IMG/VR virus record: IMGVR_UViG_3300022562_001644
Coordinates: 27,959-91,958 of that record
Length of the DNA stretch: 64,000 bases
Direction: 5' to 3' (one strand)
Source: a virus
The translations under genes and the position numbers were made by a program. This document shows, piece after piece, positions 1 to 64,000 of the stretch (position 1 is its first letter; the number at the start of each line of letters is the position of its first letter). The notes below the pieces were generated by a model. It saw only the letters and a list, made by a program, of their open reading frames with translations. It was not told the DNA's origin and did no database searches.

Positions 1-216
1 AGCCACAGTCAGTCGGACAAGTGGAGCGCAGAAAAGTTGGCTCCAATTCTAAAGAAGCATGGCCATGACGTGTCCGAGCTGGCCAACGCAGACACCAAAA
101 AGGTCAAAAAGCTGCTCAAACAGGCCACCAAGGAGAATCCAGCCCTGGCCGCCGATATCGAAAAAATTCGAGAAGAGAAGCACACGACCAAATTCCAGGG
201 CTACCAGCGGAAGTAG
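1..216 (+). CDS. hypothetical protein, 5'-partial
   Basis: Frame 1 is open from base 1 to TAG at 214-216 (SHSQSDKWSAEKLAPILKKH...). Confidence 0.6.
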   Translation, partial: SHSQSDKWSAEKLAPILKKHGHDVSELANADTKKVKKLLKQATKENPALAADIEKIREEKHTTKFQGYQRK

Positions 217-237
217 TCTCGATGTAGACTCTGCAGC

Positions 238-699
238 ATGACAACTCGTCGCCAACTGTTCGGGGCCAACCAAAAGTCATCGGGTGAAGACATCATTCCG
301 GCGACCGTCAAGTTCCGCATTGACAAGAAAAAGGGCCGCATCAAACCACTCAGCTCTGAAGAGAAGATGCTTTGCGCATTGCGCAAGGTTCTCGCTTCAA
401 TGTCGGATGCCAATGATCATGGATGCCGGTACTACATTGATCGGCAAAAAGTCCAGCTCACAAAGCGTCCAGCAAGCTCGAGCGATGATGGGTCCAAAAG
501 GTCCTATAGCGCTGCAGGTCGATGTCGGCTCGGGGTTTGTCACCCAGAGGGTCATAAGAGCTCGATGTTCGTCGAGTTCAAGATCAGCTTCAAGGACATC
601 GTCGACGAGCGTGGCTTGCCCGACGTCGCTTTCTTTGACCCGACAACGATTGACGAGCTCCCTCGGAACAGCCCGCTGATTCCGACGGTGCTCCGATAG
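238..699 (+). CDS. hypothetical protein (probably leaderless)
   Basis: 153-aa ORF; TAGACT at 225-230 lies 7 nt before the ATG; no SD. Confidence 0.7.
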   Translation: MTTRRQLFGANQKSSGEDIIPATVKFRIDKKKGRIKPLSSEEKMLCALRKVLASMSDANDHGCRYYIDRQKVQLTKRPASSSDDGSKRSYSAAGRCRLGVCHPEGHKSSMFVEFKISFKDIVDERGLPDVAFFDPTTIDELPRNSPLIPTVLR

Positions 700-701
700 G
701 T

Positions 702-819
702 TGAGCACATACTGGAGGCACTCTCATAGGCCGACAGGCCTGGATCTCCTTTGCCATAAGCATGGGCCGGACACCCATGCAAAGGGGCTTTCAGTACCGG
801 CGACAGGGCCGGGTGCTCA
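702..819 (+). ncRNA. candidate structured RNA
   Basis: Nested helices 702-708/813-819, 710-719/787-796, 727-732/737-742, 760-766/774-780 and 797-801/808-812 in an intergenic gap ending at a terminator. Confidence 0.45.
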
Positions 820-822
820 TGT

Positions 823-862
823 GAAACCTCCTCTGCCTGTCTCGAGGAGGTTTCTTTTTTAG
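823..862 (+). terminator. intrinsic terminator
   Basis: GAAACCTCCTC/GAGGAGGTTTC stem followed by TTTTTTAG. Confidence 0.85.
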
Positions 863-878
863 GCATAAGACATGTACA
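862..878 (+). promoter_or_regulatory. putative phage-RNAP promoter (variant)
   Basis: GGCATAAG-ACATG-TACA directly after the terminator and before the replication operon. Confidence 0.6.
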
Positions 879-893
879 CGCAAGGAGGTGTAC

Positions 894-2285
894 ATGTCCA
901 AAAAAATTGCCCTTGTGAAGATGCCTGATAAGGCTCTCCAGAAGACAAGGCAAGAGAAATTCGCTCGCAGTGAGAAACCATTCATGATGGTTCGTGGCGA
1001 GACCATGTCTGAAGAAGACATGCATTTCGAGAGAGCCCTGGAGAGAAGAGGGCGGAGTCCGATTGATGTTCTGAAAGAGTCATCTCGGATACAGCCACCG
1101 CTTGGTAAGGGAGCGATGGTAAACCTTGAGACAGCGTTGAGCTTCCTGTCTGCGTTCGATGAAATCGTTCCGTCAGGCTCAATCAACCCAGCCCTGGCTA
1201 GCATCAAGGTTTGGTTCAACCCGGAGGAGGACTGCAAGCTTTTCATGGAGGGCGGAAGTCACTGTGTGTGGGCGATTGCAGCGATTGATGCTGATCCAAA
1301 GACAGAAAAAATCTTCACAACCCTGGTTCCGGTAAGGCGGGCGAGGAATGTGCTTAGGGCGACAAGTCAGGCACAGAGGAGTGTCATGGTTGCCGTAGAC
1401 GAGGACGGCGTCTGCCTTGGTTCTCACTCCATTCCGTTCGGTGGGAAGATTGCAGATTTTCCCGTTCAGCCAGTAATGCTGGAGCCAATCGCCAGGGCGG
1501 TGATGCCGTCATTCTATTATCGCGATGTAGCATCTAGAGTTGTTCCAGCGAGGGGACTGAACAGGCTTGAGGGCCTTGGGTCCGACAAGATCCTCCTGGA
1601 CTTCGAGTTCTGCGATGTAGACGGAGCCTCGTCCGTGGTCTGTGTCGCAGTGGCAATGGATGGAGACCGAATCCATATGTTCCAGATGCCCAGGATGGTG
1701 ATTGACCCAGAGGCAACGAGAATGCCTCCTGCGGTTCACGTAGATGCGAGTTTCTTCCGGTATCTGACGATGGTGGCAAGCGGAGACTGGACAGCTGTCG
1801 AGCTCGGGGATGAACAGGTCATCGTGAAGGGGAAGGACTTTCTGGTCATTGCTAAGGCGGTCGCCGAGAAGAAGCACTCCCCTACGAGAATTGGTGAGTG
1901 GCGAAAGATAAACGTTTCCCATGAGGGAAGCTGGCTGGTCGAGTCCGAGGGTCTCAGGGCGATGCTCGGAATGATGCCGGGCAAGTCCATTCGCATGAAA
2001 TTCGATTGCATGTACGACTCGATATCGGTCTCCGGCGTAGATAACGAGGGAACTAGGTGCAAGCGATCGATGTCGGCACAGAGGCGTGGAGGAGCGTCCT
2101 ATGTAGACGTTGAGGTGAATAAGAAATACATGCTCGAGGCGATAGATGGGTGCTCTACCAATCTTGTCCGCCTGAGCTTTGACCACGACATGGAAGAACA
2201 GCCGTCCGCCCCAATCGTGGTGCGAGGCGAAGACGAACTATTCAAGGCAATCATCATGCCTATTTCAGGAGATACCGATGCATAG
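894..2285 (+). CDS. DNA sliding clamp (DnaN/beta-clamp)-like protein
   Basis: C-terminus VNKKYMLEAI..VRLSF..APIVVRGEDELFKAIIMPI resembles the DnaN C-terminal pattern; SD AAGGAGG before ATG 894. Confidence 0.55.
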   Translation: MSKKIALVKMPDKALQKTRQEKFARSEKPFMMVRGETMSEEDMHFERALERRGRSPIDVLKESSRIQPPLGKGAMVNLETALSFLSAFDEIVPSGSINPALASIKVWFNPEEDCKLFMEGGSHCVWAIAAIDADPKTEKIFTTLVPVRRARNVLRATSQAQRSVMVAVDEDGVCLGSHSIPFGGKIADFPVQPVMLEPIARAVMPSFYYRDVASRVVPARGLNRLEGLGSDKILLDFEFCDVDGASSVVCVAVAMDGDRIHMFQMPRMVIDPEATRMPPAVHVDASFFRYLTMVASGDWTAVELGDEQVIVKGKDFLVIAKAVAEKKHSPTRIGEWRKINVSHEGSWLVESEGLRAMLGMMPGKSIRMKFDCMYDSISVSGVDNEGTRCKRSMSAQRRGGASYVDVEVNKKYMLEAIDGCSTNLVRLSFDHDMEEQPSAPIVVRGEDELFKAIIMPISGDTDA

Positions 2286-2934
2286 ATGCGGACCAAACTG
2301 CGGCGTATTAAAACGCCTTCGAAAGATTGCCCTACTCAGGGCGAATCCGGTATCGGATGAAATCATTCCTGTTAAGTCATGGTGCCGCGTTTGCGGTGTT
2401 CCAGTATTGCTTGAGGTGATGAACAGTTACGACATGGCCGTCCGACACTTCTACGCCCTGGACGACACGCCGATGGTTCACAAGGCAATCCACGCTGAAA
2501 CCTCTGGCTGGGGAGTTCATTGGCGACTGGACGATGTCTTGGCGACGGTATTTCCCCACCAGCATCCGATTGATGAGCTCTATTGGCCGATGCCGCCCTG
2601 GTGGATTGAGAACTACGGAGAGCCGCAATCCGAGGATCAGGGGATACTTATCCTCAGCCAATCGCAGATTGACAACTACGAGGAGGAGCACATGGACCTT
2701 GAGCTCCATCTGCTCTCTCGGTACCTCCGCGACAATCCCAGGGATGCAGCTCAGCTCGAGGGCGAGTACGGTGAGGTCTGGAGCGCGGAGGACGTTGGTG
2801 AGGACTTTGAGATACTGGGCTTCAAGAGCCCATTTGCCATAGCCAAATGCAGGAAGACGGGGCAGCGAGGGAGCCTGGTCTTTCAGAACAATCCAAGGTT
2901 CTACTTTGGCTGGGATCCAGAGAGGGTCATATGA
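2278..2934 (+). CDS. hypothetical protein
   Basis: AGGAG before ATG 2278; Cys-containing N-terminus; overlaps the upstream stop. Confidence 0.7.
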   Translation: MHRCGPNCGVLKRLRKIALLRANPVSDEIIPVKSWCRVCGVPVLLEVMNSYDMAVRHFYALDDTPMVHKAIHAETSGWGVHWRLDDVLATVFPHQHPIDELYWPMPPWWIENYGEPQSEDQGILILSQSQIDNYEEEHMDLELHLLSRYLRDNPRDAAQLEGEYGEVWSAEDVGEDFEILGFKSPFAIAKCRKTGQRGSLVFQNNPRFYFGWDPERVI

Positions 2935-3125
2935 ACTCCTGTGTGTTTTGCAAGAAGCCAATTGAGCCAGGAACGCCCGCCACGTCCGTTGTTGGTGGCC
3001 AATTCCCCAGGGAAGACCCCGATTTCTTCATGGTGGATGAGACGGTTCTGGCCGAGAGCTACTCGCATCTTCCCTGCCTGATAGGAGCTGTTTCAAGAGG
3101 AGGGGAATCCGGGAACAGATCGTGA
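2931..3125 (+). CDS. small Zn-finger-like protein
   Basis: CVFC...HLPC; ATGA coupling with the upstream gene. Confidence 0.6.
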   Translation: MNSCVFCKKPIEPGTPATSVVGGQFPREDPDFFMVDETVLAESYSHLPCLIGAVSRGGESGNRS

Positions 3126-3158
3126 TAGAGTCTTTGAACAAAGGACATTGCAGTCGCC

Positions 3159-3614
3159 GTGCGGGTCAAGAAGGAACTCAACACACACCACGTCAGTCGC
3201 ATCAAGGGGGAGACGAGCCGAGAGCTCGCCGACCGATGTCCAGATCGACTGGTTGTGTTTCCTTCTTCTCCGTGCACCAACGTCGGTTGCAAATACGCGA
3301 TCAAAGAACCCGGCTATATGAATTGTACGTTTGTCGCGGCAGAGGCTGGAGAGCATACGCTCGAGGCCATCGGCGACATGATGGGCATCACCAGAGAAGG
3401 TGTCCGCCTTATCGAGAGGCGCGCTCTCATAAAGATCCGGGCTCAGCTATCGCAGGATAAGCTCGATGAAACGGACCGGACCACCCAGCGTCAACCATGT
3501 TTTGCTTCAGGGGGAGATAACGTCTACCCCATCAGTGAAGTCAATAAGCTCTCGCACCCAGGTGACATCATTCCAGCTCTCAATGACAGAGAGCTGGGTG
3601 AATGCGGAGGGTGA
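3159..3614 (+). CDS. sigma70 region-4-like HTH protein
   Basis: HTLEAIGDMMGITREGVRLIERRALIKIR matches the sigma region 4.2 consensus TLEEVG..F.VTRERIRQIE.KAL.KLR; Cys-rich segment upstream. Confidence 0.75.
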   Translation: MRVKKELNTHHVSRIKGETSRELADRCPDRLVVFPSSPCTNVGCKYAIKEPGYMNCTFVAAEAGEHTLEAIGDMMGITREGVRLIERRALIKIRAQLSQDKLDETDRTTQRQPCFASGGDNVYPISEVNKLSHPGDIIPALNDRELGECGG

Positions 3615-3876
3615 ATACCGAGAACGCAAAAACCGAGTCATCGTAGAGGTGGTCGGGAAAGACTCTGCTCGAGTGGCAGAGCAGGCGAAGCTTGGTTCAT
3701 GGGTTACCCTGGAAGGTTACTTCCGCTCTGAGCTCTTCAAGGGCCAGGAGTTGACGAAAGTGCGTACTCTCTCTGTTGATATTTGGGAGAGAGATAGTGA
3801 CAAAGAGAGAGAAGCTTCAGGCTCGGTATCAGAAAGAGCTCGACAGAATGGAAAGAGAGCGCTTGCCCGGCGCTAA
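3466..3876 (+). CDS. SSB-like OB-fold protein
   Basis: VNHVLLQGEITSTP..VTSFQLSMTESW..VEVVGK..GSWVTLEGYFRS follows the SSB OB-fold pattern. Confidence 0.7.
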   Translation: MKRTGPPSVNHVLLQGEITSTPSVKSISSRTQVTSFQLSMTESWVNAEGEYRERKNRVIVEVVGKDSARVAEQAKLGSWVTLEGYFRSELFKGQELTKVRTLSVDIWERDSDKEREASGSVSERARQNGKRALARR

Positions 3877-4381
3877 GGAGGAACTCGAGCGAGGCGCGGG
3901 AGAAAAAGGAAAATGGATGCGCTCCCAGAAAGAGAAGATCGAGCGCGCCATAAGGGATGAGGATGAGATCTTGTTTGAGCGAGCTCTCGGGGGCTGGCTG
4001 AAGGGCTGGGGGACGGTCAATACTGAGATCGCCGAGAATTATCGCAAGACCGTAGAGCCCGAGATGTGGGAGCTCCGTTACGTTCGATGGATGAACATCA
4101 GGTTCATGAAGCTCGAGTGCGACATGGGAACTTTTTACATCGTCCCCAGGACTCCGAATCGCAGGCCAAAGACTGACCACTGGTTCACCGTAGACGAGAT
4201 GCTAGACATTCTCGCTGCTCCCGGTGTAGTGGCGTCATCCAAGGCGTTCGGTGCACTGCCCAGTCGCCCGGACTCTACATCCAGGCCTGGGTCTGACGAG
4301 CGCCACCTTGTGGTCAACTTTGCCGACAGTAACAAGCCTGCCGTTTACTACGACTATAGGGGGAGGCCTAGCGATGGCTGA
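3797..4381 (+). CDS. hypothetical protein
   Basis: Long ORF within the operon; GTG 3797 follows GGAGAG. Confidence 0.65.
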   Translation: MTKREKLQARYQKELDRMERERLPGAKEELERGAGEKGKWMRSQKEKIERAIRDEDEILFERALGGWLKGWGTVNTEIAENYRKTVEPEMWELRYVRWMNIRFMKLECDMGTFYIVPRTPNRRPKTDHWFTVDEMLDILAAPGVVASSKAFGALPSRPDSTSRPGSDERHLVVNFADSNKPAVYYDYRGRPSDG

Positions 4382-4871
4382 AAAGGGTTTTGTCGATGCA
4401 CTCATCAAGACAGTGAAAGATTTCGAGAATGCTGTAGCGGTTCGCCCATCCGACAACTACACGATGGGAATACCGGATGTGCTTGGCTGGATTCCGGTGA
4501 ACTCTCCCAGTCCCGTGGTCTGGGCCGTGGCCATAGAGGCCAAGGAGGTTAACCCTCTGATGGAAGACCCGTTCCACAAGGGGCGCCGAACGGGTCGGAT
4601 GCTGAAGCACGAGTTCACAGGCCCCCAGGTATCGATGTTGCGGAAGATGAAGCAGGCTGGGGTCGACGCCTTCGGTCTTGTCAGAGCCTCCAGTGATACT
4701 GCCTTCCGAATCGAGCCGGAAGATATCCCCACCAAGACAGGAAATTTCACGCACGAAGAGCTCGTGAAATTCGGCACCGTGGTCCGGCGAGAAAAAGGCA
4801 TCTGGAAATTCTGGGAGACAGACAATGATCAAGTACCTGGTTCAAGACATCGAGACGATCCCCGAGAGTGA
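4374..4871 (+). CDS. PD-(D/E)xK nuclease, Holliday junction resolvase-like
   Basis: E..F..GIPD..AIEAK..Q motif set; GGAGG SD. Confidence 0.7.
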   Translation: MAEKGFVDALIKTVKDFENAVAVRPSDNYTMGIPDVLGWIPVNSPSPVVWAVAIEAKEVNPLMEDPFHKGRRTGRMLKHEFTGPQVSMLRKMKQAGVDAFGLVRASSDTAFRIEPEDIPTKTGNFTHEELVKFGTVVRREKGIWKFWETDNDQVPGSRHRDDPRE

Positions 4872-5619
4872 GATCGTAGACATGTGGACGCCCACCGATG
4901 CGGACAAGGAGCGCTACCCCGACAGGGCACCCTTCCCGCCAATCTGGTGTCACAAGGTCATCTGTATCGGAATGCTCGCCTTGGACAAAGATTTCAAGGC
5001 CACGAAGGGTGGTTGTGCCGCCGGCGGACTGAGCGGTGGCAAATCCGAGAAGGAGATGATCGAGCGCTGGAGCTACGCGGCATCAGGCAAGATGTGGGAG
5101 CAACCGCGAGCTCTTCGCATGGTGGATTACAACGGCCGGGGTTTCGATGTCCCCGTGCTTCAGACTCGAGCTTTCCGGTATGGAATTCAACTGCCCTGGT
5201 ACTTCGGAAGGCTGCCGGACAACAAGGGAACTATCTCGACGTGGTCCAAGGAATACCGAGACCGCTACGGCGGGCATCATCTTGACATCCAGGAGCTCTG
5301 GACCAACAAGGGCTCATTCCGTTATCCGCACCTGGCCAACCTGGCATGCCTTATGGGCCTGCCTGGAAAGGTCGGGATCGACGGCAGCAAGGTTCACGAG
5401 GCCTACCTGAAGGGGCAGCGCGAGGAAATCGACATCTACTGCATGCAGGACGTCTATCAGACGGCTTTCATCTTCCAGCGGTTCCAGTACATGTCGGGGC
5501 GACTGGCTCTCGAGGGTTACCGCGAGGCGGCCACAAGTGTCCTTGATATCATCGCAAAAGAGGAGGTCCACTCTGATTTCCTTGGGCAAATCGACAAGGC
5601 TGCCGTTCTGCTCGAGTAG
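4825..5619 (+). CDS. 3'-5' exonuclease, PolB exonuclease-domain type (DEDDy)
   Basis: ExoI DIET, ExoII YNGRGFD, ExoIII YCMQD; GLPGKVGIDGSKV. Confidence 0.88.
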   Translation: MIKYLVQDIETIPESEIVDMWTPTDADKERYPDRAPFPPIWCHKVICIGMLALDKDFKATKGGCAAGGLSGGKSEKEMIERWSYAASGKMWEQPRALRMVDYNGRGFDVPVLQTRAFRYGIQLPWYFGRLPDNKGTISTWSKEYRDRYGGHHLDIQELWTNKGSFRYPHLANLACLMGLPGKVGIDGSKVHEAYLKGQREEIDIYCMQDVYQTAFIFQRFQYMSGRLALEGYREAATSVLDIIAKEEVHSDFLGQIDKAAVLLE

Positions 5620-5633
5620 TGTAGAATCGGGCC

Positions 5634-5987
5634 ATGCCCACGCTGAAGATTGACGGAACGCTGTCCTTCCCCATTGGGTCCGAGTCGAATCTTTCGAGTC
5701 GCACGTTTTCCGCACAACTCTTCTACGATGAGCGAAGCTTGGATGACGTGTCGATTCCTGGTGCTGTAGTTGACCAGGATCTCATGAGTCTTATCGCGGA
5801 TGCGAAGGCCTGTTACATCGAGGTCGTGTCGGGCGAGGGAGAGCTAAAAATCAATGGCTCAGCTCCAACCTTGCCGATCTCGGTGGATGGTGGTTTCTGG
5901 GTCTGGTTCAATCCCAACGGAGGATTGACCGCCCTCTCCATCACCACGGCCGCAGCCGCAAAGCTGCGCGTCTACATGTTCACTTGA
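5634..5987 (+). CDS. hypothetical beta-rich protein (leaderless)
   Basis: 117-aa ORF; TAGAAT at 5622-5627 lies 6 nt before the ATG. Confidence 0.7.
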   Translation: MPTLKIDGTLSFPIGSESNLSSRTFSAQLFYDERSLDDVSIPGAVVDQDLMSLIADAKACYIEVVSGEGELKINGSAPTLPISVDGGFWVWFNPNGGLTALSITTAAAAKLRVYMFT

Positions 5988-6008
5988 TCAAAACGTCTTT
6001 TTTTAGCA

Positions 6009-6037
6009 TTGACGCTTTGATGTCCCTTTCGTAGGTT
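6009..6037 (+). promoter_or_regulatory. sigma70-type promoter, leaderless transcript
   Basis: TTGACG-17 nt-TAGGTT, then 6 nt to ATG 6044. Confidence 0.7.
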
Positions 6038-6043
6038 TGGGCC

Positions 6044-6556
6044 ATGCCATCACGCTTATTTGACGCTCGAGTAAAGCTAATGAGCCAGGAGGAGGCTCGA
6101 GCGTCCCGCGAGGAAGCGAAGAAGAGAGCCCAGGAGGCGGATGACGCCATCAAGGAGCTTGAGGAGACGGACGCCGCCAGCGTCAAGCTTAGAGAGACCC
6201 TGGCCGCGGCACAGGCTGTGGCGCCGATCGTCTACAAGGAGTACCGCCGGCCTGGCTCGAAGTGGATGATCGAGCACTCCCAGGTAGGCCAAGACTACAT
6301 CTTCCAGGTCCACACCCTGAAGCCGCCGAAAATCGAGGTCCAGGGAGTACTTGGGCTGATGATCAGCGCAATGGACGTGATCTTCCCAAGATCGTTGGAT
6401 ATTCGCTATGTTCCGCCGAGCCCGCGGTACAAGCTTCAATTTTACACAATCAGGGTAGAGAAGGTGGTGGGACTGCCTGGATGGTCAACGGCCATCGAGC
6501 GGGCACTGGCCTCCCTGTCAGTCATGGACGCCTGGCCTCGCCAGGAGCGCGGCTAG
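6044..6556 (+). CDS. hypothetical protein
   Basis: 170-aa ORF with a coiled-coil N-terminus. Confidence 0.7.
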   Translation: MPSRLFDARVKLMSQEEARASREEAKKRAQEADDAIKELEETDAASVKLRETLAAAQAVAPIVYKEYRRPGSKWMIEHSQVGQDYIFQVHTLKPPKIEVQGVLGLMISAMDVIFPRSLDIRYVPPSPRYKLQFYTIRVEKVVGLPGWSTAIERALASLSVMDAWPRQERG

Positions 6557-6849
6557 CCCCGTCCACGTCGCGACATGCGACCGATGGTCTTGAGCCCCAG
6601 GGCGGCCAGGAGACCGCCGAGAGCGCCCTTCTTGAGAGCTCCCACGGCAGTCTCCTGGGGTCCGTCGTATGGGTTGGGGGAGAAGCCGGCCTTGACGCTG
6701 TCGATGGCATGGCCCCCGAGTCCTGCCAAAGCGCCGCCGACCCCGAGTCGTTCATACAGGCGGTCCGGCCCAATCCGGATTTTCGCCTGCTTAGCGAAGC
6801 CCCCCGGCCTGAGCCGGAGGAGTTCGTCGGTGAACGACTGTAGGTTCAT
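6553..6849 (-). CDS. small tagged virion/cargo protein, Gly-rich hydrophobic
   Basis: N-terminal SFTDELL...FAKQA; two Gly-rich hydrophobic segments. Confidence 0.65.
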   Translation of the reverse strand: MNLQSFTDELLRLRPGGFAKQAKIRIGPDRLYERLGVGGALAGLGGHAIDSVKAGFSPNPYDGPQETAVGALKKGALGGLLAALGLKTIGRMSRRGRG

Positions 6850-6855
6850 TGAGGT

Positions 6856-7626
6856 CTACTGGTTGGCGAACAGCGGCTGGCCAGCGCCGGTGAGCTGCAT
6901 ACGGATCGGGCGAACCTGATCGAACTGAAGACTCACGCCCTCCATGAGGAGGACAGAGCCAGAGCTGATGGACAGCTGGTGGCCCTGGATGTAGCACTCC
7001 TCGAGATAGACGGCACCGAGAGTCATGTCGAGCTGGTTGCGGAAGTAGATGCAGATACCAGTGGGCTGATTGAAGATATCCGACGCCAGGTTCATCCAGA
7101 GATCGTCATAGCCTGGATTGAACCGAACCCTGTGGAGCTCTTGCTGAAGCTGAGGAAGATTCAGCAGAGTCTTGTTGGGGTTGGGAATATCGACGCCGCC
7201 GACATTGACCGTGTCATCGCTTTCGTTCAGGAAGTTGAACTTGTCGGAAGCGGTCTGTTTGTAGTGGGCGTACAACACCTTCAGAAGGGATGGACCGTGG
7301 TAGAGGACTCGACCCAGGGTGATCGAACCAATGGTTCGGCCGGGGATGAAGTACGAGCGGCTGGAGCCAATCTCGAAGATTCGCTGAAGCTGCTTCGACT
7401 GGCTCAGGCCTACGTTCTCTAGAACTCCGATGGGGAATACCTGGTCCCCTTCGTCGTCGGTCAGGGCGTCATCGCCATTGCCGATGTCACTAAGCCGAGG
7501 AGGCCCGGCGGCGATGAGCGTTGTCTCTGCCGAGACAAATTCACCGCCGAGGAGCTCCTCTTGGACGTGGTGGTTGTGGAAGTCCCAGTTGTTGAAGGAC
7601 GTGGTTGCTGCTGGACGAAGAGGCAT
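6856..7626 (-). CDS. tail tube protein (putative)
   Basis: Directly downstream of the sheath; LQRIFEIGS..YFIPGR..GSITL; beta-rich; SD AAGGAG. Confidence 0.7.
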   Translation of the reverse strand: MPLRPAATTSFNNWDFHNHHVQEELLGGEFVSAETTLIAAGPPRLSDIGNGDDALTDDEGDQVFPIGVLENVGLSQSKQLQRIFEIGSSRSYFIPGRTIGSITLGRVLYHGPSLLKVLYAHYKQTASDKFNFLNESDDTVNVGGVDIPNPNKTLLNLPQLQQELHRVRFNPGYDDLWMNLASDIFNQPTGICIYFRNQLDMTLGAVYLEECYIQGHQLSISSGSVLLMEGVSLQFDQVRPIRMQLTGAGQPLFANQ

Positions 7627-7645
7627 TGTTTCTCCTTACCTGGGA

Positions 7646-10480
7646 CTAGACGAGAAGGGTCAGCTTGATGTTGTTGAGTGGAATCGGAATGGAGATGTCG
7701 ATGTCGATCTCCACCGTATCCGGCGCGATATCGGACTCCTCGATCCTGGTCAGAGAGCCGCCGCGGAGCGGAGCTCCGATTCGAGCAACTCGTTGATCTA
7801 GCAGGAAAGTGATGCCGCTCTGCCCCCTGGTCTTGAGTAGGTCCAACAGACCGTCGGTGATGTTGTAAATACCCAGGAACGGGCGATAGAGGCGACGGAA
7901 GAATCGCGCGATGAGGTCGACGTTCTTCGTGACCGAGAACTCCTGGAAGTAGATCGTGGTCAGGTCGGTGGTCAACTGGTGGCGAACAATGAGAGCAGCG
8001 TCCGGCACTGGCTGAACGAAGATCATGTTGCCGCCGCCGGCGATAGTGTCGAGCTGGACGTCGCTGAAGATGTCATCCGAGTTCTCGCGACCAACGAATC
8101 CAGTCAGGGCAAGATTGGTGAAGCCCTGCTGGCTCGGCAGTCCGGCGGTTAGGCCAGAGAGAACCGGTGCAGCAAAGTACCCTGGGATGAGAGTTGCTTC
8201 GCCGTTGACCGACACGGCAAGCCTGTCCGGCCAGGTGTGAACGACACGGCGGCTTCCAAAGGAGCTCGCGTATCCGGCCAGGAAGTCCGCTTGCTCATTG
8301 AGCGAGAGGTCTTTCGTGATGCGGTACTCTACATCGGTAAGGGTGCCACCGAATCCAGCGGTCGGATCGGAGTCGAGGGTGATCTGAGACTCAGAGTCAA
8401 TCGATGCAATCGGATGACGAGTGCCAGTAATGAAGGCATCCTCGGTCGCATTTGGCGTGACCGACACGACATCGAGAGTCGTTAAGGTCGGAGTGGTGAG
8501 ACCGTTGAATTCCTCGGTGACCGGGACAGTGCTGTTGTCTGTCCGAACGACCGTAGAGGAGAGAACAGCCTCGATGATGTGATCGGCGTTGTTGGCGCCG
8601 TTGGTAGCACCAGCAACACGCAGCTTCCGACCGATGTCGTCATCAGTGAAGATCGCGCCGAGGATAGTCCACTGCCGGCTCGGTCCGTCGACGGAGTCGG
8701 AGACAGCATCGCGAGCAGGCTCACGATTGATGTCGTACAGGGTCGCCGCATGGCCGGCAAATGTTTCGTCAGCCCCGGGAACCTCGATGGTGGTGATGGT
8801 CGTAGAGCTGAGGACGTTTCCTACGGTGAAGACGCCGTCATTGAGCCCACCGACAGTTCCGGTGATGTACAGCAGGCGACCGATATCAGCCGGCGTGAAC
8901 GCGCCATTGGTGAAGGTCCAGGTCTTGGTGGCCTGGACAACATTGTCGACACCGTCATCGGTGGTGATGGCTCGAGCCAGGTCAACAATCCAGGCACGGG
9001 TGCCTGCGGCCATGAGCTCGGCGCCGCCCGGCGGAGTCGGGGTCACACCGACCTTCGCAGTGCTCACGATGGAGGCAATTGCGTAGGCGATATCATTGGC
9101 CGGGCTGGTCGCACCGCGGACCAGGATGGTTCTCCCGACGTCTGCGGCAACGAACTCGCCGTTGGTGATCTGGATTTCATCCGGGCCAGCGGTGAAGTAG
9201 TCTCGCTCGTCCGGAGTTACCGAACGCTGGACACCTTCAACAGCGGTGTACGAAATGATTTCCAGCAAGGAGCCAACAGTCACGTCATCGGTGATGAAGC
9301 TTCCGTTGTCTGGGTCGCGGAACTGAGTGTTTTCGGTTCCGGCGATTCCATTGCCGACGCCGGAGGATGTCTCGGTGCCAATCCCGCTGGGCGGGACAAG
9401 AACTTCGACTGTGCGAATCTTTCGGTTGAAGAAGCAGACCCTTTCCCTGCCGACGGTTGATACAGACATGCCTTCGACATGAGCCTTGGCGAGCTGGTGA
9501 ACGGCAGTGTTGTGGGTCATTACGGCAATGCCGTAGACGTCCTTGTTCTCAAGGAACTCCAGGGCGTCCTGCCAAGCCTGCTCTTCATTCGAGAGAAACC
9601 CTCCCCCCAGGCCAGTAAAGCTAACCTCGGTGGTGGTGTTCTGCAGGGCGAGGTTTACGCCGTAAGCGCCGACGTTCGAGGGAACAATGTTGCCAATCCC
9701 GAAGACGGCCTCAAGAGAGTCTAGGTCGGTGAATACCGTAAGGTCTCCGGCTAAGTCAGGTCGGAGAGCTCTCCAGGAGAGCAGAACGGTTCCCTCAACG
9801 ACAGGAAGAGGGGTCGCATCGTTGCTTTGAAGGCCGGGGAGGACGTCGACGCTGGTGGCGGTCTTGGTGATGCCGTTGGCAGCAAAGTCTTCTTCTGAGT
9901 ACTCTTCTTCCGCTCGGTACTCAAGGACTCGGTACTCGACGTTGGTTAGGGGAAGAGCACTCTTCCACTCGGCAGCGAGAACAAGGGTGTTGTCATCGGT
10001 CTTCCTGATAACAAGCTTACGCCCCTGGTCGGCTGGATCTATGCCAACTGCATCGATGATGTCGACGTAGAAGACGGGGGCACCCTCTGCGTCAGGATCG
10101 AACGATGAAAAGGCGCCAGCCGTGGCATCGGTGAAAAGATTTGGAGTGTCGAGGACTCCAGTAATCTTGCTGGCCGATGGCAGCGGGGGTTCTTTTACGA
10201 GGTAGACGTCCTGGAGCTTGAAGCCAACGCCCTTGTGGGCACTAGCCTCGGCTTCATCATCGGGAGCATCGCCGAGGTCAACAATTGCACCCACCTCGAG
10301 CCCGACATAGGGATACGAGGTGATGGAAAGGTTGTCCTCAGAGTAGACACCGGCGTTGACGTCGTCTTCGATTTGGTAAGCCGGTCCGGCTACCAATGCG
10401 GGAAGAGACGGAAGCGCAAGTGCGGCGGCGGCTTGCTGGAACTCTTGGATTACTTCAACTGCAGGTCGGCGATATGCCAT
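7646..10480 (-). CDS. tail sheath protein with inserted repeat domains
   Basis: MAYRRPAVEV start; sheath-type C-terminus (VRHQLTT..EFSVTKNVD..IPIPLNNIKLTL); 944 aa. Confidence 0.85.
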   Translation of the reverse strand: MAYRRPAVEVIQEFQQAAAALALPSLPALVAGPAYQIEDDVNAGVYSEDNLSITSYPYVGLEVGAIVDLGDAPDDEAEASAHKGVGFKLQDVYLVKEPPLPSASKITGVLDTPNLFTDATAGAFSSFDPDAEGAPVFYVDIIDAVGIDPADQGRKLVIRKTDDNTLVLAAEWKSALPLTNVEYRVLEYRAEEEYSEEDFAANGITKTATSVDVLPGLQSNDATPLPVVEGTVLLSWRALRPDLAGDLTVFTDLDSLEAVFGIGNIVPSNVGAYGVNLALQNTTTEVSFTGLGGGFLSNEEQAWQDALEFLENKDVYGIAVMTHNTAVHQLAKAHVEGMSVSTVGRERVCFFNRKIRTVEVLVPPSGIGTETSSGVGNGIAGTENTQFRDPDNGSFITDDVTVGSLLEIISYTAVEGVQRSVTPDERDYFTAGPDEIQITNGEFVAADVGRTILVRGATSPANDIAYAIASIVSTAKVGVTPTPPGGAELMAAGTRAWIVDLARAITTDDGVDNVVQATKTWTFTNGAFTPADIGRLLYITGTVGGLNDGVFTVGNVLSSTTITTIEVPGADETFAGHAATLYDINREPARDAVSDSVDGPSRQWTILGAIFTDDDIGRKLRVAGATNGANNADHIIEAVLSSTVVRTDNSTVPVTEEFNGLTTPTLTTLDVVSVTPNATEDAFITGTRHPIASIDSESQITLDSDPTAGFGGTLTDVEYRITKDLSLNEQADFLAGYASSFGSRRVVHTWPDRLAVSVNGEATLIPGYFAAPVLSGLTAGLPSQQGFTNLALTGFVGRENSDDIFSDVQLDTIAGGGNMIFVQPVPDAALIVRHQLTTDLTTIYFQEFSVTKNVDLIARFFRRLYRPFLGIYNITDGLLDLLKTRGQSGITFLLDQRVARIGAPLRGGSLTRIEESDIAPDTVEIDIDISIPIPLNNIKLTLLV

Positions 10481-10502
10481 CTAACGATCCTCCTGATGCA
10501 CG

Positions 10503-11189
10503 CTAGTGTGTGCCACTCCCGCTTGTCCGTACAACAATGTCTTGCAGCTTCTTGGAGTTATTCGGCCTCACGCTGTATCTCCGCTGCACCATGGCCTGAA
10601 TGGCGATGGGAACAACAGACATTTCTGGGCGTGAGTCGCTTTTTACGAGGGCTTCTTCCCCCATGTTCGTGGCCTCGACTTTGAAAAAGCCTAGATGATT
10701 CGGGACCATGATACCGCGTCTTGCGATTTTCCGCAGGACGTCTCGTAGCACCTGGAATCCCTCAAAAAGGTAGCCAGCAATGTCCTCGGCCTCGACGCCC
10801 TGGCGAGAGAAGCAAGAGAGAACTACAGACCCTCGAATGAGGTCGGTGTGAGTCCTGGTGTCGGTTCGCATGTCGATGGACTGGAGCTGTCGAAAACCGC
10901 TTGTACGCATCCACGCGAGGGGACCCCGATTGGCCACGATGGCCGGCTTGGAGCCAACCTGGTCGAGGTTGAATGCGTACTTATCCACAATCATTATCTG
11001 GGTTTTCTCCTGGTCTGGATCCCAGCAGATTCCCATCGGGTTGTTCTCGAGGAACATGAGCTGAGCAATTTCAAGGGCGTATGACTTGATGACCTGGTGC
11101 GCGCGCACGTACCGCCGCTGATCGTCATGGACGCTGCGGGCGTTGTCCTGAGAGACCTCAGGGGGAAGTACTGGTTGGTCGTCGCTCAT
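10503..11189 (-). CDS. tail completion/terminator protein (putative)
   Basis: Position immediately upstream of the sheath. Confidence 0.45.
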   Translation of the reverse strand: MSDDQPVLPPEVSQDNARSVHDDQRRYVRAHQVIKSYALEIAQLMFLENNPMGICWDPDQEKTQIMIVDKYAFNLDQVGSKPAIVANRGPLAWMRTSGFRQLQSIDMRTDTRTHTDLIRGSVVLSCFSRQGVEAEDIAGYLFEGFQVLRDVLRKIARRGIMVPNHLGFFKVEATNMGEEALVKSDSRPEMSVVPIAIQAMVQRRYSVRPNNSKKLQDIVVRTSGSGTH

Positions 11190-11707
11190 GTAGTCGGGTT
11201 CTCATCTTCGACTTCCTTCAAAGCCTCTTCGAAGGCGTCGCCCAGTCTATTCCTAACCGTGTTGGTTACGGTGTTTTTCATGGATTCGACGGAAGCCTTT
11301 TCTGACTGCTCACGGAAGATGTTCTCGAGCTCGATGCGACGGAATACGAGGTCCGATCGGCCATCTGACCGAGACCTGATTTCGGGGACTCCAGTGCTGG
11401 CCTCGAACAAAGACTCTACCGATACGGCATCGACCCCCTCAGACTTGTCATGTTGAGCCATCTTCGAGGTGGCCCCAAGAATTTCGCTGGCATTGTCGGA
11501 GGTAATAACGAAGCGATTCCCTTCCGTCTTAACCTTGACTGCTGCACCGGGAGCTCTGTTGAGCCCTGGATCTGCCTGAGTGTTCAGATCTCTCTCAATG
11601 TTCTTGCCGATCTTGTCGTTCACCCTCTGCAAAACGTCTTCGTAATTATCGAAGGCCGTCGACTTTCTCAGGTCGAATCTGAACCAGTTGTTGAAGTTCG
11701 TGCTCAT
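11186..11707 (-). CDS. hypothetical neck-region protein
   Basis: Translationally coupled ORF in the neck cluster. Confidence 0.55.
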   Translation of the reverse strand: MSTNFNNWFRFDLRKSTAFDNYEDVLQRVNDKIGKNIERDLNTQADPGLNRAPGAAVKVKTEGNRFVITSDNASEILGATSKMAQHDKSEGVDAVSVESLFEASTGVPEIRSRSDGRSDLVFRRIELENIFREQSEKASVESMKNTVTNTVRNRLGDAFEEALKEVEDENPTT

Positions 11708-11952
11708 GAGAGGCTGGAAAAGTTCGTCAGGTGATTGGGGGTGGTCAGCGGAGTTGGTGCCACATTGTATTGAGCGGTGGCGGTTAACTGCGGCTGGCCA
11801 GACTTGAGTCCAGTCCTTGCGCCTGATCCCTGTGTTGCATCCATCACGGACTGGATCGCAGACGCGAGGTCATATCCGGCCGGTCGCTCATGCTGAGGGT
11901 AAGCTGCTATCTTGATGAGCTCGTCGGCAAATCCGCGCATGAAGTGATTCAT
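11704..11952 (-). CDS. small tagged cargo protein
   Basis: Starts MNHFMRGFADELIKIAA. Confidence 0.7.
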   Translation of the reverse strand: MNHFMRGFADELIKIAAYPQHERPAGYDLASAIQSVMDATQGSGARTGLKSGQPQLTATAQYNVAPTPLTTPNHLTNFSSLS

Positions 11953-12827
11953 CAGAAAAGCCTCTCGTCCTTAATCTTCTCCCATTCTCGCACGATTTCA
12001 CGCAGCTCTGCGTCGTCAATCTTCTGGACGAGTCTTGTGTACTCAACCTGGTCGCGACCAATGCCATTGAGGCGGCAAATGTGCTGAATGGTTGTGCCCA
12101 TGGGCTGAATTGTGCGAACCGATGCGATTCGCCAAAGCGTGGCAGGCATGACCTCGTAGATGAGGTCCCCGGGTTTGACCTGAGGGTATGCGGAGAACCA
12201 GCAGTCTTTTTCTTTAGACTGGAGCTCGCCGAAGTCGGCTATCTGAACCAGCTTCTCGTCGGGGTTGTAGTCGACGAAGAATGGAATCGGATCGAAGTAT
12301 GGCCGCTGTCGCCCGGTGTTTAAGCACAGCGTGCAATCTGAGCGGTCCGATCTTCCAGTTGTCGGGTTGTAGCAGACGCACCTGGCCGACGAGATCGTCC
12401 GCTCGACGAAGGCAAACGATGGCTTGCCCTGGAGATACTGGAGGACGAAGTCGTGGCGACGGATGATCTCAAGCTCGTGGGGCCTGGGGCTCGTCTCCCA
12501 TGTACGAATCTCGGACAGGATGTCGCCGTTGGCCGTGGTTGCCCGAATTCGGTAGTAATACCTGCGCCACCAGTTGATAAGGTTCGCCGTGATGTCGACG
12601 TACTCATAGGATAGAACACCGCCCTGTCCAGCGATGCCGGTTTCGAGAACATCTATTTCATCGTCATCCGAGAAGCTCGGGGACTGAGATCGTTCGACGG
12701 CGAACTCAACTGTGTCGAGACCGCTGTGCTGGGTGACGAGATCCCATGAGACCAATATCCTCGCATTCCCGCTCGGCGGCGACTCGGGCTGAGCGATGAT
12801 TATGTCGAGCCGTTTGAAAGCGAGCAT
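11952..12827 (-). CDS. head closure/neck protein (putative)
   Basis: FN3-like N-terminal half; RCVC...CTLCLNTG Zn motif; PQVKPGDLI; neck position. Confidence 0.55.
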   Translation of the reverse strand: MLAFKRLDIIIAQPESPPSGNARILVSWDLVTQHSGLDTVEFAVERSQSPSFSDDDEIDVLETGIAGQGGVLSYEYVDITANLINWWRRYYYRIRATTANGDILSEIRTWETSPRPHELEIIRRHDFVLQYLQGKPSFAFVERTISSARCVCYNPTTGRSDRSDCTLCLNTGRQRPYFDPIPFFVDYNPDEKLVQIADFGELQSKEKDCWFSAYPQVKPGDLIYEVMPATLWRIASVRTIQPMGTTIQHICRLNGIGRDQVEYTRLVQKIDDAELREIVREWEKIKDERLF

Positions 12828-12831
12828 CGAC

Positions 12832-13308
12832 CTACCAGAAGTAATTGAGGATGGAGTATTCGGAGATCACGCCGCTGGCGAGCGAGCTGTTGATGTTCGC
12901 CGAGATCTTGAAGTTTTGCTTCTTCCGCTCGTACTCAGCCACGAACTGCGCAATCCAGCTCTGGTAAAGCTGGGTCTTGTCGAAGATACGGACGGAAACA
13001 CCGCCGGAGCTATATGCGAGCTCATTCCTCGATTGCAGAATGCCCTTGCTTCGGAGCACCTGGATAGTGGCTCCATATATCAGCAGGTACAGAGAGGGAA
13101 AGGTAGCAAGACCACTGGCACCCAGGAGGGGCGCCGTGATGTTGTAGTCGTCGATGGCCAAGTCGATTGCTAGATCGAGGTCCGTGTCCGTCGACTCTTC
13201 CCGTCGAATCAGCCGGTTGAGCTCGGGGGTATCATTGAGAAAGAGGCGAAGGAGCTTCCTTACTCGTTCGCGCTCGTTCTCTTCTGCGGTACCGGTTGTG
13301 GTTGCCAC
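12832..13308 (-). CDS. head-tail adaptor (putative)
   Basis: Helical, LRLFLNDT..RNELAYSSGGVSV; two genes downstream of the capsid gene. Confidence 0.55.
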   Translation of the reverse strand: MATTTGTAEENERERVRKLLRLFLNDTPELNRLIRREESTDTDLDLAIDLAIDDYNITAPLLGASGLATFPSLYLLIYGATIQVLRSKGILQSRNELAYSSGGVSVRIFDKTQLYQSWIAQFVAEYERKKQNFKISANINSSLASGVISEYSILNYFW

Positions 13309-13336
13309 TGACTAGCCTCCCGGCGGGTGCCGGCGA

Positions 13337-13798
13337 CTAGCCTTCCCCGCGCCTGTTACGACGCTTTTTCTTCGAGCTCGAGTCATCCTCGGAACTCGAA
13401 TCAGCATCGTCGGCGGAGGAAGACTCATCGCTGTCCGTTTCCTCCGCGGACGCAGCCTCGGCCTCAGCCAAGGCTTTTGCCTCGGCCTCAGCCTTCGCTT
13501 TCGCCAAAATCTCAGCCTTGGCTTTTTCCTTGGCTTCAGCCTCGGCCTTGGCCTTGGCGGCCCCGTCGTCCGAAGCCTGCTTAGCAGGCTCGGACTCGGG
13601 GAAGATCGGAGTAGGAGCGAACGAGCCCTCCTCGAGCTTCAGGACACCGGCGTCAACCAGAACCATGGTTCCCTTGTCCAGTCTGTTGACCGGACACTTG
13701 TCCCCTGGTTTCAGAAGTTTTCCGGCCTCAGTCAAGAAGACGTTTCGAGCACCCTTCTTGGATGAGGCGGAAATGTTTGTGACCCTGTACTTGAGCAT
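13337..13798 (-). CDS. hypothetical protein with AKAKAEAE low-complexity tail
   Basis: Follows the capsid gene; K/A/E repeats and an acidic then basic tail. Confidence 0.7.
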   Translation of the reverse strand: MLKYRVTNISASSKKGARNVFLTEAGKLLKPGDKCPVNRLDKGTMVLVDAGVLKLEEGSFAPTPIFPESEPAKQASDDGAAKAKAEAEAKEKAKAEILAKAKAEAEAKALAEAEAASAEETDSDESSSADDADSSSEDDSSSKKKRRNRRGEG

Positions 13799-13849
13799 GG
13801 CTTACGTTACGCTCCGTCCGGTACTTGCGTCAAGTGACGTGATGATCTC

Positions 13850-14743
13850 TTAGATCAGGGTCATCTTGGCGGCGGCACGGAGGTTTCCGTAGCCCATACC
13901 GACGTATTCCCAGGTCTGCCAGGAGACCATGTCAGCACGCTTCTCGATGTAGAACTTGGTGTCGTTCAGAATGTAGAAGTTGCCGAGGTATTTGGGGTCG
14001 GTGAAGATGTACAACGTTCCCGGGGGCACGATCGACGACTTGATCGTGACGACCAGCTTGTGGCCGAGGATGGTGTTGTACTTGTAGCCGTTGACCAGGA
14101 TCTCCGAGGCCAGCGGCGAGCCGATGACGGCCGACTCCTGGGTCATGAAGTCGTCCCAGTCCGCCTTGTGCATCAGGATGGTGCCAACGGCGAGCTCGTC
14201 GGTGTCGAGGGCCTTGAACAGTTTCACCAGGTTCTCGGAGGTGGCCGGGCCGGCAACCGCCGGGGCAACGTCCTTGCCGTTCGCGGCGATGACCGCGTCG
14301 GTGAACTCGATGAACTTTCCGTCCTCGATCTTCTGGATGTCCTTGACCGAGTTCTCCTCGATGACCTTGGTCACCGGGAAGTCGTAGGCCAGGAGCTCGG
14401 CTTCGTTCTTCTTGAACTTTTCCGATTCGATCTTGAAGAACGGAATCTCGTAGCGGTCGCCCTCGATGTACCGCTCGAACGCCTTGCCTCGGAAGTTCAC
14501 CGCGGCCGCCGAGCTCTGGGGCTCGATGTCGACGATCTTCACGAGGGTGTCGTGATTGACCGAACGCTGGCAGTCCGCCTTGGTGACGTATTCCGGGGGA
14601 AGAATCGAACGGGTGAACGAGACTTCGCGCAGGCGCTCGCGCACGAAAGCGCCACCCGCCTGAGCGGCCTTCTCGAGACCGTCGTTGGTGTCCAACCTGG
14701 AAATGAACAGGTTGTTAAAGGTTGCGGCATCAATCTGATCCAT
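13850..14743 (-). CDS. major capsid protein (HK97-fold, putative)
   Basis: 297 aa; strong SD and strong GC3 bias; HK97-like C-terminal pattern (ILGHKLVVT..VPPGTLYIF..GMGYGN); downstream of protease/scaffold genes. Confidence 0.75.
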   Translation of the reverse strand: MDQIDAATFNNLFISRLDTNDGLEKAAQAGGAFVRERLREVSFTRSILPPEYVTKADCQRSVNHDTLVKIVDIEPQSSAAAVNFRGKAFERYIEGDRYEIPFFKIESEKFKKNEAELLAYDFPVTKVIEENSVKDIQKIEDGKFIEFTDAVIAANGKDVAPAVAGPATSENLVKLFKALDTDELAVGTILMHKADWDDFMTQESAVIGSPLASEILVNGYKYNTILGHKLVVTIKSSIVPPGTLYIFTDPKYLGNFYILNDTKFYIEKRADMVSWQTWEYVGMGYGNLRAAAKMTLI

Positions 14744-14790
14744 GACTTTCTCCTATAGTCCTTGCTGGGTTGCCTTTGACTCAGCCGGGA

Positions 14791-15297
14791 CTATGCCGGC
14801 GACTCGTAGTGAAGGACGCCGTTCGCGACTTCAAGAACCCGGCCAACGGCCGCTTGAAGCTGCGCAACAGTGACAGCGCCGGGGTCGACGGCATCGAGCA
14901 TGCCCTTGCCGCCCTGGAAGGTGGCTACGAGCAGGTTGCCGGGGGCGAGGAAACCGGAGGCCGCATTGTACAGCTTGGTTTTCGCCTGGTAGGTGCCGGA
15001 CAGAAGGTCGACGGTGCCAGTGGCAAGCGCGTCGGCCTGGCCGTTGCAGGAATCATCCTGACGGTAGCGGGTCCACGACGCTTTCGCGCCGAGGGCCGGA
15101 GCAGCGAGGGTATCGCCAGCGTCCAGCTTGGCAGCCTGGGTTTCTCCGCCGGCGGAGACAGGCTTCAGCCATTCACCAACATCGATCTCGGCAGCCGGAT
15201 CGTTGATGGTCATGGGGTGACGAATGAGCTCGTCCATTCCTTTGACGAGTTCGAATTCGCGGGTAGTGCGAACATCTTTGGGTACGGGAAATGCCAT
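14791..15297 (-). CDS. capsid decoration/cement protein (putative)
   Basis: 168 aa, directly upstream of the capsid gene; AAGGAGG SD. Confidence 0.55.
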   Translation of the reverse strand: MAFPVPKDVRTTREFELVKGMDELIRHPMTINDPAAEIDVGEWLKPVSAGGETQAAKLDAGDTLAAPALGAKASWTRYRQDDSCNGQADALATGTVDLLSGTYQAKTKLYNAASGFLAPGNLLVATFQGGKGMLDAVDPGAVTVAQLQAAVGRVLEVANGVLHYESPA

Positions 15298-15318
15298 AGT
15301 TGACCTCCTTCAGGATCG

Positions 15319-16101
15319 TTATTCTTCCGCCAGCCTATGGAAGAAGGCTGCCGTGGCATCTTGGGGAACGCCTCCAGAAGAGGCAACTTTGCCGAAATCG
15401 GGCATGTCGACGTCGAGATTCAGAGCTTCTTCGACGACACGAAGATCTTTCTCCATAAGAGAAGCGATCTTTTCCTCGAACTCAGCGAAATTTTCAAACG
15501 GGGCAACCTTGCCTCGTTCCACCATGCTGAAAGCGAGCTTCACTGCATCATTGCGTCGCTGGACATGGTCGAGCATGTCGGCCGCCTGCTTCAGCAGAAC
15601 GTCTTTATCTTCCACTCGCTGTTCGTTGTCGTTTGCCATTTTCTCTCCGCCTGTCTTGTCTAGTTTCTCCGCAACGTACATTGTTGCCGCCAGCGGCGAT
15701 ACTACCTTGACTGCCTTCGAGATTGGGGCCGTTGCACTGTGAGTCTCATGTTCGATGAGTGCCCGATGCTTTGCCATTCCCATGGTACGCCGGGTGGGTA
15801 ATACGTCAACTTGGCGAAACATTTTCTTTGTGCCGAGCTCGCGCTCGAGCATCCGCCCCAGTTTCTCGTCGATGTTTTTGATGGGACGGTGGTACTTGTC
15901 GTACAAAGCACGATTGACGCGCTCCTTACCCTTGAGCTTTCGGGCACCTGCGAGGAGCGGCCATAGGAAAAGAGAGCCAGACCCCTCGTCCTTCATAGCC
16001 TGACGGCGTCCCTCTCGAACGATCTTACTCGTGCTCGGGCTATCCTTTGTGATGCGTCGAGCCAGGTCGCGCACCGTAGCCATTGCGCGACGGCGAGGCA
16101 T
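15319..16101 (-). CDS. scaffold-like protein (possible internal start 15639)
   Basis: C-terminal helical part with KQA/KLA/KIA/KVA sites; GGAGAG before the internal ATG 15639. Confidence 0.55.
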   Translation of the reverse strand: MPRRRAMATVRDLARRITKDSPSTSKIVREGRRQAMKDEGSGSLFLWPLLAGARKLKGKERVNRALYDKYHRPIKNIDEKLGRMLERELGTKKMFRQVDVLPTRRTMGMAKHRALIEHETHSATAPISKAVKVVSPLAATMYVAEKLDKTGGEKMANDNEQRVEDKDVLLKQAADMLDHVQRRNDAVKLAFSMVERGKVAPFENFAEFEEKIASLMEKDLRVVEEALNLDVDMPDFGKVASSGGVPQDATAAFFHRLAEE

Positions 16102-16104
16102 AAC

Positions 16105-16977
16105 CTAGCCGGTGATGATTACGGGACCGCGACCAGACTTCTGCTTGTCGCCGCCGCCAGAAAGCGCCCTGTGACCCATATATCCCGCGCCAGCGTAGAG
16201 AGCAGGTTTCTTCATGGCATTGAGCTGCTTGCTGGTGAGACCAACCTCAGACCCACCAATCGTTCCGCTGACGGCGTAGTTCTTGGTGGCTTTCTCGCCA
16301 GCCTGAGCTGCCTGCATGGGGACAGACTTTTTCAGGTCATCGAACCCTGGAACCTTTTTGAAGCTCGTGTTTGGCATCGAGGTAAGAAGATTCAGTGATG
16401 AATCGTCGCCGAGATTCCGCCTCATCCTGGATAGGATAGCCATTTTCTCTGCTTCACTGGCACCCTCGGCCCTTCTAAGAACATCCTGCCACTCGCGAAT
16501 GTTCTTGCTGCTGTAGGCCTGAGCCTTCTCAAGCTTTTGGCCGGCTCGACCGAACCTTTTGGTCGCTACAAATTCTCGGGCCCGACGGCCCACTCGCCCG
16601 AAGACAGCCTGTTTCTCGAGAAACTCAGCAACCTCATGCGGGCTATGGCCAGCGTCAAGGGCAGCTTTGATGAAAGCTGCTTCCTTGGAGCCAAACTGCG
16701 CGGCCACCTTCACCGACCCTGGAGAGGAGTCTTCGATTTCTCGAAGCTCGGACAGAGTCCGGCCAATGATGGCGACCGCAGCAGTTTTCTCGACCAGTTC
16801 CTGCTGGTTCGACGAAACGACCTCTTCGGGGGTCGCCTCTGCAGCACGACGACACCGCTCGGCCAGTTTCTGAAGATCAGGTCCCTGGCTTTTTGCGGCG
16901 GCTTGTTTTTTCAAGCTGCCACCGGAGAGCTCGCTGACTCCGGTGACATCAAGAAGTTGATCGAGTGTGTAGCCCAT
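16105..16977 (-). CDS. processed head/cargo protein
   Basis: Multiple K-x-A sites (KKQA, EKTA, VKVA, EKQA); Gly-rich C-terminal segment. Confidence 0.65.
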   Translation of the reverse strand: MGYTLDQLLDVTGVSELSGGSLKKQAAAKSQGPDLQKLAERCRRAAEATPEEVVSSNQQELVEKTAAVAIIGRTLSELREIEDSSPGSVKVAAQFGSKEAAFIKAALDAGHSPHEVAEFLEKQAVFGRVGRRAREFVATKRFGRAGQKLEKAQAYSSKNIREWQDVLRRAEGASEAEKMAILSRMRRNLGDDSSLNLLTSMPNTSFKKVPGFDDLKKSVPMQAAQAGEKATKNYAVSGTIGGSEVGLTSKQLNAMKKPALYAGAGYMGHRALSGGGDKQKSGRGPVIITG

Positions 16978-17019
16978 CTACATTTCCCCTGTGGGATGAG
17001 GTTTACCCTCGGTAATCCC

Positions 17020-17475
17020 CTAGCCGGGGTAGTGCTTAGAGATCAGGTGAGAGACGTAAGAAGGGTCTTCGGCCATGCGCTCGAGGATTGCAGCCTTGAT
17101 GGAGGCCTTCTTCTCGGACTCTTCGCCGCCCTTGTCTTCCTCGCCTTCACTCTTGGCTTTAGTTTCCTCGTCCTTTTTCTCGGACTCGGAAGACTTCTCG
17201 CCTCGAGCTTTCGCCATGAGGGCGGCGACGGCTTTCTCTTTCTCGCCTTCGCTCGCCTCAGGCATTTCCTCTTCCATCGCCTCTTTGACCAGATCGGCCA
17301 TGACGTGATGGGCGAGAACTCGACCAATGTGGTCGTAGTCCTGTGCTTGCTTGATCAGCTCAGCGTCGACATTCGAGAAGTCGGCTCCGTACTGAGCGGA
17401 AGCCTGCGCCTGGGCTTCTTTGACGTGGTCTTGCTCATTGAGCGCCACGAACACTTCTTTGAGTGAGTTCATCAT
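17020..17475 (-). CDS. acidic scaffold-like protein
   Basis: SLKEVF..VKEA..IKQAQDYDHIGRVLA..DLVKEA; paralogous motifs with 17523 and 20829. Confidence 0.65.
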   Translation of the reverse strand: MMNSLKEVFVALNEQDHVKEAQAQASAQYGADFSNVDAELIKQAQDYDHIGRVLAHHVMADLVKEAMEEEMPEASEGEKEKAVAALMAKARGEKSSESEKKDEETKAKSEGEEDKGGEESEKKASIKAAILERMAEDPSYVSHLISKHYPG

Positions 17476-17522
17476 CTTCTCCGGGGTTCAGTTGGAAATA
17501 ACGGTCGGGGAAAACCCCAGGC

Positions 17523-18239
17523 TTACGCCTGGAGATCTCGAACCGTGGCGAACCCGGCCGGCGAACCGCTGCCCAGGCTGGTCGCCATGGACTCGGGGTC
17601 ATCGCTGGTGCCCTGGCCGGCAGAGATGGTTTTGTTCGGCTTCAGCGAGTCTTTGTAGACTTGCTTCGGCGCCATGCCGGCGGTTTCGATCTTGCCGTCG
17701 TGGGCTTCGTTGCCAGCGAAGTTGGTTTCGACAGTCGGCAGACCGCGATCACCAAGAGCCGGGGTCGACGCCGCAGACGGCGATTCGGTCATCTGGTTCT
17801 CGTTGACATCGGTGTCCATGTTGCCGGCGAGCTTCTGGAACTCATCGAAGAAGCCGCGAGCCATGATGCGGCCAGCAGCGTCATACTCCGATGCGATCTT
17901 GATGATGTCCGGAGTCTCCTCCTGAACGTACTCATCGGCCTCGGCGTCGGCCAGAGCCTCAGCCATCTTGGCAAAGTCGACGTCTTCTTCGCCGTAGTAC
18001 TCTTCGCCGTAAGCTTGCGGGATGGCGGCGGCTTCTTTGACCACGCCATCGTGCTGATTGATTGCCATGTAGATGTCTTGCAGTGAGTGCATTTGTTCCC
18101 CTCCAGAGGCGAGCTTGGTTGTGCCGACACCATCGTCGGCAAAGTTACTATCCGAGACGAATTCGCCTCCGGAATCAAAGGTTTCATCGGCGGCCGCAGC
18201 CGAACCGAACTTCTCCATCAACTCATTGAGAGTGGCCAT
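17523..18239 (-). CDS. acidic scaffold-like protein
   Basis: SLQDIY..VKEA..IKIASEYDAAGRIMARGFFDEFQKLA; AAGGAA SD before ATG 18239. Confidence 0.65.
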   Translation of the reverse strand: MATLNELMEKFGSAAAADETFDSGGEFVSDSNFADDGVGTTKLASGGEQMHSLQDIYMAINQHDGVVKEAAAIPQAYGEEYYGEEDVDFAKMAEALADAEADEYVQEETPDIIKIASEYDAAGRIMARGFFDEFQKLAGNMDTDVNENQMTESPSAASTPALGDRGLPTVETNFAGNEAHDGKIETAGMAPKQVYKDSLKPNKTISAGQGTSDDPESMATSLGSGSPAGFATVRDLQA

Positions 18240-20175
18240 GAGTGGTTCCTTTCTTTTTCTGCGCGAGCCGCTTGATTGCTTTGAAAATGGCTGCGTCGAT
18301 GGCTGCGCCAGCCAGTACAGCCGGCATGAGCTTTGAGGATGATCCCACCGCATACAGCGCCATGTCTCCCATTGCGCTGCTGTGCTTCGTGAGGTTTTTC
18401 ATCCCTTTCATCACCTGAGGTGCCAAGGCAAACGAGGCGAGTCCGGCAATATCTGGACGCATCGCTACGAAGCGATCGAATGCGTTCAGTTTTGCTCCCT
18501 GTCTCCATCGTTTTTGTTGGACGCCTGAGTAAATGTAAGCGAGGGGAATGAGGCCAATACGGGCCAATGGGTTCACCCCTGCAGTCTTGGAATGATGGTA
18601 GGCGGATGATTTCTTACCGTCAAGCCCGCGTCCTGTGCCGTTAGGACTTAATGGCATGGGCCTGTCTTGGGCGTCAAAGCCAACTGTAGCCCCGATTCCA
18701 GCACCGATTAGAATCGGAAGCAGCCACGGGTGCTTCGCCAGAGCCTTGATTGGGGCCGGTCCTTTGGTCACAAGCCCCGGGAAAGCCCTGCGGAAAACCA
18801 AGAATCCACCGGCCAGAGCCATGCTTGCTGGAAGCATTCCTCTCGTGCCCGACGAGGCCCGCAACCCCTCTTCGGTCATCGGATACCACTGGTTGCCCCT
18901 ATCGTATCCGTCGAAGTCAGCTTTCTTCTCCATGTCTTGGAGGCGCCCGAGAAGAATTTCTGGGTAGCAGGACCGGTCAGCGACATAGGGTCGAAGCATC
19001 ATCGCCACCTTTTCGCTGACGTCATCTTCCCCAAGCTGCGCAAATTCACTTGACCAGGATGGTGGCGTCGAGCTCGGTCTGGTCTCATCGAAAACCAGGC
19101 GATTCCGCTCGAGCTGGTCGGCGAGCTTCACATGCCCCTGCTTGATTAGGATGATTCGCTGGAATTCCTGCGGTCGAAGATCGATACCAAGAGCGGCGAT
19201 AGTGCCAAGAATTTTCCGCAGAGGGAATCCGTTGGACAGTCGGTCGAGAAGTTCGGGCGGCAGCGGTCGCTCCATCCCTTTGACCGTGCCAGCGTCCTCC
19301 ATAAAGGAGTTCAGCTTGGCCTTGTCCTCGGGGGTGGCCCCTTCAATGTTCGCCGCCGGCTGCGAAGGAACATCTTTCTCGATCTCGGCCCGCTTGTCCT
19401 GGGCGGCCCGCTTATCTTCTGCAGACAGCTTGGAGTAGAAGACTTCCCCGAGTTCCGCTGACGGACGCACCTCATATGGGCGCTGAGTGTAAGCCACCTT
19501 CTTGAGGACATGGCTAGCCTTCTCGGCGCCAATGGTGACGAAGCTGATGTCGAAAAACTTCGGAAGCCTGTTGTAGGCAAAGACCCTGCGACCATCCTGC
19601 AAGATCTTGTTCATTTGGTAGCGCAGATGCGTGCAGTACTCACCACGGTTCCGTGCGCGGTTTTTACAGATGGAGCATTCGTCCCACGGGACCTTGCAGC
19701 CCATCGAGACATCCCAGTAGTGGTTCTTTGCCAGGTCGCCAAGAATATCCTGACACTTCATGTCGTCGACGATGACGATGAGAAGAACCCGGTGCATGTT
19801 GGGGTCGTAGGCAGATAGCTTGACCTTCTCCCCGTATGCGCGCGCTGGGTCTTTGTTGACATGGTGCTTGTACGGGTAGGCGTAATGCATGAACGTCTCG
19901 TACCCGTAGTCGGCACCTTTGTGGCGGAGGGCTTCTTCGGGGAAGTAGTCTCCGTTGACGTTCGATCCGTAGTACTCGCCAGCCCCCATCGCATCGATGA
20001 GGAGCTGCGTCTTCCCGGGGATGGGCTTGGCCGACCGGATGTAGTTTTCCATCTCCGGTGGCAGCGGACGAGCCATCTTGATATGGCCGATGGTCTTGTT
20101 GACGTCGGCCTCGATGGGAAAGATGTGGGGTCCGGTAGCGTTGTCGTACCCCGCAAATGTGACAAGCTTGTACAT
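18223..20175 (-). CDS. prohead (maturation) protease with C-terminal extension
   Basis: NVNGDYF..HH.NKD..VSMGC..CSIC..C.H..FFDISFV..GA pattern of HK97-type prohead proteases; head-cluster position. Confidence 0.75.
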   Translation of the reverse strand: MYKLVTFAGYDNATGPHIFPIEADVNKTIGHIKMARPLPPEMENYIRSAKPIPGKTQLLIDAMGAGEYYGSNVNGDYFPEEALRHKGADYGYETFMHYAYPYKHHVNKDPARAYGEKVKLSAYDPNMHRVLLIVIVDDMKCQDILGDLAKNHYWDVSMGCKVPWDECSICKNRARNRGEYCTHLRYQMNKILQDGRRVFAYNRLPKFFDISFVTIGAEKASHVLKKVAYTQRPYEVRPSAELGEVFYSKLSAEDKRAAQDKRAEIEKDVPSQPAANIEGATPEDKAKLNSFMEDAGTVKGMERPLPPELLDRLSNGFPLRKILGTIAALGIDLRPQEFQRIILIKQGHVKLADQLERNRLVFDETRPSSTPPSWSSEFAQLGEDDVSEKVAMMLRPYVADRSCYPEILLGRLQDMEKKADFDGYDRGNQWYPMTEEGLRASSGTRGMLPASMALAGGFLVFRRAFPGLVTKGPAPIKALAKHPWLLPILIGAGIGATVGFDAQDRPMPLSPNGTGRGLDGKKSSAYHHSKTAGVNPLARIGLIPLAYIYSGVQQKRWRQGAKLNAFDRFVAMRPDIAGLASFALAPQVMKGMKNLTKHSSAMGDMALYAVGSSSKLMPAVLAGAAIDAAIFKAIKRLAQKKKGTTHGHSQ

Positions 20176-20816
20176 TAGGTTGGCGGCTTAAAGGTCGTAT
20201 TGCTGAGCGCGTTGCGTATCCTTGGAGCCGGCACAGGAGCACTGGCTACACTTCTCTGCGCTTGAGGCTGGAAGCTGGGGGTGAAGGACCCTTTTGGAGT
20301 GCCAGATGGGTTTAGCGCCCTCATAACGCCTCCGGCGAGCTGCTTTGCTTTGCCTACCTGCTTGCTGCCCTCAGCCTTCTGGTAGGCGTCCCAGCTCTTC
20401 TTCTTCTCAAGCCTGACCGCTCTTTCCTGATTCGTCTCCCAGGCCGGCCTATCGTACTTGGCCGCCGCGCCGCCCTTGCCCCTGTTACCAGAACCGCGCT
20501 GTTTGGACGCAGCCGGTGCTGATTCGGGCGATGAGTCGAACTTGATTCCAGGGGCTGGCCGATACTGCGCTGGTTGTTCGGTGGGCCTGTAGGCACCAGG
20601 GCTAACCCTCGAAACATTGACCGCCGGCTTCCCAAGAGGGCCAACCTCTGCCGGCTTTGGAGCCGGAGGGGATTTGGGCGCACCGCCCCCTGCCGGCTTT
20701 GAGGCCGGAGGGGGCTTGGGCTGGCTCGCCCGAAACGTACTTTGCTGCTCAAGTGGGGCCTGTGCGACCCCAAGCTTGAGCAGTTCAGTAGCGAATCCGT
20801 GCAGGAAGTGGTTCAC
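20175..20816 (-). CDS. Pro-rich tagged cargo protein
   Basis: Starts MNHFLHGFATELLKLG (GTG start); disordered body. Confidence 0.65.
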   Translation of the reverse strand: MNHFLHGFATELLKLGVAQAPLEQQSTFRASQPKPPPASKPAGGGAPKSPPAPKPAEVGPLGKPAVNVSRVSPGAYRPTEQPAQYRPAPGIKFDSSPESAPAASKQRGSGNRGKGGAAAKYDRPAWETNQERAVRLEKKKSWDAYQKAEGSKQVGKAKQLAGGVMRALNPSGTPKGSFTPSFQPQAQRSVASAPVPAPRIRNALSNTTFKPPT

Positions 20817-20828
20817 GGTCAGTCAGTC

Positions 20829-21254
20829 TCAGCCCCGCTTCGGCACAGTGCCAGTTGCTCGAGAGTGAGTAACCGATTGCGAAGCTCCAAGGTCATTTTG
20901 GGGCTTCGGGGTAGAAGCCTTCCTGGATCCAGGCATACTAGAATAGCCAGTGTTCGATGACTTGGTGTTCCCACCAGTCATTTTCGACATTGGCCAGTTT
21001 GCCTTAGTCTGCGATGGACCTCCAGACAACTTCTGGCCGGCTACACTGTACTCGTTGTTCTTGTTAAGTTGAACGACGCCGCCCGTGAGATTCGGCGCAG
21101 CAAGCTTGCTGAGCTCATCGGCGAAACCGCGAGCCATGATGCGACCGGCGGCATCTTCTTCTTCGGCTTGCTTCCACATTTCAGCCGCTTGCTTTTCGAG
21201 CTCCTCGTCCAAGGGGACGATTTGCTGGTTGTACAGATCTGTAAGACTATCCAT
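20829..21254 (-). CDS. tagged head protein
   Basis: SLTDLY..EKQA..DAAGRIMARGFADELSKLAA. Confidence 0.7.
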   Translation of the reverse strand: MDSLTDLYNQQIVPLDEELEKQAAEMWKQAEEEDAAGRIMARGFADELSKLAAPNLTGGVVQLNKNNEYSVAGQKLSGGPSQTKANWPMSKMTGGNTKSSNTGYSSMPGSRKASTPKPQNDLGASQSVTHSRATGTVPKRG

Positions 21255-21280
21255 TTTCCTGCTCCTTGGTTATTGCGGGC

Positions 21281-22366
21281 TTAATCCCCGGCGACCAGTT
21301 TCTTAAGCCCGCCGAACGTTCTTCCGGCGAGACTGGGTTGTGGTTTGCGTCCAACTTTGGCCAAACGGCCAAGACCTTTCATGCCCGCGCGTCCGAGAAG
21401 GAAGGCGCCGAGACCCACGGCGAGTTTGCTCTTGGATGCATCCTCAAGCAACTTTCCACCCCTATCCACAATCTCACGACCACCTTCTTCGCCCGTTCTC
21501 ACGATGTTGCGTCCGAGCTCCTCGAGGGAGACAGCAGACTTTTCCATCCCTCGGTTGTACGAGGTCCCAAGGAATCGCTGCGGCGCCGCAGGGGCGGAAG
21601 CATGCTTGCCCATCTGATGACCCGAGCCCTTGCCCATACGCATGCGACCGCCTTCGACCAGGCCGTGACCCGTGCCGGTGTAGGCCGGTCCCTTGGCAGT
21701 GGTGCTGTGGAAGCGTTCGCCGCCAGCCTCGAGGGCCTCGGGTTGCTCGTATGATGGGCGATGGAATCCGGTCGGCAGACCGTCGCTCTCCATCACGTCA
21801 ATGTCGCTTGGAGTGGCAGCCGCGGACTTCTCTTCACTGTCTTCACCCTCTTCACCCTCTTCGGCCTTGCGTTCTTTGCCGCCGGCGGCATTGGCAAGGA
21901 GGTCTTGGAGACGATCCGTGTCGTTCTCCTTCTTCTCGGACTCCTTGCTTTTCACGCCCTCGCCAGAGCCGTACATGCCGCCACCCTTGCTGCCGGGCTG
22001 AATCATGACGTTCCGGCCCACCGACTGACCGCTCAGCATGCCATCATTGGGAGGCGAGACATTCATTCCTCCGCCGGCCGGAGTACTCGCTGCTTGCGCG
22101 CTCTTCTCGTGGAAGTTTGCGTCATCCCGGCCTGGCATGTCACGAAAGAACCGACCAGCCTGAGGACGAGCCATCTTCTCGAAGAACAAGCCTTCGGATG
22201 CTTTCTTTTCTCGCATGGGGGGTAGGTTCTTTCTCTTGGGGTTTACCTGAGGGTTCTTCTTCTCGGGAAGATTTTTGAAGCTCTTCGTCTCGTCAGCCCA
22301 CTCTTTGGCCTTACTGGGATTGGTGGCGAACATCCACCTTTGCTGGGCTTTGGACTTGAAGGGCAT
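21281..22366 (-). CDS. processed cargo protein
   Basis: MPFKSKAQQRWMFA start; repeated EKKA/EKMA/EKSA; C-terminal hydrophobic helix. Confidence 0.7.
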   Translation of the reverse strand: MPFKSKAQQRWMFATNPSKAKEWADETKSFKNLPEKKNPQVNPKRKNLPPMREKKASEGLFFEKMARPQAGRFFRDMPGRDDANFHEKSAQAASTPAGGGMNVSPPNDGMLSGQSVGRNVMIQPGSKGGGMYGSGEGVKSKESEKKENDTDRLQDLLANAAGGKERKAEEGEEGEDSEEKSAAATPSDIDVMESDGLPTGFHRPSYEQPEALEAGGERFHSTTAKGPAYTGTGHGLVEGGRMRMGKGSGHQMGKHASAPAAPQRFLGTSYNRGMEKSAVSLEELGRNIVRTGEEGGREIVDRGGKLLEDASKSKLAVGLGAFLLGRAGMKGLGRLAKVGRKPQPSLAGRTFGGLKKLVAGD

Positions 22367-23200
22367 TTACTTCCCCGATGCGGCCTGTCGGCGATGCTGC
22401 ATGAGAGCTCGATGGTAAGCAAGAACACCTTCGCGGCGACCGATCATGCGAGCCTGCTGGGCCACGTCCATGACATCTTTGCTGCCGCTCTCGTAGCCGG
22501 ACTTTCTGCCTCTGCGCCGACCGACCTCAGCGCCAGCGGCTCCGGTTGCGCCAGCCACGAGAAGGCCTTTGCCAACACTCATCTTGCCTGGAGTTCGACC
22601 TTGGGCAGCTCGACGCCCGACCATTTGAGCAAGGCGGCCCATCGATGGGCGAGCCATCTTGACCAGTTCGTCACCGAAGCCACTAATAAAATTCATCGCT
22701 ACTTTCTCCCTTTGAGCTCGATCGAGAAGATCCTGCATGAACTGCGCCTTGCGTGGAACCACTTCTTTGGTTTTTTCGTTGTGAATGAAGAACTCAGAGA
22801 AGGTGTCGCAGAAATCTTCCTCTGGGCTTGTTTTCGCATAATCGTCGACAAATCCATCGCCCTTTGTTGACTCAGACCATTCTAAAACAAGGGAAGGGTC
22901 GTGTTTGAGGATGGCGTGAGCGAGCTCATGATAGACAGATCGGCGAAACTGTTCAGGATCAATCTTCCCGTCATGATACACGCCCTTGTCGAATACAACA
23001 ATTGCGCCGAGCTTCGGCTCGTACTTTGAATGCCCCGGAGCCTCGGGGGGTGCATTTATGAGGACCGGCCGCCTGATGATGCTTTTGATATGGGGGTTTT
23101 GCTCGAGCCATGCCGACGGCAATGGTTTGAGCATCGCCAAGAGATGGCGAGCCTCCTGGGGCGACCATTTGCCCTCGAGCTCGACGCCGCGAATTCTCAT
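22367..23200 (-). CDS. zinc metallopeptidase-like protein fused to tagged membrane domain
   Basis: YHELAH...YAKTSPEEDFCDTF (lethal-factor-like zincin pattern), then EKVA-MNFISGFGDELVKMA. Confidence 0.7.
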   Translation of the reverse strand: MRIRGVELEGKWSPQEARHLLAMLKPLPSAWLEQNPHIKSIIRRPVLINAPPEAPGHSKYEPKLGAIVVFDKGVYHDGKIDPEQFRRSVYHELAHAILKHDPSLVLEWSESTKGDGFVDDYAKTSPEEDFCDTFSEFFIHNEKTKEVVPRKAQFMQDLLDRAQREKVAMNFISGFGDELVKMARPSMGRLAQMVGRRAAQGRTPGKMSVGKGLLVAGATGAAGAEVGRRRGRKSGYESGSKDVMDVAQQARMIGRREGVLAYHRALMQHRRQAASGK

Positions 23201-24807
23201 AGGACACGCGCGAGGTCCGAATACATCTTGGCAAGCACGCCGCCAGAAAGAGCAGCGCCAGCTGCGACCAGTCCAGCAAAGCGAAGAGGATGGCGCTCAC
23301 GCCACTCGTCGTTGGTGCGGCTGTGAACCAGAGCAAGACCTTCGTCTGAGCCCGATTGAGTTCTGCGAACGTCCGCTGGGTCCATCCGCTTCCGAACCTC
23401 CTTGCCGCTTTCTGTACCGTAAAGATACAGACCGGCGAGGGTCGCAGGCACGGCAGAGATCATCGCGCCCTGGATAAATGTTGGATCGGTGCCAACTTCT
23501 TTGGCGGCCTGAGTGACCCGGTGCAGAACCTCGCGGTTGTTGATCATGTCCTTGGACTGCTGGGCGATTTGCTTCCCAAGGAAGGCTGCGTCTCTCCCCG
23601 CCGATCTGATGCCTCGAGCGGCTTGCCCGATGAGATCTACTGGATTCATAGACCTAGCAAGGTCAGAGATGGCACCGCTGGTTTTCTCCAGGTCTTGCAG
23701 CTTCTGGGCAATCAAGTCTTCGGTCTCACCCTTCTCCTCCCTTGCCTCCCGCATGTACTTGCGAGCAAGCGAGAGCCCAACGATCGTAGGGATGGCACCG
23801 AGAACGTAGGTTCCCCACCCTGCACCAAGACGCTTGAGGGATTTCAGCGCAGCCGCACGCCCTTCTGTCTCCTTGATGTGCTGAAGTGCGAGGACCGACG
23901 CCTTAGCCTCCGGGTAGAGAGTCGTTGCAGCAATCGTGGCCCCGGCAATCTCCGGGGCATGCCTTTGCATGAACTCAATGGCCTTGTCGTCGATGGTTCC
24001 CGGGAGAAGCTCTTTGATTCGATCACCGGCAATGAGCGCGGTGGGCAGAGCAATCTGCGCACTTCTGCGAAGCAATGGCTCCAGGTTTGCGCGAACCTTG
24101 CCAATCCGACCCTTGGTATAGTCGGCTGCGTGGCCGAGTTCGTGTAGCGCGAGCTCCTTGCTGACATCGGGGAGGTAGACGCGCTTTGTTGCGAGCTCGT
24201 ATCGAGGACCAAGCATCCAGTTGAGTGGTCCCTGCTTTAGGTTTGTGGTGACACCCTTTTGAGCCAGGTTGTGCTTGTCGATGAATGAGTCGACGGTGTC
24301 CGTGATCTTGCTAACGGTACCCAGCACATTTATCCGCTTCTCCCCCAGAGGATGTTTCCAGGTGTGCTTGTACTCTGGGTTTTCTGCGAAGCGAGCGAAG
24401 GCTTCGTCGGTCTCCTTCAATACAGCCTCCGGAATGCCAGGTATCCGAGCCTTCACATCAAAGAGACCAAGCAAGCGAGCTTTCGGATCCTTCGCACCGT
24501 AGTTGAGATCACCCAGCCGTTTCAGATCGGACGCCTGGGTCTGCCTGATGATTGTTGCGAACGGAGACTCCTTATCACCCTTCATCATTGCGTTGCGGAG
24601 GGCCACGTTGCCAAGGAAGCTGGCGACCCCGCCAACGGTGGAGCCGCCGACGGCGAGTATTCCTGCCATGGCTCGTTCCCCTGGATCAATACTTTGTGGA
24701 TCCGGGTCGCGAGTGAAAGGCTTCTGCTCAATATCTTGAGCGGTATCTACCGCAGACTCTGTCGCGGTCTTCTCGTTCAAGAAGAATGTAAGGGGATCCC
24801 TGCTCAC
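23197..24807 (-). CDS. membrane-associated HExxH metallopeptidase-like virion protein
   Basis: LHELGHA...EAKAS; several Gly/Ala-rich TM segments; EKTA near the N-terminus. Confidence 0.65.
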   Translation of the reverse strand: MSRDPLTFFLNEKTATESAVDTAQDIEQKPFTRDPDPQSIDPGERAMAGILAVGGSTVGGVASFLGNVALRNAMMKGDKESPFATIIRQTQASDLKRLGDLNYGAKDPKARLLGLFDVKARIPGIPEAVLKETDEAFARFAENPEYKHTWKHPLGEKRINVLGTVSKITDTVDSFIDKHNLAQKGVTTNLKQGPLNWMLGPRYELATKRVYLPDVSKELALHELGHAADYTKGRIGKVRANLEPLLRRSAQIALPTALIAGDRIKELLPGTIDDKAIEFMQRHAPEIAGATIAATTLYPEAKASVLALQHIKETEGRAAALKSLKRLGAGWGTYVLGAIPTIVGLSLARKYMREAREEKGETEDLIAQKLQDLEKTSGAISDLARSMNPVDLIGQAARGIRSAGRDAAFLGKQIAQQSKDMINNREVLHRVTQAAKEVGTDPTFIQGAMISAVPATLAGLYLYGTESGKEVRKRMDPADVRRTQSGSDEGLALVHSRTNDEWRERHPLRFAGLVAAGAALSGGVLAKMYSDLARVL

Positions 24808-24816
24808 GGGGTTCCC

Positions 24817-25509
24817 CTACATCATGAGAGCTTTGGCCGCAAATTCGCCAGCCTTGAGCGGAGCCATTTTCATGGGACCCCGATCTTCCCTCGCTTCATC
24901 AATCCTGCTTTGGGTCTCAGCGAGGTTCTTGATGTCGGCCGGCTGAATTTGGCCAAGCTGGGCGGTGGACGTCACCCAGGTTCCGGCCACGGTTGGATCG
25001 GCTGCAAGGGATGGGGCATACCTCGCGAGGACGCCGAAGTGACGGCGGACGCGACCTGGATCGTCCTCCTCGAGCTCCTTCAGAACCGGATGCTCTTTGA
25101 ACATCTGTTTGTAGGACATGTCGATCTCAGTCTTGAGCTTTTTGTCTCGGCTGTGACGCATAAGCCCGCCGATGCCAGCGGTGGCTCCAGCCGTCATGCC
25201 AGCCAGCGCCATCATCTTGCCAAGATTGGCTGCGACATCAGACCAGCCAGCGGTCTCTGGCGGATCGCCCTTGATCGGAGGAGGTGGAGTCCTTCCACCA
25301 ACCTTGAGCTTTTCAAAGAACCCACCAAGCCCACCGGAGGGCTCTTTTCTCGGAAGGCCTCGCATCGACTGAAACAGTCGGCTTGCGTATTTCCCCATCT
25401 CTTTTTTGATGAGGCGTTCACGTTGCTGGAGGACTTCGGCGGCAGCCTCCTTGGACATAAGGCCACGGCGTTGACACTCAGCGATCATTTGCAGCGATGA
25501 CTTGGGCAT
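24817..25509 (-). CDS. membrane-associated virion protein
   Basis: SKEA site; ALAGMTAGATAGIGG hydrophobic helix. Confidence 0.65.
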   Translation of the reverse strand: MPKSSLQMIAECQRRGLMSKEAAAEVLQQRERLIKKEMGKYASRLFQSMRGLPRKEPSGGLGGFFEKLKVGGRTPPPPIKGDPPETAGWSDVAANLGKMMALAGMTAGATAGIGGLMRHSRDKKLKTEIDMSYKQMFKEHPVLKELEEDDPGRVRRHFGVLARYAPSLAADPTVAGTWVTSTAQLGQIQPADIKNLAETQSRIDEAREDRGPMKMAPLKAGEFAAKALMM

Positions 25510-25511
25510 GA

Positions 25512-25847
25512 CTATCTCCGAAAGGCCTCTTCTTTGTATTTACCATGGATGCGCTCGAGCTCGCGCTCAGTCGGCTTGTTCTTCATAAGCCGATTGAAAT
25601 TCGTTGTCGCCGCTGGACTGACGTAGGCCTGCCTGGCTATCGGGTCGTATCCGGCATGAAGGTAGCTCTCAGCCTGCTCGCCGGATCTTCCACGCTTGTA
25701 TCCCTGCCTTGCCGCAAGGGCTGTTCCGCCGACGGTCATCCCCAACCCGAGGGAATGAAGGGGGTGTTTTACAGCAAGGCCCAGAAGCTTTTTTGCAATA
25801 GCTGTCTTGACGAGCTCGTCACCAAACCCTGCAAGAAAATGGTTCAT
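25512..25847 (-). CDS. small tagged membrane cargo protein
   Basis: Starts MNHFLAGFGDELVKTA; GLGMTVGGTALAA segment. Confidence 0.7.
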   Translation of the reverse strand: MNHFLAGFGDELVKTAIAKKLLGLAVKHPLHSLGLGMTVGGTALAARQGYKRGRSGEQAESYLHAGYDPIARQAYVSPAATTNFNRLMKNKPTERELERIHGKYKEEAFRR

Positions 25848-26794
25848 GACAGCTCGCGGAGCCTCTGGTGGTAAACCTTCACCTCGTCATCGATACGCAG
25901 AAGGTTGTGGAGACCGTTCTTGATCTCGCCGGTCTTGCGCTGAACGGTATCCAACGAGATGAGGACGGGGTGAGCACCATTGATGACGGTGACGTTCCCC
26001 ATGTCATCACTGATGTAGTCCTCCGGGGCCTTTGAGATCGCCATCTTTTCCAGTCTAAGACGGGCGCTTCCGTGAACCTCCTTGAGGAGGCGTTCCTCGA
26101 AACGTGGAAGATATTCTTCGGCGACCTTGTGCAATCCAGACCCCGACGCAGCTTCGTAAATCTGCCTGAAGGTGGCACCACCGAGAACAGCTTGTTTCAC
26201 AGTGGCATAGGCACTCTTCTCAAGCGATTCAAGCTCCATGCCTTTGTAAAGAACCTTGTCCTCGGCGTCCTGGCGTTCGGCGGCCTTTTTCTGGAGGATG
26301 ATGATGATGCGCTTCTTTTCACCGTCCTCGTGAAGACCATTGTGCACGGCGGCGGGATCTGCGCCCATCATTGAGATGGTCGACGGGCCGGACAGGGGGA
26401 TACCCTTCGGCGGACCAGCGTAGTCGGAGTCTGACATCGGAGGACAGCTGACCATCGGACTCTCTGGATCGTCGGAGTCAAGCGGCTTCTTTCCGACAAC
26501 CTGAACAACGGTCTTGGCATCTGCCAGAGGGAATGCAATGGACTCCTTCTGGGCGGTCTTTGACCAAAGAGCTCGATGAGTGGCAATGTTGGCCATCTCA
26601 CAGATGCGCTCGATCTGGTTTGCGTTCAGATCGTTTTCTTCGGCGATCTTCTGAATCGTGGAGTTGAGCGGAACTCGTTCTTCGAGATATCGCTTGGCTG
26701 CAGTTTTGGCCAGAAGCTCGAGGCGATCGGCCGCAACCTTGATATGTCGACTGCTCGGTTCGGAAAGCAGGTAGTTAAAGTGGCTCATGGACAT
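25844..26794 (-). CDS. processed head protein
   Basis: Many K-x-A sites (IKVA, AKTA, SKTA, EKSA, EKMA); helical. Confidence 0.7.
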   Translation of the reverse strand: MSMSHFNYLLSEPSSRHIKVAADRLELLAKTAAKRYLEERVPLNSTIQKIAEENDLNANQIERICEMANIATHRALWSKTAQKESIAFPLADAKTVVQVVGKKPLDSDDPESPMVSCPPMSDSDYAGPPKGIPLSGPSTISMMGADPAAVHNGLHEDGEKKRIIIILQKKAAERQDAEDKVLYKGMELESLEKSAYATVKQAVLGGATFRQIYEAASGSGLHKVAEEYLPRFEERLLKEVHGSARLRLEKMAISKAPEDYISDDMGNVTVINGAHPVLISLDTVQRKTGEIKNGLHNLLRIDDEVKVYHQRLRELS

Positions 26795-26883
26795 CCAGGA
26801 TCCTCGCTTCTTGGTTCTACTCGAAGGTATAAGGATAGAGTATCAGGGTCAAGAAAGCGGAAATACAGTCAAAGGAGAAGCAA

Positions 26884-27555
26884 ATGAAATTTTGTCCTCA
26901 TTGTGGAGGAGACCTCACATCATACATGGCAGCCGAGCAAGGCAACTCGGCTGTCCTGAGGCCCCCAAACCGTGAGAAGTACGACCAGGACAAGACCTGG
27001 CGTCAGCTCATCATGGATGCCGAGGCCCTCAAGGGGTCACCCCCCACCCCCATGGAGCTCGTCGGCAAAGCGGTCGACAGGGTTCGAGGGGCATTTTCGG
27101 GCACGAAGGAGGGTGACTCCGTTGGCACGATTGTTCATATCGCGACAGATCGCAATATCCAGCCCCAGGGCGGAGTCCTGCATCGAGCGACCCTCCTGGA
27201 GGGGAGAGTGCAAGACGACATCAGCAAGATGGAGCGGATGGGCTATGCCGTTCAGGACGGGAAGGTGGTGGTCGTCAACGATATCCCGGTTGGACGCGGT
27301 TACGTCGCAATCAATTACTGGGGAGGGGAAAAGCAGTATCGCCGCTGGCACATGTCGAAACCGGTCACCATAAACCCATCGAGGAACGGCAACCCCTTCT
27401 TCATGGACGAGAACATGATCGCATTCGGAGTATCGTGGAAAGACCCAAGCAAGATGGAGGAGGCGCTTCTCGAGCTCTGCGAGATCCTGGCCGAGGGCGT
27501 TCATAAAGAGCGGACCATCGGCATACCGCTAGCCATGGAGCTTGTCTGGCAATAG
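26884..27555 (+). CDS. hypothetical protein with N-terminal Zn ribbon knuckle
   Basis: MKFCPHCG; AAGGAG SD; GGTATAAG motif variant at 26826-26833. Confidence 0.75.
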   Translation: MKFCPHCGGDLTSYMAAEQGNSAVLRPPNREKYDQDKTWRQLIMDAEALKGSPPTPMELVGKAVDRVRGAFSGTKEGDSVGTIVHIATDRNIQPQGGVLHRATLLEGRVQDDISKMERMGYAVQDGKVVVVNDIPVGRGYVAINYWGGEKQYRRWHMSKPVTINPSRNGNPFFMDENMIAFGVSWKDPSKMEEALLELCEILAEGVHKERTIGIPLAMELVWQ

Positions 27556-27564
27556 TCGGTTCCT

Positions 27565-27581
27565 GGCATAAGAAGGATGAA
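27565..27581 (+). promoter_or_regulatory. putative phage-RNAP promoter
   Basis: GGCATAAG-AAGGA-TGAA. Confidence 0.7.
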
Positions 27582-27594
27582 AGGAGAACTTCTT

Positions 27595-28044
27595 ATGTCC
27601 ATAGGAACAATGAGAGAGCAATTCGCTGAAGCGTTTGACCGCCTAATGCATTGCCGGATCGTTCTCGAGAACCTCAAGAAAACAGCCGAAGATTGCCTGG
27701 AGCCAGCTCAGCCAATTCTCAAGCTCATCCATCTTGGTCGCCTGAAGGCTGACGGAGAGACCATGCGAGACATCGAAATCGGTGTGAAGCGGGTTGAATC
27801 CGACAAGCGGAATGCAATCAAGTGCATGGATGATGCCGAGAAGAAAGCTGATTCCTGCTCCAGCATCATCAGCCGGCTTGAGCTCTACTCGAGAACGCCA
27901 ACCAGCAATGAAGAAATACGAAGGTGGGAGGACAAGTTTCAGGAAGAACTCTGGTTTCTGAATGCCTCGATAGAGGAAGTTCAAGCGCTACGTGCGCAAA
28001 TCGAAGGGAGTGCAGCTTCCCTAGACAAATCGCTGCCCCTGTGA
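27595..28044 (+). CDS. coiled-coil hypothetical protein
   Basis: AAGGAG at 27581-27586 favours ATG 27595 as the start. Confidence 0.7.
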   Translation: MSIGTMREQFAEAFDRLMHCRIVLENLKKTAEDCLEPAQPILKLIHLGRLKADGETMRDIEIGVKRVESDKRNAIKCMDDAEKKADSCSSIISRLELYSRTPTSNEEIRRWEDKFQEELWFLNASIEEVQALRAQIEGSAASLDKSLPL

Positions 28045-28046
28045 GC

Positions 28047-28090
28047 CACAGCGGGGGGCCTCACGGTCCCCCGTTGCGGTTTTTTTTAGC
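28047..28090 (+). terminator. intrinsic terminator
   Basis: GCGGGGGGCC-TCAC-GGTCCCCCGT stem followed by T8-AGC. Confidence 0.85.
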
Positions 28091-28109
28091 TATCGGGTAG
28101 ACTGTGGGC

Positions 28110-28619
28110 ATGGATAACGTCCTCGAGGGGTTTGCCGATGAGCTTGTAAAGCTCGCTGGGAAGCGGAGTTCGTCGGCGGGCGCGGAGGACGAAGACCTTC
28201 TCGCTCTCTACCAAAGGGTGAAGAGCAGAAGTGACAAGGGCCTAAATGATAGCACTCTGAAAAAAATCAGAGGTAAGGGACGTCAAGTCAGTCGCGATTA
28301 CCTGGCGTCCACCCTGATTGGCTCTGTCGCAACCCCAGTTGCCCTCCTTGGAAGCAAGCGGATCTCGAGAGCCTTGCACAACCGAGAAGTCCTCAAGGCC
28401 ATGCAGGGTGTGAAGGGGAGGCGTCGAAAAGCCCTGGCTGGATACCTAGAGAGCGGCCCTATGCTTGGGAAGACGAAGGTTCCTGGGATGATGAAGGGCA
28501 AGAAGCCCATGATGACCCACGCCGAGCTAGCCGGTCACTCAATTCGCGGTGGAGCGATGGGTTCCATCATCCAGATGCTGCGAGACCGGTTCTCTGGCTC
28601 AGCTGGCATCGGCGAGTAG
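28110..28619 (+). CDS. tagged basic cargo protein (leaderless)
   Basis: MDNVLEGFADELVKLAG; TAGACT at 28098-28103 lies 6 nt before ATG 28110. Confidence 0.7.
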   Translation: MDNVLEGFADELVKLAGKRSSSAGAEDEDLLALYQRVKSRSDKGLNDSTLKKIRGKGRQVSRDYLASTLIGSVATPVALLGSKRISRALHNREVLKAMQGVKGRRRKALAGYLESGPMLGKTKVPGMMKGKKPMMTHAELAGHSIRGGAMGSIIQMLRDRFSGSAGIGE

Positions 28620-28727
28620 CTACCACCACTGGCCTACGAATAGGCCCAGTGTGAAGAACAGCGTAGAGAACACAAGCAGCCTCCAGTTCCTGCCAAGCCT
28701 CGTCAGGCCCTCCTGGGGAGTCTTCAT
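28620..28727 (-). CDS. 35-aa single-TM peptide
   Basis: ATGA overlap with the upstream stop; LLVFSTLFFTLGLFVG. Confidence 0.45.
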   Translation of the reverse strand: MKTPQEGLTRLGRNWRLLVFSTLFFTLGLFVGQWW

Positions 28728-28924
28728 GCCGGGCTCCAGTGCCCCATGAGTACACCCAGGGCGAAGGCTGTGACGAAGTACACCCAGCGCCTCTGGGTGA
28801 ACCAGGAGCGCAACACGGACGAGTAGGTGTTGTTCGCAACCCTGTCGACGGCTAGATAGATGTCGATTGCGATCAGTATGAAGATGACGCAGAGGACGAA
28901 TATCTTTGTTGCTGTCGGGCTCAT
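28724..28924 (-). CDS. small two-TM membrane protein
   Basis: Two hydrophobic helices; coupled by ATGA. Confidence 0.6.
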   Translation of the reverse strand: MSPTATKIFVLCVIFILIAIDIYLAVDRVANNTYSSVLRSWFTQRRWVYFVTAFALGVLMGHWSPA

Positions 28925-30036
28925 TCGTCTTCACTCAGGCAGTAGAAGGCCGCGGTGACGTACGAGCCGCCAAAAGCCGTTCCGTGCTCCAGATAGATGC
29001 GGACCTCCATGCCGGCCGCGCTGGACAACGGAAGAGCTGCTGCATAGTTCCATGGGAACACCGTGACCGGCTGGCTGGCCCCTCTCCAGTTGGATCCGAT
29101 GGATGGAATCGTTGGGTAGGCTCCGTTGCTTTCGTCGATGAACTGAGGAAGTGACTTGTAGACAGTCTTCCTGATCGGGATCAGGGTCCCTGACGGGTAG
29201 GGGCCAGGTGGGTCGGCGGTGTCCAAGAGCTGTGGGGCAAACACATCAACATAGCCATAGGTTTCAAACATGACCGTGTCATTCAGCTCCACGTCGGCAG
29301 AGAACTGGACTTCAGCGGCGTTGATGAGCAGACGCTTCCCTGCGTCTGGCTTGAGCAAAAAAGTGCTTCCGCTTTCGTACCAGTAGCTCGCGCGAACGCT
29401 GGCGCCAGGATCGATGACTGGACTGAAGGTGATCTTTCCAGTGGCATAGTTCAGAGTGTAATCGCCCACGCCTGTATGCGGATCGTTCTCCGTCTTGGAG
29501 GTCCACCCTCCACCCTCATCGATCTCCACCAGTACACTGTGAGTGGCCTCGAAGCCCTCCTCCTCCCAAAGCTTTCCATGTCTCACATCGATGATGTTTT
29601 GATGCGGCATGTCGTAGCTGGTCCCTGCGACATCCGCTGCACAGGCCTGCTCCGTAGCCTGCACTGAGTCATGAATCCACGTTGTCGGATCATTCCAGCG
29701 GTGAGATATCTTGGTCGTGCGAGAACCCTCTGTCGGCCATGGAGAAACCTTGAGAACCTTATCGGAGGTATACCGGGGACCAAAGTTCTCGCCGAACTGT
29801 GACTGGATAACGAACGCCAGGGCATCATCTTCGTCGACCGCCAGAGCGGCGCCAGGAAAAGATGATAGCCAATCAGCGTGGTCTGCTCCCCACACAACAG
29901 CCTTCACAGGAGTCTCTGCCGTTCCCGAGTAGGCGATGATTCGATCAGACTTGTTCCCCTGGGTGTACCAAGAAGGCCACATCGCAGAAGTGACAAGCGA
30001 CTTCCATGTTGCGTATGGGATGTTCAGAACTCTCAT
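28921..30036 (-). CDS. virion structural protein (putative)
   Basis: Beta-rich; YTLNYATGKITF motif. Confidence 0.6.
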   Translation of the reverse strand: MRVLNIPYATWKSLVTSAMWPSWYTQGNKSDRIIAYSGTAETPVKAVVWGADHADWLSSFPGAALAVDEDDALAFVIQSQFGENFGPRYTSDKVLKVSPWPTEGSRTTKISHRWNDPTTWIHDSVQATEQACAADVAGTSYDMPHQNIIDVRHGKLWEEEGFEATHSVLVEIDEGGGWTSKTENDPHTGVGDYTLNYATGKITFSPVIDPGASVRASYWYESGSTFLLKPDAGKRLLINAAEVQFSADVELNDTVMFETYGYVDVFAPQLLDTADPPGPYPSGTLIPIRKTVYKSLPQFIDESNGAYPTIPSIGSNWRGASQPVTVFPWNYAAALPLSSAAGMEVRIYLEHGTAFGGSYVTAAFYCLSEDE

Positions 30037-30770
30037 TATTCGAATGTCCCGTAGAAAGTTGCCGTCAGGTAGGTGACTCCGAGGGCTCCTAGACCAAGGT
30101 TATCTCTGATGGTCACCCGAACCTCATCAGAGGTCCCACCTTTGAGCAACGTTCTTCCGCCGAACTGGAATGCTGCCGCCAAAACTTGGTTTGCAGCGTT
30201 CCTGTCAACAAAAGGAGTACCACCGATCAGTCGAAGCCATCCTTCGTTAAGAAAGATTTCCGCGAGAGTAGTCGTCGACCCATTGTTGATGGTCGCATCA
30301 AACAAGATGCCGTTGGTTAGTCCGCTGCCTTTTCCGAAAGAAGAACCGTCGAACGATATTGTTCCGAGGACAGAAAATACGAATCTGATCTCGGAAACGA
30401 GGATGTCATTTACCGGGTCGGCAGGAAAGCTGAACACGACCGGTGTGACAGATCCGTTGACGATCATGTCGTGGGAGCCAGCCGGAGTCCCGTCGTCGGT
30501 CAAAAATTGTTGAACAATTAGATCTGGATCTGGCGTGGCCGGAACGACAGATATGGTTGCACCAGGCTTTATGTCTGCTTCGACCTGGAGTCTCTTGTGA
30601 GTGGCGTTGACTGGGTCCTGTATGGTTGTGACCTTGACCTCGGCTCCAGTCCCAGCCTGCTGCCCGACCAGCGTAGACCTGGTCTCGAGTCGTCGTATCG
30701 AGTTGTCGAGAACGACCGCCACAGCGTTGCCGGCTGCGTCATAGAGAATGGATACGGGTGAGTCGCTCAT
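30036..30770 (-). CDS. virion structural protein (putative)
   Basis: Beta-rich; MIVNGSVTPVVF; coupled ORF. Confidence 0.6.
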   Translation of the reverse strand: MSDSPVSILYDAAGNAVAVVLDNSIRRLETRSTLVGQQAGTGAEVKVTTIQDPVNATHKRLQVEADIKPGATISVVPATPDPDLIVQQFLTDDGTPAGSHDMIVNGSVTPVVFSFPADPVNDILVSEIRFVFSVLGTISFDGSSFGKGSGLTNGILFDATINNGSTTTLAEIFLNEGWLRLIGGTPFVDRNAANQVLAAAFQFGGRTLLKGGTSDEVRVTIRDNLGLGALGVTYLTATFYGTFE

Positions 30771-31240
30771 ACGATGGTTCTTGTTCGATCAGTCTCGAAT
30801 GGGCCGCTGTAGGAAATGGTATCCGTCACGGTGACTAGAACGGTTGTGCCATCGGTATCGTACATTTTCCACTGGATCGTAGTTGGAAATGCCGTCGTAT
30901 AGGTGATGGTCTTCTCGACAATCTTCTGGGCTTTACCGTTGTCGGTGTACCAGATGATGGATGTTGGGAATGGGTTGGCCGTTGGGAGAACTTCCTTGTA
31001 GGCCCCGGTGGCGAACCCTTCGGCAGGTCCGTTGTCGATGAAGTGAATCAGCGACCGCACGGGGTCGTGAATCTTCTTGTGGAGTAGGGCCTCCACACCG
31101 GACGAGAATCTGTAGCGGATGCTGTCGCCGAGTCGGCGCATTGCCCCTTGGACTATGGGGTCCCCGTCGACCGTGCGGTCCTCGAGCTGGAGCTCCTCTT
31201 CGACTGCCGGTCCCGGCGTTCTGTCTGGGGTGAGTCCCAT
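30767..31240 (-). CDS. virion protein (putative, leaderless)
   Basis: TAGACT 6 nt before the ATG; internal repeat FPTSIIW/FPTTIQW. Confidence 0.6.
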   Translation of the reverse strand: MGLTPDRTPGPAVEEELQLEDRTVDGDPIVQGAMRRLGDSIRYRFSSGVEALLHKKIHDPVRSLIHFIDNGPAEGFATGAYKEVLPTANPFPTSIIWYTDNGKAQKIVEKTITYTTAFPTTIQWKMYDTDGTTVLVTVTDTISYSGPFETDRTRTIV

Positions 31241-31249
31241 GGCCCCAGT

Positions 31250-31747
31250 CTAACCCTTGCCAGGGCTCGCAGAAGATCTCTTTGACTTCTTTCGCAAAGG
31301 CTTCTTGTGGCTAACCTTTGGTTTCGCAGCCTTGCTTCGCGCCTGCTCAGCAAGCCCGTCACGCTTCTTTGCGAACGCGCGATGCGCTTCCGCCTGCTTC
31401 ATGAAGTCGTCGGCCATGGTCTTTGCATGGTCAGATTGCCCCTCCACCAGGAGTTGTTGTCTCTGCTGATTTTTTGCATTCCTATCGCATTCAGCAGCAA
31501 GTCTCCTGATGAGCTTCTTCATTTCTCTGAGAAGGAGCTCGGCCTTTTCACCGCGAATCTCTGTACTGGCAGAGATCTCTTCCTCGACCGTTGCCGCATG
31601 GTTGAGTATCTGATCGGTCATCAGCCTGAAGGCATCGTAAGCACCTTTGTGCTCGATGGATTCGCGGTACTTCTTGAGGGCGATGGCCTTTTGCTTCTCC
31701 GCCTGGTCCTCAAGCACTGAAACGAGGGCTTCTGTCTTTTCGCTCAT
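31250..31747 (-). CDS. coiled-coil protein with basic tail
   Basis: ATG 31747 after AGGA; the longer ORF start would run through the terminator. Confidence 0.6.
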   Translation of the reverse strand: MSEKTEALVSVLEDQAEKQKAIALKKYRESIEHKGAYDAFRLMTDQILNHAATVEEEISASTEIRGEKAELLLREMKKLIRRLAAECDRNAKNQQRQQLLVEGQSDHAKTMADDFMKQAEAHRAFAKKRDGLAEQARSKAAKPKVSHKKPLRKKSKRSSASPGKG

Positions 31748-31765
31748 GTTTTTTGTTCCTGGTGT

Positions 31766-31800
31766 AAAAAAAACCGGGGACGCCACTGGACGCCCCCGGT
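31766..31800 (-). terminator. intrinsic terminator
   Basis: ACCGGGGGCG...CGTCCCCGGT followed by T8 on the - strand. Confidence 0.8.
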
Positions 31801-31819
31801 GGTTTATAGGGACAAGCTA

Positions 31820-33439
31820 CTACGGGATCTCAAGCCAGTCCACGATGTAGATGACGTCTCCAACCTTGATCTTCTTCTCGAACTTGAGCTGGCCGTTGGC
31901 CAGCGAAGTGCCTGGGTAGACGTCCTTGTCGTTTGCGCCAGTCGTGGAGGTGTCTTGCACCTGAATAGCGCCGTTCAGGTAGATATCAAGCTTTGTGCTG
32001 GAAAGGCCGAAGTCGTGGCCCGAAAGGTTGCCCAAATCTGTGTCGAGGTTGTTGTCGTTGGATGGGCCAGATACGTCGACGTCAGCGTTTGCATCTACCG
32101 TGCAGACGGCATACACGATCCGCCTGGTGGTTGAAGCCTTCGCCTCAATGAGCATCTGAATAAGAGACTTTTCTCCACCATAGATGGTCTCAAGGTTGCT
32201 CCACTCAAGTGTGGTCTCCGATAGCTTCAGGCCAAGAGTGGCCCAGGTGGAGCCTGTTCGGTTTCCGTCGTCGAGGTAGAGCTCGCCGGCGCCAAGCATG
32301 GTGAGGTCTGCGCCGCCACCGGAGGCTACGGTCAGCACACCGCCTGCGTCGATCTGGTTTGGTGTGACACCAACGTTAATCGTGGTCGCAATAGATCCAG
32401 TGTCAAACGATGCCCCATTGAGGAAATCGTTTACGGATGCGTTGTTATCAAAGATATCAACGTCCGCCCCGAATTCGATCTCACTGGTCCCCCCAGCACT
32501 TCCCTCGATGATGCGGAACAACGAGGCTTCAAGATTGTCGCGAATCGTCCACTCGACACCGGCGGCTTCCAGGTCAAGGAAGGAACTTGTGAGCACATCG
32601 ACAGGAGTGGTGCCCTGGTTTCCGTAGCCAGCCTGTCGCGTAACCAGTGCAGTTCCCGGAACATCGACAATCGCACCGGTCAGGAAGTCATACTCGTTGA
32701 GGTCCTGCTGTCTGACTCGCTCCCTGGTGCAGTAGTTGATAGTCCTGTTTTCGACGTCGGCGAATGGGACTGCTTCGAGGTCATCCCCGGTTGCGTTGAC
32801 GCGAACAAATGAGATCTGAACCCTGGTCGTTGTCGTATCCGTGATGGTGGCGCCATCCGTTAGACCAGACTCTCCTTGCAGCAATCCATAGACCTTGCGG
32901 TTATCTGACAGAATGTCATCGCGCGTATTCCCATCCACGATTTGCATCAGATTGAGCGGGCTGATTGCGTTTGCCCCAGGAATTTCAGACAGGGCGTGAG
33001 TCCCGAAGGTTCCGCCATGGGCTGCGACTACAGTGCCGAGCGTGGTCACGCCTCCAACGGCTGCAGTTGTGTTGGTTGGAAGCTCGCCAGTTCCGAGGAT
33101 TACAAAGTTGTTTCCTGCGCCAACAGTGACATCCACGAAGCTGCAGACGTCACGAAGGACGCGCTTCTTCTCAAGAGCATGGAGGGCCGCGTTGAGATCG
33201 TTGACGCCCCGCTGGCTACCCGTTTCGAGGGCCGATGGTGTAGCCAGATCCCCAAACCAGTTGCTTCCCCTGTTGTCCAAGAGCGTGTGGATCTGGGATC
33301 GCAGGCTGTTCAGATCGTCCAGCAGGGACACCGGGTTCGTTTCAAAATTCGCCTCAGACGGAGCAATGCTATCGTTGTAGAGGGAGACGGGAAACGTTCG
33401 TCGGATCTGTGTTTCTTGGTCGAGTAGTGAGATTGCCAT
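31820..33439 (-). CDS. fibre/decoration-like virion protein
   Basis: 539 aa, Thr/Gly/Asp-rich; extended -10 TG-A-TAGAAT at 33469-33477. Confidence 0.65.
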   Translation of the reverse strand: MAISLLDQETQIRRTFPVSLYNDSIAPSEANFETNPVSLLDDLNSLRSQIHTLLDNRGSNWFGDLATPSALETGSQRGVNDLNAALHALEKKRVLRDVCSFVDVTVGAGNNFVILGTGELPTNTTAAVGGVTTLGTVVAAHGGTFGTHALSEIPGANAISPLNLMQIVDGNTRDDILSDNRKVYGLLQGESGLTDGATITDTTTTRVQISFVRVNATGDDLEAVPFADVENRTINYCTRERVRQQDLNEYDFLTGAIVDVPGTALVTRQAGYGNQGTTPVDVLTSSFLDLEAAGVEWTIRDNLEASLFRIIEGSAGGTSEIEFGADVDIFDNNASVNDFLNGASFDTGSIATTINVGVTPNQIDAGGVLTVASGGGADLTMLGAGELYLDDGNRTGSTWATLGLKLSETTLEWSNLETIYGGEKSLIQMLIEAKASTTRRIVYAVCTVDANADVDVSGPSNDNNLDTDLGNLSGHDFGLSSTKLDIYLNGAIQVQDTSTTGANDKDVYPGTSLANGQLKFEKKIKVGDVIYIVDWLEIP

Positions 33440-33493
33440 GAGTGCCCTTGCCTATCGCGTTGCGGAAAATTCTATCACGCAGACTTTTTCAGA

Positions 33494-33865
33494 TCATTCG
33501 TCCCAGTCGATGAGCGTAATGATGTCGCCAACCTTGAGTTTCTTGCTGAATTTCAACTGGCCATTGATGAGGCTTGTCCCCGGATAGACGTCGCCAGAGC
33601 CTGGTCCAAACACTGCGACTTGCCTGGCTCCGTTCAAGAGAATGTCGTAAGCGGTTACAAAGGATGCTCCTGCAAGACTGCCTAGGTCGGCATCCAGGTT
33701 GTTGTCCCCCGAAGGACCCGACACGTTCGTATCGGCAGGAATTTGAGACGTCACGGTTGCATAGACAATTCTACGATCCAGCGGAGACGGTCCACCACCA
33801 GGTGGTGTGCCGCCGCCGCCGGTATCGCACAGCGAGCAAGATGCTTTGCCGTTACGAAAAGCCAT
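33494..33865 (-). CDS. paralogue of the C-terminal domain of 31820..33439
   Basis: RRIVYA..VSGPS.DNNLD.DLG..DVYPGTSL.NGQLKF.KK.KVGD is shared; TAATG-coupled start at 33865. Confidence 0.7.
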   Translation of the reverse strand: MAFRNGKASCSLCDTGGGGTPPGGGPSPLDRRIVYATVTSQIPADTNVSGPSGDNNLDADLGSLAGASFVTAYDILLNGARQVAVFGPGSGDVYPGTSLINGQLKFSKKLKVGDIITLIDWDE

Positions 33866-34260
33866 TAGACAGGTGATTGCAGGTGAACCCTGCAGATAAG
33901 CTTTGCTGAAGCGCCTGCAGTCCTGACTACCAGCGACTGCTTGGCTGTGATAATGAATGAGTCTGCGAGAGTTGTCAGGAAATCTGTCTCGTCCGTCCCG
34001 CAGAGAATGAGGAGCTCGTCCCCATCCTTGTCCCGCTTGTGGACCGTCCAGGCCGTCTGGCCGCCGAGCTTGAGCTCGATGCTGCGGACCCAAAGGGGCT
34101 GGTCGCAGTCATAGGGGTCGAAGTCGAATAGGCCTCCCGCCGGCCCTGGGGGCCATTCCTCGATGTTGTTGGCCCGGGTAAGACTCCCCGCCGGAATCGT
34201 GCCATCGAAGTCATTTCCAGCCGCGACAGTCTGCTGGAATGTGCGAATTCCGAGACCCAT
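33865..34260 (-). CDS. hypothetical virion protein
   Basis: 131-aa ORF after the terminase. Confidence 0.65.
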   Translation of the reverse strand: MGLGIRTFQQTVAAGNDFDGTIPAGSLTRANNIEEWPPGPAGGLFDFDPYDCDQPLWVRSIELKLGGQTAWTVHKRDKDGDELLILCGTDETDFLTTLADSFIITAKQSLVVRTAGASAKLICRVHLQSPV

Positions 34261-34263
34261 CGA

Positions 34264-36033
34264 CTAGAACTTCCCAATACTGATGTCTGCAGCGAGCTTG
34301 CAGTAGGCCAAGCTGTGCAGGGCATCGTCTGGTTGATCGATGGGGTGGTCGTACATCATCGTCCTGGTGCGCTCATTGTACTCCACGTACTCGGCCAAAA
34401 TGTCCTTGGCAAATGGCTCGAATGTTTCCCATTCGGGGAACAGGAAATTCTGCTGCTTGATGCTCTGGAAAAGGTTGGACAGGACCGCGTTCCTGTTGAT
34501 GATGAACTTGAAGGCGTCGGGATCCCACCGCTTTCTTTCTCCCAGCGAGGTCGAGTAGGCAAACTGCATGACTCCCTGGCGACCTCGAGCCTTAAACAGG
34601 CGGCTGTTCATTCCCCAACCATGCCCCCAGTCGGCGCCAATGACTTCGACATTCCAGTGACCGCAGATATGAAGAACGTCAGGGACGATGAATTCAGGGT
34701 CGATCTCCTTCCCGACATATCGTTTCATCAGGAAGGGCCAAAAAAGATCTGAGTTCAGGTAGCAGCCAAGCGTAAGCACGGTCCAGGAGGCAAATTTTTT
34801 CTTACCTCCAGCGACCTCACCTTCCTCACGCCCCTCACCCCAGTCGATGCCGGCGAAGAAACGGAAGTTCATTGTGCTATCTCGGGTATGAATGAACTTG
34901 CTGCTATCTCTTCCGGTGATTTTCTTGATTGGATAGCAGCACTGCTGGACATCCATCTTGGTAACTGGGGCAGATGCTGTGTCGTAGGAAAATCCAAGGA
35001 TCTCGTTTTGAAACTTCCCGTCCGGCCATTTTTCGTAAGGGAGAACAATCTCAGCTCGCCATGCCTCCTCCGACTGCTTCCACGGCACCATGAGCTGAGA
35101 GATGTGATAGCCGACGTAGTGCTCTCCCGGCGCAAGTGTTACCCATTGGCCGTCCATGGGATTGATTCGCTTGTCACAGTTCGCGCAAACTAAACCGTTC
35201 TTCCCAATGTTCTCCGGTCCAAGCAGGTTCCAAAAGCGCGGCTTCTTGCAGTCACATGGAACAAGCCATTCGTTCTGCGTTGACCACTGCCAGTACTCCT
35301 CAAGAGTATTGGCGAAGGTCAGGGGCGTCCCGCAGATGAACTCCATACCCTCCACGCCAGCCGAGAGGCGGGATGCCGAGAGAGACTGCGAGATGACCTT
35401 GATATTGTCCTTGAGGAGATCCTGGGCCTCGTCGAAGAATACGCGGCTGGCCGGAATGCCTCGAGCTCGAGCAGCAGTGAGAAAGGCGTAGCGCAGGAAC
35501 ATGTACGACCCATTCAAGATCGTTTTCTCGAAGACCTGGTCCGTTATCCCCTTTCCGATGAACGCACGCTTGACGAACGGAGAATCGTACAGGGTAGGGC
35601 GCAGTTTCTCGTTGGAATACTGTCTGGTCTGGAGTGCTGACGGAGAAACATAGAGGCTTCTCCAGTGCGGTCGAATCAGGGACTCGGTTACCTGCAGATT
35701 GCACACGGTCGTCGACTTAGCGACCTGGCGAGAGCACTTAAGGACTAGCCGCGGGTCTTCGTCGTTGTAGACCGGCAACATAAAGGCATGATTGTCTAGT
35801 CTGAGGGGTCTCCCAAGGTGATGAAGACAAGCCTGGGCAATGTCGCTTTTTCGACCCTTGAATCCGGGACGATCCGTGTCCGTGGTGATCTCAATAAGGC
35901 GAGGCTTCCAGTCGTAGAGTTCTTCATTCCAGTTGATGTCGGGAACAAGGTTTGGAAGTTCACCAGACTTGCCGGTGAAATCAAATGGGTCGCTGTCGAG
36001 CTCGTCAGGCTCATGTGCCAGTTCCTCCATCAT
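34264..36033 (-). CDS. terL: terminase large subunit
   Basis: Walker A KCSRQVAKST, Walker B VFFDEAQD, coupling motif CGTP, nuclease GIDWG and PDDALHS. Confidence 0.9.
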   Translation of the reverse strand: MMEELAHEPDELDSDPFDFTGKSGELPNLVPDINWNEELYDWKPRLIEITTDTDRPGFKGRKSDIAQACLHHLGRPLRLDNHAFMLPVYNDEDPRLVLKCSRQVAKSTTVCNLQVTESLIRPHWRSLYVSPSALQTRQYSNEKLRPTLYDSPFVKRAFIGKGITDQVFEKTILNGSYMFLRYAFLTAARARGIPASRVFFDEAQDLLKDNIKVISQSLSASRLSAGVEGMEFICGTPLTFANTLEEYWQWSTQNEWLVPCDCKKPRFWNLLGPENIGKNGLVCANCDKRINPMDGQWVTLAPGEHYVGYHISQLMVPWKQSEEAWRAEIVLPYEKWPDGKFQNEILGFSYDTASAPVTKMDVQQCCYPIKKITGRDSSKFIHTRDSTMNFRFFAGIDWGEGREEGEVAGGKKKFASWTVLTLGCYLNSDLFWPFLMKRYVGKEIDPEFIVPDVLHICGHWNVEVIGADWGHGWGMNSRLFKARGRQGVMQFAYSTSLGERKRWDPDAFKFIINRNAVLSNLFQSIKQQNFLFPEWETFEPFAKDILAEYVEYNERTRTMMYDHPIDQPDDALHSLAYCKLAADISIGKF

Positions 36034-36926
36034 CCATCCCCCTCCTCGCGCCTAGGCTTCCTGGGAGTAGCAACCTCTCCCTGGAGCTCAGCGAGTGTTG
36101 GGTGCGATGACTTGGAAATTTGGACGGAGAACAATCCAGCAAATCCTCCAGACGGGATCTCGTTATCGCTCTCACTGACCTTCGGCCTAATGTCGTGAAG
36201 CTGCTTTGCAGCCTTCAGGGCCATGTCAGCCCACATCCTGATGTCAGCACCTACGGGAATGGGCTGCTTCTTAGCTTTGTTGAACTGGATGATGGCGGTC
36301 GCCGCAATCTGGGAAGTGATTTGTTCAGGATCTAGGGTGACGCCAACCTCAACGAGATCTCGAATTTCTTCAGGTGTAAGGCCCTCAAGGCCAAGCGCAA
36401 TGCTGTGACGCTCGTGCTTGCTCCTGAGGCTGGGAATAAAGTCGTCCCATCCTCGTCGGCCCATATGTGAAACGTCCCAGAAGATTCTTTCGTAGACCTC
36501 GAGTGCCTTTTCATTGAACTCGATGTCGTACTTCTCTTGGAGAATCTCCTCTATCTCGTCTTTGGGAATGCCGGAAAGAAGAAGCAATCCCATTGTTCCC
36601 CTGGAATGGGGGTTCATGAACACGCGGAACGAGAGATCGATTTCCGGCGGAGGGGGGCCGCCGCCGAACTCCTTCTGCAGCTTCCAGAGTTCTCCAAACC
36701 CCTCGCCGTCGGCCCAGTCGAGAATTCCCTCTCTGCCCATGAGCTCATCGCCCTTTGAGCCCATGTAAGCGGCAAGCGCATACGGCGCCTCCTTGGAGAT
36801 CCTGGCTTGCTCTTTCGCAATCCAGAGGTCTCCGACAGGAGGCAATCCATAGCGCTCAAGCGCCTGGTTTACGTCAACCTTGCGCGATACAAAGAAGCGC
36901 AGTAGTCGGTCGTAGGGATAGCGCAC
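36030..36926 (-). CDS. hypothetical protein, terminase small subunit candidate
   Basis: Helical; directly upstream of terL and coupled to it. Confidence 0.45.
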   Translation of the reverse strand: MRYPYDRLLRFFVSRKVDVNQALERYGLPPVGDLWIAKEQARISKEAPYALAAYMGSKGDELMGREGILDWADGEGFGELWKLQKEFGGGPPPPEIDLSFRVFMNPHSRGTMGLLLLSGIPKDEIEEILQEKYDIEFNEKALEVYERIFWDVSHMGRRGWDDFIPSLRSKHERHSIALGLEGLTPEEIRDLVEVGVTLDPEQITSQIAATAIIQFNKAKKQPIPVGADIRMWADMALKAAKQLHDIRPKVSESDNEIPSGGFAGLFSVQISKSSHPTLAELQGEVATPRKPRREEGDG

Positions 36927-36932
36927 GAATCA

Positions 36933-39125
36933 TCATCGCGCGAACCCTATGGGGGACGCAGCGGAAGGGAGGCGGCCGCCTACATGACTCTGCATAGAGG
37001 GAGTTCTGGCGGCCGATGTCTTCACCCCATGCTCCTCCATCATCTTCAGCCGCCCGAGACCCTCGATGACCTTCTGCAGATGCATCAGAGCTGCTCGGAC
37101 TGCTTCTTCGGGGATGTCCTCCATTCCAAGTCGAGAGGCCAGCAGAAGCTTGGCCAGCATATGACTCACCTCCCAGAGCATCGGTTTTGCCGATGCGAAG
37201 CGAGCAATGTTCTCTTCGTTGATAAAGCCAAGGCTCAGTACCGAGTCAACGCTTTGTGCGTCATCTAGCGCTGCCGCAATCTTGACCAAGTCCTGGATGG
37301 GCGCTTTCAGCGATGCAGCGATCTTGCGAAGATGCTTTTTGTTCGACGCTGTTTTGACTTCCCCTGGCAGGGGCGGGAAGTTCAGGTGGTGGACTTCTAG
37401 GTGAATGTGGCGCTTAGTTCCGTCGAGAACCTCGGCAGTTTTCTCGTGGTCGAGTCCCCAGGATCGAAGCAGAAACTCAGCTTCATGCCTTGGCAGACTG
37501 TTGAAGTCGATGTTCTTGTTGACAGATGCGTACTTTGCCAGTGGTCCGCCACGGAAGATGTATCGTCCGTTAGCCTGGGCTACCTTGATTGGGTTGAGGT
37601 CGAGGTGCTCGAGGGCTACTCGTTTGAAGTCCTCTGGGTTCTCCGAGACGGGACACAGGCGAGGCATTCGGACGAAGAACATCTTCGCTGAAACGATGTA
37701 GTTGTTGCCTGTGCCAACAAGCGGACCAAGGTCACTTCGCTGGCTATCGGTGATGCGAACGATCCCGTCTACGTTTGGAGACAGGATCAGGTTTGCCTGG
37801 TTGCCCTTATAATCAACCACGCCGAGGCTGCGAAGGTTTTTGTAAACGGTGACCGAGGTAACCTGGAACGGTGCGGTGGCCATCACCCTGTCGCCATTGC
37901 GATAGATGAGGGTTCCGATTTTCCCTGTATCAGCCCGATCTGGCTTGAGTCCGGCATCATCGTCGTCGCCGTAGAGCGGGATTCCGGAGATTCGGCCCTG
38001 GATGGAGGCTAGCGCTTTGCCCAAGAACAGCTTGGTAGGCAAGGGTGAGCCGTCGAAGCTCACGACGTTGGGGACGACATAGCCCTTAGCAATTACACCG
38101 TCTCGGTCTCGAACGGCATATCGGCCAAACGATCCAATGGTTGTGACGGTGCGGTCGTCTTGCAGTGGGTCGAAGACCCAGGGGTTCTTGTGCTCTCCCA
38201 GGCTGGCCCCGTAGGAGCCAGACCCGTCGACGCCGTTGCCGGTCGGGCCATCCACATCGGCCCCATAAGGAGTCTTTGGCGGCTCCAGGGTGAAGTGGCC
38301 GTACTGGTCGACGCTATGAAGTGGGTCGTGCTCGTAGTCCCAGAGCTCCGACTTGCGCATATCGAGCCAGTTCAGTAGTCCCTGCCGATCAGTGGTGACC
38401 ATGCCCGGGTCGTAGACCTCGTCGGGTGCGGAGTAAAGTCGATAGGCGTCAGGGCCATCCTTCTTGATCGTAAAAACTCTGGCGGCCCTCTCCTTGTTGA
38501 TGCGCTCCTGCTCGCCAGATCTGGGCTTGTCCTCAGCGGCATATTTCTGAATGACGTCGAAGTTTCCGCGCCTATGGTATCCGGCCAGGAGGGCCGGGTT
38601 TCTTGCAAAGGCTTGCTTGAAGAGAGCCACGTCCTTCTGGTCCAGGGTTCCGCTGATCAAGTCGATCACAGACATCGAAGACGAGTACGAGTACTTTCCT
38701 CCGAGCGGTGGGTTGCGAGCATCCGAGAAAACGTCGTCCGCCATATTGGGGGGCGGCTTTTGCGTTGCCAGCCCAGCTCCGAGACTGTTCTGGTAGAAGA
38801 TTTTGGAGATGTTGTCGTCGCTCAGGGGGTAAAGCTTTCCCTCGCTGAAGAAAAGATCAATGGGGGCGAGGTGCCACGACTTGATGACAATGGGTACACC
38901 AACTTGCCTGCCACTCGACGAATCCTTCGCGATAGCAGTTCCAACGCCGTAACCCTTCTCGTCGTCTACGTCCTGGAAGACCATGGTCACGTCCAGGTCG
39001 AGATCATGCGGAAGTCGCTCAGCGACCATGGCGCTGATTTCTTGCTGCCACTCCCGAACGTTGTCCGAGAGCTTCTTGTACTGGACTCGTCGGAACTGAG
39101 GGTCTTCTGAGAAGAGGTTTTCCAT
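36933..39125 (-). CDS. large processed head/core protein (putative)
   Basis: 730 aa; QKYA, AKYA, VKTA, VKIA sites. Confidence 0.6.
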   Translation of the reverse strand: MENLFSEDPQFRRVQYKKLSDNVREWQQEISAMVAERLPHDLDLDVTMVFQDVDDEKGYGVGTAIAKDSSSGRQVGVPIVIKSWHLAPIDLFFSEGKLYPLSDDNISKIFYQNSLGAGLATQKPPPNMADDVFSDARNPPLGGKYSYSSSMSVIDLISGTLDQKDVALFKQAFARNPALLAGYHRRGNFDVIQKYAAEDKPRSGEQERINKERAARVFTIKKDGPDAYRLYSAPDEVYDPGMVTTDRQGLLNWLDMRKSELWDYEHDPLHSVDQYGHFTLEPPKTPYGADVDGPTGNGVDGSGSYGASLGEHKNPWVFDPLQDDRTVTTIGSFGRYAVRDRDGVIAKGYVVPNVVSFDGSPLPTKLFLGKALASIQGRISGIPLYGDDDDAGLKPDRADTGKIGTLIYRNGDRVMATAPFQVTSVTVYKNLRSLGVVDYKGNQANLILSPNVDGIVRITDSQRSDLGPLVGTGNNYIVSAKMFFVRMPRLCPVSENPEDFKRVALEHLDLNPIKVAQANGRYIFRGGPLAKYASVNKNIDFNSLPRHEAEFLLRSWGLDHEKTAEVLDGTKRHIHLEVHHLNFPPLPGEVKTASNKKHLRKIAASLKAPIQDLVKIAAALDDAQSVDSVLSLGFINEENIARFASAKPMLWEVSHMLAKLLLASRLGMEDIPEEAVRAALMHLQKVIEGLGRLKMMEEHGVKTSAARTPSMQSHVGGRLPSAASPIGFAR

Positions 39126-39133
39126 GTCGTTTC

Positions 39134-39592
39134 CTATTGCAACGGGACGAGCGCCCCGGAGGCGGTTACCTTTACGGAATTGAGTGTAAATGCTGAAATC
39201 GTTGCGGCCAAGCCATCTGCTTGCTGGGTTGAGGTGGCGTCATCTGGCTGGGAGCTGCTGAGGATTCCAGTTGGCACCAGGACCGTAGCCACGGCCGGGT
39301 TTGGAGCGCTTGGAATGTAAGGCACAACCAGGCCAATCCAAAAGGTTGTAAGAGCAACAATGAACAGCGGAATGCCAGCGCCAAGGAGCTGTGGGTTAAA
39401 GGCAGTTGCCAGATCCACGGCAAGCAAAGCTTGCTTCGGTCTAGCTGTAGGTATGCCTGCTGCCACGACATAGTCAGTGTAAGCCTTCGCCCATATCTTG
39501 GCGGCATTCAAAGTGGTTTCCGGTGTCGTCCTGGGATCAAACAGGGGCTCGAACCCTCTAGCAAGTAGAGGCTGCTGTGGACCAAGGGGCAT
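39134..39592 (-). CDS. baseplate/spike-associated protein (putative)
   Basis: Coupled downstream of the spike gene; hydrophobic. Confidence 0.45.
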   Translation of the reverse strand: MPLGPQQPLLARGFEPLFDPRTTPETTLNAAKIWAKAYTDYVVAAGIPTARPKQALLAVDLATAFNPQLLGAGIPLFIVALTTFWIGLVVPYIPSAPNPAVATVLVPTGILSSSQPDDATSTQQADGLAATISAFTLNSVKVTASGALVPLQ

Positions 39593-40563
39593 TATAGGCT
39601 CGGCGGATTCTTCGACAGGTAGATAAAAGTTGAAAGAATCTTACCAGATAGCTGTTTTTGAAGTTGCTCGATCTGAGTCTGGGTGTTTGCCAGGGGCGGG
39701 GTCGAAGGTCCAAACGCCGTTCCGACCGTCAGTGTTTTGAGTATTTGAAACAGCGTGTTGAAAGCGGAAACGAGTTCATTTCCCAGAACTGCTGGCTCAC
39801 CGGCACCGGCCCCTCCCCACCTATATTCCTTGGCCTCGCCGATCCATCTGCCGTCATCGAAGTACGTTTCTCTTGCCTTGACGACAGCAGTTGCGGCTCC
39901 ACCGGCGACGGTGACCTGGGCGAGCTCGAGCCGGCGTTTGGCTCCACCTTCGAGGTTTCCGTGGTCAATTCGTAGTCGGTAGTGGCTGCCGCCGGCCATG
40001 TCCAGGAAGTCGTCTCGGTGAACGGTCTCGGGCTCCGTTTTCCCGACCTCCTGTCGGCCTCGGGTCGAGGAGTGACCGTCTGCGACCACCTTGTAATTCG
40101 ATGAGCGGAGAGTCATTTGATTGTTCTGAGGGTTGCAAACAATGCTTACCCCAGGACCCGCCTCAACAAACAAGGAGCCCCCCCGCTTCAGAACAAGGGC
40201 TGCGCCTCCGGCGGTTCCGTAGACCTTGTCTCCGGGAGAGACACTGGTAGCCGGGCTGGGTATTTTCGGATCTTCATCCTTTGTTTCATCGAACTCAGGA
40301 GGCCGATGGAATCCAACGATAAAGCAGCCAGCCCCATTTGTGCTCATAAGTGCAACACATGGAGACCCGGCTCGAGGCTTGATAACGTCCCCCGCTCCGC
40401 CAATGTCCGAATCTGCACTCAGCAAATGAGCATCATTTATGATGTACCCATCGGTTGAGCAGAACCGGTACACACCCGGCTTCCCCTCCTGCTCTTCACC
40501 GAGGCAGCCGTAGAGGATTTGCCCCTGAGGAGTTCCGTTTCCTCTCCAAAATCTGTCGTTCAC
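39592..40563 (-). CDS. baseplate spike (gp5/gpV-like, putative)
   Basis: OB-like N-terminus (PRAGSPCV..CFIVGF), beta-strand repeats, C-terminal EPAVLG..GPSTPP. Confidence 0.6.
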   Translation of the reverse strand: MNDRFWRGNGTPQGQILYGCLGEEQEGKPGVYRFCSTDGYIINDAHLLSADSDIGGAGDVIKPRAGSPCVALMSTNGAGCFIVGFHRPPEFDETKDEDPKIPSPATSVSPGDKVYGTAGGAALVLKRGGSLFVEAGPGVSIVCNPQNNQMTLRSSNYKVVADGHSSTRGRQEVGKTEPETVHRDDFLDMAGGSHYRLRIDHGNLEGGAKRRLELAQVTVAGGAATAVVKARETYFDDGRWIGEAKEYRWGGAGAGEPAVLGNELVSAFNTLFQILKTLTVGTAFGPSTPPLANTQTQIEQLQKQLSGKILSTFIYLSKNPPSL

Positions 40564-40598
40564 TTCGCCATCTTACATCAGGGCACTCAAAGTTCCTT

Positions 40599-40616
40599 GG
40601 CATAAGACCAATGAAC
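40599..40616 (+). promoter_or_regulatory. putative phage-RNAP promoter
   Basis: GGCATAAG-ACCAA-TGAAC. Confidence 0.7.
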
Positions 40617-40659
40617 CCGCAGAGCAGGTGGTCTGCTCTAAACATAAGGAGATCAAGAA

Positions 40660-41040
40660 ATGGCAGCTTCAGTAAACAAAATGATCCTCGTCGGCAACCT
40701 CGGCAAAACCCCCGAGCTCAAACACACCAACTCAGGAAAGTCCACCTGCACGTTGGCCGTTGCCACGACGGAGACATGGAAGGACTCAGAGGGGAACAAG
40801 CAATCCCACACGGAGTGGACCGATGTTGTCCTCTGGGGCAAGCAGGCCGAGAACGCCTGTAAATATCTCAGCAAGGGGCGCCCGGTTTTCATCGAAGGTC
40901 GAAAGCGAACCCGTGTCTGGGAAGACAAAGATGGTATTAAGCGATATGCCGTCGAGTGCGTCGCGAACGATGTCCAATACCTTGGCAGCAAGGGCGACAG
41001 CAGTGGCGACAGCAGCAAGGATGAAGATGAGTCGTTCTAA
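40660..41040 (+). CDS. ssb: single-stranded DNA-binding protein
   Basis: SVNKMILVGNLGKTPE..TEW..WGKQAE..YLSKGRPVFIEG; acidic tail ending in F. Confidence 0.95.
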   Translation: MAASVNKMILVGNLGKTPELKHTNSGKSTCTLAVATTETWKDSEGNKQSHTEWTDVVLWGKQAENACKYLSKGRPVFIEGRKRTRVWEDKDGIKRYAVECVANDVQYLGSKGDSSGDSSKDEDESF

Positions 41041-41063
41041 GCCCAAGATAGAAGCCACAGTCA

Positions 41064-41573
41064 ATGAGCGCAATAGCAGGAACCATCGCCTTCTTTGTCA
41101 TCGAAGAAGAGGAGCAACGAATACATGACGAACCAGAACCGGAGGCCGGTGACCTGGTATTGAACTCTGGGTCATTCCTCGTCTGTGAAACTGGCGTAAC
41201 AGCCAAGCTGTCCCCGCCGCTTGGCTTTCTGTCGCGTCACTACGAATGGAAATGGGTGCCTCCGGGAATCGGTGCCCTACGGCTAGCAGTACTGGGAGAG
41301 GGGGACACGCCAAGTACCCTCTACCGGTTCATGAACGAGAGGCAGAAAGATCAGCTAGAGATGGAGCTTGGGAAGGTCTACTGGACCTGCGAGGAACACA
41401 AAGATTTCCTCGAGCACAACTCCACGCTGGCCGATGATGTCTCAAGGATATGGGACTGGATGCCAAGCCTGGTATCCAAGTGTCCATATCAGTCAGTCAT
41501 TCACGACATCAACATGGTTCGAGATATGTCGGACCAGGAGCTAGACAGCTACGTGATGGCAAAATTGCTGTAG
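41064..41573 (+). CDS. hypothetical protein
   Basis: 169-aa ORF downstream of ssb. Confidence 0.65.
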   Translation: MSAIAGTIAFFVIEEEEQRIHDEPEPEAGDLVLNSGSFLVCETGVTAKLSPPLGFLSRHYEWKWVPPGIGALRLAVLGEGDTPSTLYRFMNERQKDQLEMELGKVYWTCEEHKDFLEHNSTLADDVSRIWDWMPSLVSKCPYQSVIHDINMVRDMSDQELDSYVMAKLL

Positions 41574-41582
41574 TATCTGCCC

Positions 41583-42104
41583 ATGGCAGATAGACTGTAT
41601 GACTACAGTGCGCTGACAGACGAACAGCGAAAGCATCTGGAGACTCTCGAGACAGAGATTCAACAGGCGCAAAAGAAGATACTGGACGAAGCTCCAGACC
41701 ATCTTCTGCAGCTCGGAGGAATCCTCCGACGCAGCACCGAAACAGAGAGTCTCGAAGAGTTCCGCAGCTACCTCCAGAAACATTCTATTGATATCGCTGG
41801 CGGCGAACGAGAGCTTGCACTGTTTCGTGACCTCCTCATCATCCGACGCATTGATTTGAAAGATCTAGAACCAGAGGCTAGGCAGCGACTCCGCTTCCAC
41901 ACCCTGATTCAGGAGAATCCAAAGAACATGAGCTCGGACTACAGGGCAGCGATCAGCGAGGGAGATATCCCAAACTGTCGTGACTGTAGATGGTTCGTCA
42001 CTCCACCAAATGACGGACAAGAGGGGTCAGACAAGGCTTGCGTTGAGTTTGGGACCAAGGGCGCCGACCAGGCGTGCTACGGGTTCACTAACAAGCTCAA
42101 CTAA
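41583..42104 (+). CDS. hypothetical protein with C-terminal Cys cluster (leaderless)
   Basis: CRDC..C..C; TAGTAT 6 nt before the ATG. Confidence 0.7.
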   Translation: MADRLYDYSALTDEQRKHLETLETEIQQAQKKILDEAPDHLLQLGGILRRSTETESLEEFRSYLQKHSIDIAGGERELALFRDLLIIRRIDLKDLEPEARQRLRFHTLIQENPKNMSSDYRAAISEGDIPNCRDCRWFVTPPNDGQEGSDKACVEFGTKGADQACYGFTNKLN

Positions 42105-42142
42105 AAAGAACACAACAGCTGAGTGTTCTTTGCCGGTACGGG

Positions 42143-42174
42143 GATGTGGCTCCCCCTGTACCGGTTTTTTTAGC
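42143..42174 (+). terminator. intrinsic terminator
   Basis: CCGGTACGGGG...CCCTGTACCGG followed by T7-AGC; preceded by a second hairpin AAAGAACAC/GTGTTCTTT. Confidence 0.85.
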
Positions 42175-42197
42175 CCCATAATCAGTGGTCGTTTTCG

Positions 42198-42215
42198 GGC
42201 ATAAGAATAGTGAAC
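42198..42215 (+). promoter_or_regulatory. putative phage-RNAP promoter
   Basis: GGCATAAG-AATAG-TGAAC. Confidence 0.7.
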
Positions 42216-42234
42216 CCAAAGAAAGGAGTACTTC

Positions 42235-42549
42235 GTGCTCAAAGACACTGTATTCACAGTCTTCCTGAGTGACCTGTCATTCATCGCAAGAACCTTGTGG
42301 AATGGCCACTTGGTCGCCAAGCATAACCAAAGAGTAATGCGCGGCGACCTGTGGCCGCTCTACAAGATTACGTCGAGCGATGGAGATGCTGTCACCTACA
42401 AAAGACTGTGTCCCCAATGCTGCGAACACGACATCAAACTCAATAAAGACTATTTTGAGTTCATGGCCTCGGATAGAGGCAAACGACGGCACGTCGAAAA
42501 GTGCGACAGATGCGGCAAAGCCGCACCCATGAAGAACGCGTCTAAGTGA
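42235..42549 (+). CDS. small Zn-finger protein
   Basis: CPQC..CDRC; AAGGAG SD before the GTG. Confidence 0.65.
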   Translation: MLKDTVFTVFLSDLSFIARTLWNGHLVAKHNQRVMRGDLWPLYKITSSDGDAVTYKRLCPQCCEHDIKLNKDYFEFMASDRGKRRHVEKCDRCGKAAPMKNASK

Positions 42550-42579
42550 CGCCCGAGCTGGCCGGAGCCAGTATGTAGA

Positions 42580-42636
42580 AGCCCGTACTACGTGCGGGTG
42601 GAAAGAGCCCGTACTACGTGCGGGTTCTTTTTTAGC
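42580..42636 (+). repeat. 20-bp direct repeat of a hairpin, forming a terminator
   Basis: AGCCCGTACTACGTGCGGGT at 42580-42599 and 42606-42625, followed by TCTTTTTTAGC. Confidence 0.85.
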
Positions 42637-43735
42637 CTACGGTCGCAATACGGAACCCGCGCTGTGGGTTGTAGAGCGATTCAAGCAAGTCCTTGTGATA
42701 CATGCGATTGCTCGGCGGCTTGGCCTGGCTTCGACCTCGAGCAGTCGCAGACAGCCTGGAGTTCGGTTTGATTGACTTGGGCTTCGGTGGAGTTCTTCCA
42801 CCGATGTGCCAAGCAGCCGCCGCAATGCTTCGAAGGAGGCCCGGAGCCTTCACTTCATTGCCGGGCATCGCTGCAGCCTGCTTTTCCTCACCCTTCTCCC
42901 TGAGCGTCTTCATGAGGTTCTTTGCGACAAGAGTCGCAAGCACCGTTCCAAAAGCTGGGCCAACATAGGTTGCGAAGGCCGGTCCCATCTCCCTGATGAC
43001 CTTTGCGGCCCCAAGGCCCTGGCTACGAGCTCCCTTAATAGCCTTTGCCGTGGCTCTCGCCTCCTCCGCAATTTCAGGGATGTGCGTTGCGCCAGCCAGG
43101 GCCGGGGCGTAATCGTAGGCAAACTGACCGAGGGTCGAAGTGTCCTCGTCTGGCGGCATGATAGTTCGACCAAGAAGCGCATAGCGACTCATGCTTCCAG
43201 GGAGACCCGATGACATAGCTGCAGCTCTCTGGAGGACCTTTCTTGCCGCATGGCTCCCCCTTACCGGAGAAGCGTGCCCGATCTCATGGAACGCCATCGG
43301 AAGAGAGGTGGTGCTGAGCCCGATATGAGATCCAATTTCTGGAACCTCTTGGCCAATGCTCTTGAGGACACGCTTTCGGACACGATCCAGCAAATCCTCG
43401 TCTGCAATGAAGTATGCGTTTCTGGTCGACCGTGCAATCGGATCCAGTCCTGCAACGATCGGAACAGCCACACCGCTCTCTCGGGCAAATCGCTGTATAG
43501 CTTTAACCTCCTTGCGGGAGAATTCGGCAATATCTTGGAGGAGAGTTCCACCCTCGGCTGCGATCGGTTGTCCGCTAGAAAGAGCCTGGGACAGGAAGCT
43601 CGGTGCACCGCCAGTAATATGACCTGTTACACGAGGGATTCCCTCGAAGATCGCAGCAGCAGCAAGAGCTGGAGACACTCCCAGCTTCTTTTTTAGTTCC
43701 TGGTCGATTTCGCGAGTGTCCTCGTCTCTAGACAT
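42632..43735 (-). CDS. membrane-associated HExxH metallopeptidase-like protein
   Basis: FHEIGHA...EEARAT; similar layout to 23197..24807; EKQA site; TAATG-coupled to the RNAP gene. Confidence 0.65.
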   Translation of the reverse strand: MSRDEDTREIDQELKKKLGVSPALAAAAIFEGIPRVTGHITGGAPSFLSQALSSGQPIAAEGGTLLQDIAEFSRKEVKAIQRFARESGVAVPIVAGLDPIARSTRNAYFIADEDLLDRVRKRVLKSIGQEVPEIGSHIGLSTTSLPMAFHEIGHASPVRGSHAARKVLQRAAAMSSGLPGSMSRYALLGRTIMPPDEDTSTLGQFAYDYAPALAGATHIPEIAEEARATAKAIKGARSQGLGAAKVIREMGPAFATYVGPAFGTVLATLVAKNLMKTLREKGEEKQAAAMPGNEVKAPGLLRSIAAAAWHIGGRTPPKPKSIKPNSRLSATARGRSQAKPPSNRMYHKDLLESLYNPQRGFRIATVG

Positions 43736-46700
43736 TAGTAGACCCCTTCACCTTTTTTGCCGATAGGCTCAACGCCAAACTCGGCTCCATAGGCGAAAGC
43801 TGGAATCGGTGCGTACCCGTGAATATCGCTTTCTTGCATTTTGGTGGCTCCCTGGATCAGGGCATCCTTGATCTCACGATACCCCATCTGGCTCATCCAG
43901 TCTTCACGCAACATGGGAACTCGCTCAATTCCAGCCAGGAACGGGGCATCCTCTATGGGCTTAGGACCAACCTCGACACTGCTTTTACCTGAACGCTCCA
44001 GGATAGTCTTCACCCTGTCGTCGATGACATCACCCTTCTTGGCGCCCGCAACATCCTCGAGGAGCTTGTGGCCGAGGGCCTCGCTTAGCGGCATTTTTCC
44101 AAGCGACCTATTGTTGAAGTCCTGCACAACTGTCCAAGGAGCAATGTCACCAGGCAGAAATTCACTGTCCCCCGGGTCAATCACTTTCGTTGTATTGCCA
44201 ACGGCGCGCATCACCGTCTCCACAGCCCTCCTCCTAATCGGAACTCCCTGGCCCTCATAGGCTTCTTGGATTTGCCCGGAGACATAGTCTTGGGCCTCCA
44301 ACATACCCTTCAGCTTGACGAGCTCCTTTGGCTGAACGAGCCCCTTCGACAAAATGTCTCCTTTATTTACCGATGCACCAACCCGGGCTTTCGCGGAATC
44401 CCACATGTCACCTTCGACGAAATGTGGCTTACCTCCGATGTAGACATCTTTTCCACCCTTCTTGTCCTCAACCTTCTCGATCTTTCCAGACTTCTCAGCG
44501 AGCGTTGCCTTGCCACGCTCGATTTTGTGCATGGTGAATAGTTTGTCGATCTTGTCGTAACCAGTTACGACGCCTCGAGTCCCAGAAATACCACCTTGGT
44601 GGAAGGTTCTCATGGTCATCTGAGTCAAGGGCTCAGAGAGAGCCTGCCCAGACACCGCTCCAACGTTGTCTCCGATGGACGGGCTTTGCCCATACTCATT
44701 TAGTCCATAGCACTTTGAGCAAAGACCCTTCGGTTTACTGCATGTAAGCGGAGACCGGACCTTGACTGAGTCAACCCTGCGATCCCGCAGGGTATTCATA
44801 AGTGAAGAAGTGATTGGGTCACCTGCCCTGGCGAGAACGGTGCTTCCGACTTTGATGTCTTTGGCGAGAAAACGGTCTTCGATATCCTGTGGGCGGAAAG
44901 CACCCTTGCTGTCCTTAAGTTTGATGTCCAACCCATTCTCTGTGCCACAGTCAACGTCGGAGATCACCTCAGTAATCGAGGTCGCCATGATGTTCTTGTT
45001 GAAGGCGCCAGGGTTTGCGGTCTGGAGTTGCTTGTCGACGGCGGCTGCTCGAGCTCCGTAGAGGGTGCTCCAGTAGTCTGAGAAGGGTAGTCCCTCCGCA
45101 AACGACTTTGTCACCGGCACGGGAATTGGGTTTCCCTTATGATCATCAACCATGAACGGGGCCGAAACAATTTGCTTGAGCTGGTTCATGTTTCCGCGCG
45201 CGCCAGACTGAACCATTAGGCGGAAGTTGTTGGGTTGCTGATCAAGCCCTTTCTCGACAGCCTTGTCGAGCTCTTCGTTTGCCCTGGCAACAATCTCGGT
45301 CGCCATCTCTCGACCCTTTGGGGTTTTGAGGTTCAGCTTGCCTATGCGAGCTTCTGTCTCTGAGAAGATTCGGTCTTTTCCTGGGATGTTTGGCAGAAGA
45401 TCTTTGATGCCGACGGTGAAGCCAGTCCTGTAGGTGTGCTCGTCACCCATTTCCTTCAGCTTGTCGACCACTTTACCGTGGTCTCGCGGAAGCTCCTCTG
45501 CAATATCCTTCATGAGACCAGCCAGGCCGTTCTTGTCGAGCGTCTTGCCCCCCCACTTCTTTTGAGCCTCGGGCGGAAGCTCTTTCATTATCTTCTTTTG
45601 CCCCTCCGGATCCTTCGATAGCAAGTAAAGGCCAAGGGCCGCCTCGTTCTGGGGCTGAATCATGATTTGCCCGGTGCCTGGATTGTAGAGGTTGTTGGAG
45701 GGGAGCATTTTCTCCGCCTCCCTTACGGCATCTGTGAGCACCGGAACATGGATCGTCATGGCATCGCCATCGAAGTCTGCGTTGAACCCCTTAACAACCA
45801 GCGGGGGGATCTTGACAGCCTTTCCGTCAGTCAGCCTTGGCTTGAATGCCATGATGCTGAACTTGTGAAGTGACGGAGCCCTGTTCAGCATGACTGGTCT
45901 CTCGGACATTTCTGCTTCAAGCATCGAGCGGGCGATTGGAGTCCTGTTCTTCACCTCGTCGCTCGCTTGTACTGGGTTCATTCCAGACTGGCTGGTAAGT
46001 CGCCTGATGACGAATGGTTCGAACAGGCTCCAAGACATCTCTTCTGGAAGACCTACTTCATCAACCCCAAGCTTTGGCTCCGGGATGATCGTTCCGCGGC
46101 CGACCAGGTTTTGCTGCCGTCGAAGAACTTTGTACTGAAAAAAACCTTCCTTGGCCTTCGGACCCTTGAGCTGCTCAACAATGCCCTTTGGTCGACGTGC
46201 TTCCGGATAGAACGCAATCGGTTTCCCGAGGCCAGCCACCGCCTGAACGCCCTCGTAGAGTTTCTGTCGGAGGTCGGCCTTGATCTCGTCGTCTATAAAC
46301 GGGGTTTCGTTCTGCCACTTGAGCTCATTGCTGATCAGGCCGACGTCGCGGTAGAGCGTGTTGATGCCGGGGTTCGATAGCTTGCCGTCTTCGAGCTCAG
46401 CGATTGGGCGGAAAATCGGGGGAAGAACCGGGATCTTTGTCTGTAGGTAAGCCTCCTCGGGGCGTACCTTGAGCTTCTTGAGGGCGCTGAGGTACTTGAG
46501 CTTCTTGTTGGCCTCATCGAGCTTGCTCTCGCTCTTGGCTGTCTTGGCCTTCTCGGTCCACTGCTTGATCTGGTCATCTACGTCAATGTTCCCAAGGATG
46601 ACCTTGAATGCGTTGCCCCCTGTAACGCCCTGGTCGGCAAACTCTCCGGTGTTTGGATCAACGAATAGTTCTCCACGAACTAGGCCCATGTATTGCTGGT

Positions 46701-49700
46701 TGTTCAGGCTCGTCAGCTTCTTGATTGGATCGGCGAAAACCGGATTGGGTATTGGCTCTGGAAGCTCAATGTGTCCCCAGCGGTCTCCCATCCTGCCACC
46801 GAAGGTGAAGGTGTCCATGAGTCCACCCTTTTCCTCCTTTAGATTCTTTGCCCGAAGGAAGACGGGGTCTTTTACTTCGCCGTTGCTGAGCTTCTCGACC
46901 TCGCGATCCGTCATCGGGCCGAGAACCATCTTCGACCCTCTCTTCTGGACATTGACTCCAGCACCCTTCAGATAGGCCTCAAACTTGCGGTAAGCAAATG
47001 TGGGCTCAGGCTGAGGTTTCAGTAAGCCAGAACTTGCCCCAGCCGACAGCCAATCCCAGAACGGTTGATTCTGGGTTGCCTTGTAAGTGGCCATCTCCCT
47101 GAGATTTGCTCGAGAGCCGTGAGAGAGCATCGAGTAAAAGCTGATAAGGTCGAGGGCCTTGGACCCATCATCTCCACCGCGAAGAGGGGATCGGTTGATG
47201 TCGTATTTACCCTCTGAGCGAGCGGAGAACTGAGAGGTCGCCTGTTTTGACAGCTTCAGGATGTACTGGGGTCCAGTGAGAACCTCGCCGAGAGGTTCTT
47301 TAGAGTGGGGATCAAACAGTGTCTCCGTGTCACTAATACCAGCTTTCTTGAGATCGGCCTCAACCTTGCGAACGTAGTCCTCGCCCGAGAAGTTGTCGAC
47401 GACATAGGGCTTGCCCGTCTTCTCGGCAATTTTCGCTGCAGCAGTCTCAAGAATCTGAGAAGGATTTATACGGCTGACGATGCCGTGCGGATTGAGCAAG
47501 ATATCGACAGGCTTGCCGTCATTGGTGTACGGGGCTTCCCCGTCTGGAATAATCTTCGTGATGATTCCTTTTCCACCGTGTCTGTTGGTTAGCTTGTCGC
47601 CGATCTGGGCAGGCTCTCGAGTCTTGATGTAGACCTTAGCCTTCTTTCCAGAGCGGACAACATCGACAACTTCACCTTCGACGTCTCCCGTCCATGACTC
47701 TTGGAATCCCTTTCTTGAAGGGAAACTGGCCCCCAGCCTCTTCATGATTGTGTAGTCAGGGTCTTGCCGGTTCTCGCGAACGCCAACGAAAATAGGGTCG
47801 CCCTTTTTCAGGACAGTCCCCTTCTTCACAACGCCGTCATTGTCCAAGGTGGACTGTTGCTCGAGGGTGAGATCACCCTTCCAGGCCACGCGCTTTTTCA
47901 GAGACAGTTCGGTCGTGTTGTCTGCTTGGGCGCCATACTCATGCATGTGCTCGCTCGTTAGCTTTTGAGCCGCTGACTCAGTAATGACGATCCCGTCTTC
48001 GAAGTTATAACCTTTCCATGGAATGTAGGCCGCCTTGAGATTCGTTCCCAACGCAAGGGTTCCTCCATCCGTGAAATTGGAGTCGGCGATGACATCTCCA
48101 GCCGCAACCTTGTCACCGACGCTCACCCGCGGGCTTGCATGCAGGAATGACTTATGGTTAAGCGGCATATTGTTGTAGAGAGGCTGCTCTACTTCCCCAT
48201 CTTTCGTTTCTATGACGACCTTGCTTTTGGATACACTTTTGACGACGCCGTCGTCCTGGGCTCTCAATGAAAATCCAGAGCCAATCGTGTTCTCTATTGT
48301 CGTCTTTCCGATTTTGACCTGAACAAAAGGAGCTTCTCTGCCTGACAGCGGAATCGCCTGCTCTGACATCTTTGTGGCCATCTGAGCTCGCACACCCTGA
48401 GCCGATGGCAGAAACGGTATGGTATTTGTTGCAATCGAAAAAGCCTGTTTCGATGACCGGAGAACAGCATCAACTTCCCTCTGGTCAACCAGCTGATGCT
48501 CGCCATCAACAATAGCCTTGACCTTCTTGCCTTTGAACTTTCCATCTTGAAACTGATCAGGAAGGGCAACAACCATCTGCCTCATGTCACTGGGTGACAC
48601 AGCCCTGGTTGTTTTCTTTCGGACGTCGTAGACCTGGGTGAGGAGATCACCCCCCTTCTTCCTGGCCCCCAGTGGAAGATTCATGACAATGCCGATCTTC
48701 TCTGAGTCAGGCGTGTGAATCGGATCGATGTATCCAAGGTGAGATGGATGCACGGAGCGCTCCTCAGCCCTGACCATCATGGGGTCCTTGATTCCGCCCT
48801 CGCCCATGACAGTAATCTTCGACATACCGTTTAGCATGTGAAGTGGGTTTGTCTGATCGGGGGTATTCGACAGAGTCGACTGTGTGAAGAATGATGTCAG
48901 GGCAGGGGTGAACTGACTGGCACTAATCAGCTCATCAACACGCTTAGGTGGAGCTTTCTGGTTGTTCATCTTCCGATGAATCTTTTTTCGGAATTCATTG
49001 ATCTTCTGAGTCAACTCGCCGTTCGGCTTGAAAAACCGTTCGCGCATGACATCGGAGAGGGAAAGGACCTTCTTGTATTCAAGAGCCTGCCTGTCATCTG
49101 GCCCACGCTCACCGGCCACGGCTCGCAGAAGCTCCTTGCTGCCAACAAGGACGGCCTCGGGGGAGAGCTTACTGAACTCTTTGCCGATGGTGTTCTTAGT
49201 AACCTCTGGGCGCAACTCGTGCTCTTCGAAGTACTCACGGATCGCCTTCGCTGCATCGTCTGCTGACTCATACTTGGTTGAGGTGAAATGTTCAGCGGCC
49301 TTTAGAACGGATTGCTCAGCCTTCTTGGGTGAGACGGCTTTGTTGACTGCAAGGATCCTGTCGCCCCACGCCTTGGCAAGCTGACCATCTGTCATTCCCA
49401 TGCGAGAAAGAATCGGGTATAGCGGAACCCCGCTTGTATCGGCTGCTCCGCGCATAAGCCGAAATGTCTCACTCTTCGGGTCAAACCGAACATCGAATGC
49501 TCGACCGGCGATGTTGACCTCCGTCTTGAGGCTCCGGTTCTTCATCTCGGTGATGTAGATCCCAGGCTTCCTGCGAAGCTGGTTGTTCACCTGATAGTGT
49601 TTTCCATCGACAATGAAGCTGCCTAGGTCCGTGCTCTTAGGAAGGGTTGCGAGCTTAATCTTGCTGGATGACGAGATTACCTTTCCGCTATTCCGGTCTA

Positions 49701-49926
49701 CGAGCTCGACGGTTCCGTAGACTGGAACGCCCCAGGTCCTGTCCTTTCTCACAGCCTCTTTTTGAGACTGCCAATCCGATGTGTCTTTGTTGTCTTCGAC
49801 CCAAATATCTTTGGCTCGAAGTTGCAGCCCCGTGGCCGCGGCCTGCACATCCAGCGCCTTGGAGAAGGCTGTCTTCACATCCTTCTTCACTATTTCAAAC
49901 TGGTCTTGGTAGTCGAACGTTTCCAT
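43735..49926 (-). CDS. rpoBC: DNA-directed RNA polymerase, fused beta-beta' single chain
   Basis: beta motifs GYNFED, GDKLTNRHGGKG, NPHGIVSRIN; beta' motifs NRAPSLH, NADFDGD (45763-45783), CSKCYG, EPLTQMTMRTFH; all in one 2063-aa ORF. Confidence 0.95.
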   Translation of the reverse strand: METFDYQDQFEIVKKDVKTAFSKALDVQAAATGLQLRAKDIWVEDNKDTSDWQSQKEAVRKDRTWGVPVYGTVELVDRNSGKVISSSSKIKLATLPKSTDLGSFIVDGKHYQVNNQLRRKPGIYITEMKNRSLKTEVNIAGRAFDVRFDPKSETFRLMRGAADTSGVPLYPILSRMGMTDGQLAKAWGDRILAVNKAVSPKKAEQSVLKAAEHFTSTKYESADDAAKAIREYFEEHELRPEVTKNTIGKEFSKLSPEAVLVGSKELLRAVAGERGPDDRQALEYKKVLSLSDVMRERFFKPNGELTQKINEFRKKIHRKMNNQKAPPKRVDELISASQFTPALTSFFTQSTLSNTPDQTNPLHMLNGMSKITVMGEGGIKDPMMVRAEERSVHPSHLGYIDPIHTPDSEKIGIVMNLPLGARKKGGDLLTQVYDVRKKTTRAVSPSDMRQMVVALPDQFQDGKFKGKKVKAIVDGEHQLVDQREVDAVLRSSKQAFSIATNTIPFLPSAQGVRAQMATKMSEQAIPLSGREAPFVQVKIGKTTIENTIGSGFSLRAQDDGVVKSVSKSKVVIETKDGEVEQPLYNNMPLNHKSFLHASPRVSVGDKVAAGDVIADSNFTDGGTLALGTNLKAAYIPWKGYNFEDGIVITESAAQKLTSEHMHEYGAQADNTTELSLKKRVAWKGDLTLEQQSTLDNDGVVKKGTVLKKGDPIFVGVRENRQDPDYTIMKRLGASFPSRKGFQESWTGDVEGEVVDVVRSGKKAKVYIKTREPAQIGDKLTNRHGGKGIITKIIPDGEAPYTNDGKPVDILLNPHGIVSRINPSQILETAAAKIAEKTGKPYVVDNFSGEDYVRKVEADLKKAGISDTETLFDPHSKEPLGEVLTGPQYILKLSKQATSQFSARSEGKYDINRSPLRGGDDGSKALDLISFYSMLSHGSRANLREMATYKATQNQPFWDWLSAGASSGLLKPQPEPTFAYRKFEAYLKGAGVNVQKRGSKMVLGPMTDREVEKLSNGEVKDPVFLRAKNLKEEKGGLMDTFTFGGRMGDRWGHIELPEPIPNPVFADPIKKLTSLNNQQYMGLVRGELFVDPNTGEFADQGVTGGNAFKVILGNIDVDDQIKQWTEKAKTAKSESKLDEANKKLKYLSALKKLKVRPEEAYLQTKIPVLPPIFRPIAELEDGKLSNPGINTLYRDVGLISNELKWQNETPFIDDEIKADLRQKLYEGVQAVAGLGKPIAFYPEARRPKGIVEQLKGPKAKEGFFQYKVLRRQQNLVGRGTIIPEPKLGVDEVGLPEEMSWSLFEPFVIRRLTSQSGMNPVQASDEVKNRTPIARSMLEAEMSERPVMLNRAPSLHKFSIMAFKPRLTDGKAVKIPPLVVKGFNADFDGDAMTIHVPVLTDAVREAEKMLPSNNLYNPGTGQIMIQPQNEAALGLYLLSKDPEGQKKIMKELPPEAQKKWGGKTLDKNGLAGLMKDIAEELPRDHGKVVDKLKEMGDEHTYRTGFTVGIKDLLPNIPGKDRIFSETEARIGKLNLKTPKGREMATEIVARANEELDKAVEKGLDQQPNNFRLMVQSGARGNMNQLKQIVSAPFMVDDHKGNPIPVPVTKSFAEGLPFSDYWSTLYGARAAAVDKQLQTANPGAFNKNIMATSITEVISDVDCGTENGLDIKLKDSKGAFRPQDIEDRFLAKDIKVGSTVLARAGDPITSSLMNTLRDRRVDSVKVRSPLTCSKPKGLCSKCYGLNEYGQSPSIGDNVGAVSGQALSEPLTQMTMRTFHQGGISGTRGVVTGYDKIDKLFTMHKIERGKATLAEKSGKIEKVEDKKGGKDVYIGGKPHFVEGDMWDSAKARVGASVNKGDILSKGLVQPKELVKLKGMLEAQDYVSGQIQEAYEGQGVPIRRRAVETVMRAVGNTTKVIDPGDSEFLPGDIAPWTVVQDFNNRSLGKMPLSEALGHKLLEDVAGAKKGDVIDDRVKTILERSGKSSVEVGPKPIEDAPFLAGIERVPMLREDWMSQMGYREIKDALIQGATKMQESDIHGYAPIPAFAYGAEFGVEPIGKKGEGVY

Positions 49927-49945
49927 GCGTCACGAGCTCTTTTCT

Positions 49946-49963
49946 GGCACAAGGTTTTTGAAC
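49946..49963 (+). promoter_or_regulatory. putative phage-RNAP promoter
   Basis: GGCACAAG-GTTTT-TGAAC. Confidence 0.6.
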
Positions 49964-50072
49964 GAGGAAGCCCACGCCCGCAAAGGAGATTATCACCTGG
50001 GAAAACCCAACAATAACGTCTTTGTAATAGCTTCTATCCAAGAAAGCGAAAAAGCACTAGAGGAGGACCTGA

Positions 50073-50375
50073 ATGGTCGCAGCAATCGGCGCAGTGATCG
50101 CCGCAAACGAGTACATCGAGCAGGAGATGGCAATCTCCAGAGCTCAAGAAAATAAAGAGGCAGAAGACTCGCCTCGCACAAGGAGAATCCGCCACAGCCT
50201 TATTTCGGACGCGCTCGAGCTCGGCGTCCGAATGGCAGCCCTGTCGTTCGTGGTCTTCAGCGGACTTACCATTGGACTCAAGATGTTTGGCCTAGCCGCC
50301 AGCGCCATGGGATTTCTGGCCACGAAGGTCTTGGCCATCGATGCTGGGGCGATGCCACAGGGAGCGCCTTCGTAA
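50073..50375 (+). CDS. small membrane protein
   Basis: GAGGAGG SD; hydrophobic C-terminal half. Confidence 0.7.
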   Translation: MVAAIGAVIAANEYIEQEMAISRAQENKEAEDSPRTRRIRHSLISDALELGVRMAALSFVVFSGLTIGLKMFGLAASAMGFLATKVLAIDAGAMPQGAPS

Positions 50376-50403
50376 AGAAAAATCAACAAGGAGAAGCTAC
50401 CCA

Positions 50404-50874
50404 ATGGTGGGAGCAGTAATAGGCGCACTCGCCTACTTTGATGAAGTAGAGCCAGAGTTGTTCGCTGTACCAGACCGTCCAAAACAGCAGGGGCCGCGAA
50501 TGGTTGACCTGAGAAGGCTTGCGGGATCCGTTGTTCCCGCCCACGGCCTGATCATCAATAGCCGTGGAATATCAGCCGGAGGGTTTGGCGGTCGAGTGTT
50601 TATGTGGATGAGGAAGCTGTTGGGTGCAGTTTCCGTAGCAGGCATGATCGCCCTAGGTCTGTTTGTCTACACAGAGTTCACCCACGCCTGGCAAAAGAGG
50701 GGGTTGCCTACAATACCAATCTCGGCCCTGTCTGCGCTCGACGAAGCAGCGCAACAGGGCAGGTCGTCAGGTTCAGCCACGACCACTGGTCGGGGCGATG
50801 TGTACCAGCCAGGAGTAAGGCGCGAGTCTGGGGCTCAGAGAAACCTGAGTCTCCTTAATGACTACATTGGTTAG
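50404..50874 (+). CDS. membrane protein
   Basis: AAGGAG upstream of ATG 50404; one TM helix. Confidence 0.65.
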   Translation: MVGAVIGALAYFDEVEPELFAVPDRPKQQGPRMVDLRRLAGSVVPAHGLIINSRGISAGGFGGRVFMWMRKLLGAVSVAGMIALGLFVYTEFTHAWQKRGLPTIPISALSALDEAAQQGRSSGSATTTGRGDVYQPGVRRESGAQRNLSLLNDYIG

Positions 50875-51311
50875 TCAATCAGCTCGCTAACCAGGAATCC
50901 TGCTAGCACAGATGTCGAGACAGCGGCTGCGGTCCAGGCCAGGGGAGATCCCCACCTGGGCCGTACCCGCTCGTCTTGGTATTTTTTATCCAAGGCAATC
51001 AGGTCGGTTCGCAACTTGTCGTTGCTTGCAATGAGTAGATCGTTGCTGGCCGAAATGGCTTCCGCCTGCCTGAGCAGGTCTTTTTTTTGCTCTTCAAGCA
51101 GCGTGACTTTTTGGTCTTGGAGCTTGAGCTGGACGCGGGCAGATACGAGCTCGGCATCGACCTTTAGAACAAGCTTCCACTCGCCAAGCGTGTAGCCGCA
51201 AAAATCTCCGGCCAGCTTGCACTTAGGAACAATCTTGGGCTCGTAGCCGTCAGCGAACGCCGGCGTCCCGCCAAGAACGAATGCTATCGATAGCACGCAA
51301 ATCAGCCTCAT
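50871..51311 (-). CDS. spanin-like exported coiled-coil protein (putative)
   Basis: Signal peptide ending AFA, coiled coil, C-terminal TM; overlaps the upstream gene by 62 nt. Confidence 0.5.
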   Translation of the reverse strand: MRLICVLSIAFVLGGTPAFADGYEPKIVPKCKLAGDFCGYTLGEWKLVLKVDAELVSARVQLKLQDQKVTLLEEQKKDLLRQAEAISASNDLLIASNDKLRTDLIALDKKYQDERVRPRWGSPLAWTAAAVSTSVLAGFLVSELID

Positions 51312-51693
51312 AGCGCTTCTCCTCTGCCCTCATGTCGGCCTCGAGGACACGGATCTCATTCTCTGCCTTGTCGATCCGCTTCGCCGCCTCAAGCACCACC
51401 ACCAGGTTCTTGCTGAGCTTCTTGTCAAGCTCAGCCTTCTCCTTGAAGATCTTTGCCTTATTCTTCTCGTGACGAAGCTTGGCCAGTTCTTTGTTCCTGC
51501 GCCAAGAAATCCACGACCAAACGGCCGTGCCGATAAGCACGACCGCAATGATCACGACCACGCCGACCCAAGACTTACCGCCCCCCGACTTCTTCTTGTT
51601 GTCGTTGACGATTCCCTTGAGCTGGTCGAGGAGACGGTGGGGGTCGAAGGGTGGTTTCTTTAGCTCCTTCGACCCTTGTTTCTCGTCAGCCAT
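51250..51693 (-). CDS. i-spanin-like protein (putative)
   Basis: Single TM followed by a long coiled coil. Confidence 0.5.
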   Translation of the reverse strand: MADEKQGSKELKKPPFDPHRLLDQLKGIVNDNKKKSGGGKSWVGVVVIIAVVLIGTAVWSWISWRRNKELAKLRHEKNKAKIFKEKAELDKKLSKNLVVVLEAAKRIDKAENEIRVLEADMRAEEKRYEADLRAIDSIRSWRDAGVR

Positions 51694-52374
51694 CTAGGGG
51701 TTCAGCGGAAGCGAGTCGTCCACGTCTAGGCGGCGTGAGAAAAGATGAGCCTCGATAAGGCCCTCGAGCTTCTCTCGTCCAATATCTGGTAGACCCGAGG
51801 CCTTACCAATATCCAATGCCCAGTTCGCTGCAACCTCGAGGATTTCAGGACCCGGAATCTTCTTGTCATCGGTCATGTCACGCATCTTGTTGCGAGCCCA
51901 TTCACCGCCACGCTGTGCAGCCTTGCCAGCCAGCTTCGACCAGGCGTCGAGCTGCTTATCGCCCACGTCGATCTTGTACTTCTTCCTAACCCAAGTAAGC
52001 AGAAGTCCCACAAGGCCCGTGACCAAAGCCCCGAATGCTGGAACGAGAATGGCCATGAGCTCGTCGCTGAGTCGCTGGAGGGCAGTGCCTGCAGCAGGTG
52101 AGGAATCGTCAGCTTTTGGTTCGGGGGCTGCCTCGGGATCCGGATCGGGCTCTGGTTCTGGCGCTGGCGCTGCCGAGGGCTCTGGAGTTGGAGCCGGCGC
52201 GGGATCCACTGCCTCAACAGCATCGACGCCAGCATCGCTTTGCGCGAACGCGACGAACGGAACGGCTGCGAGGCCGAGGCTGAATACGAGTACGAGTACG
52301 CTAGCCAGCCGAGCGTTCACTCGACCAGTCTTTTTGTGCTTCAAAAATTTCATCTTTGTTGTCTCCCTTGGCAC
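51694..52374 (-). CDS. holin-like membrane protein (putative)
   Basis: Signal/TM segment, Pro-rich linker, second TM, then a helical domain ending LEGLIEA; start uncertain. Confidence 0.45.
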   Translation of the reverse strand: MPRETTKMKFLKHKKTGRVNARLASVLVLVFSLGLAAVPFVAFAQSDAGVDAVEAVDPAPAPTPEPSAAPAPEPEPDPDPEAAPEPKADDSSPAAGTALQRLSDELMAILVPAFGALVTGLVGLLLTWVRKKYKIDVGDKQLDAWSKLAGKAAQRGGEWARNKMRDMTDDKKIPGPEILEVAANWALDIGKASGLPDIGREKLEGLIEAHLFSRRLDVDDSLPLNP

Positions 52375-52648
52375 GCTTAGGCGCCTTTTCCCAGTATTGG
52401 ACCACGAGAATAACTTCCTCGGAAGTCGTCACGACTAGGTCCTGCCCTGTACCTTCGCGAACAGTATTCTTTCGTTCGTACTCGCGCATCATCTCAATCT
52501 TGATGCCTGAGGAAGCGTCATTTGCTCGATTGCGAAGATCTGCATATCGCTCAAGGTCCGCATCTTCGAACATCGAAAATTTCTCGATGCGAAAATTACC
52601 TAGATTGCTGTTACTGCTACCGAATTTTACCTCGGTGACCTTAGCCAT
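52301..52648 (-). CDS. hypothetical protein
   Basis: TGATG-coupled to the portal gene. Confidence 0.65.
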   Translation of the reverse strand: MAKVTEVKFGSSNSNLGNFRIEKFSMFEDADLERYADLRNRANDASSGIKIEMMREYERKNTVREGTGQDLVVTTSEEVILVVQYWEKAPKRAKGDNKDEIFEAQKDWSSERSAG

Positions 52649-54696
52649 CAGATGCTTCCATCCTCGCGCCGCGGGGGCGCAACCTGCGGGTTCGGACGCA
52701 TCTTGTCTGCTGCGTCTGCAGCTGTGCCGCCCGGACCCATCTGTGTGAGTAGCTGCTCAACCAGGCGAGCCATGTTCGGCATTCTCTGGCGGAGCTCAGC
52801 GAGAACCTGATCCCTTTGAGCCTGCGGCATCTGAGCCAGCCGATTAGCCCACTGCTTGGCGATCTTGGAGGCATCCATTTCAACTACTTGGCCCCCACCA
52901 CCGGCAGACTGGCCTGTTGCCCCCACTTCCTGAGCCTGGACCTGCGCCGCTTGCCCCTGCGCCGCTTGAGCGGCCATCTGCTGGTCCTCGGCGAGCTCAG
53001 CCGACGTTGCCGGCGACGCCCCTTCCTGGGGCTGCTGTTGGCCGCCTTGGCCCTCCTGGGGAGGCTGGCCCTGCTGGGGCGCCTGCTGGGGCTGGCCTCC
53101 CTCCTGCGCAGCCTGCTGCGCCGAGGCCTGATCCTGCCCCTGGCCCTCAAGTCCAGGCTGCCCTCCGGACATAGCGCCCTGCGCCTCCTGGAAGGCCTCT
53201 TGCGCCCTGGCCTGGTACTTGGCCGACAGGATCTGTGCCTCGCCCTGCGCCTCCGTCTGGGCTTTCTGGACCAGCGCCTGAATTCGATTCCGCTGTTCGG
53301 TCTCTTTCTCGATCATCTTGAGTTCATCGTCGTAGTCGAACCCGAGCTCGGTAAGCATCGTGTGATCGGAGATCTTGTTGGCCGCGTTCAGCTGGATGAC
53401 GATCTGCTTTCGCTGAATATCGTCGGCCATCTTGAACTCGGTGAAGCCGATGTCCACATCGGGAAGACCGAGGTACAGCTGGATGCGGTTCTTCGCCCAG
53501 TTAACGAACCGGAGAAGAAGCCGCCGATACATGAGGAAGTGGTTCTCCAGGGTCCTGAGGCTGACGCTGGAGCCAGACCAAGAAAGGCCGCCGAAGACGA
53601 ATTCAATGGGTACGCCCATGCCACCCGTGATCTCCTTGTTCGTGACTTCGATTTCTGGGCCAAGAAGAAGAGCTCGGCCGTCGCCACCCAGCCTCTCGAA
53701 TCCCAAGGGCACCGACACGACCGAGATGTAGTTGGGGTCGATACGCCATTTGCGGATCTCCGACTGCACCGTGCCTTGCCAGCTGGACAGGTTGACGTGC
53801 TGGTAGGGGTCTTGCTGTGCGTTTGCCTGCGGGAAGATGAACTCAAGCGGCATAATGCGCTGGAGAGCGATCGCCTCCTGGGCTCGCCGAAGAACGTAGA
53901 GGTAGAACATGCGGCCCATCGAGTGAATGATGAGCGGCTTGCCCCAGCCCATGTCCTGCTCTGCGAGCGTTGGCCTCTTGAAGTGGAAGAGGTTTTGGTC
54001 GGAGAGCGCAATGTCACGACGCTTTTTGAGCGCCATGAGAAACACTTCGGGGATGTCGACCAAGACCTCACGAACGCCACCCTGTATCGCCTTGCGAATT
54101 TTGTTTGGAATCTTGTAGCGGTACTTCGACTTGCCGGTAATCGGGTTGTAGTGAATGTCGATATTTTTGGGATCCCATCGAACAAAGTTAATCCCCGTTT
54201 GGTCCCTGATGGGCCTGTCGACGATTTTCCCAACGACCTGTTCTGTGCAGCTTGGGCACTGGAGGTGAAATTCGAAGTTGGTGAACTTGTACTTCAGTCG
54301 CTCGTCCGCCAGCTTGTGAAGCGAATCGCACTTTGGGCAGCGAATCCATCGGACGAATGGAAGGTTAATACTGACAAAAGCATTGCCGTAACAGAAATAG
54401 TCGAGGCCGATCTCAATGAGGAACGGCTTCAGGTTCAGCGTGTCCTCGAGGACGTTCTTCCATCCTTCGCGGACGTGCTTCTCTTCGGCGTTGTAGATGA
54501 AGTTCGTGACTGGATACTCGGCGATCTTTGTGACCACCGAACCAATCATCGGGTCCTTGTAGAAGAAGTACTGACACCACCGAAACAGTTCCTTGACTGT
54601 CGGCGGCATGTACGTCTGCGCGATATCGAAGAAGGGGGACGGATAAACCGTTCCCCTCCGTCGATCACGGGCAGTCGTTATGCTTCCTCCGGCCAT
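52648..54696 (-). CDS. portal protein (putative)
   Basis: GLDYFCYGNAFV, FVRWDPKNI, GWGKPLI, GMGVPIEFVFGG; 682 aa with a Q-rich tail. Confidence 0.8.
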   Translation of the reverse strand: MAGGSITTARDRRRGTVYPSPFFDIAQTYMPPTVKELFRWCQYFFYKDPMIGSVVTKIAEYPVTNFIYNAEEKHVREGWKNVLEDTLNLKPFLIEIGLDYFCYGNAFVSINLPFVRWIRCPKCDSLHKLADERLKYKFTNFEFHLQCPSCTEQVVGKIVDRPIRDQTGINFVRWDPKNIDIHYNPITGKSKYRYKIPNKIRKAIQGGVREVLVDIPEVFLMALKKRRDIALSDQNLFHFKRPTLAEQDMGWGKPLIIHSMGRMFYLYVLRRAQEAIALQRIMPLEFIFPQANAQQDPYQHVNLSSWQGTVQSEIRKWRIDPNYISVVSVPLGFERLGGDGRALLLGPEIEVTNKEITGGMGVPIEFVFGGLSWSGSSVSLRTLENHFLMYRRLLLRFVNWAKNRIQLYLGLPDVDIGFTEFKMADDIQRKQIVIQLNAANKISDHTMLTELGFDYDDELKMIEKETEQRNRIQALVQKAQTEAQGEAQILSAKYQARAQEAFQEAQGAMSGGQPGLEGQGQDQASAQQAAQEGGQPQQAPQQGQPPQEGQGGQQQPQEGASPATSAELAEDQQMAAQAAQGQAAQVQAQEVGATGQSAGGGGQVVEMDASKIAKQWANRLAQMPQAQRDQVLAELRQRMPNMARLVEQLLTQMGPGGTAADAADKMRPNPQVAPPRREDGSI

Positions 54697-54700
54697 CTAT

Positions 54701-56011
54701 TTAGTCGCCGAACATCGTTTTGCCGACCATGTACGCGCCGAGGCCAGCCTGGACCTTCTCGGACGTAGTCAGCGAGCTAATTCCCTGGTTCATCATCTTG
54801 TCGATGATGCCTGGAGGAGCGTTGTTCTCCTTGGCGATGTTGAGAGCCTGTTCTTGGTTGGGCATTGCCTTTGGCGTTGACTCCGGCTTTGGCTGGCGGG
54901 CTGCGCCATCGGTACCCGTCCCCTTGGGTGGCTTGTAGCCAGGAGCACTTGAGATAGGAGTGACGCTGCCTTCTGCAGCCTCCCTCGCCTTCTCGGCGCC
55001 CCGCTGAGTCTCCATCTGAGTCTTTGCGGTGTCAGCTTGGGTCTTAGCGGTAACCGTTTCAGAGGTCGTTTTCGCTGGGCCAGCGGTTCCTTTTGGTGCC
55101 GCACCGGCTCCACCGCCCCTACGAACGATTACCTGAGGCGGCTTCGGCGGACGGTTTGCCTTGAGCAAATCTGTCGCCTTTCGCTGAGCCTCAGGGATGG
55201 ACTTCGACAAACTCTTCTCCGCAGCTCGAGCGTATTCACCGGCTTTTCCAGGGGCGGTGGATATAGCCCTCGCCGCCTGCCTGGCCTTGAGCAATTCGGC
55301 TTCTGAGCCAAGAATGGCTCCGCGTCGACCAGCCCTAAACTCCCTGCCAAGAGCCTTTCCGCCTCGAGCCGTAGCTTTGAATGGTCGAGCAATTTGCTTT
55401 CCGGCTGCCGTCAGCCTGCTGCCTGCGATAGATTTTGCGCCGGCTGCTGAAGCACGCATTTTAGCTGCCGTTGTTCCGGCTCCGGACATCAAGCCACCAA
55501 GCCTTTTCGCACCACCCAAAAGAAGTCTTCCCGCCGCTGCCGCAATCGCCTGCTTTTCAAGCAGCGCATATTCGGTCATCTGATGACCGACCTTCGCCAG
55601 GGTTTGCTCTACGATCCAATGCTCATCTTCGGGTAGCTGGGAACAGGCTTGCTCGTAAGCTGCCTGCAGGTCACCTTCGATTGATTCGGCGGCAACCTTG
55701 TCGAAGATTTCTCCGAACTCCTCAATACTGAGATTGTTGTTTGTTAAAAGAACGTCGATGTATGCATCGGCGCGTTTTGTCATCCCGCCGTTGAAGCCAC
55801 ATGGACCAGCCGTCTTGAGGATGTAAAGGTCTCGATCAATACGACCGGCGATTTTCTCGAAGTCAGACGGCGCAGAAGCCTGCTTCTCAATAGGCTCCGG
55901 CTCCGGCCGCGGAACGCGAACCCTGTGGACCTGCTCGGCCTGGCGCATTGCAACCTTCTGGAAGAAGGAGTCCGACTGCTCATCGAGCAGATATGAGAAG
56001 TGCTTGTTCAT
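54701..56011 (-). CDS. processed cargo protein
   Basis: GGAGG before ATG 56011; acidic N-terminal half with QKVA/EKQA/EKIA/LKTA, then a basic Ala/Gly-rich half. Confidence 0.7.
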   Translation of the reverse strand: MNKHFSYLLDEQSDSFFQKVAMRQAEQVHRVRVPRPEPEPIEKQASAPSDFEKIAGRIDRDLYILKTAGPCGFNGGMTKRADAYIDVLLTNNNLSIEEFGEIFDKVAAESIEGDLQAAYEQACSQLPEDEHWIVEQTLAKVGHQMTEYALLEKQAIAAAAGRLLLGGAKRLGGLMSGAGTTAAKMRASAAGAKSIAGSRLTAAGKQIARPFKATARGGKALGREFRAGRRGAILGSEAELLKARQAARAISTAPGKAGEYARAAEKSLSKSIPEAQRKATDLLKANRPPKPPQVIVRRGGGAGAAPKGTAGPAKTTSETVTAKTQADTAKTQMETQRGAEKAREAAEGSVTPISSAPGYKPPKGTGTDGAARQPKPESTPKAMPNQEQALNIAKENNAPPGIIDKMMNQGISSLTTSEKVQAGLGAYMVGKTMFGD

Positions 56012-56012
56012 A

Positions 56013-56201
56013 TTAGCCTCCGTCGGCCCACCAGGGGCCACGCCCATTGCCGCGGGCTGGATCGTACTCAGATTCTACGACTTCGTCGCATTCCCTGGCG
56101 ATATCGTTGTACATGCCTTCGATATATTCGCGGCGGTAATCCGCAATCTCGTCGGCAATTTTCTGCAGAGCGTCCATGTCCTTGTTTTCAGGCCCTATCA
56201 T
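56013..56201 (-). CDS. small acidic protein
   Basis: ATGA-coupled; QKIA site. Confidence 0.55.
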   Translation of the reverse strand: MIGPENKDMDALQKIADEIADYRREYIEGMYNDIARECDEVVESEYDPARGNGRGPWWADGG

Positions 56202-57229
56202 GGCACAGGCGGGCTGGTGGTTGAAGAGCTTGCCGGCGCACCCGGCACGCGCCCGCGCTCAGCCTCACGTTCCCTGAGATACGTCTGGACCACAAAGAGC
56301 TTGAGGATATGGATATCCCGCGGGTCTTCCTCGTTCCATTCGATTTCCTCCGGGTTCTCACCCTTAACGCGCTCCCAGGTCATCTGTACATCGTTCTTCA
56401 GCCCAACCAGGTGCTCACGGTTGCGCTCGAGCACCTCCTGGGCGCCGTCGAACCATTCCTCGGGTGCCCACACCCATCCATGGTCATCCAGTATTGCCGC
56501 CATGTATGCCTTAACTTCGTGAGCAAACTCGTCATCTGGTCGGATTCCTCGCATAACCTGAACAGCGAATGCAAGCTGCATGGGTGTCATGGGCTGAAAA
56601 GATCCGATGATGGGAATGATGTCATTCCAGGCTAATCCGCAGTCTTCGAAAACATCCCAGTCGATCCATGGAATGTCTGTCGTAGCAGCCAGCCTGAGCG
56701 CCATGATCTTATTTCGCACAAGCTCGCCCACGGGACCGAAGCTTCTTCTTAGCGCCCACCAGAGCGTATCCGACTCCCAGTCGGCCCAGTCCGCCTTGTA
56801 ACGCATCGTCAAGACCTCCAGGAGCTGGAGCGGGTGAGCTCGCTTGTCAGTGAACAGCTTGCCGTGGGTCAGCCTCGACGGGAGCTCTGGCTCGACTGCC
56901 CCCTCTTCCGGCTCTGGCTCTTCATCGTTTCTCTGAAACGAATCGATCTGGACTGCCTCACCAGCCTCTCCCGGAGGCTGCTCCTGTACCTGATCCTGGT
57001 CAGAGCCCTCGTCCTCTGACGCCTCTTGTTCTGGCGGGCTCGCTTGATCCTCTTGCCCTTGGGCAGCCTGCTCCTCGAGCTGGTCGAGAATGCTCGGTGA
57101 AACCGAAGGGACGCCAAGAGCGTCAGCCACACCCGGATCAAGGTCGACCGCAACTTTCGTTCGCCCACTGTCATCCAGCAGAGCTCCAAGGAAACCCTGC
57201 TCTGCCTCATTGAGAGTATGTCTGCTCAC
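56198..57229 (-). CDS. hypothetical head-associated protein
   Basis: TKVA site, acidic linker, Trp-rich globular domain. Confidence 0.7.
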   Translation of the reverse strand: MSRHTLNEAEQGFLGALLDDSGRTKVAVDLDPGVADALGVPSVSPSILDQLEEQAAQGQEDQASPPEQEASEDEGSDQDQVQEQPPGEAGEAVQIDSFQRNDEEPEPEEGAVEPELPSRLTHGKLFTDKRAHPLQLLEVLTMRYKADWADWESDTLWWALRRSFGPVGELVRNKIMALRLAATTDIPWIDWDVFEDCGLAWNDIIPIIGSFQPMTPMQLAFAVQVMRGIRPDDEFAHEVKAYMAAILDDHGWVWAPEEWFDGAQEVLERNREHLVGLKNDVQMTWERVKGENPEEIEWNEEDPRDIHILKLFVVQTYLREREAERGRVPGAPASSSTTSPPVP

Positions 57230-57230
57230 T

Positions 57231-58376
57231 CTATGCCTCGCCGGAGATGACCTGTTTGATCAGGACTTTCTCAGGCGTAGGCAACGACTCGAAGATCTCG
57301 GTAGGGTGCTCCGAGAACTGGCGGGCGAAAGCCTCTCCAAGGTATCCCGCCAGTTTCTTCGATGTGGCTGCTTTCCTGAGATCTTCCTCAGTGATGGTCC
57401 GCCCATCTACTTCAGCAGACCAGCCAGTGGCAATCTTGTCCATTGTGCTGGCATAAGCATCAGTAAGGCCGCGGTCGTAGTACTTACTAAGTCCTGTCGA
57501 CTGGTCGAATGTCTGCAACGCATTCGCCATGTCTTCTGGAGTGGTCTCGCTCAGAGATGCGGCCAGCTTGTCCAGCACATCTCGAGCACCCGGATTTCTT
57601 GGCAAAAGAGATTTGCGCTGCTCGAGGTGTGCATGAACGTTCCTGTTCCAGTTCGTCGAGGCCCACTTCTGGAGCGTGTCGCTGGCTGATACATCAACCC
57701 CGAGCTCTTCGGCTCGATTTTGCACCGACACAGCAAACCTGTGCCGATACTCAGAAGGGAGATCCTTGGCATACTTTTCGAAATACGCGGCCGCCATCTT
57801 TACATGGTGCTGATCAGGCATCGCATATTTCCGAATAACAGAGCCATCACCCTGCCGAATGACCAAAGCAAAATGTTCGTTTGGCAGCTCGGTCATTGCA
57901 TTCATCTCGACCGCCGCTGTCTTTTCCATTCGCAATTCCCGCTGCGCCAACTTGCGCAACATCCAACCACTCTCGGACCCTTCAACGAAGGTGTTCGATC
58001 CGGCCTCGCCCTCTTCGACTCGGGCAGCATAGGCATCAACGAGGGGAGAAGCTAGAACGCCGTAGGCGTCGCATGCCTTCTTGATGAACTTTGCGGCGAT
58101 GAATCGGGCAGGGAAAGCCAGCTTCTCGTGAGTCTGGTCGAAGTACTGTGCCGACAACCAGGCATTGCCTGGATCGTTGACAGGGAATTTGCGGAAAACC
58201 GATGCCCTCTTCGTGAGAACGATGAGACCAAACTCGGAGTCAGGTAATCCCTGATGCTGCTCTGGCGTGAGCACCGTGACGTTTGCATTCCCCATCTCTA
58301 CGGGCATGGAGACCTTCGTCATGAGTTCATGTTGGGTGTCGTCGTAGAAATCAATGACGGCTGCAGCAATCGACAT
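57231..58376 (-). CDS. head-associated protein with two LPxxxF..RK(F/Y)P repeats
   Basis: Two ~65-aa repeats separated by EKTA; GAGGA SD before ATG 58376. Confidence 0.7.
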   Translation of the reverse strand: MSIAAAVIDFYDDTQHELMTKVSMPVEMGNANVTVLTPEQHQGLPDSEFGLIVLTKRASVFRKFPVNDPGNAWLSAQYFDQTHEKLAFPARFIAAKFIKKACDAYGVLASPLVDAYAARVEEGEAGSNTFVEGSESGWMLRKLAQRELRMEKTAAVEMNAMTELPNEHFALVIRQGDGSVIRKYAMPDQHHVKMAAAYFEKYAKDLPSEYRHRFAVSVQNRAEELGVDVSASDTLQKWASTNWNRNVHAHLEQRKSLLPRNPGARDVLDKLAASLSETTPEDMANALQTFDQSTGLSKYYDRGLTDAYASTMDKIATGWSAEVDGRTITEEDLRKAATSKKLAGYLGEAFARQFSEHPTEIFESLPTPEKVLIKQVISGEA

Positions 58377-58405
58377 ACCTGTGTTCCTCAAAGGCGGTTT
58401 CGCTC

Positions 58406-58435
58406 ACGGTAGCACGGCCCCGAAAAGGAGGTCAA
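58406..58435 (-). promoter_or_regulatory. sigma70-type promoter for the portal operon
   Basis: TTGACC-18 nt-TACCGT with extended TG. Confidence 0.6.
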
Positions 58436-58461
58436 TCACGCTAAAGCACTCGACATTTCCT

Positions 58462-58479
58462 GGCATAAGAATGTTGAAC
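58462..58479 (+). promoter_or_regulatory. putative phage-RNAP promoter
   Basis: GGCATAAG-AATGT-TGAAC. Confidence 0.7.
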
Positions 58480-58540
58480 CAAAAGAGTGCCAATTCCGGC
58501 ATATCCGTAGGTTCAAAGAAACTCGAAATAGGAGCCACCT

Positions 58541-58786
58541 ATGAGCAACGAAAACCAGAACAAGAGCGGAACCAGCAACGTCCACACCAAAGACGCGAAG
58601 GAGCCCATTGTCGATCGCGTTTGGGGATTCACCAAGAGCATGGCCAAACCCGCCATCGCAGGCGCTGCCGGTATCGGCATCGCTGCAGGCGTCAAGGCCG
58701 GCTTCAACCGATTCGCCCAACGCTCGACCGAGAATGCGGCCTCCTCCGCCGTCCACGGCGGTGGAACCAAGCTGAAGCCGTTCTAG
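58541..58786 (+). CDS. small single-TM protein
   Basis: AGGAG SD; PAIAGAAGIGIAAGV; has its own promoter and terminator. Confidence 0.75.
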   Translation: MSNENQNKSGTSNVHTKDAKEPIVDRVWGFTKSMAKPAIAGAAGIGIAAGVKAGFNRFAQRSTENAASSAVHGGGTKLKPF

Positions 58787-58800
58787 GTCTTGAACGGTTG

Positions 58801-58850
58801 CACCTCCCCCCGGAAGGGGGGAGGTGGCCTCCACCTAGAATTTCTTTAGC
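58801..58850 (+). terminator. terminator-like hairpin between convergent genes
   Basis: CACCTCCCCCC-GGAA-GGGGGGAGGTG, then TTTCTTTAGC. Confidence 0.7.
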
Positions 58851-59147
58851 CTAGATGAGGTCAACGAAGTTCGCGGTCGCCGCGGCAGGTACCACGACCT
58901 CTTTCCTCAGATTGATATCTGGGATCTCAAGCTCGACGATGGCCCCCTGAACGATGTCGATCGAAAAGCTGCCGTCGCTTTGGCTAATTGCCGAAACGAT
59001 GCCAGAAGTAATGCCGGCTCCTCCGGCGATCTGTCCGCCCTGGTCGTCAAGTGTCGACTTCACGGTCGCACGGATTTGGGCACCTTCAGAGGGAGTCCCA
59101 TCGACGTTGCAAATCGTTCCAGAGATTACGCAGATTGCTGCAGGCAT
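58851..59147 (-). CDS. small beta-sandwich virion protein
   Basis: ISGTICNVDGTP..DGSFSIDIVQG..LEIP; paralogue of the C-terminus of 59960..60580. Confidence 0.7.
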   Translation of the reverse strand: MPAAICVISGTICNVDGTPSEGAQIRATVKSTLDDQGGQIAGGAGITSGIVSAISQSDGSFSIDIVQGAIVELEIPDINLRKEVVVPAAATANFVDLI

Positions 59148-59150
59148 GGA

Positions 59151-59456
59151 TCAGCTGGCCTCTTTCCTCGCAGGCTGATTGGCGAACCTTTTTTTAGCCA
59201 TGTAGAACGCAAGGTTTGCATACAAGGCAACTAGCAATGAAATTCCAGTTGAGATGAAAGTGATGACTTCAATCTCAACGCTGCGAGTAATAGCCCATAC
59301 GCCAGTCACAGATAGCCACACGATGAGGATGATGGCTGCGCAGATGGCGAGGCTGATCGGGTTATTTCGCTTGATCCAGTTCTGATAGAACCTAACCACG
59401 ATTGGAGCCCAGAGGATGGCTGTCGCCCCAGTCAACGCATAGTAAGCAGTAAGCAC
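59151..59456 (-). CDS. three-TM membrane protein
   Basis: Three hydrophobic helices; in-frame GTG just after the upstream stop. Confidence 0.6.
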   Translation of the reverse strand: MLTAYYALTGATAILWAPIVVRFYQNWIKRNNPISLAICAAIILIVWLSVTGVWAITRSVEIEVITFISTGISLLVALYANLAFYMAKKRFANQPARKEAS

Positions 59457-59457
59457 A

Positions 59458-59718
59458 TTAACCCGCGCTTCCTCGTGCGATCTTTTTCTTCGTCTCCGGA
59501 TACCAGGTGCAGTCCTGCGGGACGTTCGTTGGTGCACGACCAAAGCGTTCGACGTGTTTCTTCTCCGCAATCTCCCCTATCTCTGGCAATGCCTTTGAGG
59601 CAATGTCCTCGGTCCCCCTGTCGATGCTTTTTGACCGTCGCGCCACGAAAAGCATTCCGACAAGAACAGCAACAATGACCAAGCACCAGATGAAAAAGGA
59701 AAGATCTCCGGGACTCAT
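59458..59718 (-). CDS. single-TM small protein
   Basis: N-terminal TM; ATGA-coupled. Confidence 0.6.
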   Translation of the reverse strand: MSPGDLSFFIWCLVIVAVLVGMLFVARRSKSIDRGTEDIASKALPEIGEIAEKKHVERFGRAPTNVPQDCTWYPETKKKIARGSAG

Positions 59719-59939
59719 TTTTTGTCATCCTCTCTCAGCGACCTGACAGATCCAGTCTGACGGGTGTAGTCGATATGCGTATCGATCGACTTCGCGAGGA
59801 CTGCTGTGGATTGCATCAGGGAAGTTAGGAGCTCGAGCAGTCGATCGATCCTCTTCTCCATGCGCCACATAAACCATACGGCCACGAAGACGGGGAACCC
59901 GAACTTCATCATCATAGCCATTCCCTGGTCGTAGCTCAC
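59715..59939 (-). CDS. YvrJ-like/holin-like small membrane protein
   Basis: FGFPVFVAVWFMWRMEKRIDRL; TG-T-TATCTT 6 nt before the GTG. Confidence 0.65.
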   Translation of the reverse strand: MSYDQGMAMMMKFGFPVFVAVWFMWRMEKRIDRLLELLTSLMQSTAVLAKSIDTHIDYTRQTGSVRSLREDDKK

Positions 59940-59959
59940 GACAAGAAGATAACAGGCTA

Positions 59960-60580
59960 CTAAAGGTCCGTAAACAGTACCGAGGCCTGGTCGGGAACTA
60001 ACACCCTACGGTCATAGCCAATGGCCGGAATTTCGAGACGAAAAGTCCCCCCTCGAACCAGGGGAATGTCGAAGTCGCCGAGGTCATTCGTGTAGGTGGC
60101 GACGACCCTGTCCGACTCTATCGACCGCCCGATGCTGTCGCTGTAGCCAGGAATCAGGATTGCGCGAATGAGCTGGTTCTTGGACGGATTGCCCTGCGGA
60201 TCGAAAACCGTTCCCTGCACCGAGCAGAGCTCGAGGGAGGCGGCGCCGGCGAGCGGGCCAAATACAAGGTCCTCGTACTTCAGGGCGAGCGTGCCAACGA
60301 CATTGCTCATCTTCGTGATGTAGCGCGTCGACCCAGAAAGTGTGTCGAGTGACTGGTCAAAATCGAAATGGTAGCGACCGGGCAGGCTTGCCGAGTCAGT
60401 TTGGGACATGACGTTCTCGACGATTGTCGGCTGCCACGTACCGTCCGAGGCCTGGAACCAGCTCCCGTCAGCAATCCGCTGAATGGCCGCCGTCGGACCC
60501 TGGCCGATGACTCCGGCTCCGGCCGAGATGATGTCGAGATAGAGGCGAGCGACCTCTCCGCGGCTGAATCGACTATCCAT
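59960..60580 (-). CDS. two-domain virion protein
   Basis: C-terminal CSVQGTVFDPQGNP..GDFDIPLVRG..LEIP domain. Confidence 0.7.
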   Translation of the reverse strand: MDSRFSRGEVARLYLDIISAGAGVIGQGPTAAIQRIADGSWFQASDGTWQPTIVENVMSQTDSASLPGRYHFDFDQSLDTLSGSTRYITKMSNVVGTLALKYEDLVFGPLAGAASLELCSVQGTVFDPQGNPSKNQLIRAILIPGYSDSIGRSIESDRVVATYTNDLGDFDIPLVRGGTFRLEIPAIGYDRRVLVPDQASVLFTDL

Positions 60581-60893
60581 TGCTTGAGTCCTTCCTCACC
60601 ATGCTTCCGTTGCCATCGTACACCCATTCGCCCTGGGACAGATCGAGCATGCCAGCCATCGCCCGAACCACCTGAGCTCGCTGCCGCTCCGCATGGAGGG
60701 CGGCTGCCTTGCAAGACTCCAGCTTCTTTTCCATTCGCTCGAAGGAACGCTTGGCCTCGTCGTAGCTAAGATACGTCTCCCCCAGGGCAGCCATCGAGCT
60801 CGAGACCCAGCCGTTTGCCTCCTCGAGGGCACGGCGCTGATCGGCGGACAGCTCGATCTTGTCAGGCTGCCGAATGGGAGAGACGTCGCTCAT
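60573..60893 (-). CDS. coiled-coil hypothetical protein
   Basis: Coupled ORF downstream of the tailspike. Confidence 0.65.
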   Translation of the reverse strand: MSDVSPIRQPDKIELSADQRRALEEANGWVSSSMAALGETYLSYDEAKRSFERMEKKLESCKAAALHAERQRAQVVRAMAGMLDLSQGEWVYDGNGSMVRKDSSNG

Positions 60894-61129
60894 ACCAGCA
60901 GCTCAGCCTTGACGCCTTCCCAGTAGGCAATCTCGGCATCGTACCGGTCCATGTCTTCCTGCTTCCGGGTATTGATACCAGCGATTTTGAGATCGATCAT
61001 CTCAGTCGAAAGAACCTGGTTCTTGCGCCACGTAGGAGCGCCCTCGAGCTCGACCTCGAAGCGGTTTTCAGCCGCTTCGTAGCGCTCATGTCCTTCAGTA
61101 ATCGGTGTCTTTGCTTTTATGTGTGGCAT
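60890..61129 (-). CDS. hypothetical protein
   Basis: 79-aa ORF starting 2 nt after the natural tailspike stop. Confidence 0.6.
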   Translation of the reverse strand: MPHIKAKTPITEGHERYEAAENRFEVELEGAPTWRKNQVLSTEMIDLKIAGINTRKQEDMDRYDAEIAYWEGVKAELLV

Positions 61130-61201
61130 TTCTAGGTATCCAGGTTGAGGGCTTGAGCATTGCTTGCAACATCAGATGGCGGCGTGGTCGTGTTATCAAT
61201 C

Positions 61202-61293
61202 AAATTTTTGACCTGCTCACTTCCTGCAGCCACGAGAATACTTTGCTAAATTTTTGACCTGCTCACTTCCTGCAGCCACGAGAATACTTTGCT
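61202..61293. repeat. exact 46-bp tandem duplication
   Basis: AAATTTTTGACCTGCTCACTTCCTGCAGCCACGAGAATACTTTGCT at 61202-61247 and 61248-61293. Confidence 0.95.
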
Positions 61294-64000
61294 GAGCTGG
61301 GGCACCGGAGTTGGCTAGGTTTCCTACAACGACTACCCCAACAGACACCGTTGCTTCAGATGTGTTAATTGCAGCACCGTTGGCAGTAGCACCGGTAGCC
61401 TGAACAATATTCGCTGAGACAGTTACGAAGTTGCAACTAAAGACACGAACCCCTCTTCCTGAAACCGCACCAGTATTGCCATTAAAAAGCACGTTTCCAG
61501 CAATGGAAACAGTATTTGCATTGGAGACCTCAATGCACGGACTGGCGCCAGTGCTGTCGTTGCGAACAACATTGCCGTTGACGGCCACGTCATCGACATC
61601 GTCAATGTCGATACCGAATCCAAGACCCTCTAGGTTATTGTTGCTGACAACAAAGTTTCTTTGAGCGTCTCCTGAGATGCGAATGCCGCGGTTGTCGTAG
61701 TCCTTGATTGAATTACCGTTGATGGTGAAATGCTCGCCAACGGCGAATGCGCCGTTGGTTACATCAACGCTGATCCCGAAGTAGGTTTCGCTGATGTCAT
61801 TGTCGCTGATGACAATTTTTTCCATCGGACCAACGCCGTCCGACTGGTTCACCCAGATTGCAGTTGGACTTAGATTCGCTGAGTGAACGATGCTTCTGAT
61901 TACGTTGCCGCAAATTCGCATCTGAGATGCGTTTTGCTGGATATCCATTCCGTAACAGAGGCCAGTGAATCCATCGCTGCCGCAGTTCAGGTTGGTGATG
62001 ATGTTCTTGCTGCAGACGGCATCAGTGTTCGTTCCGGATCCAGGGTCTTGGAAATAGATACCTCTCGTAGACACCTGTGACGTCAGGTTGCCGCATGTAT
62101 CGATCTTGTTTCCGGATACTGAAAGGCTTTGCCATGAAGTGAGAACAATGACCTGCGTGTACTGAGCAACCGCTGGGCCGGAGGTTCCAATGTTGCGAAG
62201 CCTGTTGTCGTCGATCTCGCACAGGATGAGATTGTCTTCCGATACGATTCCAAAGTTTCCGTTCTTTGCCCTGACTGAATCGATGGAGTTCTTCGATATG
62301 CTCACCTCGAGACTGAAGTTGGTGGTGAGCCTGATACCGTAACCATCAAGGAGGTTGACGCCGGCTGATGCACCGATGCCATCGATCTGGTTGTTACAGA
62401 CGCTGACGCGCCGCATGGTCTCTTCGAGGAGAATGCCGTGGGCCGCTGTTACCGCACCGGAATCATCGGTCATTTCCTCGATTGTGTTGTCATCGATGCA
62501 TGAGTTCAGCAGCTCGCCACCGGACGATGTCATCCAGATCCCAGCACGACCGCGGGAACCGCTGTCTGCAGTGATCACGTTCTTCGTGACATAGACCTCC
62601 GACAAGTTTCCAAGTGTCGGATCCAGAACAACACCGTAGTCGCATTCAGACATTCTATTGTCCTGAATGCGGATTCCTCGAACCGTACCCACCGGGGACT
62701 GGACTCGAACAGCGCGACCTTCGGTAAGCGACGTCGACGTGTCCTGGTAAAAATCACATCCTAGAACAGCTACACCTGAACCAGAGATATCGATGCCTGA
62801 TCCGTCTTCGGGGACGACAATTCGACAACCACGAACCAGGTTGCCGGCACGCGACATCGTAGTCGGCGCTCCCAGAAACTCACCGGCACCGGAAGGTGTC
62901 TCAATGATGCAATCAAGGACGTGAATGTCCTGCATCGCACGGTTCAGGAACTCAAACGCAGTGGCGACCGCCCCAACCGCCCCGGCCTCGAATCGGCAGT
63001 CACGGAAGGTGACGTTCATCGAAGCGTCTTCATCCAGGGTAACGAGAGCCGTCGGATCCACCGTCGCAGCATCGAAGCTGCACCCGTCGAACTTGCCCCT
63101 GGTCGTGCCCGTGGACAGCGATACACAGCGGGAGGCTGCACTCGCAAGGTTCGTCTCAAATCGGCACCCGTAGAAGGTGAAGTCGGTGAACACGCCAGTA
63201 AGCGCATGCGTGCCGCTGGCTGGAGTATAGAACCGCGTGTTGCGGAACTCCGGCCTGGTCATTGATGTCGACGTCAGTCCTTGAATAAGGCAGGTATCGA
63301 ACAGCGACTCGTTGGCAGCCAGGGTGACATCGACCGCGTAGGCGTTCGTTCCACCGCTAATGATGACACCGATATTGCGCAGAGTGACCGTCGACGCGAT
63401 GTCGATGACCAGGGCTGAGGCAGCTCCAGTTGCTGCAAGGACAGTGATCGCTGGTCCATCACCAACAATCGTGACGGCTTTGTTAACGGTGACCGCCGTG
63501 GCTAGGAAGTAATTGCCAGCCTTGATGTAGACCGTGCCACCAACGGCGACAGAGTCGATGGCTGCCTGGATGACGGATGTCGAGGTCCCATTGAAGTCTC
63601 CGAAGCTCGTGACCCCATCGCCGACAGAGACGGTGTGAGTCTTCGCTCCACGAATGGAATGGACGGCTTCCGTCCTGGCCTCACCGCCAACAAGGGCTGC
63701 ACCCGTCGACCCGATGATCATGGGTCGCTCGTTCGTTTCGTCCAGGTCAATTCGGTGGACCTGACCGTCGTCGGCATGAACGCTCCGAATGACAAGGTCC
63801 CGCGTATTCACGGCCTCGATGGCAGGCGTGGTGCCGGCGGCCTGGATGTACTCGTAGAAGTCGAGTTTGTCGAGGAGCAGAGACCGAGCACCGTCGATGT
63901 CAACAACGGGGTTGGCCGTACCAGTGCTGTTGCCCCAGAAGCTGACGTTCTTGATCGAGGCCTGGTGGGACTTGTAGACCGTGAGCAGCTCTCGCGTGTT
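61217..64000 (-). CDS. tailspike / parallel beta-helix receptor-binding protein, 5'-partial
   Basis: Frame is open to the window end; IQAAID..GGTVYIKAGNY cap and many I/V-x-x-N-x-I beta-helix rungs. Confidence 0.85.
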   Translation of the reverse strand, partial: NTRELLTVYKSHQASIKNVSFWGNSTGTANPVVDIDGARSLLLDKLDFYEYIQAAGTTPAIEAVNTRDLVIRSVHADDGQVHRIDLDETNERPMIIGSTGAALVGGEARTEAVHSIRGAKTHTVSVGDGVTSFGDFNGTSTSVIQAAIDSVAVGGTVYIKAGNYFLATAVTVNKAVTIVGDGPAITVLAATGAASALVIDIASTVTLRNIGVIISGGTNAYAVDVTLAANESLFDTCLIQGLTSTSMTRPEFRNTRFYTPASGTHALTGVFTDFTFYGCRFETNLASAASRCVSLSTGTTRGKFDGCSFDAATVDPTALVTLDEDASMNVTFRDCRFEAGAVGAVATAFEFLNRAMQDIHVLDCIIETPSGAGEFLGAPTTMSRAGNLVRGCRIVVPEDGSGIDISGSGVAVLGCDFYQDTSTSLTEGRAVRVQSPVGTVRGIRIQDNRMSECDYGVVLDPTLGNLSEVYVTKNVITADSGSRGRAGIWMTSSGGELLNSCIDDNTIEEMTDDSGAVTAAHGILLEETMRRVSVCNNQIDGIGASAGVNLLDGYGIRLTTNFSLEVSISKNSIDSVRAKNGNFGIVSEDNLILCEIDDNRLRNIGTSGPAVAQYTQVIVLTSWQSLSVSGNKIDTCGNLTSQVSTRGIYFQDPGSGTNTDAVCSKNIITNLNCGSDGFTGLCYGMDIQQNASQMRICGNVIRSIVHSANLSPTAIWVNQSDGVGPMEKIVISDNDISETYFGISVDVTNGAFAVGEHFTINGNSIKDYDNRGIRISGDAQRNFVVSNNNLEGLGFGIDIDDVDDVAVNGNVVRNDSTGASPCIEVSNANTVSIAGNVLFNGNTGAVSGRGVRVFSCNFVTVSANIVQATGATANGAAINTSEATVSVGVVVVGNLANSGAPAQQSILVAAGSEQVKNLAKYSRGCRK

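Follow-up and report, generated by a model that had tools for sequence, protein, structure and literature searches.

Comparison of genome sequences supports the conclusion that GGCAYAAG-N5-TGAA is a real, strand-specific, promoter-like signal, specific to a phage lineage and heading non-structural units on the + strand. In our favoured reading, towards which we lean slightly, the GGCAYAAG sites are non-structural promoters read by a phage sigma factor on the phage's own single-chain beta-beta' RNA polymerase (RNAP). We infer promoter function, the start point, the identity of the sigma and the use of the phage rather than the host core. An earlier note on this DNA had proposed the motif as the cognate promoter of the encoded RNAP, forming an orthogonal pair with it. 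A lineage-specific, promoter-like signal that accompanies a beta-beta' RNAP agrees with that proposal, whereas its two-part form is unlikely, since the lineage has sigmas and the RNAP keeps clamp helices. With a sigma as recogniser, this would be a three-part system and not a T7-like two-part pair.

Motif copies in the phage genome

The window, the whole stretch of 64,000 nucleotides analysed here, belongs to a 91,958-bp contig that represents about half a genome (CheckV completeness about 51%); phages of the lineage have roughly 180-190 kb. Five exact matches to GGCAYAAG-N5-TGAA were found in the window, all on the + strand (Table 1), against a chance expectation of 0, as no match occurred in 100 dinucleotide-preserving shuffles. 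A sixth exact copy lies outside the window at genome position 14575, and the GGCAYAAG 8-mers on the contig are all on the + strand (12/12). The earlier note had placed the five copies with their fixed 5-nt spacing correctly, as well as the variants at 862 (GGCATAAG-ACATG-TACA) and 26826 (GGTATAAG). All seven window sites are intergenic on the gene map made here. A + strand gene led by an SD begins downstream of each, at a distance of 16 to about 113 nt, with the SD within 3-100 nt; the position ahead of SD-led non-structural genes is as had been described.

Four + strand islands interrupt the - strand structural arm, each headed by a copy (26826/27565; 40599/42198; 49946; 58462). Because these islands begin at divergent gaps, each needs its own promoter, and GGCAYAAG is the one element common to the gaps. 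When the genome was scored with a weight matrix built from relatives only, the window copies were the top-scoring sites; seven sites in the genome scored above 15, all of them + strand and intergenic and one (14575) outside the window. Of all 8-mers, GGCATAAG ranked first for intergenic enrichment in this phage (G000) and in its relatives G001 and G002, and 16 of its 23 copies in these three genomes fell within the intergenic 7.6% of sequence (p 2e-13).

An extra GGCATAAG at 57450 is antisense within a - strand gene. It is also present in a relative, at a conserved peptide, and is therefore probably maintained by coding constraint.

Table 1. Motif copies, neighbouring elements and transcription genes in the window
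Feature	Position	Strand	Remarks
Terminator hairpin with U-tract, abutting the 862 copy	823..854	+	fold -18.1 kcal/mol, z -5.25
Putative promoter copy, GGCATAAG-N5-TACA	862..878	+	heads clamp-like operon 894-6556; matrix 19.7, fifth best in genome
151-aa protein with sigma-70 region-4 HTH, in the motif-headed clamp operon	3159..3614	+	Pfam Sigma70_r4 E 8.9e-8; PHROG sigma E 6e-6
Weaker variant, GGTATAAG, in divergent gap	26826..26842	+	sole candidate promoter for Zn-ribbon gene 26926-27555
Exact copy	27565..27581	+	SD and ATG 27595 directly after; matrix 24.8
Upstream element CACTCA	40584..40589	+	9 nt before 40599 box (about -29 to -24)
Exact copy	40599..40615	+	heads ssb unit 40660-42104
Terminator hairpin with U7, upstream of the 42198 copy	42132..42165	+	fold -22.3 kcal/mol, z -4.33
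Exact copy	42198..42214	+	heads 104-aa gene 42235-42549; matrix 28.7, best in genome
Single-chain beta-beta' RNAP, 2063 aa, proposed core enzyme	43735..49926	-	Pfam Rpb2_6, Rpb2_3, Rpb1_1/2/4/5
Upstream element CACGAG	49931..49936	+	9 nt before 49946 box
Exact copy, GGCACAAG form	49946..49962	+	divergent to RNAP start codon, 20 nt away
Upstream element CACTCG	58447..58452	+	9 nt before 58462 box
Exact copy	58462..58478	+	heads 81-aa gene 58541-58786

The copy at 862 directly follows an intrinsic terminator, and that at 42198 sits 32 nt past a terminator stem. The 26826 variant overlaps the -10 of a TTGACC-type promoter-like site on the opposite strand. At several copies (862, 27565 and 42198) the upstream CAC element is absent.

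Conservation across related phages

Two collinear relatives, G001 (68% GC) and G002 (62% GC), have proteins 35-95% identical to those of this phage. They carry the 8-mer at orthologous gaps, at least eight in G001 and six in G002, and their same-strand copies number 13/13 and 6/6. Orthologous copies were found for 862 (G001 41373, G002 1345), 27565 (G001 69057, G002 27342), 40599 (G001 76863, G002 42211, L001 15911) and 58462 (G001 94285, G002 59129, L005 1268). The orthologues of the 26826 variant are GGTATAAG in G002 and GGTATAGG in G001, GGTATAAG being the consensus form in AT-rich relatives. In the more distant G003 (39% GC, RNAP 34% identical), GGTATAAG was the top 8-mer, with 20 of 25 copies intergenic (p 5e-19), and G004 has 25 copies of the 8-mer on one strand vs 4 on the other. 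In Salmonella phage Arash (OQ632216.1), GGTATAAG occurs 30 times on one strand vs once on the other, the controls giving 4 and 6.

Across 36 loci, 7 copies shared the strand of the RNAP gene and 52 were opposite to it. In most of 30 related loci the RNAP gene has, upstream and divergent, a GGYATAAG or a form differing from it by one base: the former in L001-L006, L008, L009, L013, L016, L017 and L020, the latter in L007, L010, L019, L021 and L028. Intergenic enrichment of the 8-mer, on the strand that does not carry the RNAP and structural genes, characterises the lineage as a class, and the relatives that keep it at orthologous gaps, which span 39-68% GC, all have the fused beta-beta' RNAP. 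The exact 8-mer was not enriched in G005 and Vibrio phage D69, both of which have the RNAP and both sigmas; motif and machinery therefore do not always go together.

Anatomy of the box

Position counts were taken from 32 sites of this clade and 23 sites of G003. In the extended -10 promoters of sigma-70-family primary sigmas the consensus is TGnTATAAT, the hexamer positions that matter most are -12, -11 and -7, and T is near-invariant at -7. GGYATAAG shares G-14, A-11, T-10, A-9 and A-8 with this consensus, and T-12 as well in AT-rich relatives. A-11 was found in 32/32 sites, but -7 is G and not T in 32/32 clade sites, in 23/23 of G003 and in Arash too, and C stands at -12 in 31/32 sites of this clade. 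G-14 is invariant, and T-15 is present in 9/32 sites here and 18/23 in G003. A putative start signature, T(-1)/R(+1), follows 7 nt after the box, the canonical distance for a -10 element: T-1 in 22/32, G+1 in 25/32 and G or A at +1 in 31/32 clade sites, and in G003 T-1 in 20/23 sites, with +1 a purine in every one (23/23). Further upstream, C-29 (25/32), A-28 (24/32) and C-27 (19/32) form a CAC element, and T is enriched at -20 to -18 in the 32 clade sites, so that the T/C-rich tract pointed out earlier is indeed pyrimidine- and T-rich. The motif is non-palindromic.

A scan for the sigma-70 consensus detected no TTGACA -35 hexamer 16-18 nt upstream of the -10 at any copy. Consensus sites were rarer than chance (3 vs 7.2, 0 vs 3.1 and 0 vs 1.1), and none coincided with the motif. 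The earlier statement that the motif does not match sigma70 nevertheless needs revision, for the five shared TGnTATAAT positions and the putative start signature suggest that the box is a -10-type element of the sigma-70 family. A separate promoter-like class, TTGACS-N17/18-TAnnnT, lies on the opposite, structural strand; the phage therefore appears to use two promoter grammars.

We also considered a sigma-54 promoter (TGGCAC-N5-TTGC) and rejected it, as nothing is conserved 10-11 nt downstream of the GG (about 0.1 bit). No Sigma54_DBD above cut-off was found in four lineage genomes (G000, G001, G003 and Arash). The earlier note was right to set sigma54 aside.

Polymerase, sigma factors and downstream genes

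The RNAP is of the bacterial beta-beta' type and not of the T7 type; its beta' segment aligns to residues 175-519 of bacterial beta', including the clamp helices and NADFDGD. That the polymerase itself reads the motif with no help from a factor, in the style of T7 or N4, is unlikely because the lineage carries sigmas. It encodes two of the sigma-70 family, one of which, gp10, is virion-borne in Arash together with the RNAP; the second is RpoD-like. On this contig the sole sigma-related gene is that of the 151-aa region-4 protein, for which G001 and G002 have orthologues. A gene on the RNAP/structural strand of G001 codes for a sigma (PHROG sigma E 9e-9, residues 38-273), and Arash gp10 is its orthologue (E 1e-21). 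Such gp10-like sigmas are small (234-275 aa), lack region 1 and keep region 3, the region that in known sigmas reads extended -10 elements. Extrapolating from G001, we expect a gp10-like sigma in this phage too, its gene lying off the contig. Sigmas of the sigma-70 family in the lineage and clamp helices in the RNAP make a phage sigma on the RNAP the likely recogniser.

The gene identities proposed downstream of the motif held in part. The SSB gene after the 40599 copy is clear (Pfam E 1.9e-35), the clamp-like protein after the 862 copy gave weak matches only (PHROG E 1.4e-5, Pfam 0.004), and the remaining motif-downstream genes had no family matches.

We propose that the GGCAYAAG sites would drive early or middle, replication-type transcription units. 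In such a promoter the 8-mer, GG-C/T-A-T/C-A-A-G, would occupy -14 to -7 as an extended -10-like box. Ahead of it would lie a spacer rich in T and pyrimidines (-20 to -15) and, optionally, an RRS-CAC-T element near -32 to -26. After it would come five bases without conservation, then T(-1) and G or A (+1), placing the start inside TGAA. The reader would be a phage-encoded sigma-70-family sigma, the best candidate being the small gp10-like one that is virion-borne in Arash, bound to the clamp helices of beta' in the phage single-chain enzyme; G-7 and C-12 would separate these sites from host sigma-70 promoters. A tentative extension, plausible though somewhat less probable than this core reading, is that a virion-delivered polymerase (single-chain or two-piece) with the small sigma reads GGYATAAG on one strand, and that an RpoD-like sigma or a region-4-only factor then switches the enzyme to TTGACS-N17/18-TAnnnT on the structural strand. 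On this extension the phages would have a self-contained, sigma-dependent system, a bacterial-type holoenzyme reduced to a minimum and lacking alpha, with promoters orthogonal to those of the host.

Alternative explanations

Phage sigmas such as T4 gp55, SPO1 gp28 and phiEco32 gp36 redirect the host core, and this appropriation is the common phage strategy. A phage sigma might likewise direct the host core to the motif here while the phage beta-beta' enzyme serves another gene class. The lineage sigmas are of bacterial type and the sigma-70-consensus-like class on the structural strand could be the phage RNAP's own set; we still regard this as unlikely, given that the phage RNAP keeps its sigma-docking clamp helices and that RNAP and gp10 are both abundant in Arash virions, which suggests joint action on entering DNA. 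Retention of the motif in 39%-GC and 68%-GC settings is also easier to understand if both partners travel with the phage. We find it less probable still that the sites are early promoters of the extended -10 type read by the host primary sigma holoenzyme, with the phage RNAP later taking other genes. The invariant G-7, the C-12, the lack of a TTGACA-like -35 and the use of the same 8-mer across very different GC, presumably in different hosts, argue against that idea, even though the box agrees with the extended -10 consensus at 5-6 of 9 positions, AT-rich relatives have T-12, T-15 is frequent in G003 and the start geometry is of the classical kind. Moreover, ordinary TTGACS-N17-TAnnnT sites on the other strand make GGCAYAAG a distinct choice.

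A signal other than a promoter, either at the RNA level (a processing site or 5'-UTR element) or as an operator for a phage DNA-binding protein, seems very improbable. Divergent gaps hold four of the copies, so that upstream RNA of the same strand cannot reach them and a promoter is required; two directly follow terminators. The copies at 862, 27565 and 42198 are within co-directional arrays, so that read-through RNA would include them, and strand specificity also fits an RNA element; the distance to the start codon, however, varies from 16 to about 113 nt, and the -10 composition, the Y-1/R+1 at canonical distance and the lack of a palindrome speak against such a signal.

Significance

If this reading is true, the motif would define the promoter code for a phage lineage that is widespread and has hardly been studied, and would supply an annotation rule for the early/middle units of its genomes. 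In a 2021 comparative survey of jumbo phages, phage-encoded cellular-type RNAP and sigma-70-type sigmas were found only in separate groups (PMC7824862); this lineage combines the two. The sites would offer a natural test of a sigma-70-family factor reading G at -7. A beta-beta' fusion, a small sigma and an 8-bp box would make an attractive three-part orthogonal expression module. The idea is directly testable, because Arash shares the motif and grows on Salmonella Typhimurium ATCC 14028.

Comparison with known promoter systems

Extended -10 promoters resemble these sites in that one element, at about -15 to -7, dominates and the -35 is weak or absent; the putative start of the phage sites would also agree, with a pyrimidine-purine step 7 nt downstream. 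They differ in that the phage sites have an invariant G-7 instead of T, G-13 instead of any base and CAC near -28 in place of TTGACA at -35, and in that this clade has C-12 and does not keep T-15 (9/32). Among group-3 sigmas, sigma-B/sigma-F read GTTT-N12-14-GGGTAT and sigma-28 reads TAAA-N15-GCCGATAA. In these promoters, as in the phage motif, a long -10 element starts G-rich and goes on to (T)ATA(A), and the spacer to the upstream element is short (about 12-14 nt here); the candidate phage sigma is likewise small and without region 1. Their upstream element is unlike the CAC of this phage. The T4 late promoter, TATAAATA, is read by gp55/gp33/clamp, and phiEco32 gp36 also directs a single-box system; in both, as proposed here, the promoters have no -35 and present one 8-9-bp box at -10 to a sigma-like phage factor. 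The clamp gene and the region-4-only protein in one operon recall T4 gp45 and gp33. Those systems use the host core and drive late genes, whereas here a phage core would serve non-structural genes.

Phages phiKZ and AR9 likewise have a phage cellular-type beta/beta' RNAP with its own promoter motifs and a virion-packaged enzyme for early genes (PMC7598289, PMC7824862). Their enzymes read AT-rich or template-strand motifs (PMC7598289, PMC7824862), and jumbo-phage multisubunit RNAPs have 4-5 subunits and no sigma (PMC7824862); in contrast, beta and beta' are fused and bacterial-like here, and sigma-70-type sigmas are present. A close likeness is also seen in Arash, whose RNAP is split into two genes (gp206 and gp216) and not one chain, and whose host and virion proteome are known. 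The virions of Arash are rich in beta, beta' and gp10, and the paper describing them makes no mention of promoters, so the motif is not described there (PMC10585845). Arash has the same 8-mer except for T at -12, with 30/31 copies opposite the RNAP genes, preceding non-structural genes and followed by the N5-T-G/A start motif; its RNAP is homologous (34.5% identity) and adjoins the portal gene, and its gp10 sigma is orthologous to that of G001.

Motif copies and gene organization

The window covers bases 27,959-91,958 of a single viral contig of 91,958 bp (56% GC, estimated completeness about 51%). The phage is of the myovirus type, with tail sheath, large terminase and portal genes; a 12-kb megablast query against a set of 50,697 phage records returned no near-identical published phage. 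In the gene map, the left arm (genome positions 1-34.5 kb) carries non-structural genes, nearly all on the plus strand, and the minus-strand right arm carries the structural genes and the fused beta-beta' RNA polymerase (RNAP), broken by small plus-strand islands.

Coordinates of the features discussed (window numbering unless stated)
Feature	Position	Strand	Remark
Tail sheath	7646-10480	-	
Large terminase	34264-36033	-	
Portal	52648-54696	-	
RNAP	43735-49926	-	2063-aa ORF; bacterial beta domains, then beta' domains, in one chain
Small islands breaking the right arm (n=4)	26926-28619, 40660-42549, 50073-50874, 58541-58786	+	From gene map
Clamp-like gene	894-2285		
Sigma-region-4 protein	3159-3614	+	151 aa
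Intrinsic terminators	854-861, 28076-28090, 42165-42175; genome 23590-23600, 33955-33965	+	T7-8 run, then AGC or A (TTTTTTTAGC)
TTGAC(C/G)-N17/18-TA(C/A)C(G/T)T sites	13804-13833, 26824-26852, 58406-58435	-	
Same class	6009-6037	+	
Same class, orthologous copies	G001 55767, 68328, 94258; G002 14313, 26627, 59101, 6439		
Small gp10-like sigmas	Arash gp10; G001 ORF L047:10283-11110 (-); G003 149832-150530 (+)	RNAP/structural strand	Region 3 kept
RpoD-like gp196-like sigmas	G003, G004, G005, Arash		
Proteins with G-F-x-D-E-L/F-x-K-x-A peptide (n=6)	11704-11952, 17523-18239, 20829-21254, 22367-23140, 25512-25847 (-); 28110-28619 (+)		

The five exact copies of GGCAYAAG-N5-TGAA claimed by the earlier note were recovered in the window, all on the plus strand, whereas 100 shuffles gave none; its variants at 862 and 26826 were also as described. 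A sixth exact copy is present elsewhere on the contig, and all 12 GGCAYAAG 8-mers of the contig are on the plus strand. Each of the four islands is headed by a motif copy in its divergent gap, and strong intrinsic terminators precede the copies at 862 (-18.1 kcal/mol) and 42198 (-22.3 kcal/mol). Unbiased k-mer scanning of three genomes, this phage plus two relatives, gave GGCATAAG as the top intergenic-enriched 8-mer, with 16 of 23 copies in the 7.6% of sequence that is intergenic (p = 2e-13). A weight matrix built from the relatives' sites only gave the window copies as its best-scoring matches in this genome. The promoter reading of GGCAYAAG rests wholly on sequence evidence. One further GGCATAAG, at 57450-57457 on the plus strand, lies antisense within a 381-aa minus-strand gene and is kept in the relative G001 with the same peptide; it is probably held by coding constraint, an internal antisense promoter being the alternative, and was left out of the promoter count.

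Plus-strand intrinsic terminators have a T7-8 run in common, and TTTTTTAG is intergenic-enriched in its own right. The convergent gap 3' of the 42235-42549 gene (42550-42631) contains two tandem GCCCGTACTACGTGCGGGT hairpins resembling a bidirectional terminator. About 35 nt past the 49946 copy, the plus-strand segment 49990-50072 carries a GGAG-N8-CACCTG conserved in this phage and the related loci L001 and L003; the frame from the CTG is a small ORF with the common stretch ..(P)GFVV/NVFVI.., and the segment may be a small gene initiated at CTG.

Conservation among RNAP-bearing relatives

We retrieved 36 viral contigs via the RNAP. The closest relatives, G001 (111.7 kb, 68% GC) and G002 (66 kb, 62% GC), keep collinearity with this phage, at protein identities of 35-95%, so their intergenic DNA has diverged from it. 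The 8-mer stands at orthologous gaps at least eight times in G001 and six times in G002, and copies are on the same strand in 13/13 and 6/6 cases, respectively. In G003, a complete genome of 189 kb with terminal repeats, 39% GC and 34% RNAP identity, the top intergenic 8-mer was GGTATAAG (p = 5e-19; 20 of its 25 copies fall in intergenic DNA). It again runs opposite to the RNAP and structural genes. Strand counts were 25 vs 4 in G004, 30 vs 1 (controls 4 and 6) in the cultured Salmonella phage Arash, which encodes its RNAP on the other strand, and 52 vs 7 pooled over the 36 loci. In most clades, a motif copy or one-base variant stands divergent to the RNAP gene.

The exact 8-mer was unenriched in G005 (2 vs 2) and in Vibrio phage D69 (9 vs 5, controls 5 and 10), which speaks against the exact 8-mer being universal among RNAP-bearing relatives; on these counts, the motif is either clade-limited or diverged in these two phages. 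G005 encodes both sigma families described below despite its unenriched GGYATAAG, the lineage-wide form of the box, and G005 and D69 (the L064 record) may be a case of promoter-sigma co-divergence. The best intergenic 6-mer of G005 (L065-L074) is TAGACT.

Anatomy of the box

With the 8-mer set at -14 to -7, the 32 sites of the GC-rich clade showed C-29 (25/32), A-28 (24/32) and C-27 (19/32), T enrichment at -20 to -18, and then T-1 (22/32), G+1 (25/32), A+2 (22/32) and A+3 (22/32). The 23 sites of G003 have TTTTAT 5' and AA 3' of the box; T-1 is present in 20 of them, and +1 is always a purine. N5-T-G/A also occurs in Arash, and TGAA relaxes to YGAR in close relatives. From these patterns, we regard the fixed-spaced N5-TGAA of the earlier note as the predicted start-site region rather than a further recognition element held at constant spacing.

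A second promoter-like class

A class of sites of the bacterial -35/-10 type, spotted by eye and then collected by pattern search, heads structural-strand operons and one plus-strand gene. These TTGACS-class sites look like ordinary bacterial promoters, and the relaxed pattern has only six matches per genome, three to five of them intergenic. A k-mer scan for any further over-represented word on the structural strand gave only terminator T-runs, and tRNA T-loops in G003. The existence of this class marks GGCAYAAG as a distinct, deliberate grammar, and suggests a design of two promoter classes on two strands. The 26826 variant shares bases with the -10 element of the site at 26824-26852. Its TAAG part is kept in G002 although it lies outside the TTGACS-class consensus, and we therefore count the variant as a probable weak promoter.

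Candidate readers of the motif

The beta' segment from which the sigma-binding clamp helices are built is still present in the RNAP, and the lineage encodes two groups of sigma-70-family proteins, small gp10-like and RpoD-like. Beta, beta' and gp10 rank among the most abundant proteins of the Arash virion (PMC10585845). The most economical reading of these sequences is that beta-beta' and a phage sigma, from either group, would form a holoenzyme, injected or early, that would read GGYATAAG. The tag GFxDELxKxA, sought on the RNAP as a packaging clue, was absent from it. On this contig, a search for a full sigma gave no Sigma70_r2 match and only the region-4 protein; the gp10-like sigma of G001 lies about 14 kb past the point matching the end of this contig, so its absence here is uninformative. 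The region-4 protein, little more than a sigma-70 region-4 helix-turn-helix (Pfam E = 8.9e-8), is kept in G001 and G002 and is encoded inside a motif-headed operon with the sliding-clamp-like gene, a pairing that recalls gp33 and gp45 of T4 late transcription.

GGYATAAG may instead be read via the host core, or by the host holoenzyme. The box is like the extended -10 consensus TGnTATAAT at G-14, A-11, T-10, A-9 and A-8, but carries an invariant G at -7 and, in this clade, C at -12; it thus lacks the T-7 of primary-sigma promoters. A scan for the canonical sigma-70 consensus over 30 kb around the copies found none at the copies, and fewer sites than chance. The earlier statement that the motif does not match sigma-70 holds for the canonical consensus, but overlooks the resemblance at five positions, whereas its setting aside of sigma-54 was borne out by site alignment and a sigma-54 domain search.

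Comparison with known promoters

Full-text literature searches for GGCATAAG and GGTATAAG as phage promoters, and for phage RNAPs of the fused or sigma-bearing kind, found no description of the motif; the Arash paper neither describes it nor contains a promoter analysis (PMC10585845). The multisubunit RNAPs of jumbo phages are without sigma (PMC7824862). In predicted function, the motif can be likened to extended -10 promoters, group-3 sigma promoters and phage sigma-directed single-box promoters, and its nearest known counterpart is Arash, which carries the same motif.

Follow-up and report, generated by a model that had tools for sequence, protein, structure and literature searches.

A peptide shared by head-cluster proteins of an uncultured phage is a probable capsid-loading and cleavage signal

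Introduction

To our knowledge, capsid targeting sequences have been established experimentally essentially for phage T4 alone, where the capsid targeting sequence (CTS) was reportedly described by Mullaney and Black in 1996. Two other elements, the cargo-loading peptides of encapsulins and the coat-binding helix-turn-helix of the P22 scaffolding protein, are C-terminal and are not removed by a protease. The sites of herpesvirus assemblin, (V/L/I)-x-A↓S, are a precedent for cleavage with Ala at P1. The T4 CTS is carried by the internal proteins IPI-III and Alt, which are mostly basic, and it is removed by the prohead protease gp21 (PMC9026906). All characterized gp21-type proteases cut after Glu, and redundant cleavage sites have been described in the scaffolds of T4 and phiKZ (PMC9026906). 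The proteases of phiKZ (gp175) and SPN3US (gp245) act at S/A/G-x-E sites, and both inner-body and ejection proteins of these phages bear propeptides (PMC9026906, PMC10052503).

Here we analyze a 64,000-nucleotide window of a 92-kb contig (positions 27,959 to 91,958 of IMG/VR record IMGVR_UViG_3300022562_001644), in which an earlier note had proposed a capsid cargo-loading signal shared by at least eight unrelated proteins. By computation, that interpretation is supported as a whole. Like the T4 CTS, the tag is a short N-terminal peptide on otherwise mostly unrelated, mostly basic proteins, and it ends in a candidate protease motif. It differs from the CTS in being longer (16 residues versus 10), in being much more widely used and in belonging to a large uncultured phage lineage; no sequence relation between the two was seen, and the packaging role of the tag is a prediction from sequence and models.

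Results

Seven copies of the tag lie in the head-gene cluster

The consensus of the tag is M-N-x-F-L-x-G-F-x-D-E-L-x-K-x-(A/G). A tag-profile HMM run over the 92-kb contig gave seven matches of 24-35 bits with a runner-up at 4.6 bits, which parts the tags from background by about 20 bits. A six-frame search of the whole contig with the strict pattern GF.[DT]E[LF]..[LIMT][AG] likewise gave exactly seven matches. All seven lie in the head-gene cluster, at 11.9-28.1 kb of the window. The copies are as follows.

11905..11952, minus strand: Tag 1, MNHFMRGFADELIKIA, N-terminal in an 82-aa protein (11704-11952) among the neck genes; 35.2 bits, the top match
17826..17873, minus strand: Tag 2, GRIMARGFFDEFQKLA, internal in the acidic scaffold-like protein 17523-18239; 24.8 bits
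20769..20816, minus strand: Tag 3, NHFLHGFATELLKLG, GTG start, N-terminal in the 213-aa protein 20175-20816; 25.8 bits
21099..21146, minus strand: Tag 4, GRIMARGFADELSKLA, closing a conserved 52-residue N-terminal helix in protein 20829-21254; 29.6 bits
22652..22699, minus strand: Tag 5, AMNFISGFGDELVKMA, internal in protein 22367-23200; 24.1 bits
25800..25847, minus strand: Tag 6, MNHFLAGFGDELVKTA, N-terminal in the basic 111-aa protein 25512-25847; 31.9 bits
28110..28157, plus strand: Tag 7, MDNVLEGFADELVKLA, N-terminal in the basic protein 28110-28619 on the opposite strand; 27.6 bits

The earlier count of at least eight tagged proteins therefore has to be lowered: the peptides on which it rested are all present where they had been placed, but only seven are full tags. 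Two further copies that had been listed, SFTDELL...FAKQA at 6849 and one in 17020-17475, have the terminal half only and are not scored as tags by the profile.

6553..6849, minus strand: 98-aa protein past the tail tube gene, with the weak half-match FTDELL...GFAKQA and no HMM match
17020..17475, minus strand: acidic scaffold-like paralogue (pI 4.8) with a degenerate tag

That terminal half consists of the last five residues of the tag, [LIMFV]-x-K-x-A, hereafter h-x-K-x-A. The residue following the tag varies in this phage (A, G, V, R or I). As had been proposed, the tag has the character of an amphipathic helix: its hydrophobic moment is 0.39-0.55, within the top 0.1-7% of shuffles, and AlphaFold also models a helix.

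The tagged proteins share little beyond the tag

The tag is N-terminal in four proteins and internal in two scaffold-like proteins and one HExxH protein. For Tag 1 the start codon falls at tag position 1, with GAGG at -12, and the tag is retained in all five orthologues examined while the remainder of the protein is 47% identical. The true start of the Tag 7 protein is the ATG at 28110 and not the GTG at 28104, as its orthologues all begin M-x-P-[FLM]-[LM]-x-G-F. The Tag 3 protein, encoded directly upstream of the head protease gene, is basic and rich in Pro, Ala and Lys (post-tag pI 10.7); in contigs L001 and L002 the gene at this position has little in common with it apart from the tag (16 aa in L001, about 50 aa in L002). 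The post-tag pI is 10.2 for the Tag 6 protein and 10.9 for the Tag 7 protein.

Tag 5 separates a zincin-like HExxH domain, which resembles Peptidase_Mx1/ATLF-type zincins, from a very basic 94-aa tail (pI 12.0). An internal ATG at 22696 is preceded by the Shine-Dalgarno-like AAGGGAG. This protein adjoins a second, untagged zincin candidate, and the two are fused in relatives L006 and L073.

23197..24807, minus strand: untagged 536-aa head-cluster protein with a HELGH zincin motif and hydrophobic segments

The tag is also common to scaffold-like proteins, as the earlier note held, being internal in 17523-18239 and 20829-21254, where it is modeled as part of a single long helix; in the distant contig L060 it is C-terminal. 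The former protein, whose reading frame is open to 18353, is encoded directly downstream of the protease gene. Its pre-tag part has a pI of 4.1, and IIKIASEYDAA precedes the tag, likewise in all orthologues. Protein 20829-21254 has 116 metagenomic homologues, among which conservation runs at about 4 bits per column over residues 28-52 and collapses past A52. In its AlphaFold model a helix spanning residues 4-52 stops exactly at the alanine of K-L-A and the remainder is disordered, so that the end of conservation at the terminal Ala coincides with the helix-to-disorder boundary.

The claim that the tagged proteins are unrelated holds in part. The helix before the tag is paralogous among proteins 17020-17475, 17523-18353 and 20829-21254, so that these are not wholly unrelated; elsewhere, the non-tag parts do not resemble one another (all E > 0.3). 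Searches of Pfam, PHROGs and PDB sequences with the tagged proteins gave no match. The post-tag parts are mostly disordered, and five out of six have a basic pI (10.2-12). Membrane-spanning segments, as previously described, are not supported: across the post-tag parts the Kyte-Doolittle mean stays below 1.5 in every 19-residue window, and the segments in question are Gly/Ala-rich and only moderately hydrophobic.

The head protease has the gp21 fold and carries the terminal motif

The phage encodes a head maturation protease with a candidate processing site.

18223..20175, minus strand: head maturation protease (phrog_18299)
19492..19509, minus strand: V-L-K-K-V-A, protease residues 223-228, candidate self-processing site ending the catalytic domain

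The protein consists of a gp21-fold domain (residues 1-215), a flexible linker and a 420-aa C-terminal extension, and it has more than 1,200 homologues in the protein database, one of them in a Planctomycetota MAG. Its domain matched no Pfam family at E <= 1, including Peptidase S77 and Peptidase_U9, and no PDB sequence at E <= 10. The AlphaFold model (pLDDT 83), compared with T4 gp21 (5jbl), gave a Foldseek probability of 0.99 and a VIA Z of 12.2 (rmsd 3.1 A over 146/165 residues); fold comparison with the proteases of VZV and HCMV gave Z 6.0 and 4.5, respectively. In the model, therefore, kinship to the T4 gp21 family is visible by fold alone. H105 and S157 are invariant among family members.

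V-L-K-K-V-A falls within the low-pLDDT linker 217-235. Its K226 and A228 do not vary across 51 members of the family, the most distant at 48% identity, and its counterparts are VLEKVA in Salmonella phage Arash, VLQKVA in Vibrio phage D69 and ILEKVA in Bacillus phage G.

The terminal motif is enriched in head proteins and recurs at the capsid N-terminus

In head proteins, h-x-K-x-A is enriched 3.9-fold in this phage, 6.6-fold in Arash and 6.3-fold in D69 (z 9-14), and the enrichment is 6.6-, 15.9- and 14.9-fold, respectively, when S, A or G follows. Eleven of 13 sister patterns stay at or below 2.2-fold and the strongest reach 2.4-2.6-fold (z <= 4.6); these controls rule out helical composition as the source of the excess. 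In tail modules the motif is at background level. Within the sites, K and A are 81% conserved, whereas K and A residues elsewhere are 46% conserved (p = 2e-7). Sites of the T4 or phiKZ type were ruled out as the relevant motif, since Glu-type motifs in head proteins are at background ([LI].E at 1.1-fold and [SAG].E at 0.95-fold of shuffle).

The proteins concerned include the major capsid protein, which is 32% identical to the Arash capsid protein and 22% identical to gp27 of phage G.

13850..14743, minus strand: major capsid protein, 297 aa (phrog_2522)
14663..14743, minus strand: N-terminal 27 residues of the capsid protein, tag-like FNNLF...DGLEKAA, a candidate propeptide ending in K-A-A
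16105..16977, minus strand: head protein, scaffold or core candidate, with six h-x-K-x-A sites
25844..26794, minus strand: head protein with six h-x-K-x-A sites

K-h-A is found at the aligned capsid position in 20 of 21 homologues (40-95% identity), directly before a conserved GGxFVRxRLRE. The counterparts of this candidate site are EELVKLA at the end of the candidate propeptide in contig L038, DQGLVKEA followed by G in Arash and DQGLTKEA followed by G in D69; the acidic residues around it are not fixed as Glu. The N-terminal part of 25844-26794 has homologues in Arash (gp220) and D69 (0268), each with eight sites. In the degenerate paralogue 17020-17475, both sites (ELIKQA and DLVKEA) are present in all six orthologues.

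The tag is widespread among uncultured viruses with this protease

Tag-bearing contigs of 90-210 kb are widespread among uncultured viruses that have this protease: it is encoded by eight of nine contigs with tag-like matches and by none of five with chance-like matches. Among N-terminal copies in close relatives, the start codon is exactly at tag position 1 in 23. The portability that had been proposed for the tag is borne out by one distant relative with up to 17-19 tagged, mostly unrelated small genes in arrays; in its two 17-gene arrays, the tag is at residue 1 in most genes and only one pair of cargos is similar.

The DNA pattern has a chance rate of about 2.3e-10 per position, and about 40 chance matches are thus expected in the viral collection. 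About one third of the listed viral matches are of this kind, for example the C5-methyltransferase motif GFPDELFKKA. A pattern scan of cellular genomes gave chance-type matches only, none with head genes nearby. Hydrophobic positions that the pattern does not constrain are present in 56% of viral matches versus 8% of cellular matches. The tag is virus-specific.

Neither Arash nor D69 has a match to the tag profile, although both have the protease and the K-x-A motif, and a cultured carrier is therefore not known from these collections. When one tagged protein was run by tblastn against a set of 50,697 genomes from cultured phages, only chance matches came back, the motif being too short. Literature searches for the tag motif or a K-x-A protease site found nothing. 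The proteomics supplement for Arash is an annotation table in which coverage reaches 100% for several small head proteins and 116 proteins count as 'virion'; such coverages cannot discriminate.

Discussion

The tag ends in the most likely cut motif of the protease, and it is therefore probably a label for loading a protein into the capsid that is then clipped off. Overall we favor, with some confidence, the interpretation of the tag as a head-loading propeptide like the T4 CTS that is clipped by the gp21-type protease. The steps that we infer are as follows. The amphipathic tag helix would dock proteins into the core of the assembling prohead, and the docking partner would most likely be the scaffold-like proteins, which have the same helix, and/or the capsid protein with its similar N-terminus. 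Once the shell is assembled, the protease would cut at [L/M/I]-x-K-x-A, probably past the Ala, releasing internal proteins that are basic and disordered, as well as one zincin-like enzyme, all of which would remain with the DNA and then be ejected into the host. The same cutting would dismantle the acidic scaffold and trim the capsid protein and the protease itself. Cutting at the three internal tags would keep the tag attached to the fragment upstream of the cut, a feature for which a simple N-terminal leader model has no need.

Beyond the tag itself, the resemblance to T4 extends to a gp21-fold protease and to a cargo set that varies among relatives, with arrays of small genes. Unlike in T4, the candidate motif is h-x-K-x-A, with Ala at P1, and not L/I-x-E; the helix recurs inside scaffold-like proteins, the capsid N-terminus echoes it, and one relative has up to 17-19 tagged genes. 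phiKZ and SPN3US also have a gp21-type protease and process many head proteins; their scaffold-like proteins have redundant sites, as do the candidates here. However, cleavage there is after Glu and no single portable leader has been described, whereas this lineage has one conserved leader and another motif. Since all characterized gp21-type proteases cut after Glu, Ala at P1 would be new for phage members of the fold. Assemblin shares the protease fold and a candidate site of Ala followed by S/A/G, but in the phage motif a Lys, two positions ahead of the Ala, and a hydrophobic residue, four ahead, are required as well. The encapsulin and P22 elements resemble the tag, by analogy only, as a short peptide or helix docking cargo in an HK97-fold shell. 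Their sequences are unrelated to the tag. Encapsulin cargo, moreover, carries its peptide C-terminally, whereas the tag is found at the N-terminus or inside the protein; the shell here is the capsid of a tailed phage that also has a terminase, a sheath and a protease.

One alternative is that the helix docks permanently on the inner capsid surface or the scaffold and that h-x-K-x-A is a binding motif that is never removed. The motif does sit within the amphipathic helix and is internal in the scaffold-like proteins, and known phage gp21-type proteases require Glu at P1 (PMC9026906); the limit of conservation at K-x-A could simply mark the end of a binding helix. On the other hand, the position of the motif in a disordered linker at the protease domain boundary and at the capsid N-terminus suits cutting and not docking, and the eight sites in each acidic scaffold-like protein of Arash and D69, which favor S/A/G as the following residue, match the redundancy of cleavage sites in T4 and phiKZ scaffolds (PMC9026906). 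We regard permanent docking as rather unlikely.

A somewhat less probable possibility is that the tag serves processing only, keeping proteins that act on membranes or bind DNA inactive before maturation, with loading mediated by other parts of these proteins. This would fit a tag that ends in a candidate cut motif on cargos that are very basic or enzyme-like. However, the cut motif needs the last five residues only, while positions 1-11 (M/N/F/L/G/F/D/E) are also deeply conserved, and the post-tag parts lack any common feature usable as a loading signal.

Ordinary paralogy, in which one duplicated gene kept its N-terminal helix for oligomerization, chaperone binding or membrane association, is slightly more improbable still. 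It could be argued that tagged genes occur in tandem arrays, that the three scaffold-like proteins are true paralogues and that fast-diverging, disordered low-complexity tails could hide lost similarity. But the positions of the tag include N-termini, the interior of acidic scaffold proteins and a site behind a folded zincin domain; the tag goes with a single lineage of protease and capsid protein, both of which also have its terminal motif; and its D/E/K-bearing polar face is atypical for a membrane anchor.

Lastly, a DNA-level element (recombination cassette boundary, promoter or RNA signal) translated by chance, to which repeats at gene starts might point, is effectively refuted, as three copies are internal, distant contigs conserve the peptide and not the DNA, and just 46% of codons are identical at identical tag residues (67% core nucleotide identity), with synonymous variation free: the likeness is at the protein level, and so is the selection.

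Returning to the head-loading propeptide, we tentatively raise a broader version of it, which we consider possible but doubtful: one helix may be a common assembly handle for the capsid N-arm, the scaffold and all cargo, released by a protease whose specificity has switched from Glu to Ala. If this were true, the specificity [LMI]-x-K-x-A↓[SAG] would extend across a large lineage, Arash, D69 and phage G among them, and would mirror the assemblin site, and the tag would be a ready-made, transferable label for packaging proteins in a large group of uncultured phages of 90-210 kb.

These data indicate that an address label combined with a clip site is a general route by which large phages load fast-changing injected proteins. 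[LIMFV]-x-K-x-A-[SAG] is a testable predicted new specificity for gp21-fold proteases and would permit the annotation of mature head-protein ends across the lineage, while the tag permits candidate injected proteins of uncultured phages to be listed from their genomes only.

A repeated peptide in the structural module

The source contig is 91,958 bp long, about 51% complete and without a terminal repeat (CheckV); the window is its right-hand 64 kb. The tag, a 16-residue peptide (M-N-x-F-L-x-G-F-x-D-E-L-x-K-x-A), falls in a contractile-tailed phage's structural module, most of which is on the minus strand.

Landmark genes of the structural module
34264-36033, large terminase (phrog_675)
18223-20175, minus strand, head maturation protease (phrog_18299)
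13850-14743, minus strand, major capsid protein (phrog_2522)
7646-10480, tail sheath (phrog_279)

A run of unnamed head genes lies between the terminase and protease, and neck genes lie between the capsid and tail sheath genes. In profile searches nearly all other proteins had no Pfam or PHROG match.

Upstream of the terminase, a 730-aa protein (36933-39125, minus strand) has weak similarity to gp218 of the cultured Salmonella phage Arash (24% over 109 aa) and five copies of [LIMFV]-x-K-x-A (h-x-K-x-A), the motif that ends the tag. This protein and 31820-33439 are portal candidates, and neither matched portal profiles. A 153-aa protein adjoining the capsid gene (13337-13798, minus strand), with a folded N-terminal half, K-A-E-A-E-A-K repeats and then a Ser/Asp-rich acidic tail, is a possible decoration or head-fibre protein. 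A 2,063-aa ORF occupies 43735-49926 (minus strand). The first 40 residues of protein 21281-22366 (minus strand; MPFKSKAQQRWMFATNPSKAKEW...) match phrog_1375, and a 41-aa stretch of this region recurs at 56% identity in unrelated viral loci (L020 and L052); this N-terminus is a second short, widespread phage peptide besides the tag.

The earlier note had reported at least eight tags on unrelated proteins. All the peptides it quoted are present, but the count came to seven: a strict pattern searched over six frames of the whole contig gave seven matches, all within 11.9 to 28.1 kb of the window, and a 16-column profile built from the phage and its close relatives scored those seven at 24-35 bits (next best ORF segment of the window, 4.6 bits). 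Two of the quoted copies, at 6849 and within 17020-17475, are not full tags, having only the terminal half of the motif. The non-tag parts are indeed dissimilar (all E > 0.3), except that three scaffold-like proteins (17020-17475, 17523-18353 and 20829-21254) are related and have a common helix preceding the tag. Codons were identical at only 46% of the amino acids shared between copies; thus the peptide is conserved, not the DNA.

Placement of the tag
N-terminal, start codon at tag position 1: 11704-11952, 20175-20816 (GTG start), 25512-25847, 28110-28619
Internal, acidic scaffold-like proteins: always x-K-x-A-x-E-y-D-A-A-G-R-I-M-A-R-G-F-x-D-E-[LF]-x-K-L-A
Internal, HExxH protein 22367-23200: E-K-V-A-M-N-F-x-x-G-F..., then a tail of pI 12

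As had been proposed, the tag has the character of an amphipathic helix (hydrophobic moment 0.39-0.55, ranking in the top 0.1-7% among shuffles) in which M1, F4, L5, F8, L12 and L15 share one face, and acidic scaffold-like proteins also contain it, at an internal position. Post-tag parts are rich in Gly, Ala, Pro and Ser and in five of six cases basic (pI 10.2-12.0); in the scaffold-like proteins, the sequence before the tag has a pI of 4.1. Protein 20829-21254 has 116 metagenomic homologues, none of them named. Their conservation reaches about 4 bits per column at residues 28-52 and collapses just past the terminal Ala; in the AlphaFold model, residues 4-52 form a single helix (pLDDT 80-89) and the chain is disordered beyond A52.

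The internal tag of the HExxH gene (22652-22730, minus strand) begins at a conserved Met (ATG 22696). The preceding AAGGGAGAAAG resembles the ribosome-binding site of the capsid gene, AGGAGAAAG, so initiation at this in-frame ATG could additionally yield a basic protein of 109 aa with the tag at its N-terminus. The relatives L006 and L073 each have a single long ORF in which this gene and that of the HELGH protein upstream are fused.

Distribution of the tag

Six related viral contigs are syntenic, with proteases 62-66% identical. They retain the tag though the tagged proteins diverge, and for the gene just before that of the protease hardly anything else aligns, whereas their capsid proteins are about 95% identical. 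Using a back-translated DNA pattern for G-F-x-D-E-L-x-K-x-A, we found more than 115 viral loci among the matches listed, where chance alone would give roughly 40. The residues at positions 4 and 5 of the tag, unconstrained by the pattern, were hydrophobic in 56% of the viral matches listed versus 8% of cellular ones, and cellular-genome matches with such residues had no head genes nearby. At least 34 short viral loci carried head-module homologues (capsid protein 40-52%, protease 30-42% identity). In whole-contig searches the protease family was encoded in eight of nine contigs with tag-like matches, the exception being a half-complete fragment, and in none of five with chance-like matches.

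Copy number is 7 in this contig, 2-3 strong copies plus weaker ones in each of three complete 178-209 kb genomes, and 12-19 in a 155-kb relative, where 17 tagged small genes form a pair of arrays located 75-90 kb away from that of the protease.

Arrays of tagged genes in the 155-kb relative
G001:C1:33000-38500 (L133), 7 consecutive small genes
G001:C1:47000-54500 (L134), 10 consecutive small genes

Most begin M-N-x-F-x-x-G-F-F-D-E-L-x-K-[IL]-A at residue 1, and the post-tag parts (39-240 aa, pI 7.4-11.8) include just one similar pair. Tags of this genome have their own flavour, F-E-[FYL]-G-F-F, and such sharing suggests co-adaptation to a common partner. A profile search found no tag in Arash or the Vibrio phage D69; small head proteins of both begin with diverged look-alikes (Arash gp221, ...GLVDGLLKAAG; D69 0269, MQELIQGFKETLTDGMDKVAS).

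The head protease and a candidate cleavage motif

The protease family has more than 1,200 database members, all unnamed, several of them interrupted by inteins (LAGLIDADG or Hint Pfam domains). No sequence profile picked up a relationship to T4 gp21. The AlphaFold model of residues 1-245 (pLDDT 83, pTM 0.77) matched gp21 (5jbl) as the sole protein in Foldseek (probability 0.99), and VIA-align aligned 146 of 165 residues (Z 12.2, rmsd 3.1 Å), followed by the varicella-zoster (Z 6.0) and cytomegalovirus (Z 4.5) proteases. His105 and Ser157 are invariant. An invariant cluster of C167, C170 and C181, with His183 in close relatives (19600-19710, minus strand; residues about 160-185), looks like a small zinc-binding insert, and hydrophobic segments rich in Gly and Ala occur in the C-terminal extension (420 aa).

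In the head proteins of this phage h-x-K-x-A occurred 36-38 times versus 9-12 expected from within-protein shuffles; the excess in the rest of the genome was 1.5-fold. The cultured relatives have proteases 48-51% identical to this one. In Arash the motif numbered 38 versus 5.8 expected in the head module and 7 versus 6.1 in the tail module, in D69 36 versus 5.9 and 2 versus 2.3, and in the head module of Bacillus phage G 10 versus 3.9. Control patterns, 13 in all, had K replaced by E, Q, D or R, A replaced by S, G, L, E or V, the order reversed or the spacing shifted; 11 of them reached at most 2.2-fold and the strongest 2.4-fold (h.K..A, this phage) and 2.6-fold (h.KA, D69), with z ≤ 4.6, versus z of 9-14 for h-x-K-x-A in this phage, Arash and D69. 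When S, A or G was required after the Ala, the excess rose to 6.6-, 15.9- and 14.9-fold, respectively. T4-type [LI]-x-E and phiKZ-type [SAG]-x-E were not enriched.

Among orthologues, K and A were conserved at 81% inside these sites versus 46% elsewhere in the same proteins (p = 2e-7). The protease domain itself ends in one, V-L-K-K-V-A (residues 223-228), within a low-confidence linker; K226 and A228 do not vary across 51 sequences, and the site reads VLEKVA in Arash, VLQKVA in D69 and ILEKVA in phage G. Residues 23-27 of the capsid protein form a further site directly before the conserved fold, with K-h-A kept in 20 of 21 homologues (40-95% identity); in some homologues, such as that of viral locus L038 (...INSLFGQALNDPEELVKLAEAGG), the entire N-terminal peptide is tag-like. 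In Arash and D69, each of the acidic scaffold-like proteins has eight h-x-K-x-A sites. Within the head modules (Arash gp218-226, L003; D69 0266-0275, L004), Arash gp220 and gp223 and D69 0271 each contain eight [LMI]-x-K-x-A-[SAG] sites, an extreme density. In these two phages the capsid protein N-terminus and the protease domain end carry the motif as well.

Cleavage motifs in T4 and phiKZ heads show the same pattern of occurrence (PMC9026906). By this analogy h-x-K-x-A is probably the recognition motif of the protease lineage, cut after Ala. Herpesvirus assemblins are a precedent for Ala at P1 in this protease fold.

Comparison with the T4 capsid targeting sequence

The closest known system is the T4 capsid targeting sequence (CTS), a 10-residue N-terminal peptide that suffices for loading proteins into the prohead core and is removed by gp21, which cuts at its last residues (PMC9026906, sections 2.6-2.7). 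The protease fold is the same here, and so, probably, is the logic. In contrast, the tag is longer and different in sequence, its candidate cut motif ends in Ala rather than Glu, its helix recurs inside scaffold-like proteins, with an echo in the capsid protein, and the repertoire of putative cargo is far larger. We consider it likely that the tag is a head-loading signal, and cutting at K-x-A somewhat better than an even prospect. Our searches found no cultured phage carrying the tag; the density of the motif in cultured Arash and D69 makes the proposed cleavage specificity a directly testable prediction.

Follow-up and report, generated by a model that had tools for sequence, protein, structure and literature searches.

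The virion RNA polymerase of phage N4 is a T7-like single-subunit enzyme. In N4-like and crAss-like phages one very large polypeptide is packed into the head and injected to start transcription. The jumbo phages phiKZ, AR9 and PBS2 possess relatives of the bacterial beta and beta' subunits without alpha and omega. The virion contains one set of these, which serves early transcription, and infection by jumbo phages can be rifampicin-resistant (PMC7598289). Jumbo-phage RNA polymerases consist of four or five very divergent polypeptides; each genome encodes two sets, and no sigma factor is recognisable. The mReC phages are uncultured tailed phages whose beta and beta' subunits are recognisable by cellular profiles (Weinheimer & Aylward 2020, PMC7481178). 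The published tables list separate beta (about 1000-1400 aa) and beta' (about 900-1370 aa) proteins, and T4-type capsid proteins (PF07068) are present on eight mReC contigs (PMC7481178).

Fusion of the two large subunits is known from Helicobacteraceae and Wolbachia, in which the C-terminus of beta continues in frame into the N-terminus of beta' (Zakharova 1999 and Lane & Darst 2010, as cited in PMC7483510). These rpoBC proteins have the full size of cellular enzymes and work with alpha, omega and a host sigma factor. For phages, no description of fused beta-beta' RNA polymerases was found in the literature searched, beyond which such reports may exist; a biochemical test of a phage fused design was likewise not found there. 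The two pieces of the RNA polymerase of Salmonella phage Arash (gp206 and gp216; sigma factors gp10 and gp196) were annotated as beta and beta' subunits and a fusion was not mentioned (PMC10585845).

Here, we describe a gene from a large uncultured tailed phage of marine sediment. The analysed window comprises 64,000 nucleotides (positions 27,959 to 91,958 of IMG/VR record IMGVR_UViG_3300022562_001644) of a 92-kb contig, which corresponds to ~51% of a genome as estimated by CheckV. The initial annotation had proposed a single-chain, minimised beta-beta' RNA polymerase, probably packaged into the virion.

Architecture of the fused RNA polymerase

The gene and its main elements are located in the window as follows.

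43735..49926, minus strand: fused beta-beta' RNA polymerase gene P0001 (open reading frame, Pfam, PDB matches, AlphaFold halves)
46945..49926, minus strand: beta module, residues 1-994 (alignment to E. coli rpoB; model)
46909..46971, minus strand: beta to beta' junction, residues 986-1006 (alignment, spacing, model)
43738..46944, minus strand: beta' module, residues 995-2063 (alignment to E. coli rpoC; model)
45763..45783, minus strand: catalytic NADFDGD motif, residues 1382-1388 (alignment)
44710..44949, minus strand: second zinc site, C1660, C1729, C1736 and C1739 (alignment, cysteine count)
44524..44664, minus strand: trigger loop, residues ~1755-1801, without the SI3 insert (MRTFHQGG conserved)

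P0001 is one intact open reading frame of 2063 aa with an ATG start and zero internal stop codons. The Pfam domains Rpb2_3 and Rpb2_6 (aa 357-917) are followed by Rpb1_1, Rpb1_2, Rpb1_4 and Rpb1_5 (aa 1115-1921), which bears out the earlier view of a single frame running from beta into beta' without a stop. The beta domains matched with 3.7e-11 (PF04565) and 1.2e-52 (PF00562). For beta', PF00623, PF04998 and PF05000 scored over the cut-off, and PF04997 reached 35 bits, under its cut-off of 39.7. A PDB sequence search revealed matches to solved bacterial RNA polymerases (beta 4.7e-85, beta' 7.4e-121) and far weaker ones to archaeal and eukaryotic enzymes. The identity amounts to ~28% with E. 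coli across 2004 aligned residues and to ~33% with bacterial enzymes within conserved blocks. As had been noted, the protein is several hundred residues shorter than E. coli beta plus beta' (1342 + 1407 = 2749 aa), the difference being 686 aa; it is also ~300 aa below the smallest of the sampled bacterial beta and beta' pairs, which total 2365-2748 aa. Structure prediction, which the initial annotation had suggested as a check, yielded AlphaFold models in which the two halves resemble bacterial beta and beta' chains and show the respective folds; the beta half was modelled with a pLDDT of 79 and a TM score of 0.64-0.74 to bacterial beta chains. The assignment of P0001 as a single-chain, slimmed bacterial-type beta-beta' RNA polymerase is supported.

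Beta passes straight into beta' through a short, structured junction of fixed length. The alignment switches from the end of E. coli beta to the beginning of beta' at P0001 residues ~994-996. This confirms the junction peptide named earlier (residues 988-1003, window 46918-46965; approximately 46920-46965 in the initial annotation). At this position P0001 lacks counterparts of the four C-terminal residues of E. coli beta and of the 14 N-terminal residues of beta', and no linker is inserted. The motif-to-motif spacing across the junction is the same in 85 of the 87 homologues that match the pattern, and the segment is predicted by AlphaFold to form a beta-hairpin (block pLDDT about 70-91).

P0001 retains the two double-psi barrels, the bridge helix, the beta motifs GYNFED and RHGGKG and, in the beta' part as annotated from the start, both NADFDGD and the trigger loop. 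Residues D1384, F1385, D1386, G1387 and D1388 are invariant across 13 family members. The trigger loop is modelled as a low-confidence tip between two helices. The four cysteines of the second zinc site, which align with E. coli beta' C814, C888, C895 and C898, are the sole cysteines of the protein. The clamp helices are kept and were modelled with confidence. Conservation within the fused family is poor at the flap-tip helix, the docking site of sigma region 4.

Several E. coli segments have no counterpart in P0001, namely residues 229-254, 278-312, 379-419, 939-1047 and 1125-1178 of beta, and 66-97 (the zinc-binding domain), 124-148, 519-574 and SI3 (947-1118) of beta'. Of the lineage-specific inserts, part of SI1 and all of SI2 and SI3 are gone. 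The N-terminal zinc-binding domain of beta' (four cysteines, E. coli 70-88) was found in none of the aligned family members. Since the rifampicin pocket is changed (H526 to G, S531 to T, R529 to K), P0001 is predicted to be insensitive to rifampicin. Judged by its sequence, P0001 is very probably a functional catalytic core, that is, a single-chain phage RNA polymerase of the bacterial type.

A family of fused phage RNA polymerases

More than 100 fused homologues with 42-82% identity were obtained from independent assemblies. The best 119 other homologues, from JGI, ENA, Logan and NCBI assemblies, all combine the Pfam domains of beta and beta' in a single protein. The phylogenetic comparison with cellular and phage RNA polymerases proposed by the initial annotation placed P0001 within one distinct clade of fused phage enzymes. 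This fused family is monophyletic (SH-like support 0.947) and stands apart from the bacteria and from the separate-subunit mReC phages. Members are Salmonella phage Arash and Vibrio phages D69, D148 and D181, with Arash and D69 nested within the clade. All traits of the family, i.e., the fusion at a fixed junction, the lost zinc domain, the upstream portal gene and the clade placement, are present at the P0001 locus. The data support the view that selection maintains the fusion throughout a large family of phages, hundreds of related phages having this design. Sediments, waters and guts are rich in members of the family, and Arash and the Vibrio phages are in culture. At present such genes carry the label 'beta' or 'beta prime' subunit or count as hypothetical, and some of the contigs have been binned into bacterial or archaeal MAGs. 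P0001 adds a real member to an under-described variant of phage RNA polymerases.

Like the phage studied here, the Arash and Vibrio phages are myovirus-type phages of roughly 180 kb, and they share the junction fusion and the portal gene just upstream. Arash and the window have the portal, the large terminase and one structural protein in common. In Arash and the Vibrio phages the polymerase gene is cut again within beta' (query residue ~1445) by inserted genes including a homing endonuclease, whereas P0001 is uninterrupted. The Arash polymerase is only about 30-35% identical to P0001.

Like the mReC phages, the phage studied here is an uncultured tailed phage with beta and beta' parts recognisable by cellular profiles. 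The mReC contig L036 matches P0001 in the beta part only (27% identity), and its relatives L035, L037, L038 and L040 form a third tree group and score below bacteria on the fused-family profiles. Membership in the mReC clade was therefore rejected, the P0001 gene being fused and its tree group differing from that of the relatives of the mReC contig. In conserved blocks P0001 is nearer to bacterial RNA polymerase (33% identity) than to other phage multisubunit RNA polymerases (30%), and the profile scores are higher too. In contrast to the jumbo-phage enzymes, P0001 is one chain near bacterial RNA polymerase (E 1e-85 to 1e-121), and its relatives carry one polymerase per genome together with sigma70-family genes. 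The crAss-like enzyme is a two-barrel protein too divergent for cellular beta/beta' profiles, whereas P0001 is a plain bacterial-type beta-beta'. Compared to cellular rpoBC proteins, P0001 falls short by ~300-700 aa, has no beta' zinc domain and belongs to a clade of its own. Given this tree, which covered bacteria other than Helicobacter and Wolbachia, the phage fusion may have arisen independently of the fusions in these two groups.

Neighbouring genes, promoter-like motifs and partner proteins

The following features surround the polymerase gene or concern its possible partners.

52648..54696, minus strand: portal gene, upstream of the RNA polymerase gene (PHROG portal matches)
49987..49995, minus strand: candidate -10-like box TGATAATCT for the RNA polymerase gene, uncertain (sequence)
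49929..49963, plus strand: bipartite motif of GTCAC, 12 bases, GGCACAAG, 5 bases and TGAA (motif scan, conservation)
43733..43737, minus strand: TAATG overlap of the RNA polymerase stop and the next gene start (sequence)
42632..43735, minus strand: downstream 367-aa protein P0121 with a HEIGH motif (translation)
3159..3614, plus strand: 151-aa Cys-rich protein with a sigma region 4.2-like helix-turn-helix (PF04545, 8.9e-08; phrog_351 sigma factor)

The minus strand encodes the major head protein, tail sheath, a protease-like protein, large terminase, portal and tail fibre. The polymerase gene thus lies on the structural strand, in agreement with the initial annotation. The portal protein is 30% identical to Arash gp204, and a portal gene on the same strand just upstream of the polymerase gene was found in 26 of the 38 comparison loci searched. 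The proposed TAATG coupling to the next gene is present. The product of this gene, P0121, had been described as K-x-A-bearing; this label did not hold, as two K-x-A triplets compared with 3.1 ± 1.6 expected from composition are not above chance. P0121 gave no match in Pfam and PHROG searches and showed a weak structural likeness to Zn_peptidase_2. Among the comparison loci it is kept after the polymerase gene only in the closest subclade (L005-L009). The polymerase gene sits in its own two-gene unit with plus-strand islands on either side, which counts against a firm assignment as a late gene. A search for tRNA genes found none.

The motif CAC-N12-GGCAYAAG heads the plus-strand, non-structural units and is conserved in the closest relatives. 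The contig contains 12 copies of GGCAYAAG on the plus strand and 0 on the minus strand, and 9 copies are intergenic. Judged solely by position and strand, the motif would be a promoter. The copy beside the polymerase gene, 20 bp from the start codon, points away from the gene, and the bipartite motif as a whole starts 3 bp from the ATG; its position and orientation are the same in L005, L006, L007, L008 and L009. The candidate TGATAATCT box of the polymerase gene is partly conserved, in L005 only, and stayed under the threshold of the sigma70 scan. A late promoter shared by minus-strand genes was rejected, since only two TGATA-type boxes resembled each other (upstream of 49926 and 33439), which is too few. 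A crude scan for sigma70 consensus promoters, with a consensus that may not be that of the host, gave 1 compared with 7.1 ± 2.2 expected and 3 compared with 8.5 ± 3.0 expected. In the presumed early arm such promoters are rarer than expected instead of more frequent, and the scan, within the same limits, lends no support to host-type early promoters.

The window had been said to contain neither an alpha nor a full sigma gene. This was borne out by a profile search of the whole 92-kb contig, in which alpha (PF01193) and sigma region 2 gave no match; as the contig covers ~51% of a genome, their absence says little about the whole phage. PF01193 also found no match in five large relatives, while all 14 of 14 control genomes matched. 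Each of these relatives has one RNA polymerase copy. Full sigma genes occur in three of the five (G002, G003 and G004), among them the two records with a completeness of 90% or more; the number of sigma genes in complete relatives is one or two. Two kinds of sigma factor were found among the relatives, Arash gp10-like and gp196-like, and the closest relative G001 has a gp10-type sigma. The Arash sigma genes have no detected counterpart in this half-genome contig: when it was searched with Arash gp10, Arash gp196 and the G002 sigma, the 151-aa region-4 protein was the sole match. This protein, also the sole sigma-like match in the contig overall, has a 152-aa orthologue in G001 and is possibly a transcription accessory. 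Since neither sigma type was found in the 92-kb half genome, it is by analogy with the relatives that P0001 probably works with phage sigma factors.

Proposed role in infection and alternative explanations

The best overall explanation of the locus is that P0001 is the phage's own single-chain RNA polymerase core, as proposed; we give this reading a probability of about 0.6. The enzyme would be produced alongside the virion proteins and enter the head, possibly accompanied by a gp10-type sigma, before being injected. Injection with the DNA would let phage transcription start without the host polymerase. The covalent tether, perhaps along with further phage proteins, may stand in for the assembly role of the alpha dimer; this is suggested by the absence of an alpha gene from the contig and from complete relatives. 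Promoter choice would come from phage-encoded sigma-family proteins, for which the sigma-docking clamp helices are retained, and phage-specific promoters such as CAC-N12-GGCAYAAG would be read by the fused enzyme.

The initial annotation had inferred that the enzyme is made late, packaged and used on early units, a proposal for which the position and strand of the gene are suggestive. Packaging into the virion is about an even bet, judged from gene position and from one impure particle proteome of Arash. The location on the structural strand, the neighbouring portal in 26 of 38 loci, the single polymerase gene in complete relatives and the few sigma70 promoters point towards it. In sucrose-gradient particles of Arash both polymerase pieces and sigma gp10 were among the most detected proteins (PMC10585845). 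The spectra numbered 3516 for gp206, 1210 for gp216 and 467 for gp10, gp196 was not listed, and the polymerase had by far the most unique peptides, namely 128 (PMC10585845). The sigma factor detected in the particles is encoded in the structural module. The same preparation contained 116 proteins, including RNR alpha with 663 spectra and NAMPT with 423 (PMC10585845). Because metabolic enzymes are among them, high counts may reflect abundant late proteins that were carried along.

This over-reporting of the Arash 'structural proteome' also favours a non-virion polymerase. Host RNA polymerase would then read the first genes and the fused enzyme would drive the middle and late ones, in the style of T7 RNA polymerase or the phiKZ-like nvRNAP. 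Passage of a 230-kDa enzyme through a myovirus tail would require unfolding or threading, and a -10-like box is present in the separate leader of the polymerase unit; both fit a non-virion enzyme. We nevertheless consider it rather doubtful: complete relatives have one RNA polymerase set only, the presumed early arm has fewer sigma70-type consensus promoters than expected, the gene adjoins the portal on the structural strand, and in Arash the polymerase tops the unique peptides while the structural-module sigma was detected as well. Considerably less probable is a hybrid enzyme, in which the fused chain replaces the host catalytic subunits only and works with the host alpha dimer, omega and perhaps host sigma. 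The greater closeness to bacterial RNA polymerase than to other phage multisubunit enzymes (33% versus 30%, with higher profile scores), the retained clamp helices and the lack of a phage alpha gene in the contig and the five large relatives would suit a hybrid. However, the relatives encode sigma factors themselves, the alpha-less multisubunit enzymes of jumbo phages work (PMC7598289), and with hosts that range from Salmonella and Vibrio to marine-sediment organisms the alpha contacts would have to co-evolve for each host. That P0001 arose by mis-assembly or by a frameshift joining rpoB and rpoC, or that cellular DNA was attached to a phage contig, can practically be dismissed. Among contigs of the probable source run and of three further runs compared with 45900-47900, none spanned 46838-47105. 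The uninterrupted architecture recurs in cultured phages and in more than 100 protein clusters from independent assemblies, the junction has a constant length (85 of 87), phage structural genes flank the gene on both sides, and the identity to E. coli (~28%) and to bacterial conserved blocks (~33%) is low.

The phage's own single-chain core can tentatively be taken further. P0001 might be a self-sufficient one-chain core without alpha and omega that is loaded into the capsid with a gp10-type sigma as a holoenzyme and injected. The family would then be independent of host RNA polymerase from the first minute by way of CAC-N12-GGCAYAAG, and a second sigma, joined in the present phage by the region-4 zinc-ribbon mini-protein, would switch promoter classes. 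This extended scheme is distinctly less likely than the main reading.

If P0001 is active alone, no other natural bacterial-type RNA polymerase core would be as small, and it consists of one chain. It would allow a direct test of whether the alpha dimer serves assembly only, and of the roles of the beta' zinc domain and the inserts. Such an enzyme could also be used as a compact, sigma-programmable transcription enzyme for structural, cell-free and synthetic work. If the proposal is true, the family would represent a third route to host-independent transcription, beside the N4-type single-subunit and the phiKZ-type split enzymes.

A single-chain RNA polymerase of the bacterial type

The virus record is a linear contig of 91,958 bp, which is about 51% complete according to CheckV and probably stems from a marine sediment metagenome. 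The window comprises bases 27959-91958 of this IMG/VR contig. Its RNA polymerase gene (43735-49926, minus strand; product P0001) is a single open reading frame of 2063 codons whose translation contains no internal stop. Pfam searches located the beta domains Rpb2_3 and Rpb2_6 at residues 357-917 and the beta' domains Rpb1_1, Rpb1_2, Rpb1_4 and Rpb1_5 at residues 1115-1921. The intact frame and this domain order bear out the uninterrupted 2063-residue beta-then-beta' chain of the initial annotation. Compared with solved bacterial chains, the two halves gave E-values of 4.7e-85 (beta) and 7.4e-121 (beta'), whereas archaeal and eukaryotic beta homologues reached only about 1e-23 to 1e-18. Thus, P0001 is of the bacterial type. 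It is confirmed as a real single-chain, slimmed RNA polymerase and is probably active.

The junction was analyzed in an alignment of P0001, 17 homologues and E. coli rpoB and rpoC (locus L041). The changeover from E. coli beta to beta' maps to residues ~994-996, and the previously quoted junction peptide (residues 988-1003) indeed spans it. At this point beta loses its final 4 residues and beta' its initial 14, and no linker is inserted. Of the 87 homologues fitting a loose pattern, 85 have the same number of residues separating the final beta motif from the first one of beta'. Both AlphaFold models (residues 1-1200 and 980-2063) exhibited a beta-hairpin across the junction, with a block pLDDT of ~70-91. 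Alignment and models point to a selected, structured join and not to a read-through accident.

P0001 shares 28% identity with E. coli beta plus beta' over 2004 aligned positions. It lacks 745 E. coli residues and carries 59 additional ones, in agreement with the earlier estimate of several hundred amino acids less. The alignment revealed the following absent segments.

Segments of the E. coli subunits absent from P0001
Beta 1-31
Beta 229-254 and 278-312: parts of SI1
Beta 379-419
Beta 939-1047: SI2
Beta 1125-1178
Beta' 66-97: zinc-binding domain, all four cysteines included
Beta' 124-148
Beta' 519-574
Beta' 947-1118: SI3

Beta and beta' together comprise 2365-2748 amino acids in the sampled bacterial pairs versus 1912-2104 in intein-free members of the fused family, that is, phage polymerases with both subunits in one chain. 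Consequently, P0001 lies about 300 amino acids under the smallest bacterial core sampled. Alignment and model showed that NADFDGD, the bridge helix, the trigger loop, the lid, the clamp-helix and the rudder region are kept. The second zinc site (44710-44949, minus strand) is retained too and holds all four cysteines found in the 2063 residues. In some homologues, for example P0014, all four are replaced; there the site would therefore be both zinc-free and cysteine-free.

Rifampicin resistance mutations are known in RNA polymerase and form a basis for predicting the drug response of an altered pocket. The pocket of P0001 shows the changes H526 to G, S531 to T, R529 to K, Q513 to N and F514 to T, from which insensitivity to rifampicin is predicted.

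The fused family and its relatives

A search of 5.8 billion proteins yielded 3547 matches to P0001. The best 119 of these (besides P0001) exhibited 42-82% identity, each with beta and beta' Pfam domains in one protein, and stem from JGI, ENA, Logan and NCBI assemblies with contigs of up to ~186 kb. P0001 adds a member to a large family present in databases; in the literature searched we found no description of a fused beta-beta' phage RNA polymerase family as such. Many members of 2400-2950 amino acids contain intein or LAGLIDADG domains (PF14890, PF14528) inside the polymerase (among them P0023, P0037, P0055, P0057, P0060, P0098 and P0120). Mobile elements thus often invade this gene.

Only four deposited phages matched P0001 over most of its length: Vibrio phages D181, D148 and D69 (187 kb) and Salmonella phage Arash (181 kb). 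Arash and D69 are cultured members of the family, and the carrier of P0001 is a myovirus akin to their group. In all four, beta runs into beta' as it does in P0001, and a further break splits the gene inside beta' at query residue ~1445, where other genes have been inserted; in D181 and D148 these include a homing endonuclease. The insert measures ~4.7 kb in Arash (L002 13824-24992) and ~0.6 kb in D69 (L001 7881-14932), and the cut point coincides with a 56-residue family deletion relative to E. coli. In a further contig of the Arash/Vibrio subclade (L026, IMG/VR, 208 kb) a beta block and two beta' blocks occupy three open reading frames in different frames, reflecting either a re-split junction or frameshifts in the assembly.

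Among prokaryote genome assemblies the fused form occurred on four long contigs (L062, L063, L064 and L065; 114-204 kb), filed under Dependentiae, Bacteroidales, Aenigmatarchaeota and 'uncultured bacterium'; the other matches were ordinary bacterial rpoBC with 25-30% identity. These four are probably phage contigs mis-binned into cellular MAGs.

The phylogeny proposed in the initial annotation as a check was calculated with FastTree (LG+gamma) from three conserved blocks (1089 columns, 48 taxa); it carries narrow bacterial sampling without archaea, an alignment guided by fused-family profiles, and FastTree instead of site-heterogeneous models. The fused family was monophyletic (SH-like support 0.947) and stood apart from a clade of 17 bacteria (support 0.997) and from a third group of separate-subunit phages (L035, L037, L038 and L040). 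Arash and D69 were nested within the fused clade; their split polymerase is therefore secondary.

Weinheimer and Aylward (mReC; PMC7481178) have described tailed phages that carry genes for beta and beta'. There the two subunits are tabulated as separate proteins, in contrast to the one fused chain of P0001, and the term 'fused' is applied in the text to crAssphage only. The mReC contig L036 matched only the beta part of P0001 (27% identity), and its close relatives scored lower against fused-family profiles than bacteria did. P0001 was rejected as a published mReC member on these grounds, and thus the fused family is not described in that work.

Gene neighbourhood, promoter-like motif and transcription partners

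Features around the polymerase gene and elsewhere in the window
42632-43735, minus: 367-residue open reading frame (P0121), start codon overlapping the polymerase stop in TAATG
862, 27565, 40599, 42198, 49946 and 58462, plus: intergenic copies of GGCAYAAG (motif scan)
57450, plus: GGCAYAAG copy inside a gene (motif scan; five further copies upstream in the contig)
3159-3614, plus: 151-residue protein, N-terminus rich in Cys (zinc-ribbon-like), with a helix-turn-helix resembling sigma region 4.2 and without region 2 (domain match)

The TAATG overlap confirms the coupling of the polymerase gene to P0121 on the structural strand; the label 'K-x-A-bearing' for this protein was dropped, the motif count not being above chance. 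P0121 keeps its position only in the closest subclade. It contains a zinc-peptidase-type HEIGH motif and weakly resembles Zn_peptidase_2 (PF04298) in structure; family searches yielded no match.

All 12 copies of GGCAYAAG in the contig are on the plus strand; the minus strand has none. Nine of these copies are intergenic, while intergenic sequence makes up ~10% of the contig. In the window alone 7 copies were observed versus 3.3 ± 1.8 expected for both strands combined. A Gibbs sampler run on plus-strand upstream regions recovered the motif again. In the closest subclade (L005-L009) it was found 3-5 times per locus, invariably on the strand opposite the polymerase gene, with one copy ~20 bp from the polymerase start codon, likewise at 49946 in the window. 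In the 27 pooled copies, a CAC element precedes CATAAG by 12 bases and TGAA follows downstream.

The plus-strand units are non-structural (a canonical SSB at 40660-41040, clamp-like and exonuclease-like proteins), and the minus strand encodes structural functions (major head protein, tail sheath, protease-like protein, terminase, portal, tail fibre). Small plus islands within the minus structural arm (26884-28619, 40660-42549, 50073-50375 and 58541-58786) are each headed by the motif, and two of the islands flank the two-gene minus-strand unit of polymerase and P0121. Sigma70-type consensus promoters, a consensus that may not be the host's, numbered 1 in contig 1-20000 (L060) versus 7.1 ± 2.2 in shuffled sequence, and 3 in window 40000-59999 versus 8.5 ± 3.0. 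Judging by its position and conservation, GGCAYAAG is likely a bipartite promoter in the sigma style that is specific to the phage and serves the non-structural genes.

As initially noted for the window, no alpha or full sigma gene was detected: domain searches of the whole 91,958-bp, ~51%-complete contig revealed neither an alpha-type domain nor sigma region 2. Five large relatives were also searched, one of them with terminal repeats and rated 100% complete. Each encodes one polymerase, none of the five an alpha, and three, including both records at least 90% complete, full sigma70-family genes. By BLAST these sigmas are of two kinds, resembling Arash gp10 and gp196. A gp10-like sigma also lies at the contig end of the closest relative (G001); neither kind was found in the ~51%-complete contig. 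The 151-residue region-4 protein has a 152-residue orthologue in G001 (L050 1303-1761) and may act as a switch between promoter classes or mimic a sigma factor.

Possible packaging of the polymerase in the virion

For packaging speak the location of the gene on the structural strand, the portal just upstream in the same orientation at 26 of the 38 loci compared (36 viral contigs, Arash and D69), the single polymerase per genome in relatives and the scarcity of host-type promoters. In Arash particles, pelleted after a sucrose gradient, the polymerase piece gp206 was the most detected protein (128 unique peptides, 3516 spectra), with 1210 spectra for the second piece gp216 and 467 for sigma gp10; gp196 is not among the listed proteins (PMC10585845). 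From the published counts we computed 2.3 (gp206), 2.0 (gp216) and 2.0 (gp10) spectra per residue versus 1.5 for the portal. However, the 116 proteins reported from this preparation also comprise ribonucleotide reductase (663 spectra) and NAMPT (423), and carry-over is an alternative raised by the Arash authors (PMC10585845). Moreover, Arash is only distantly related to the phage studied here. Taken together, the odds that the fused polymerase is packaged in the virion are about even.
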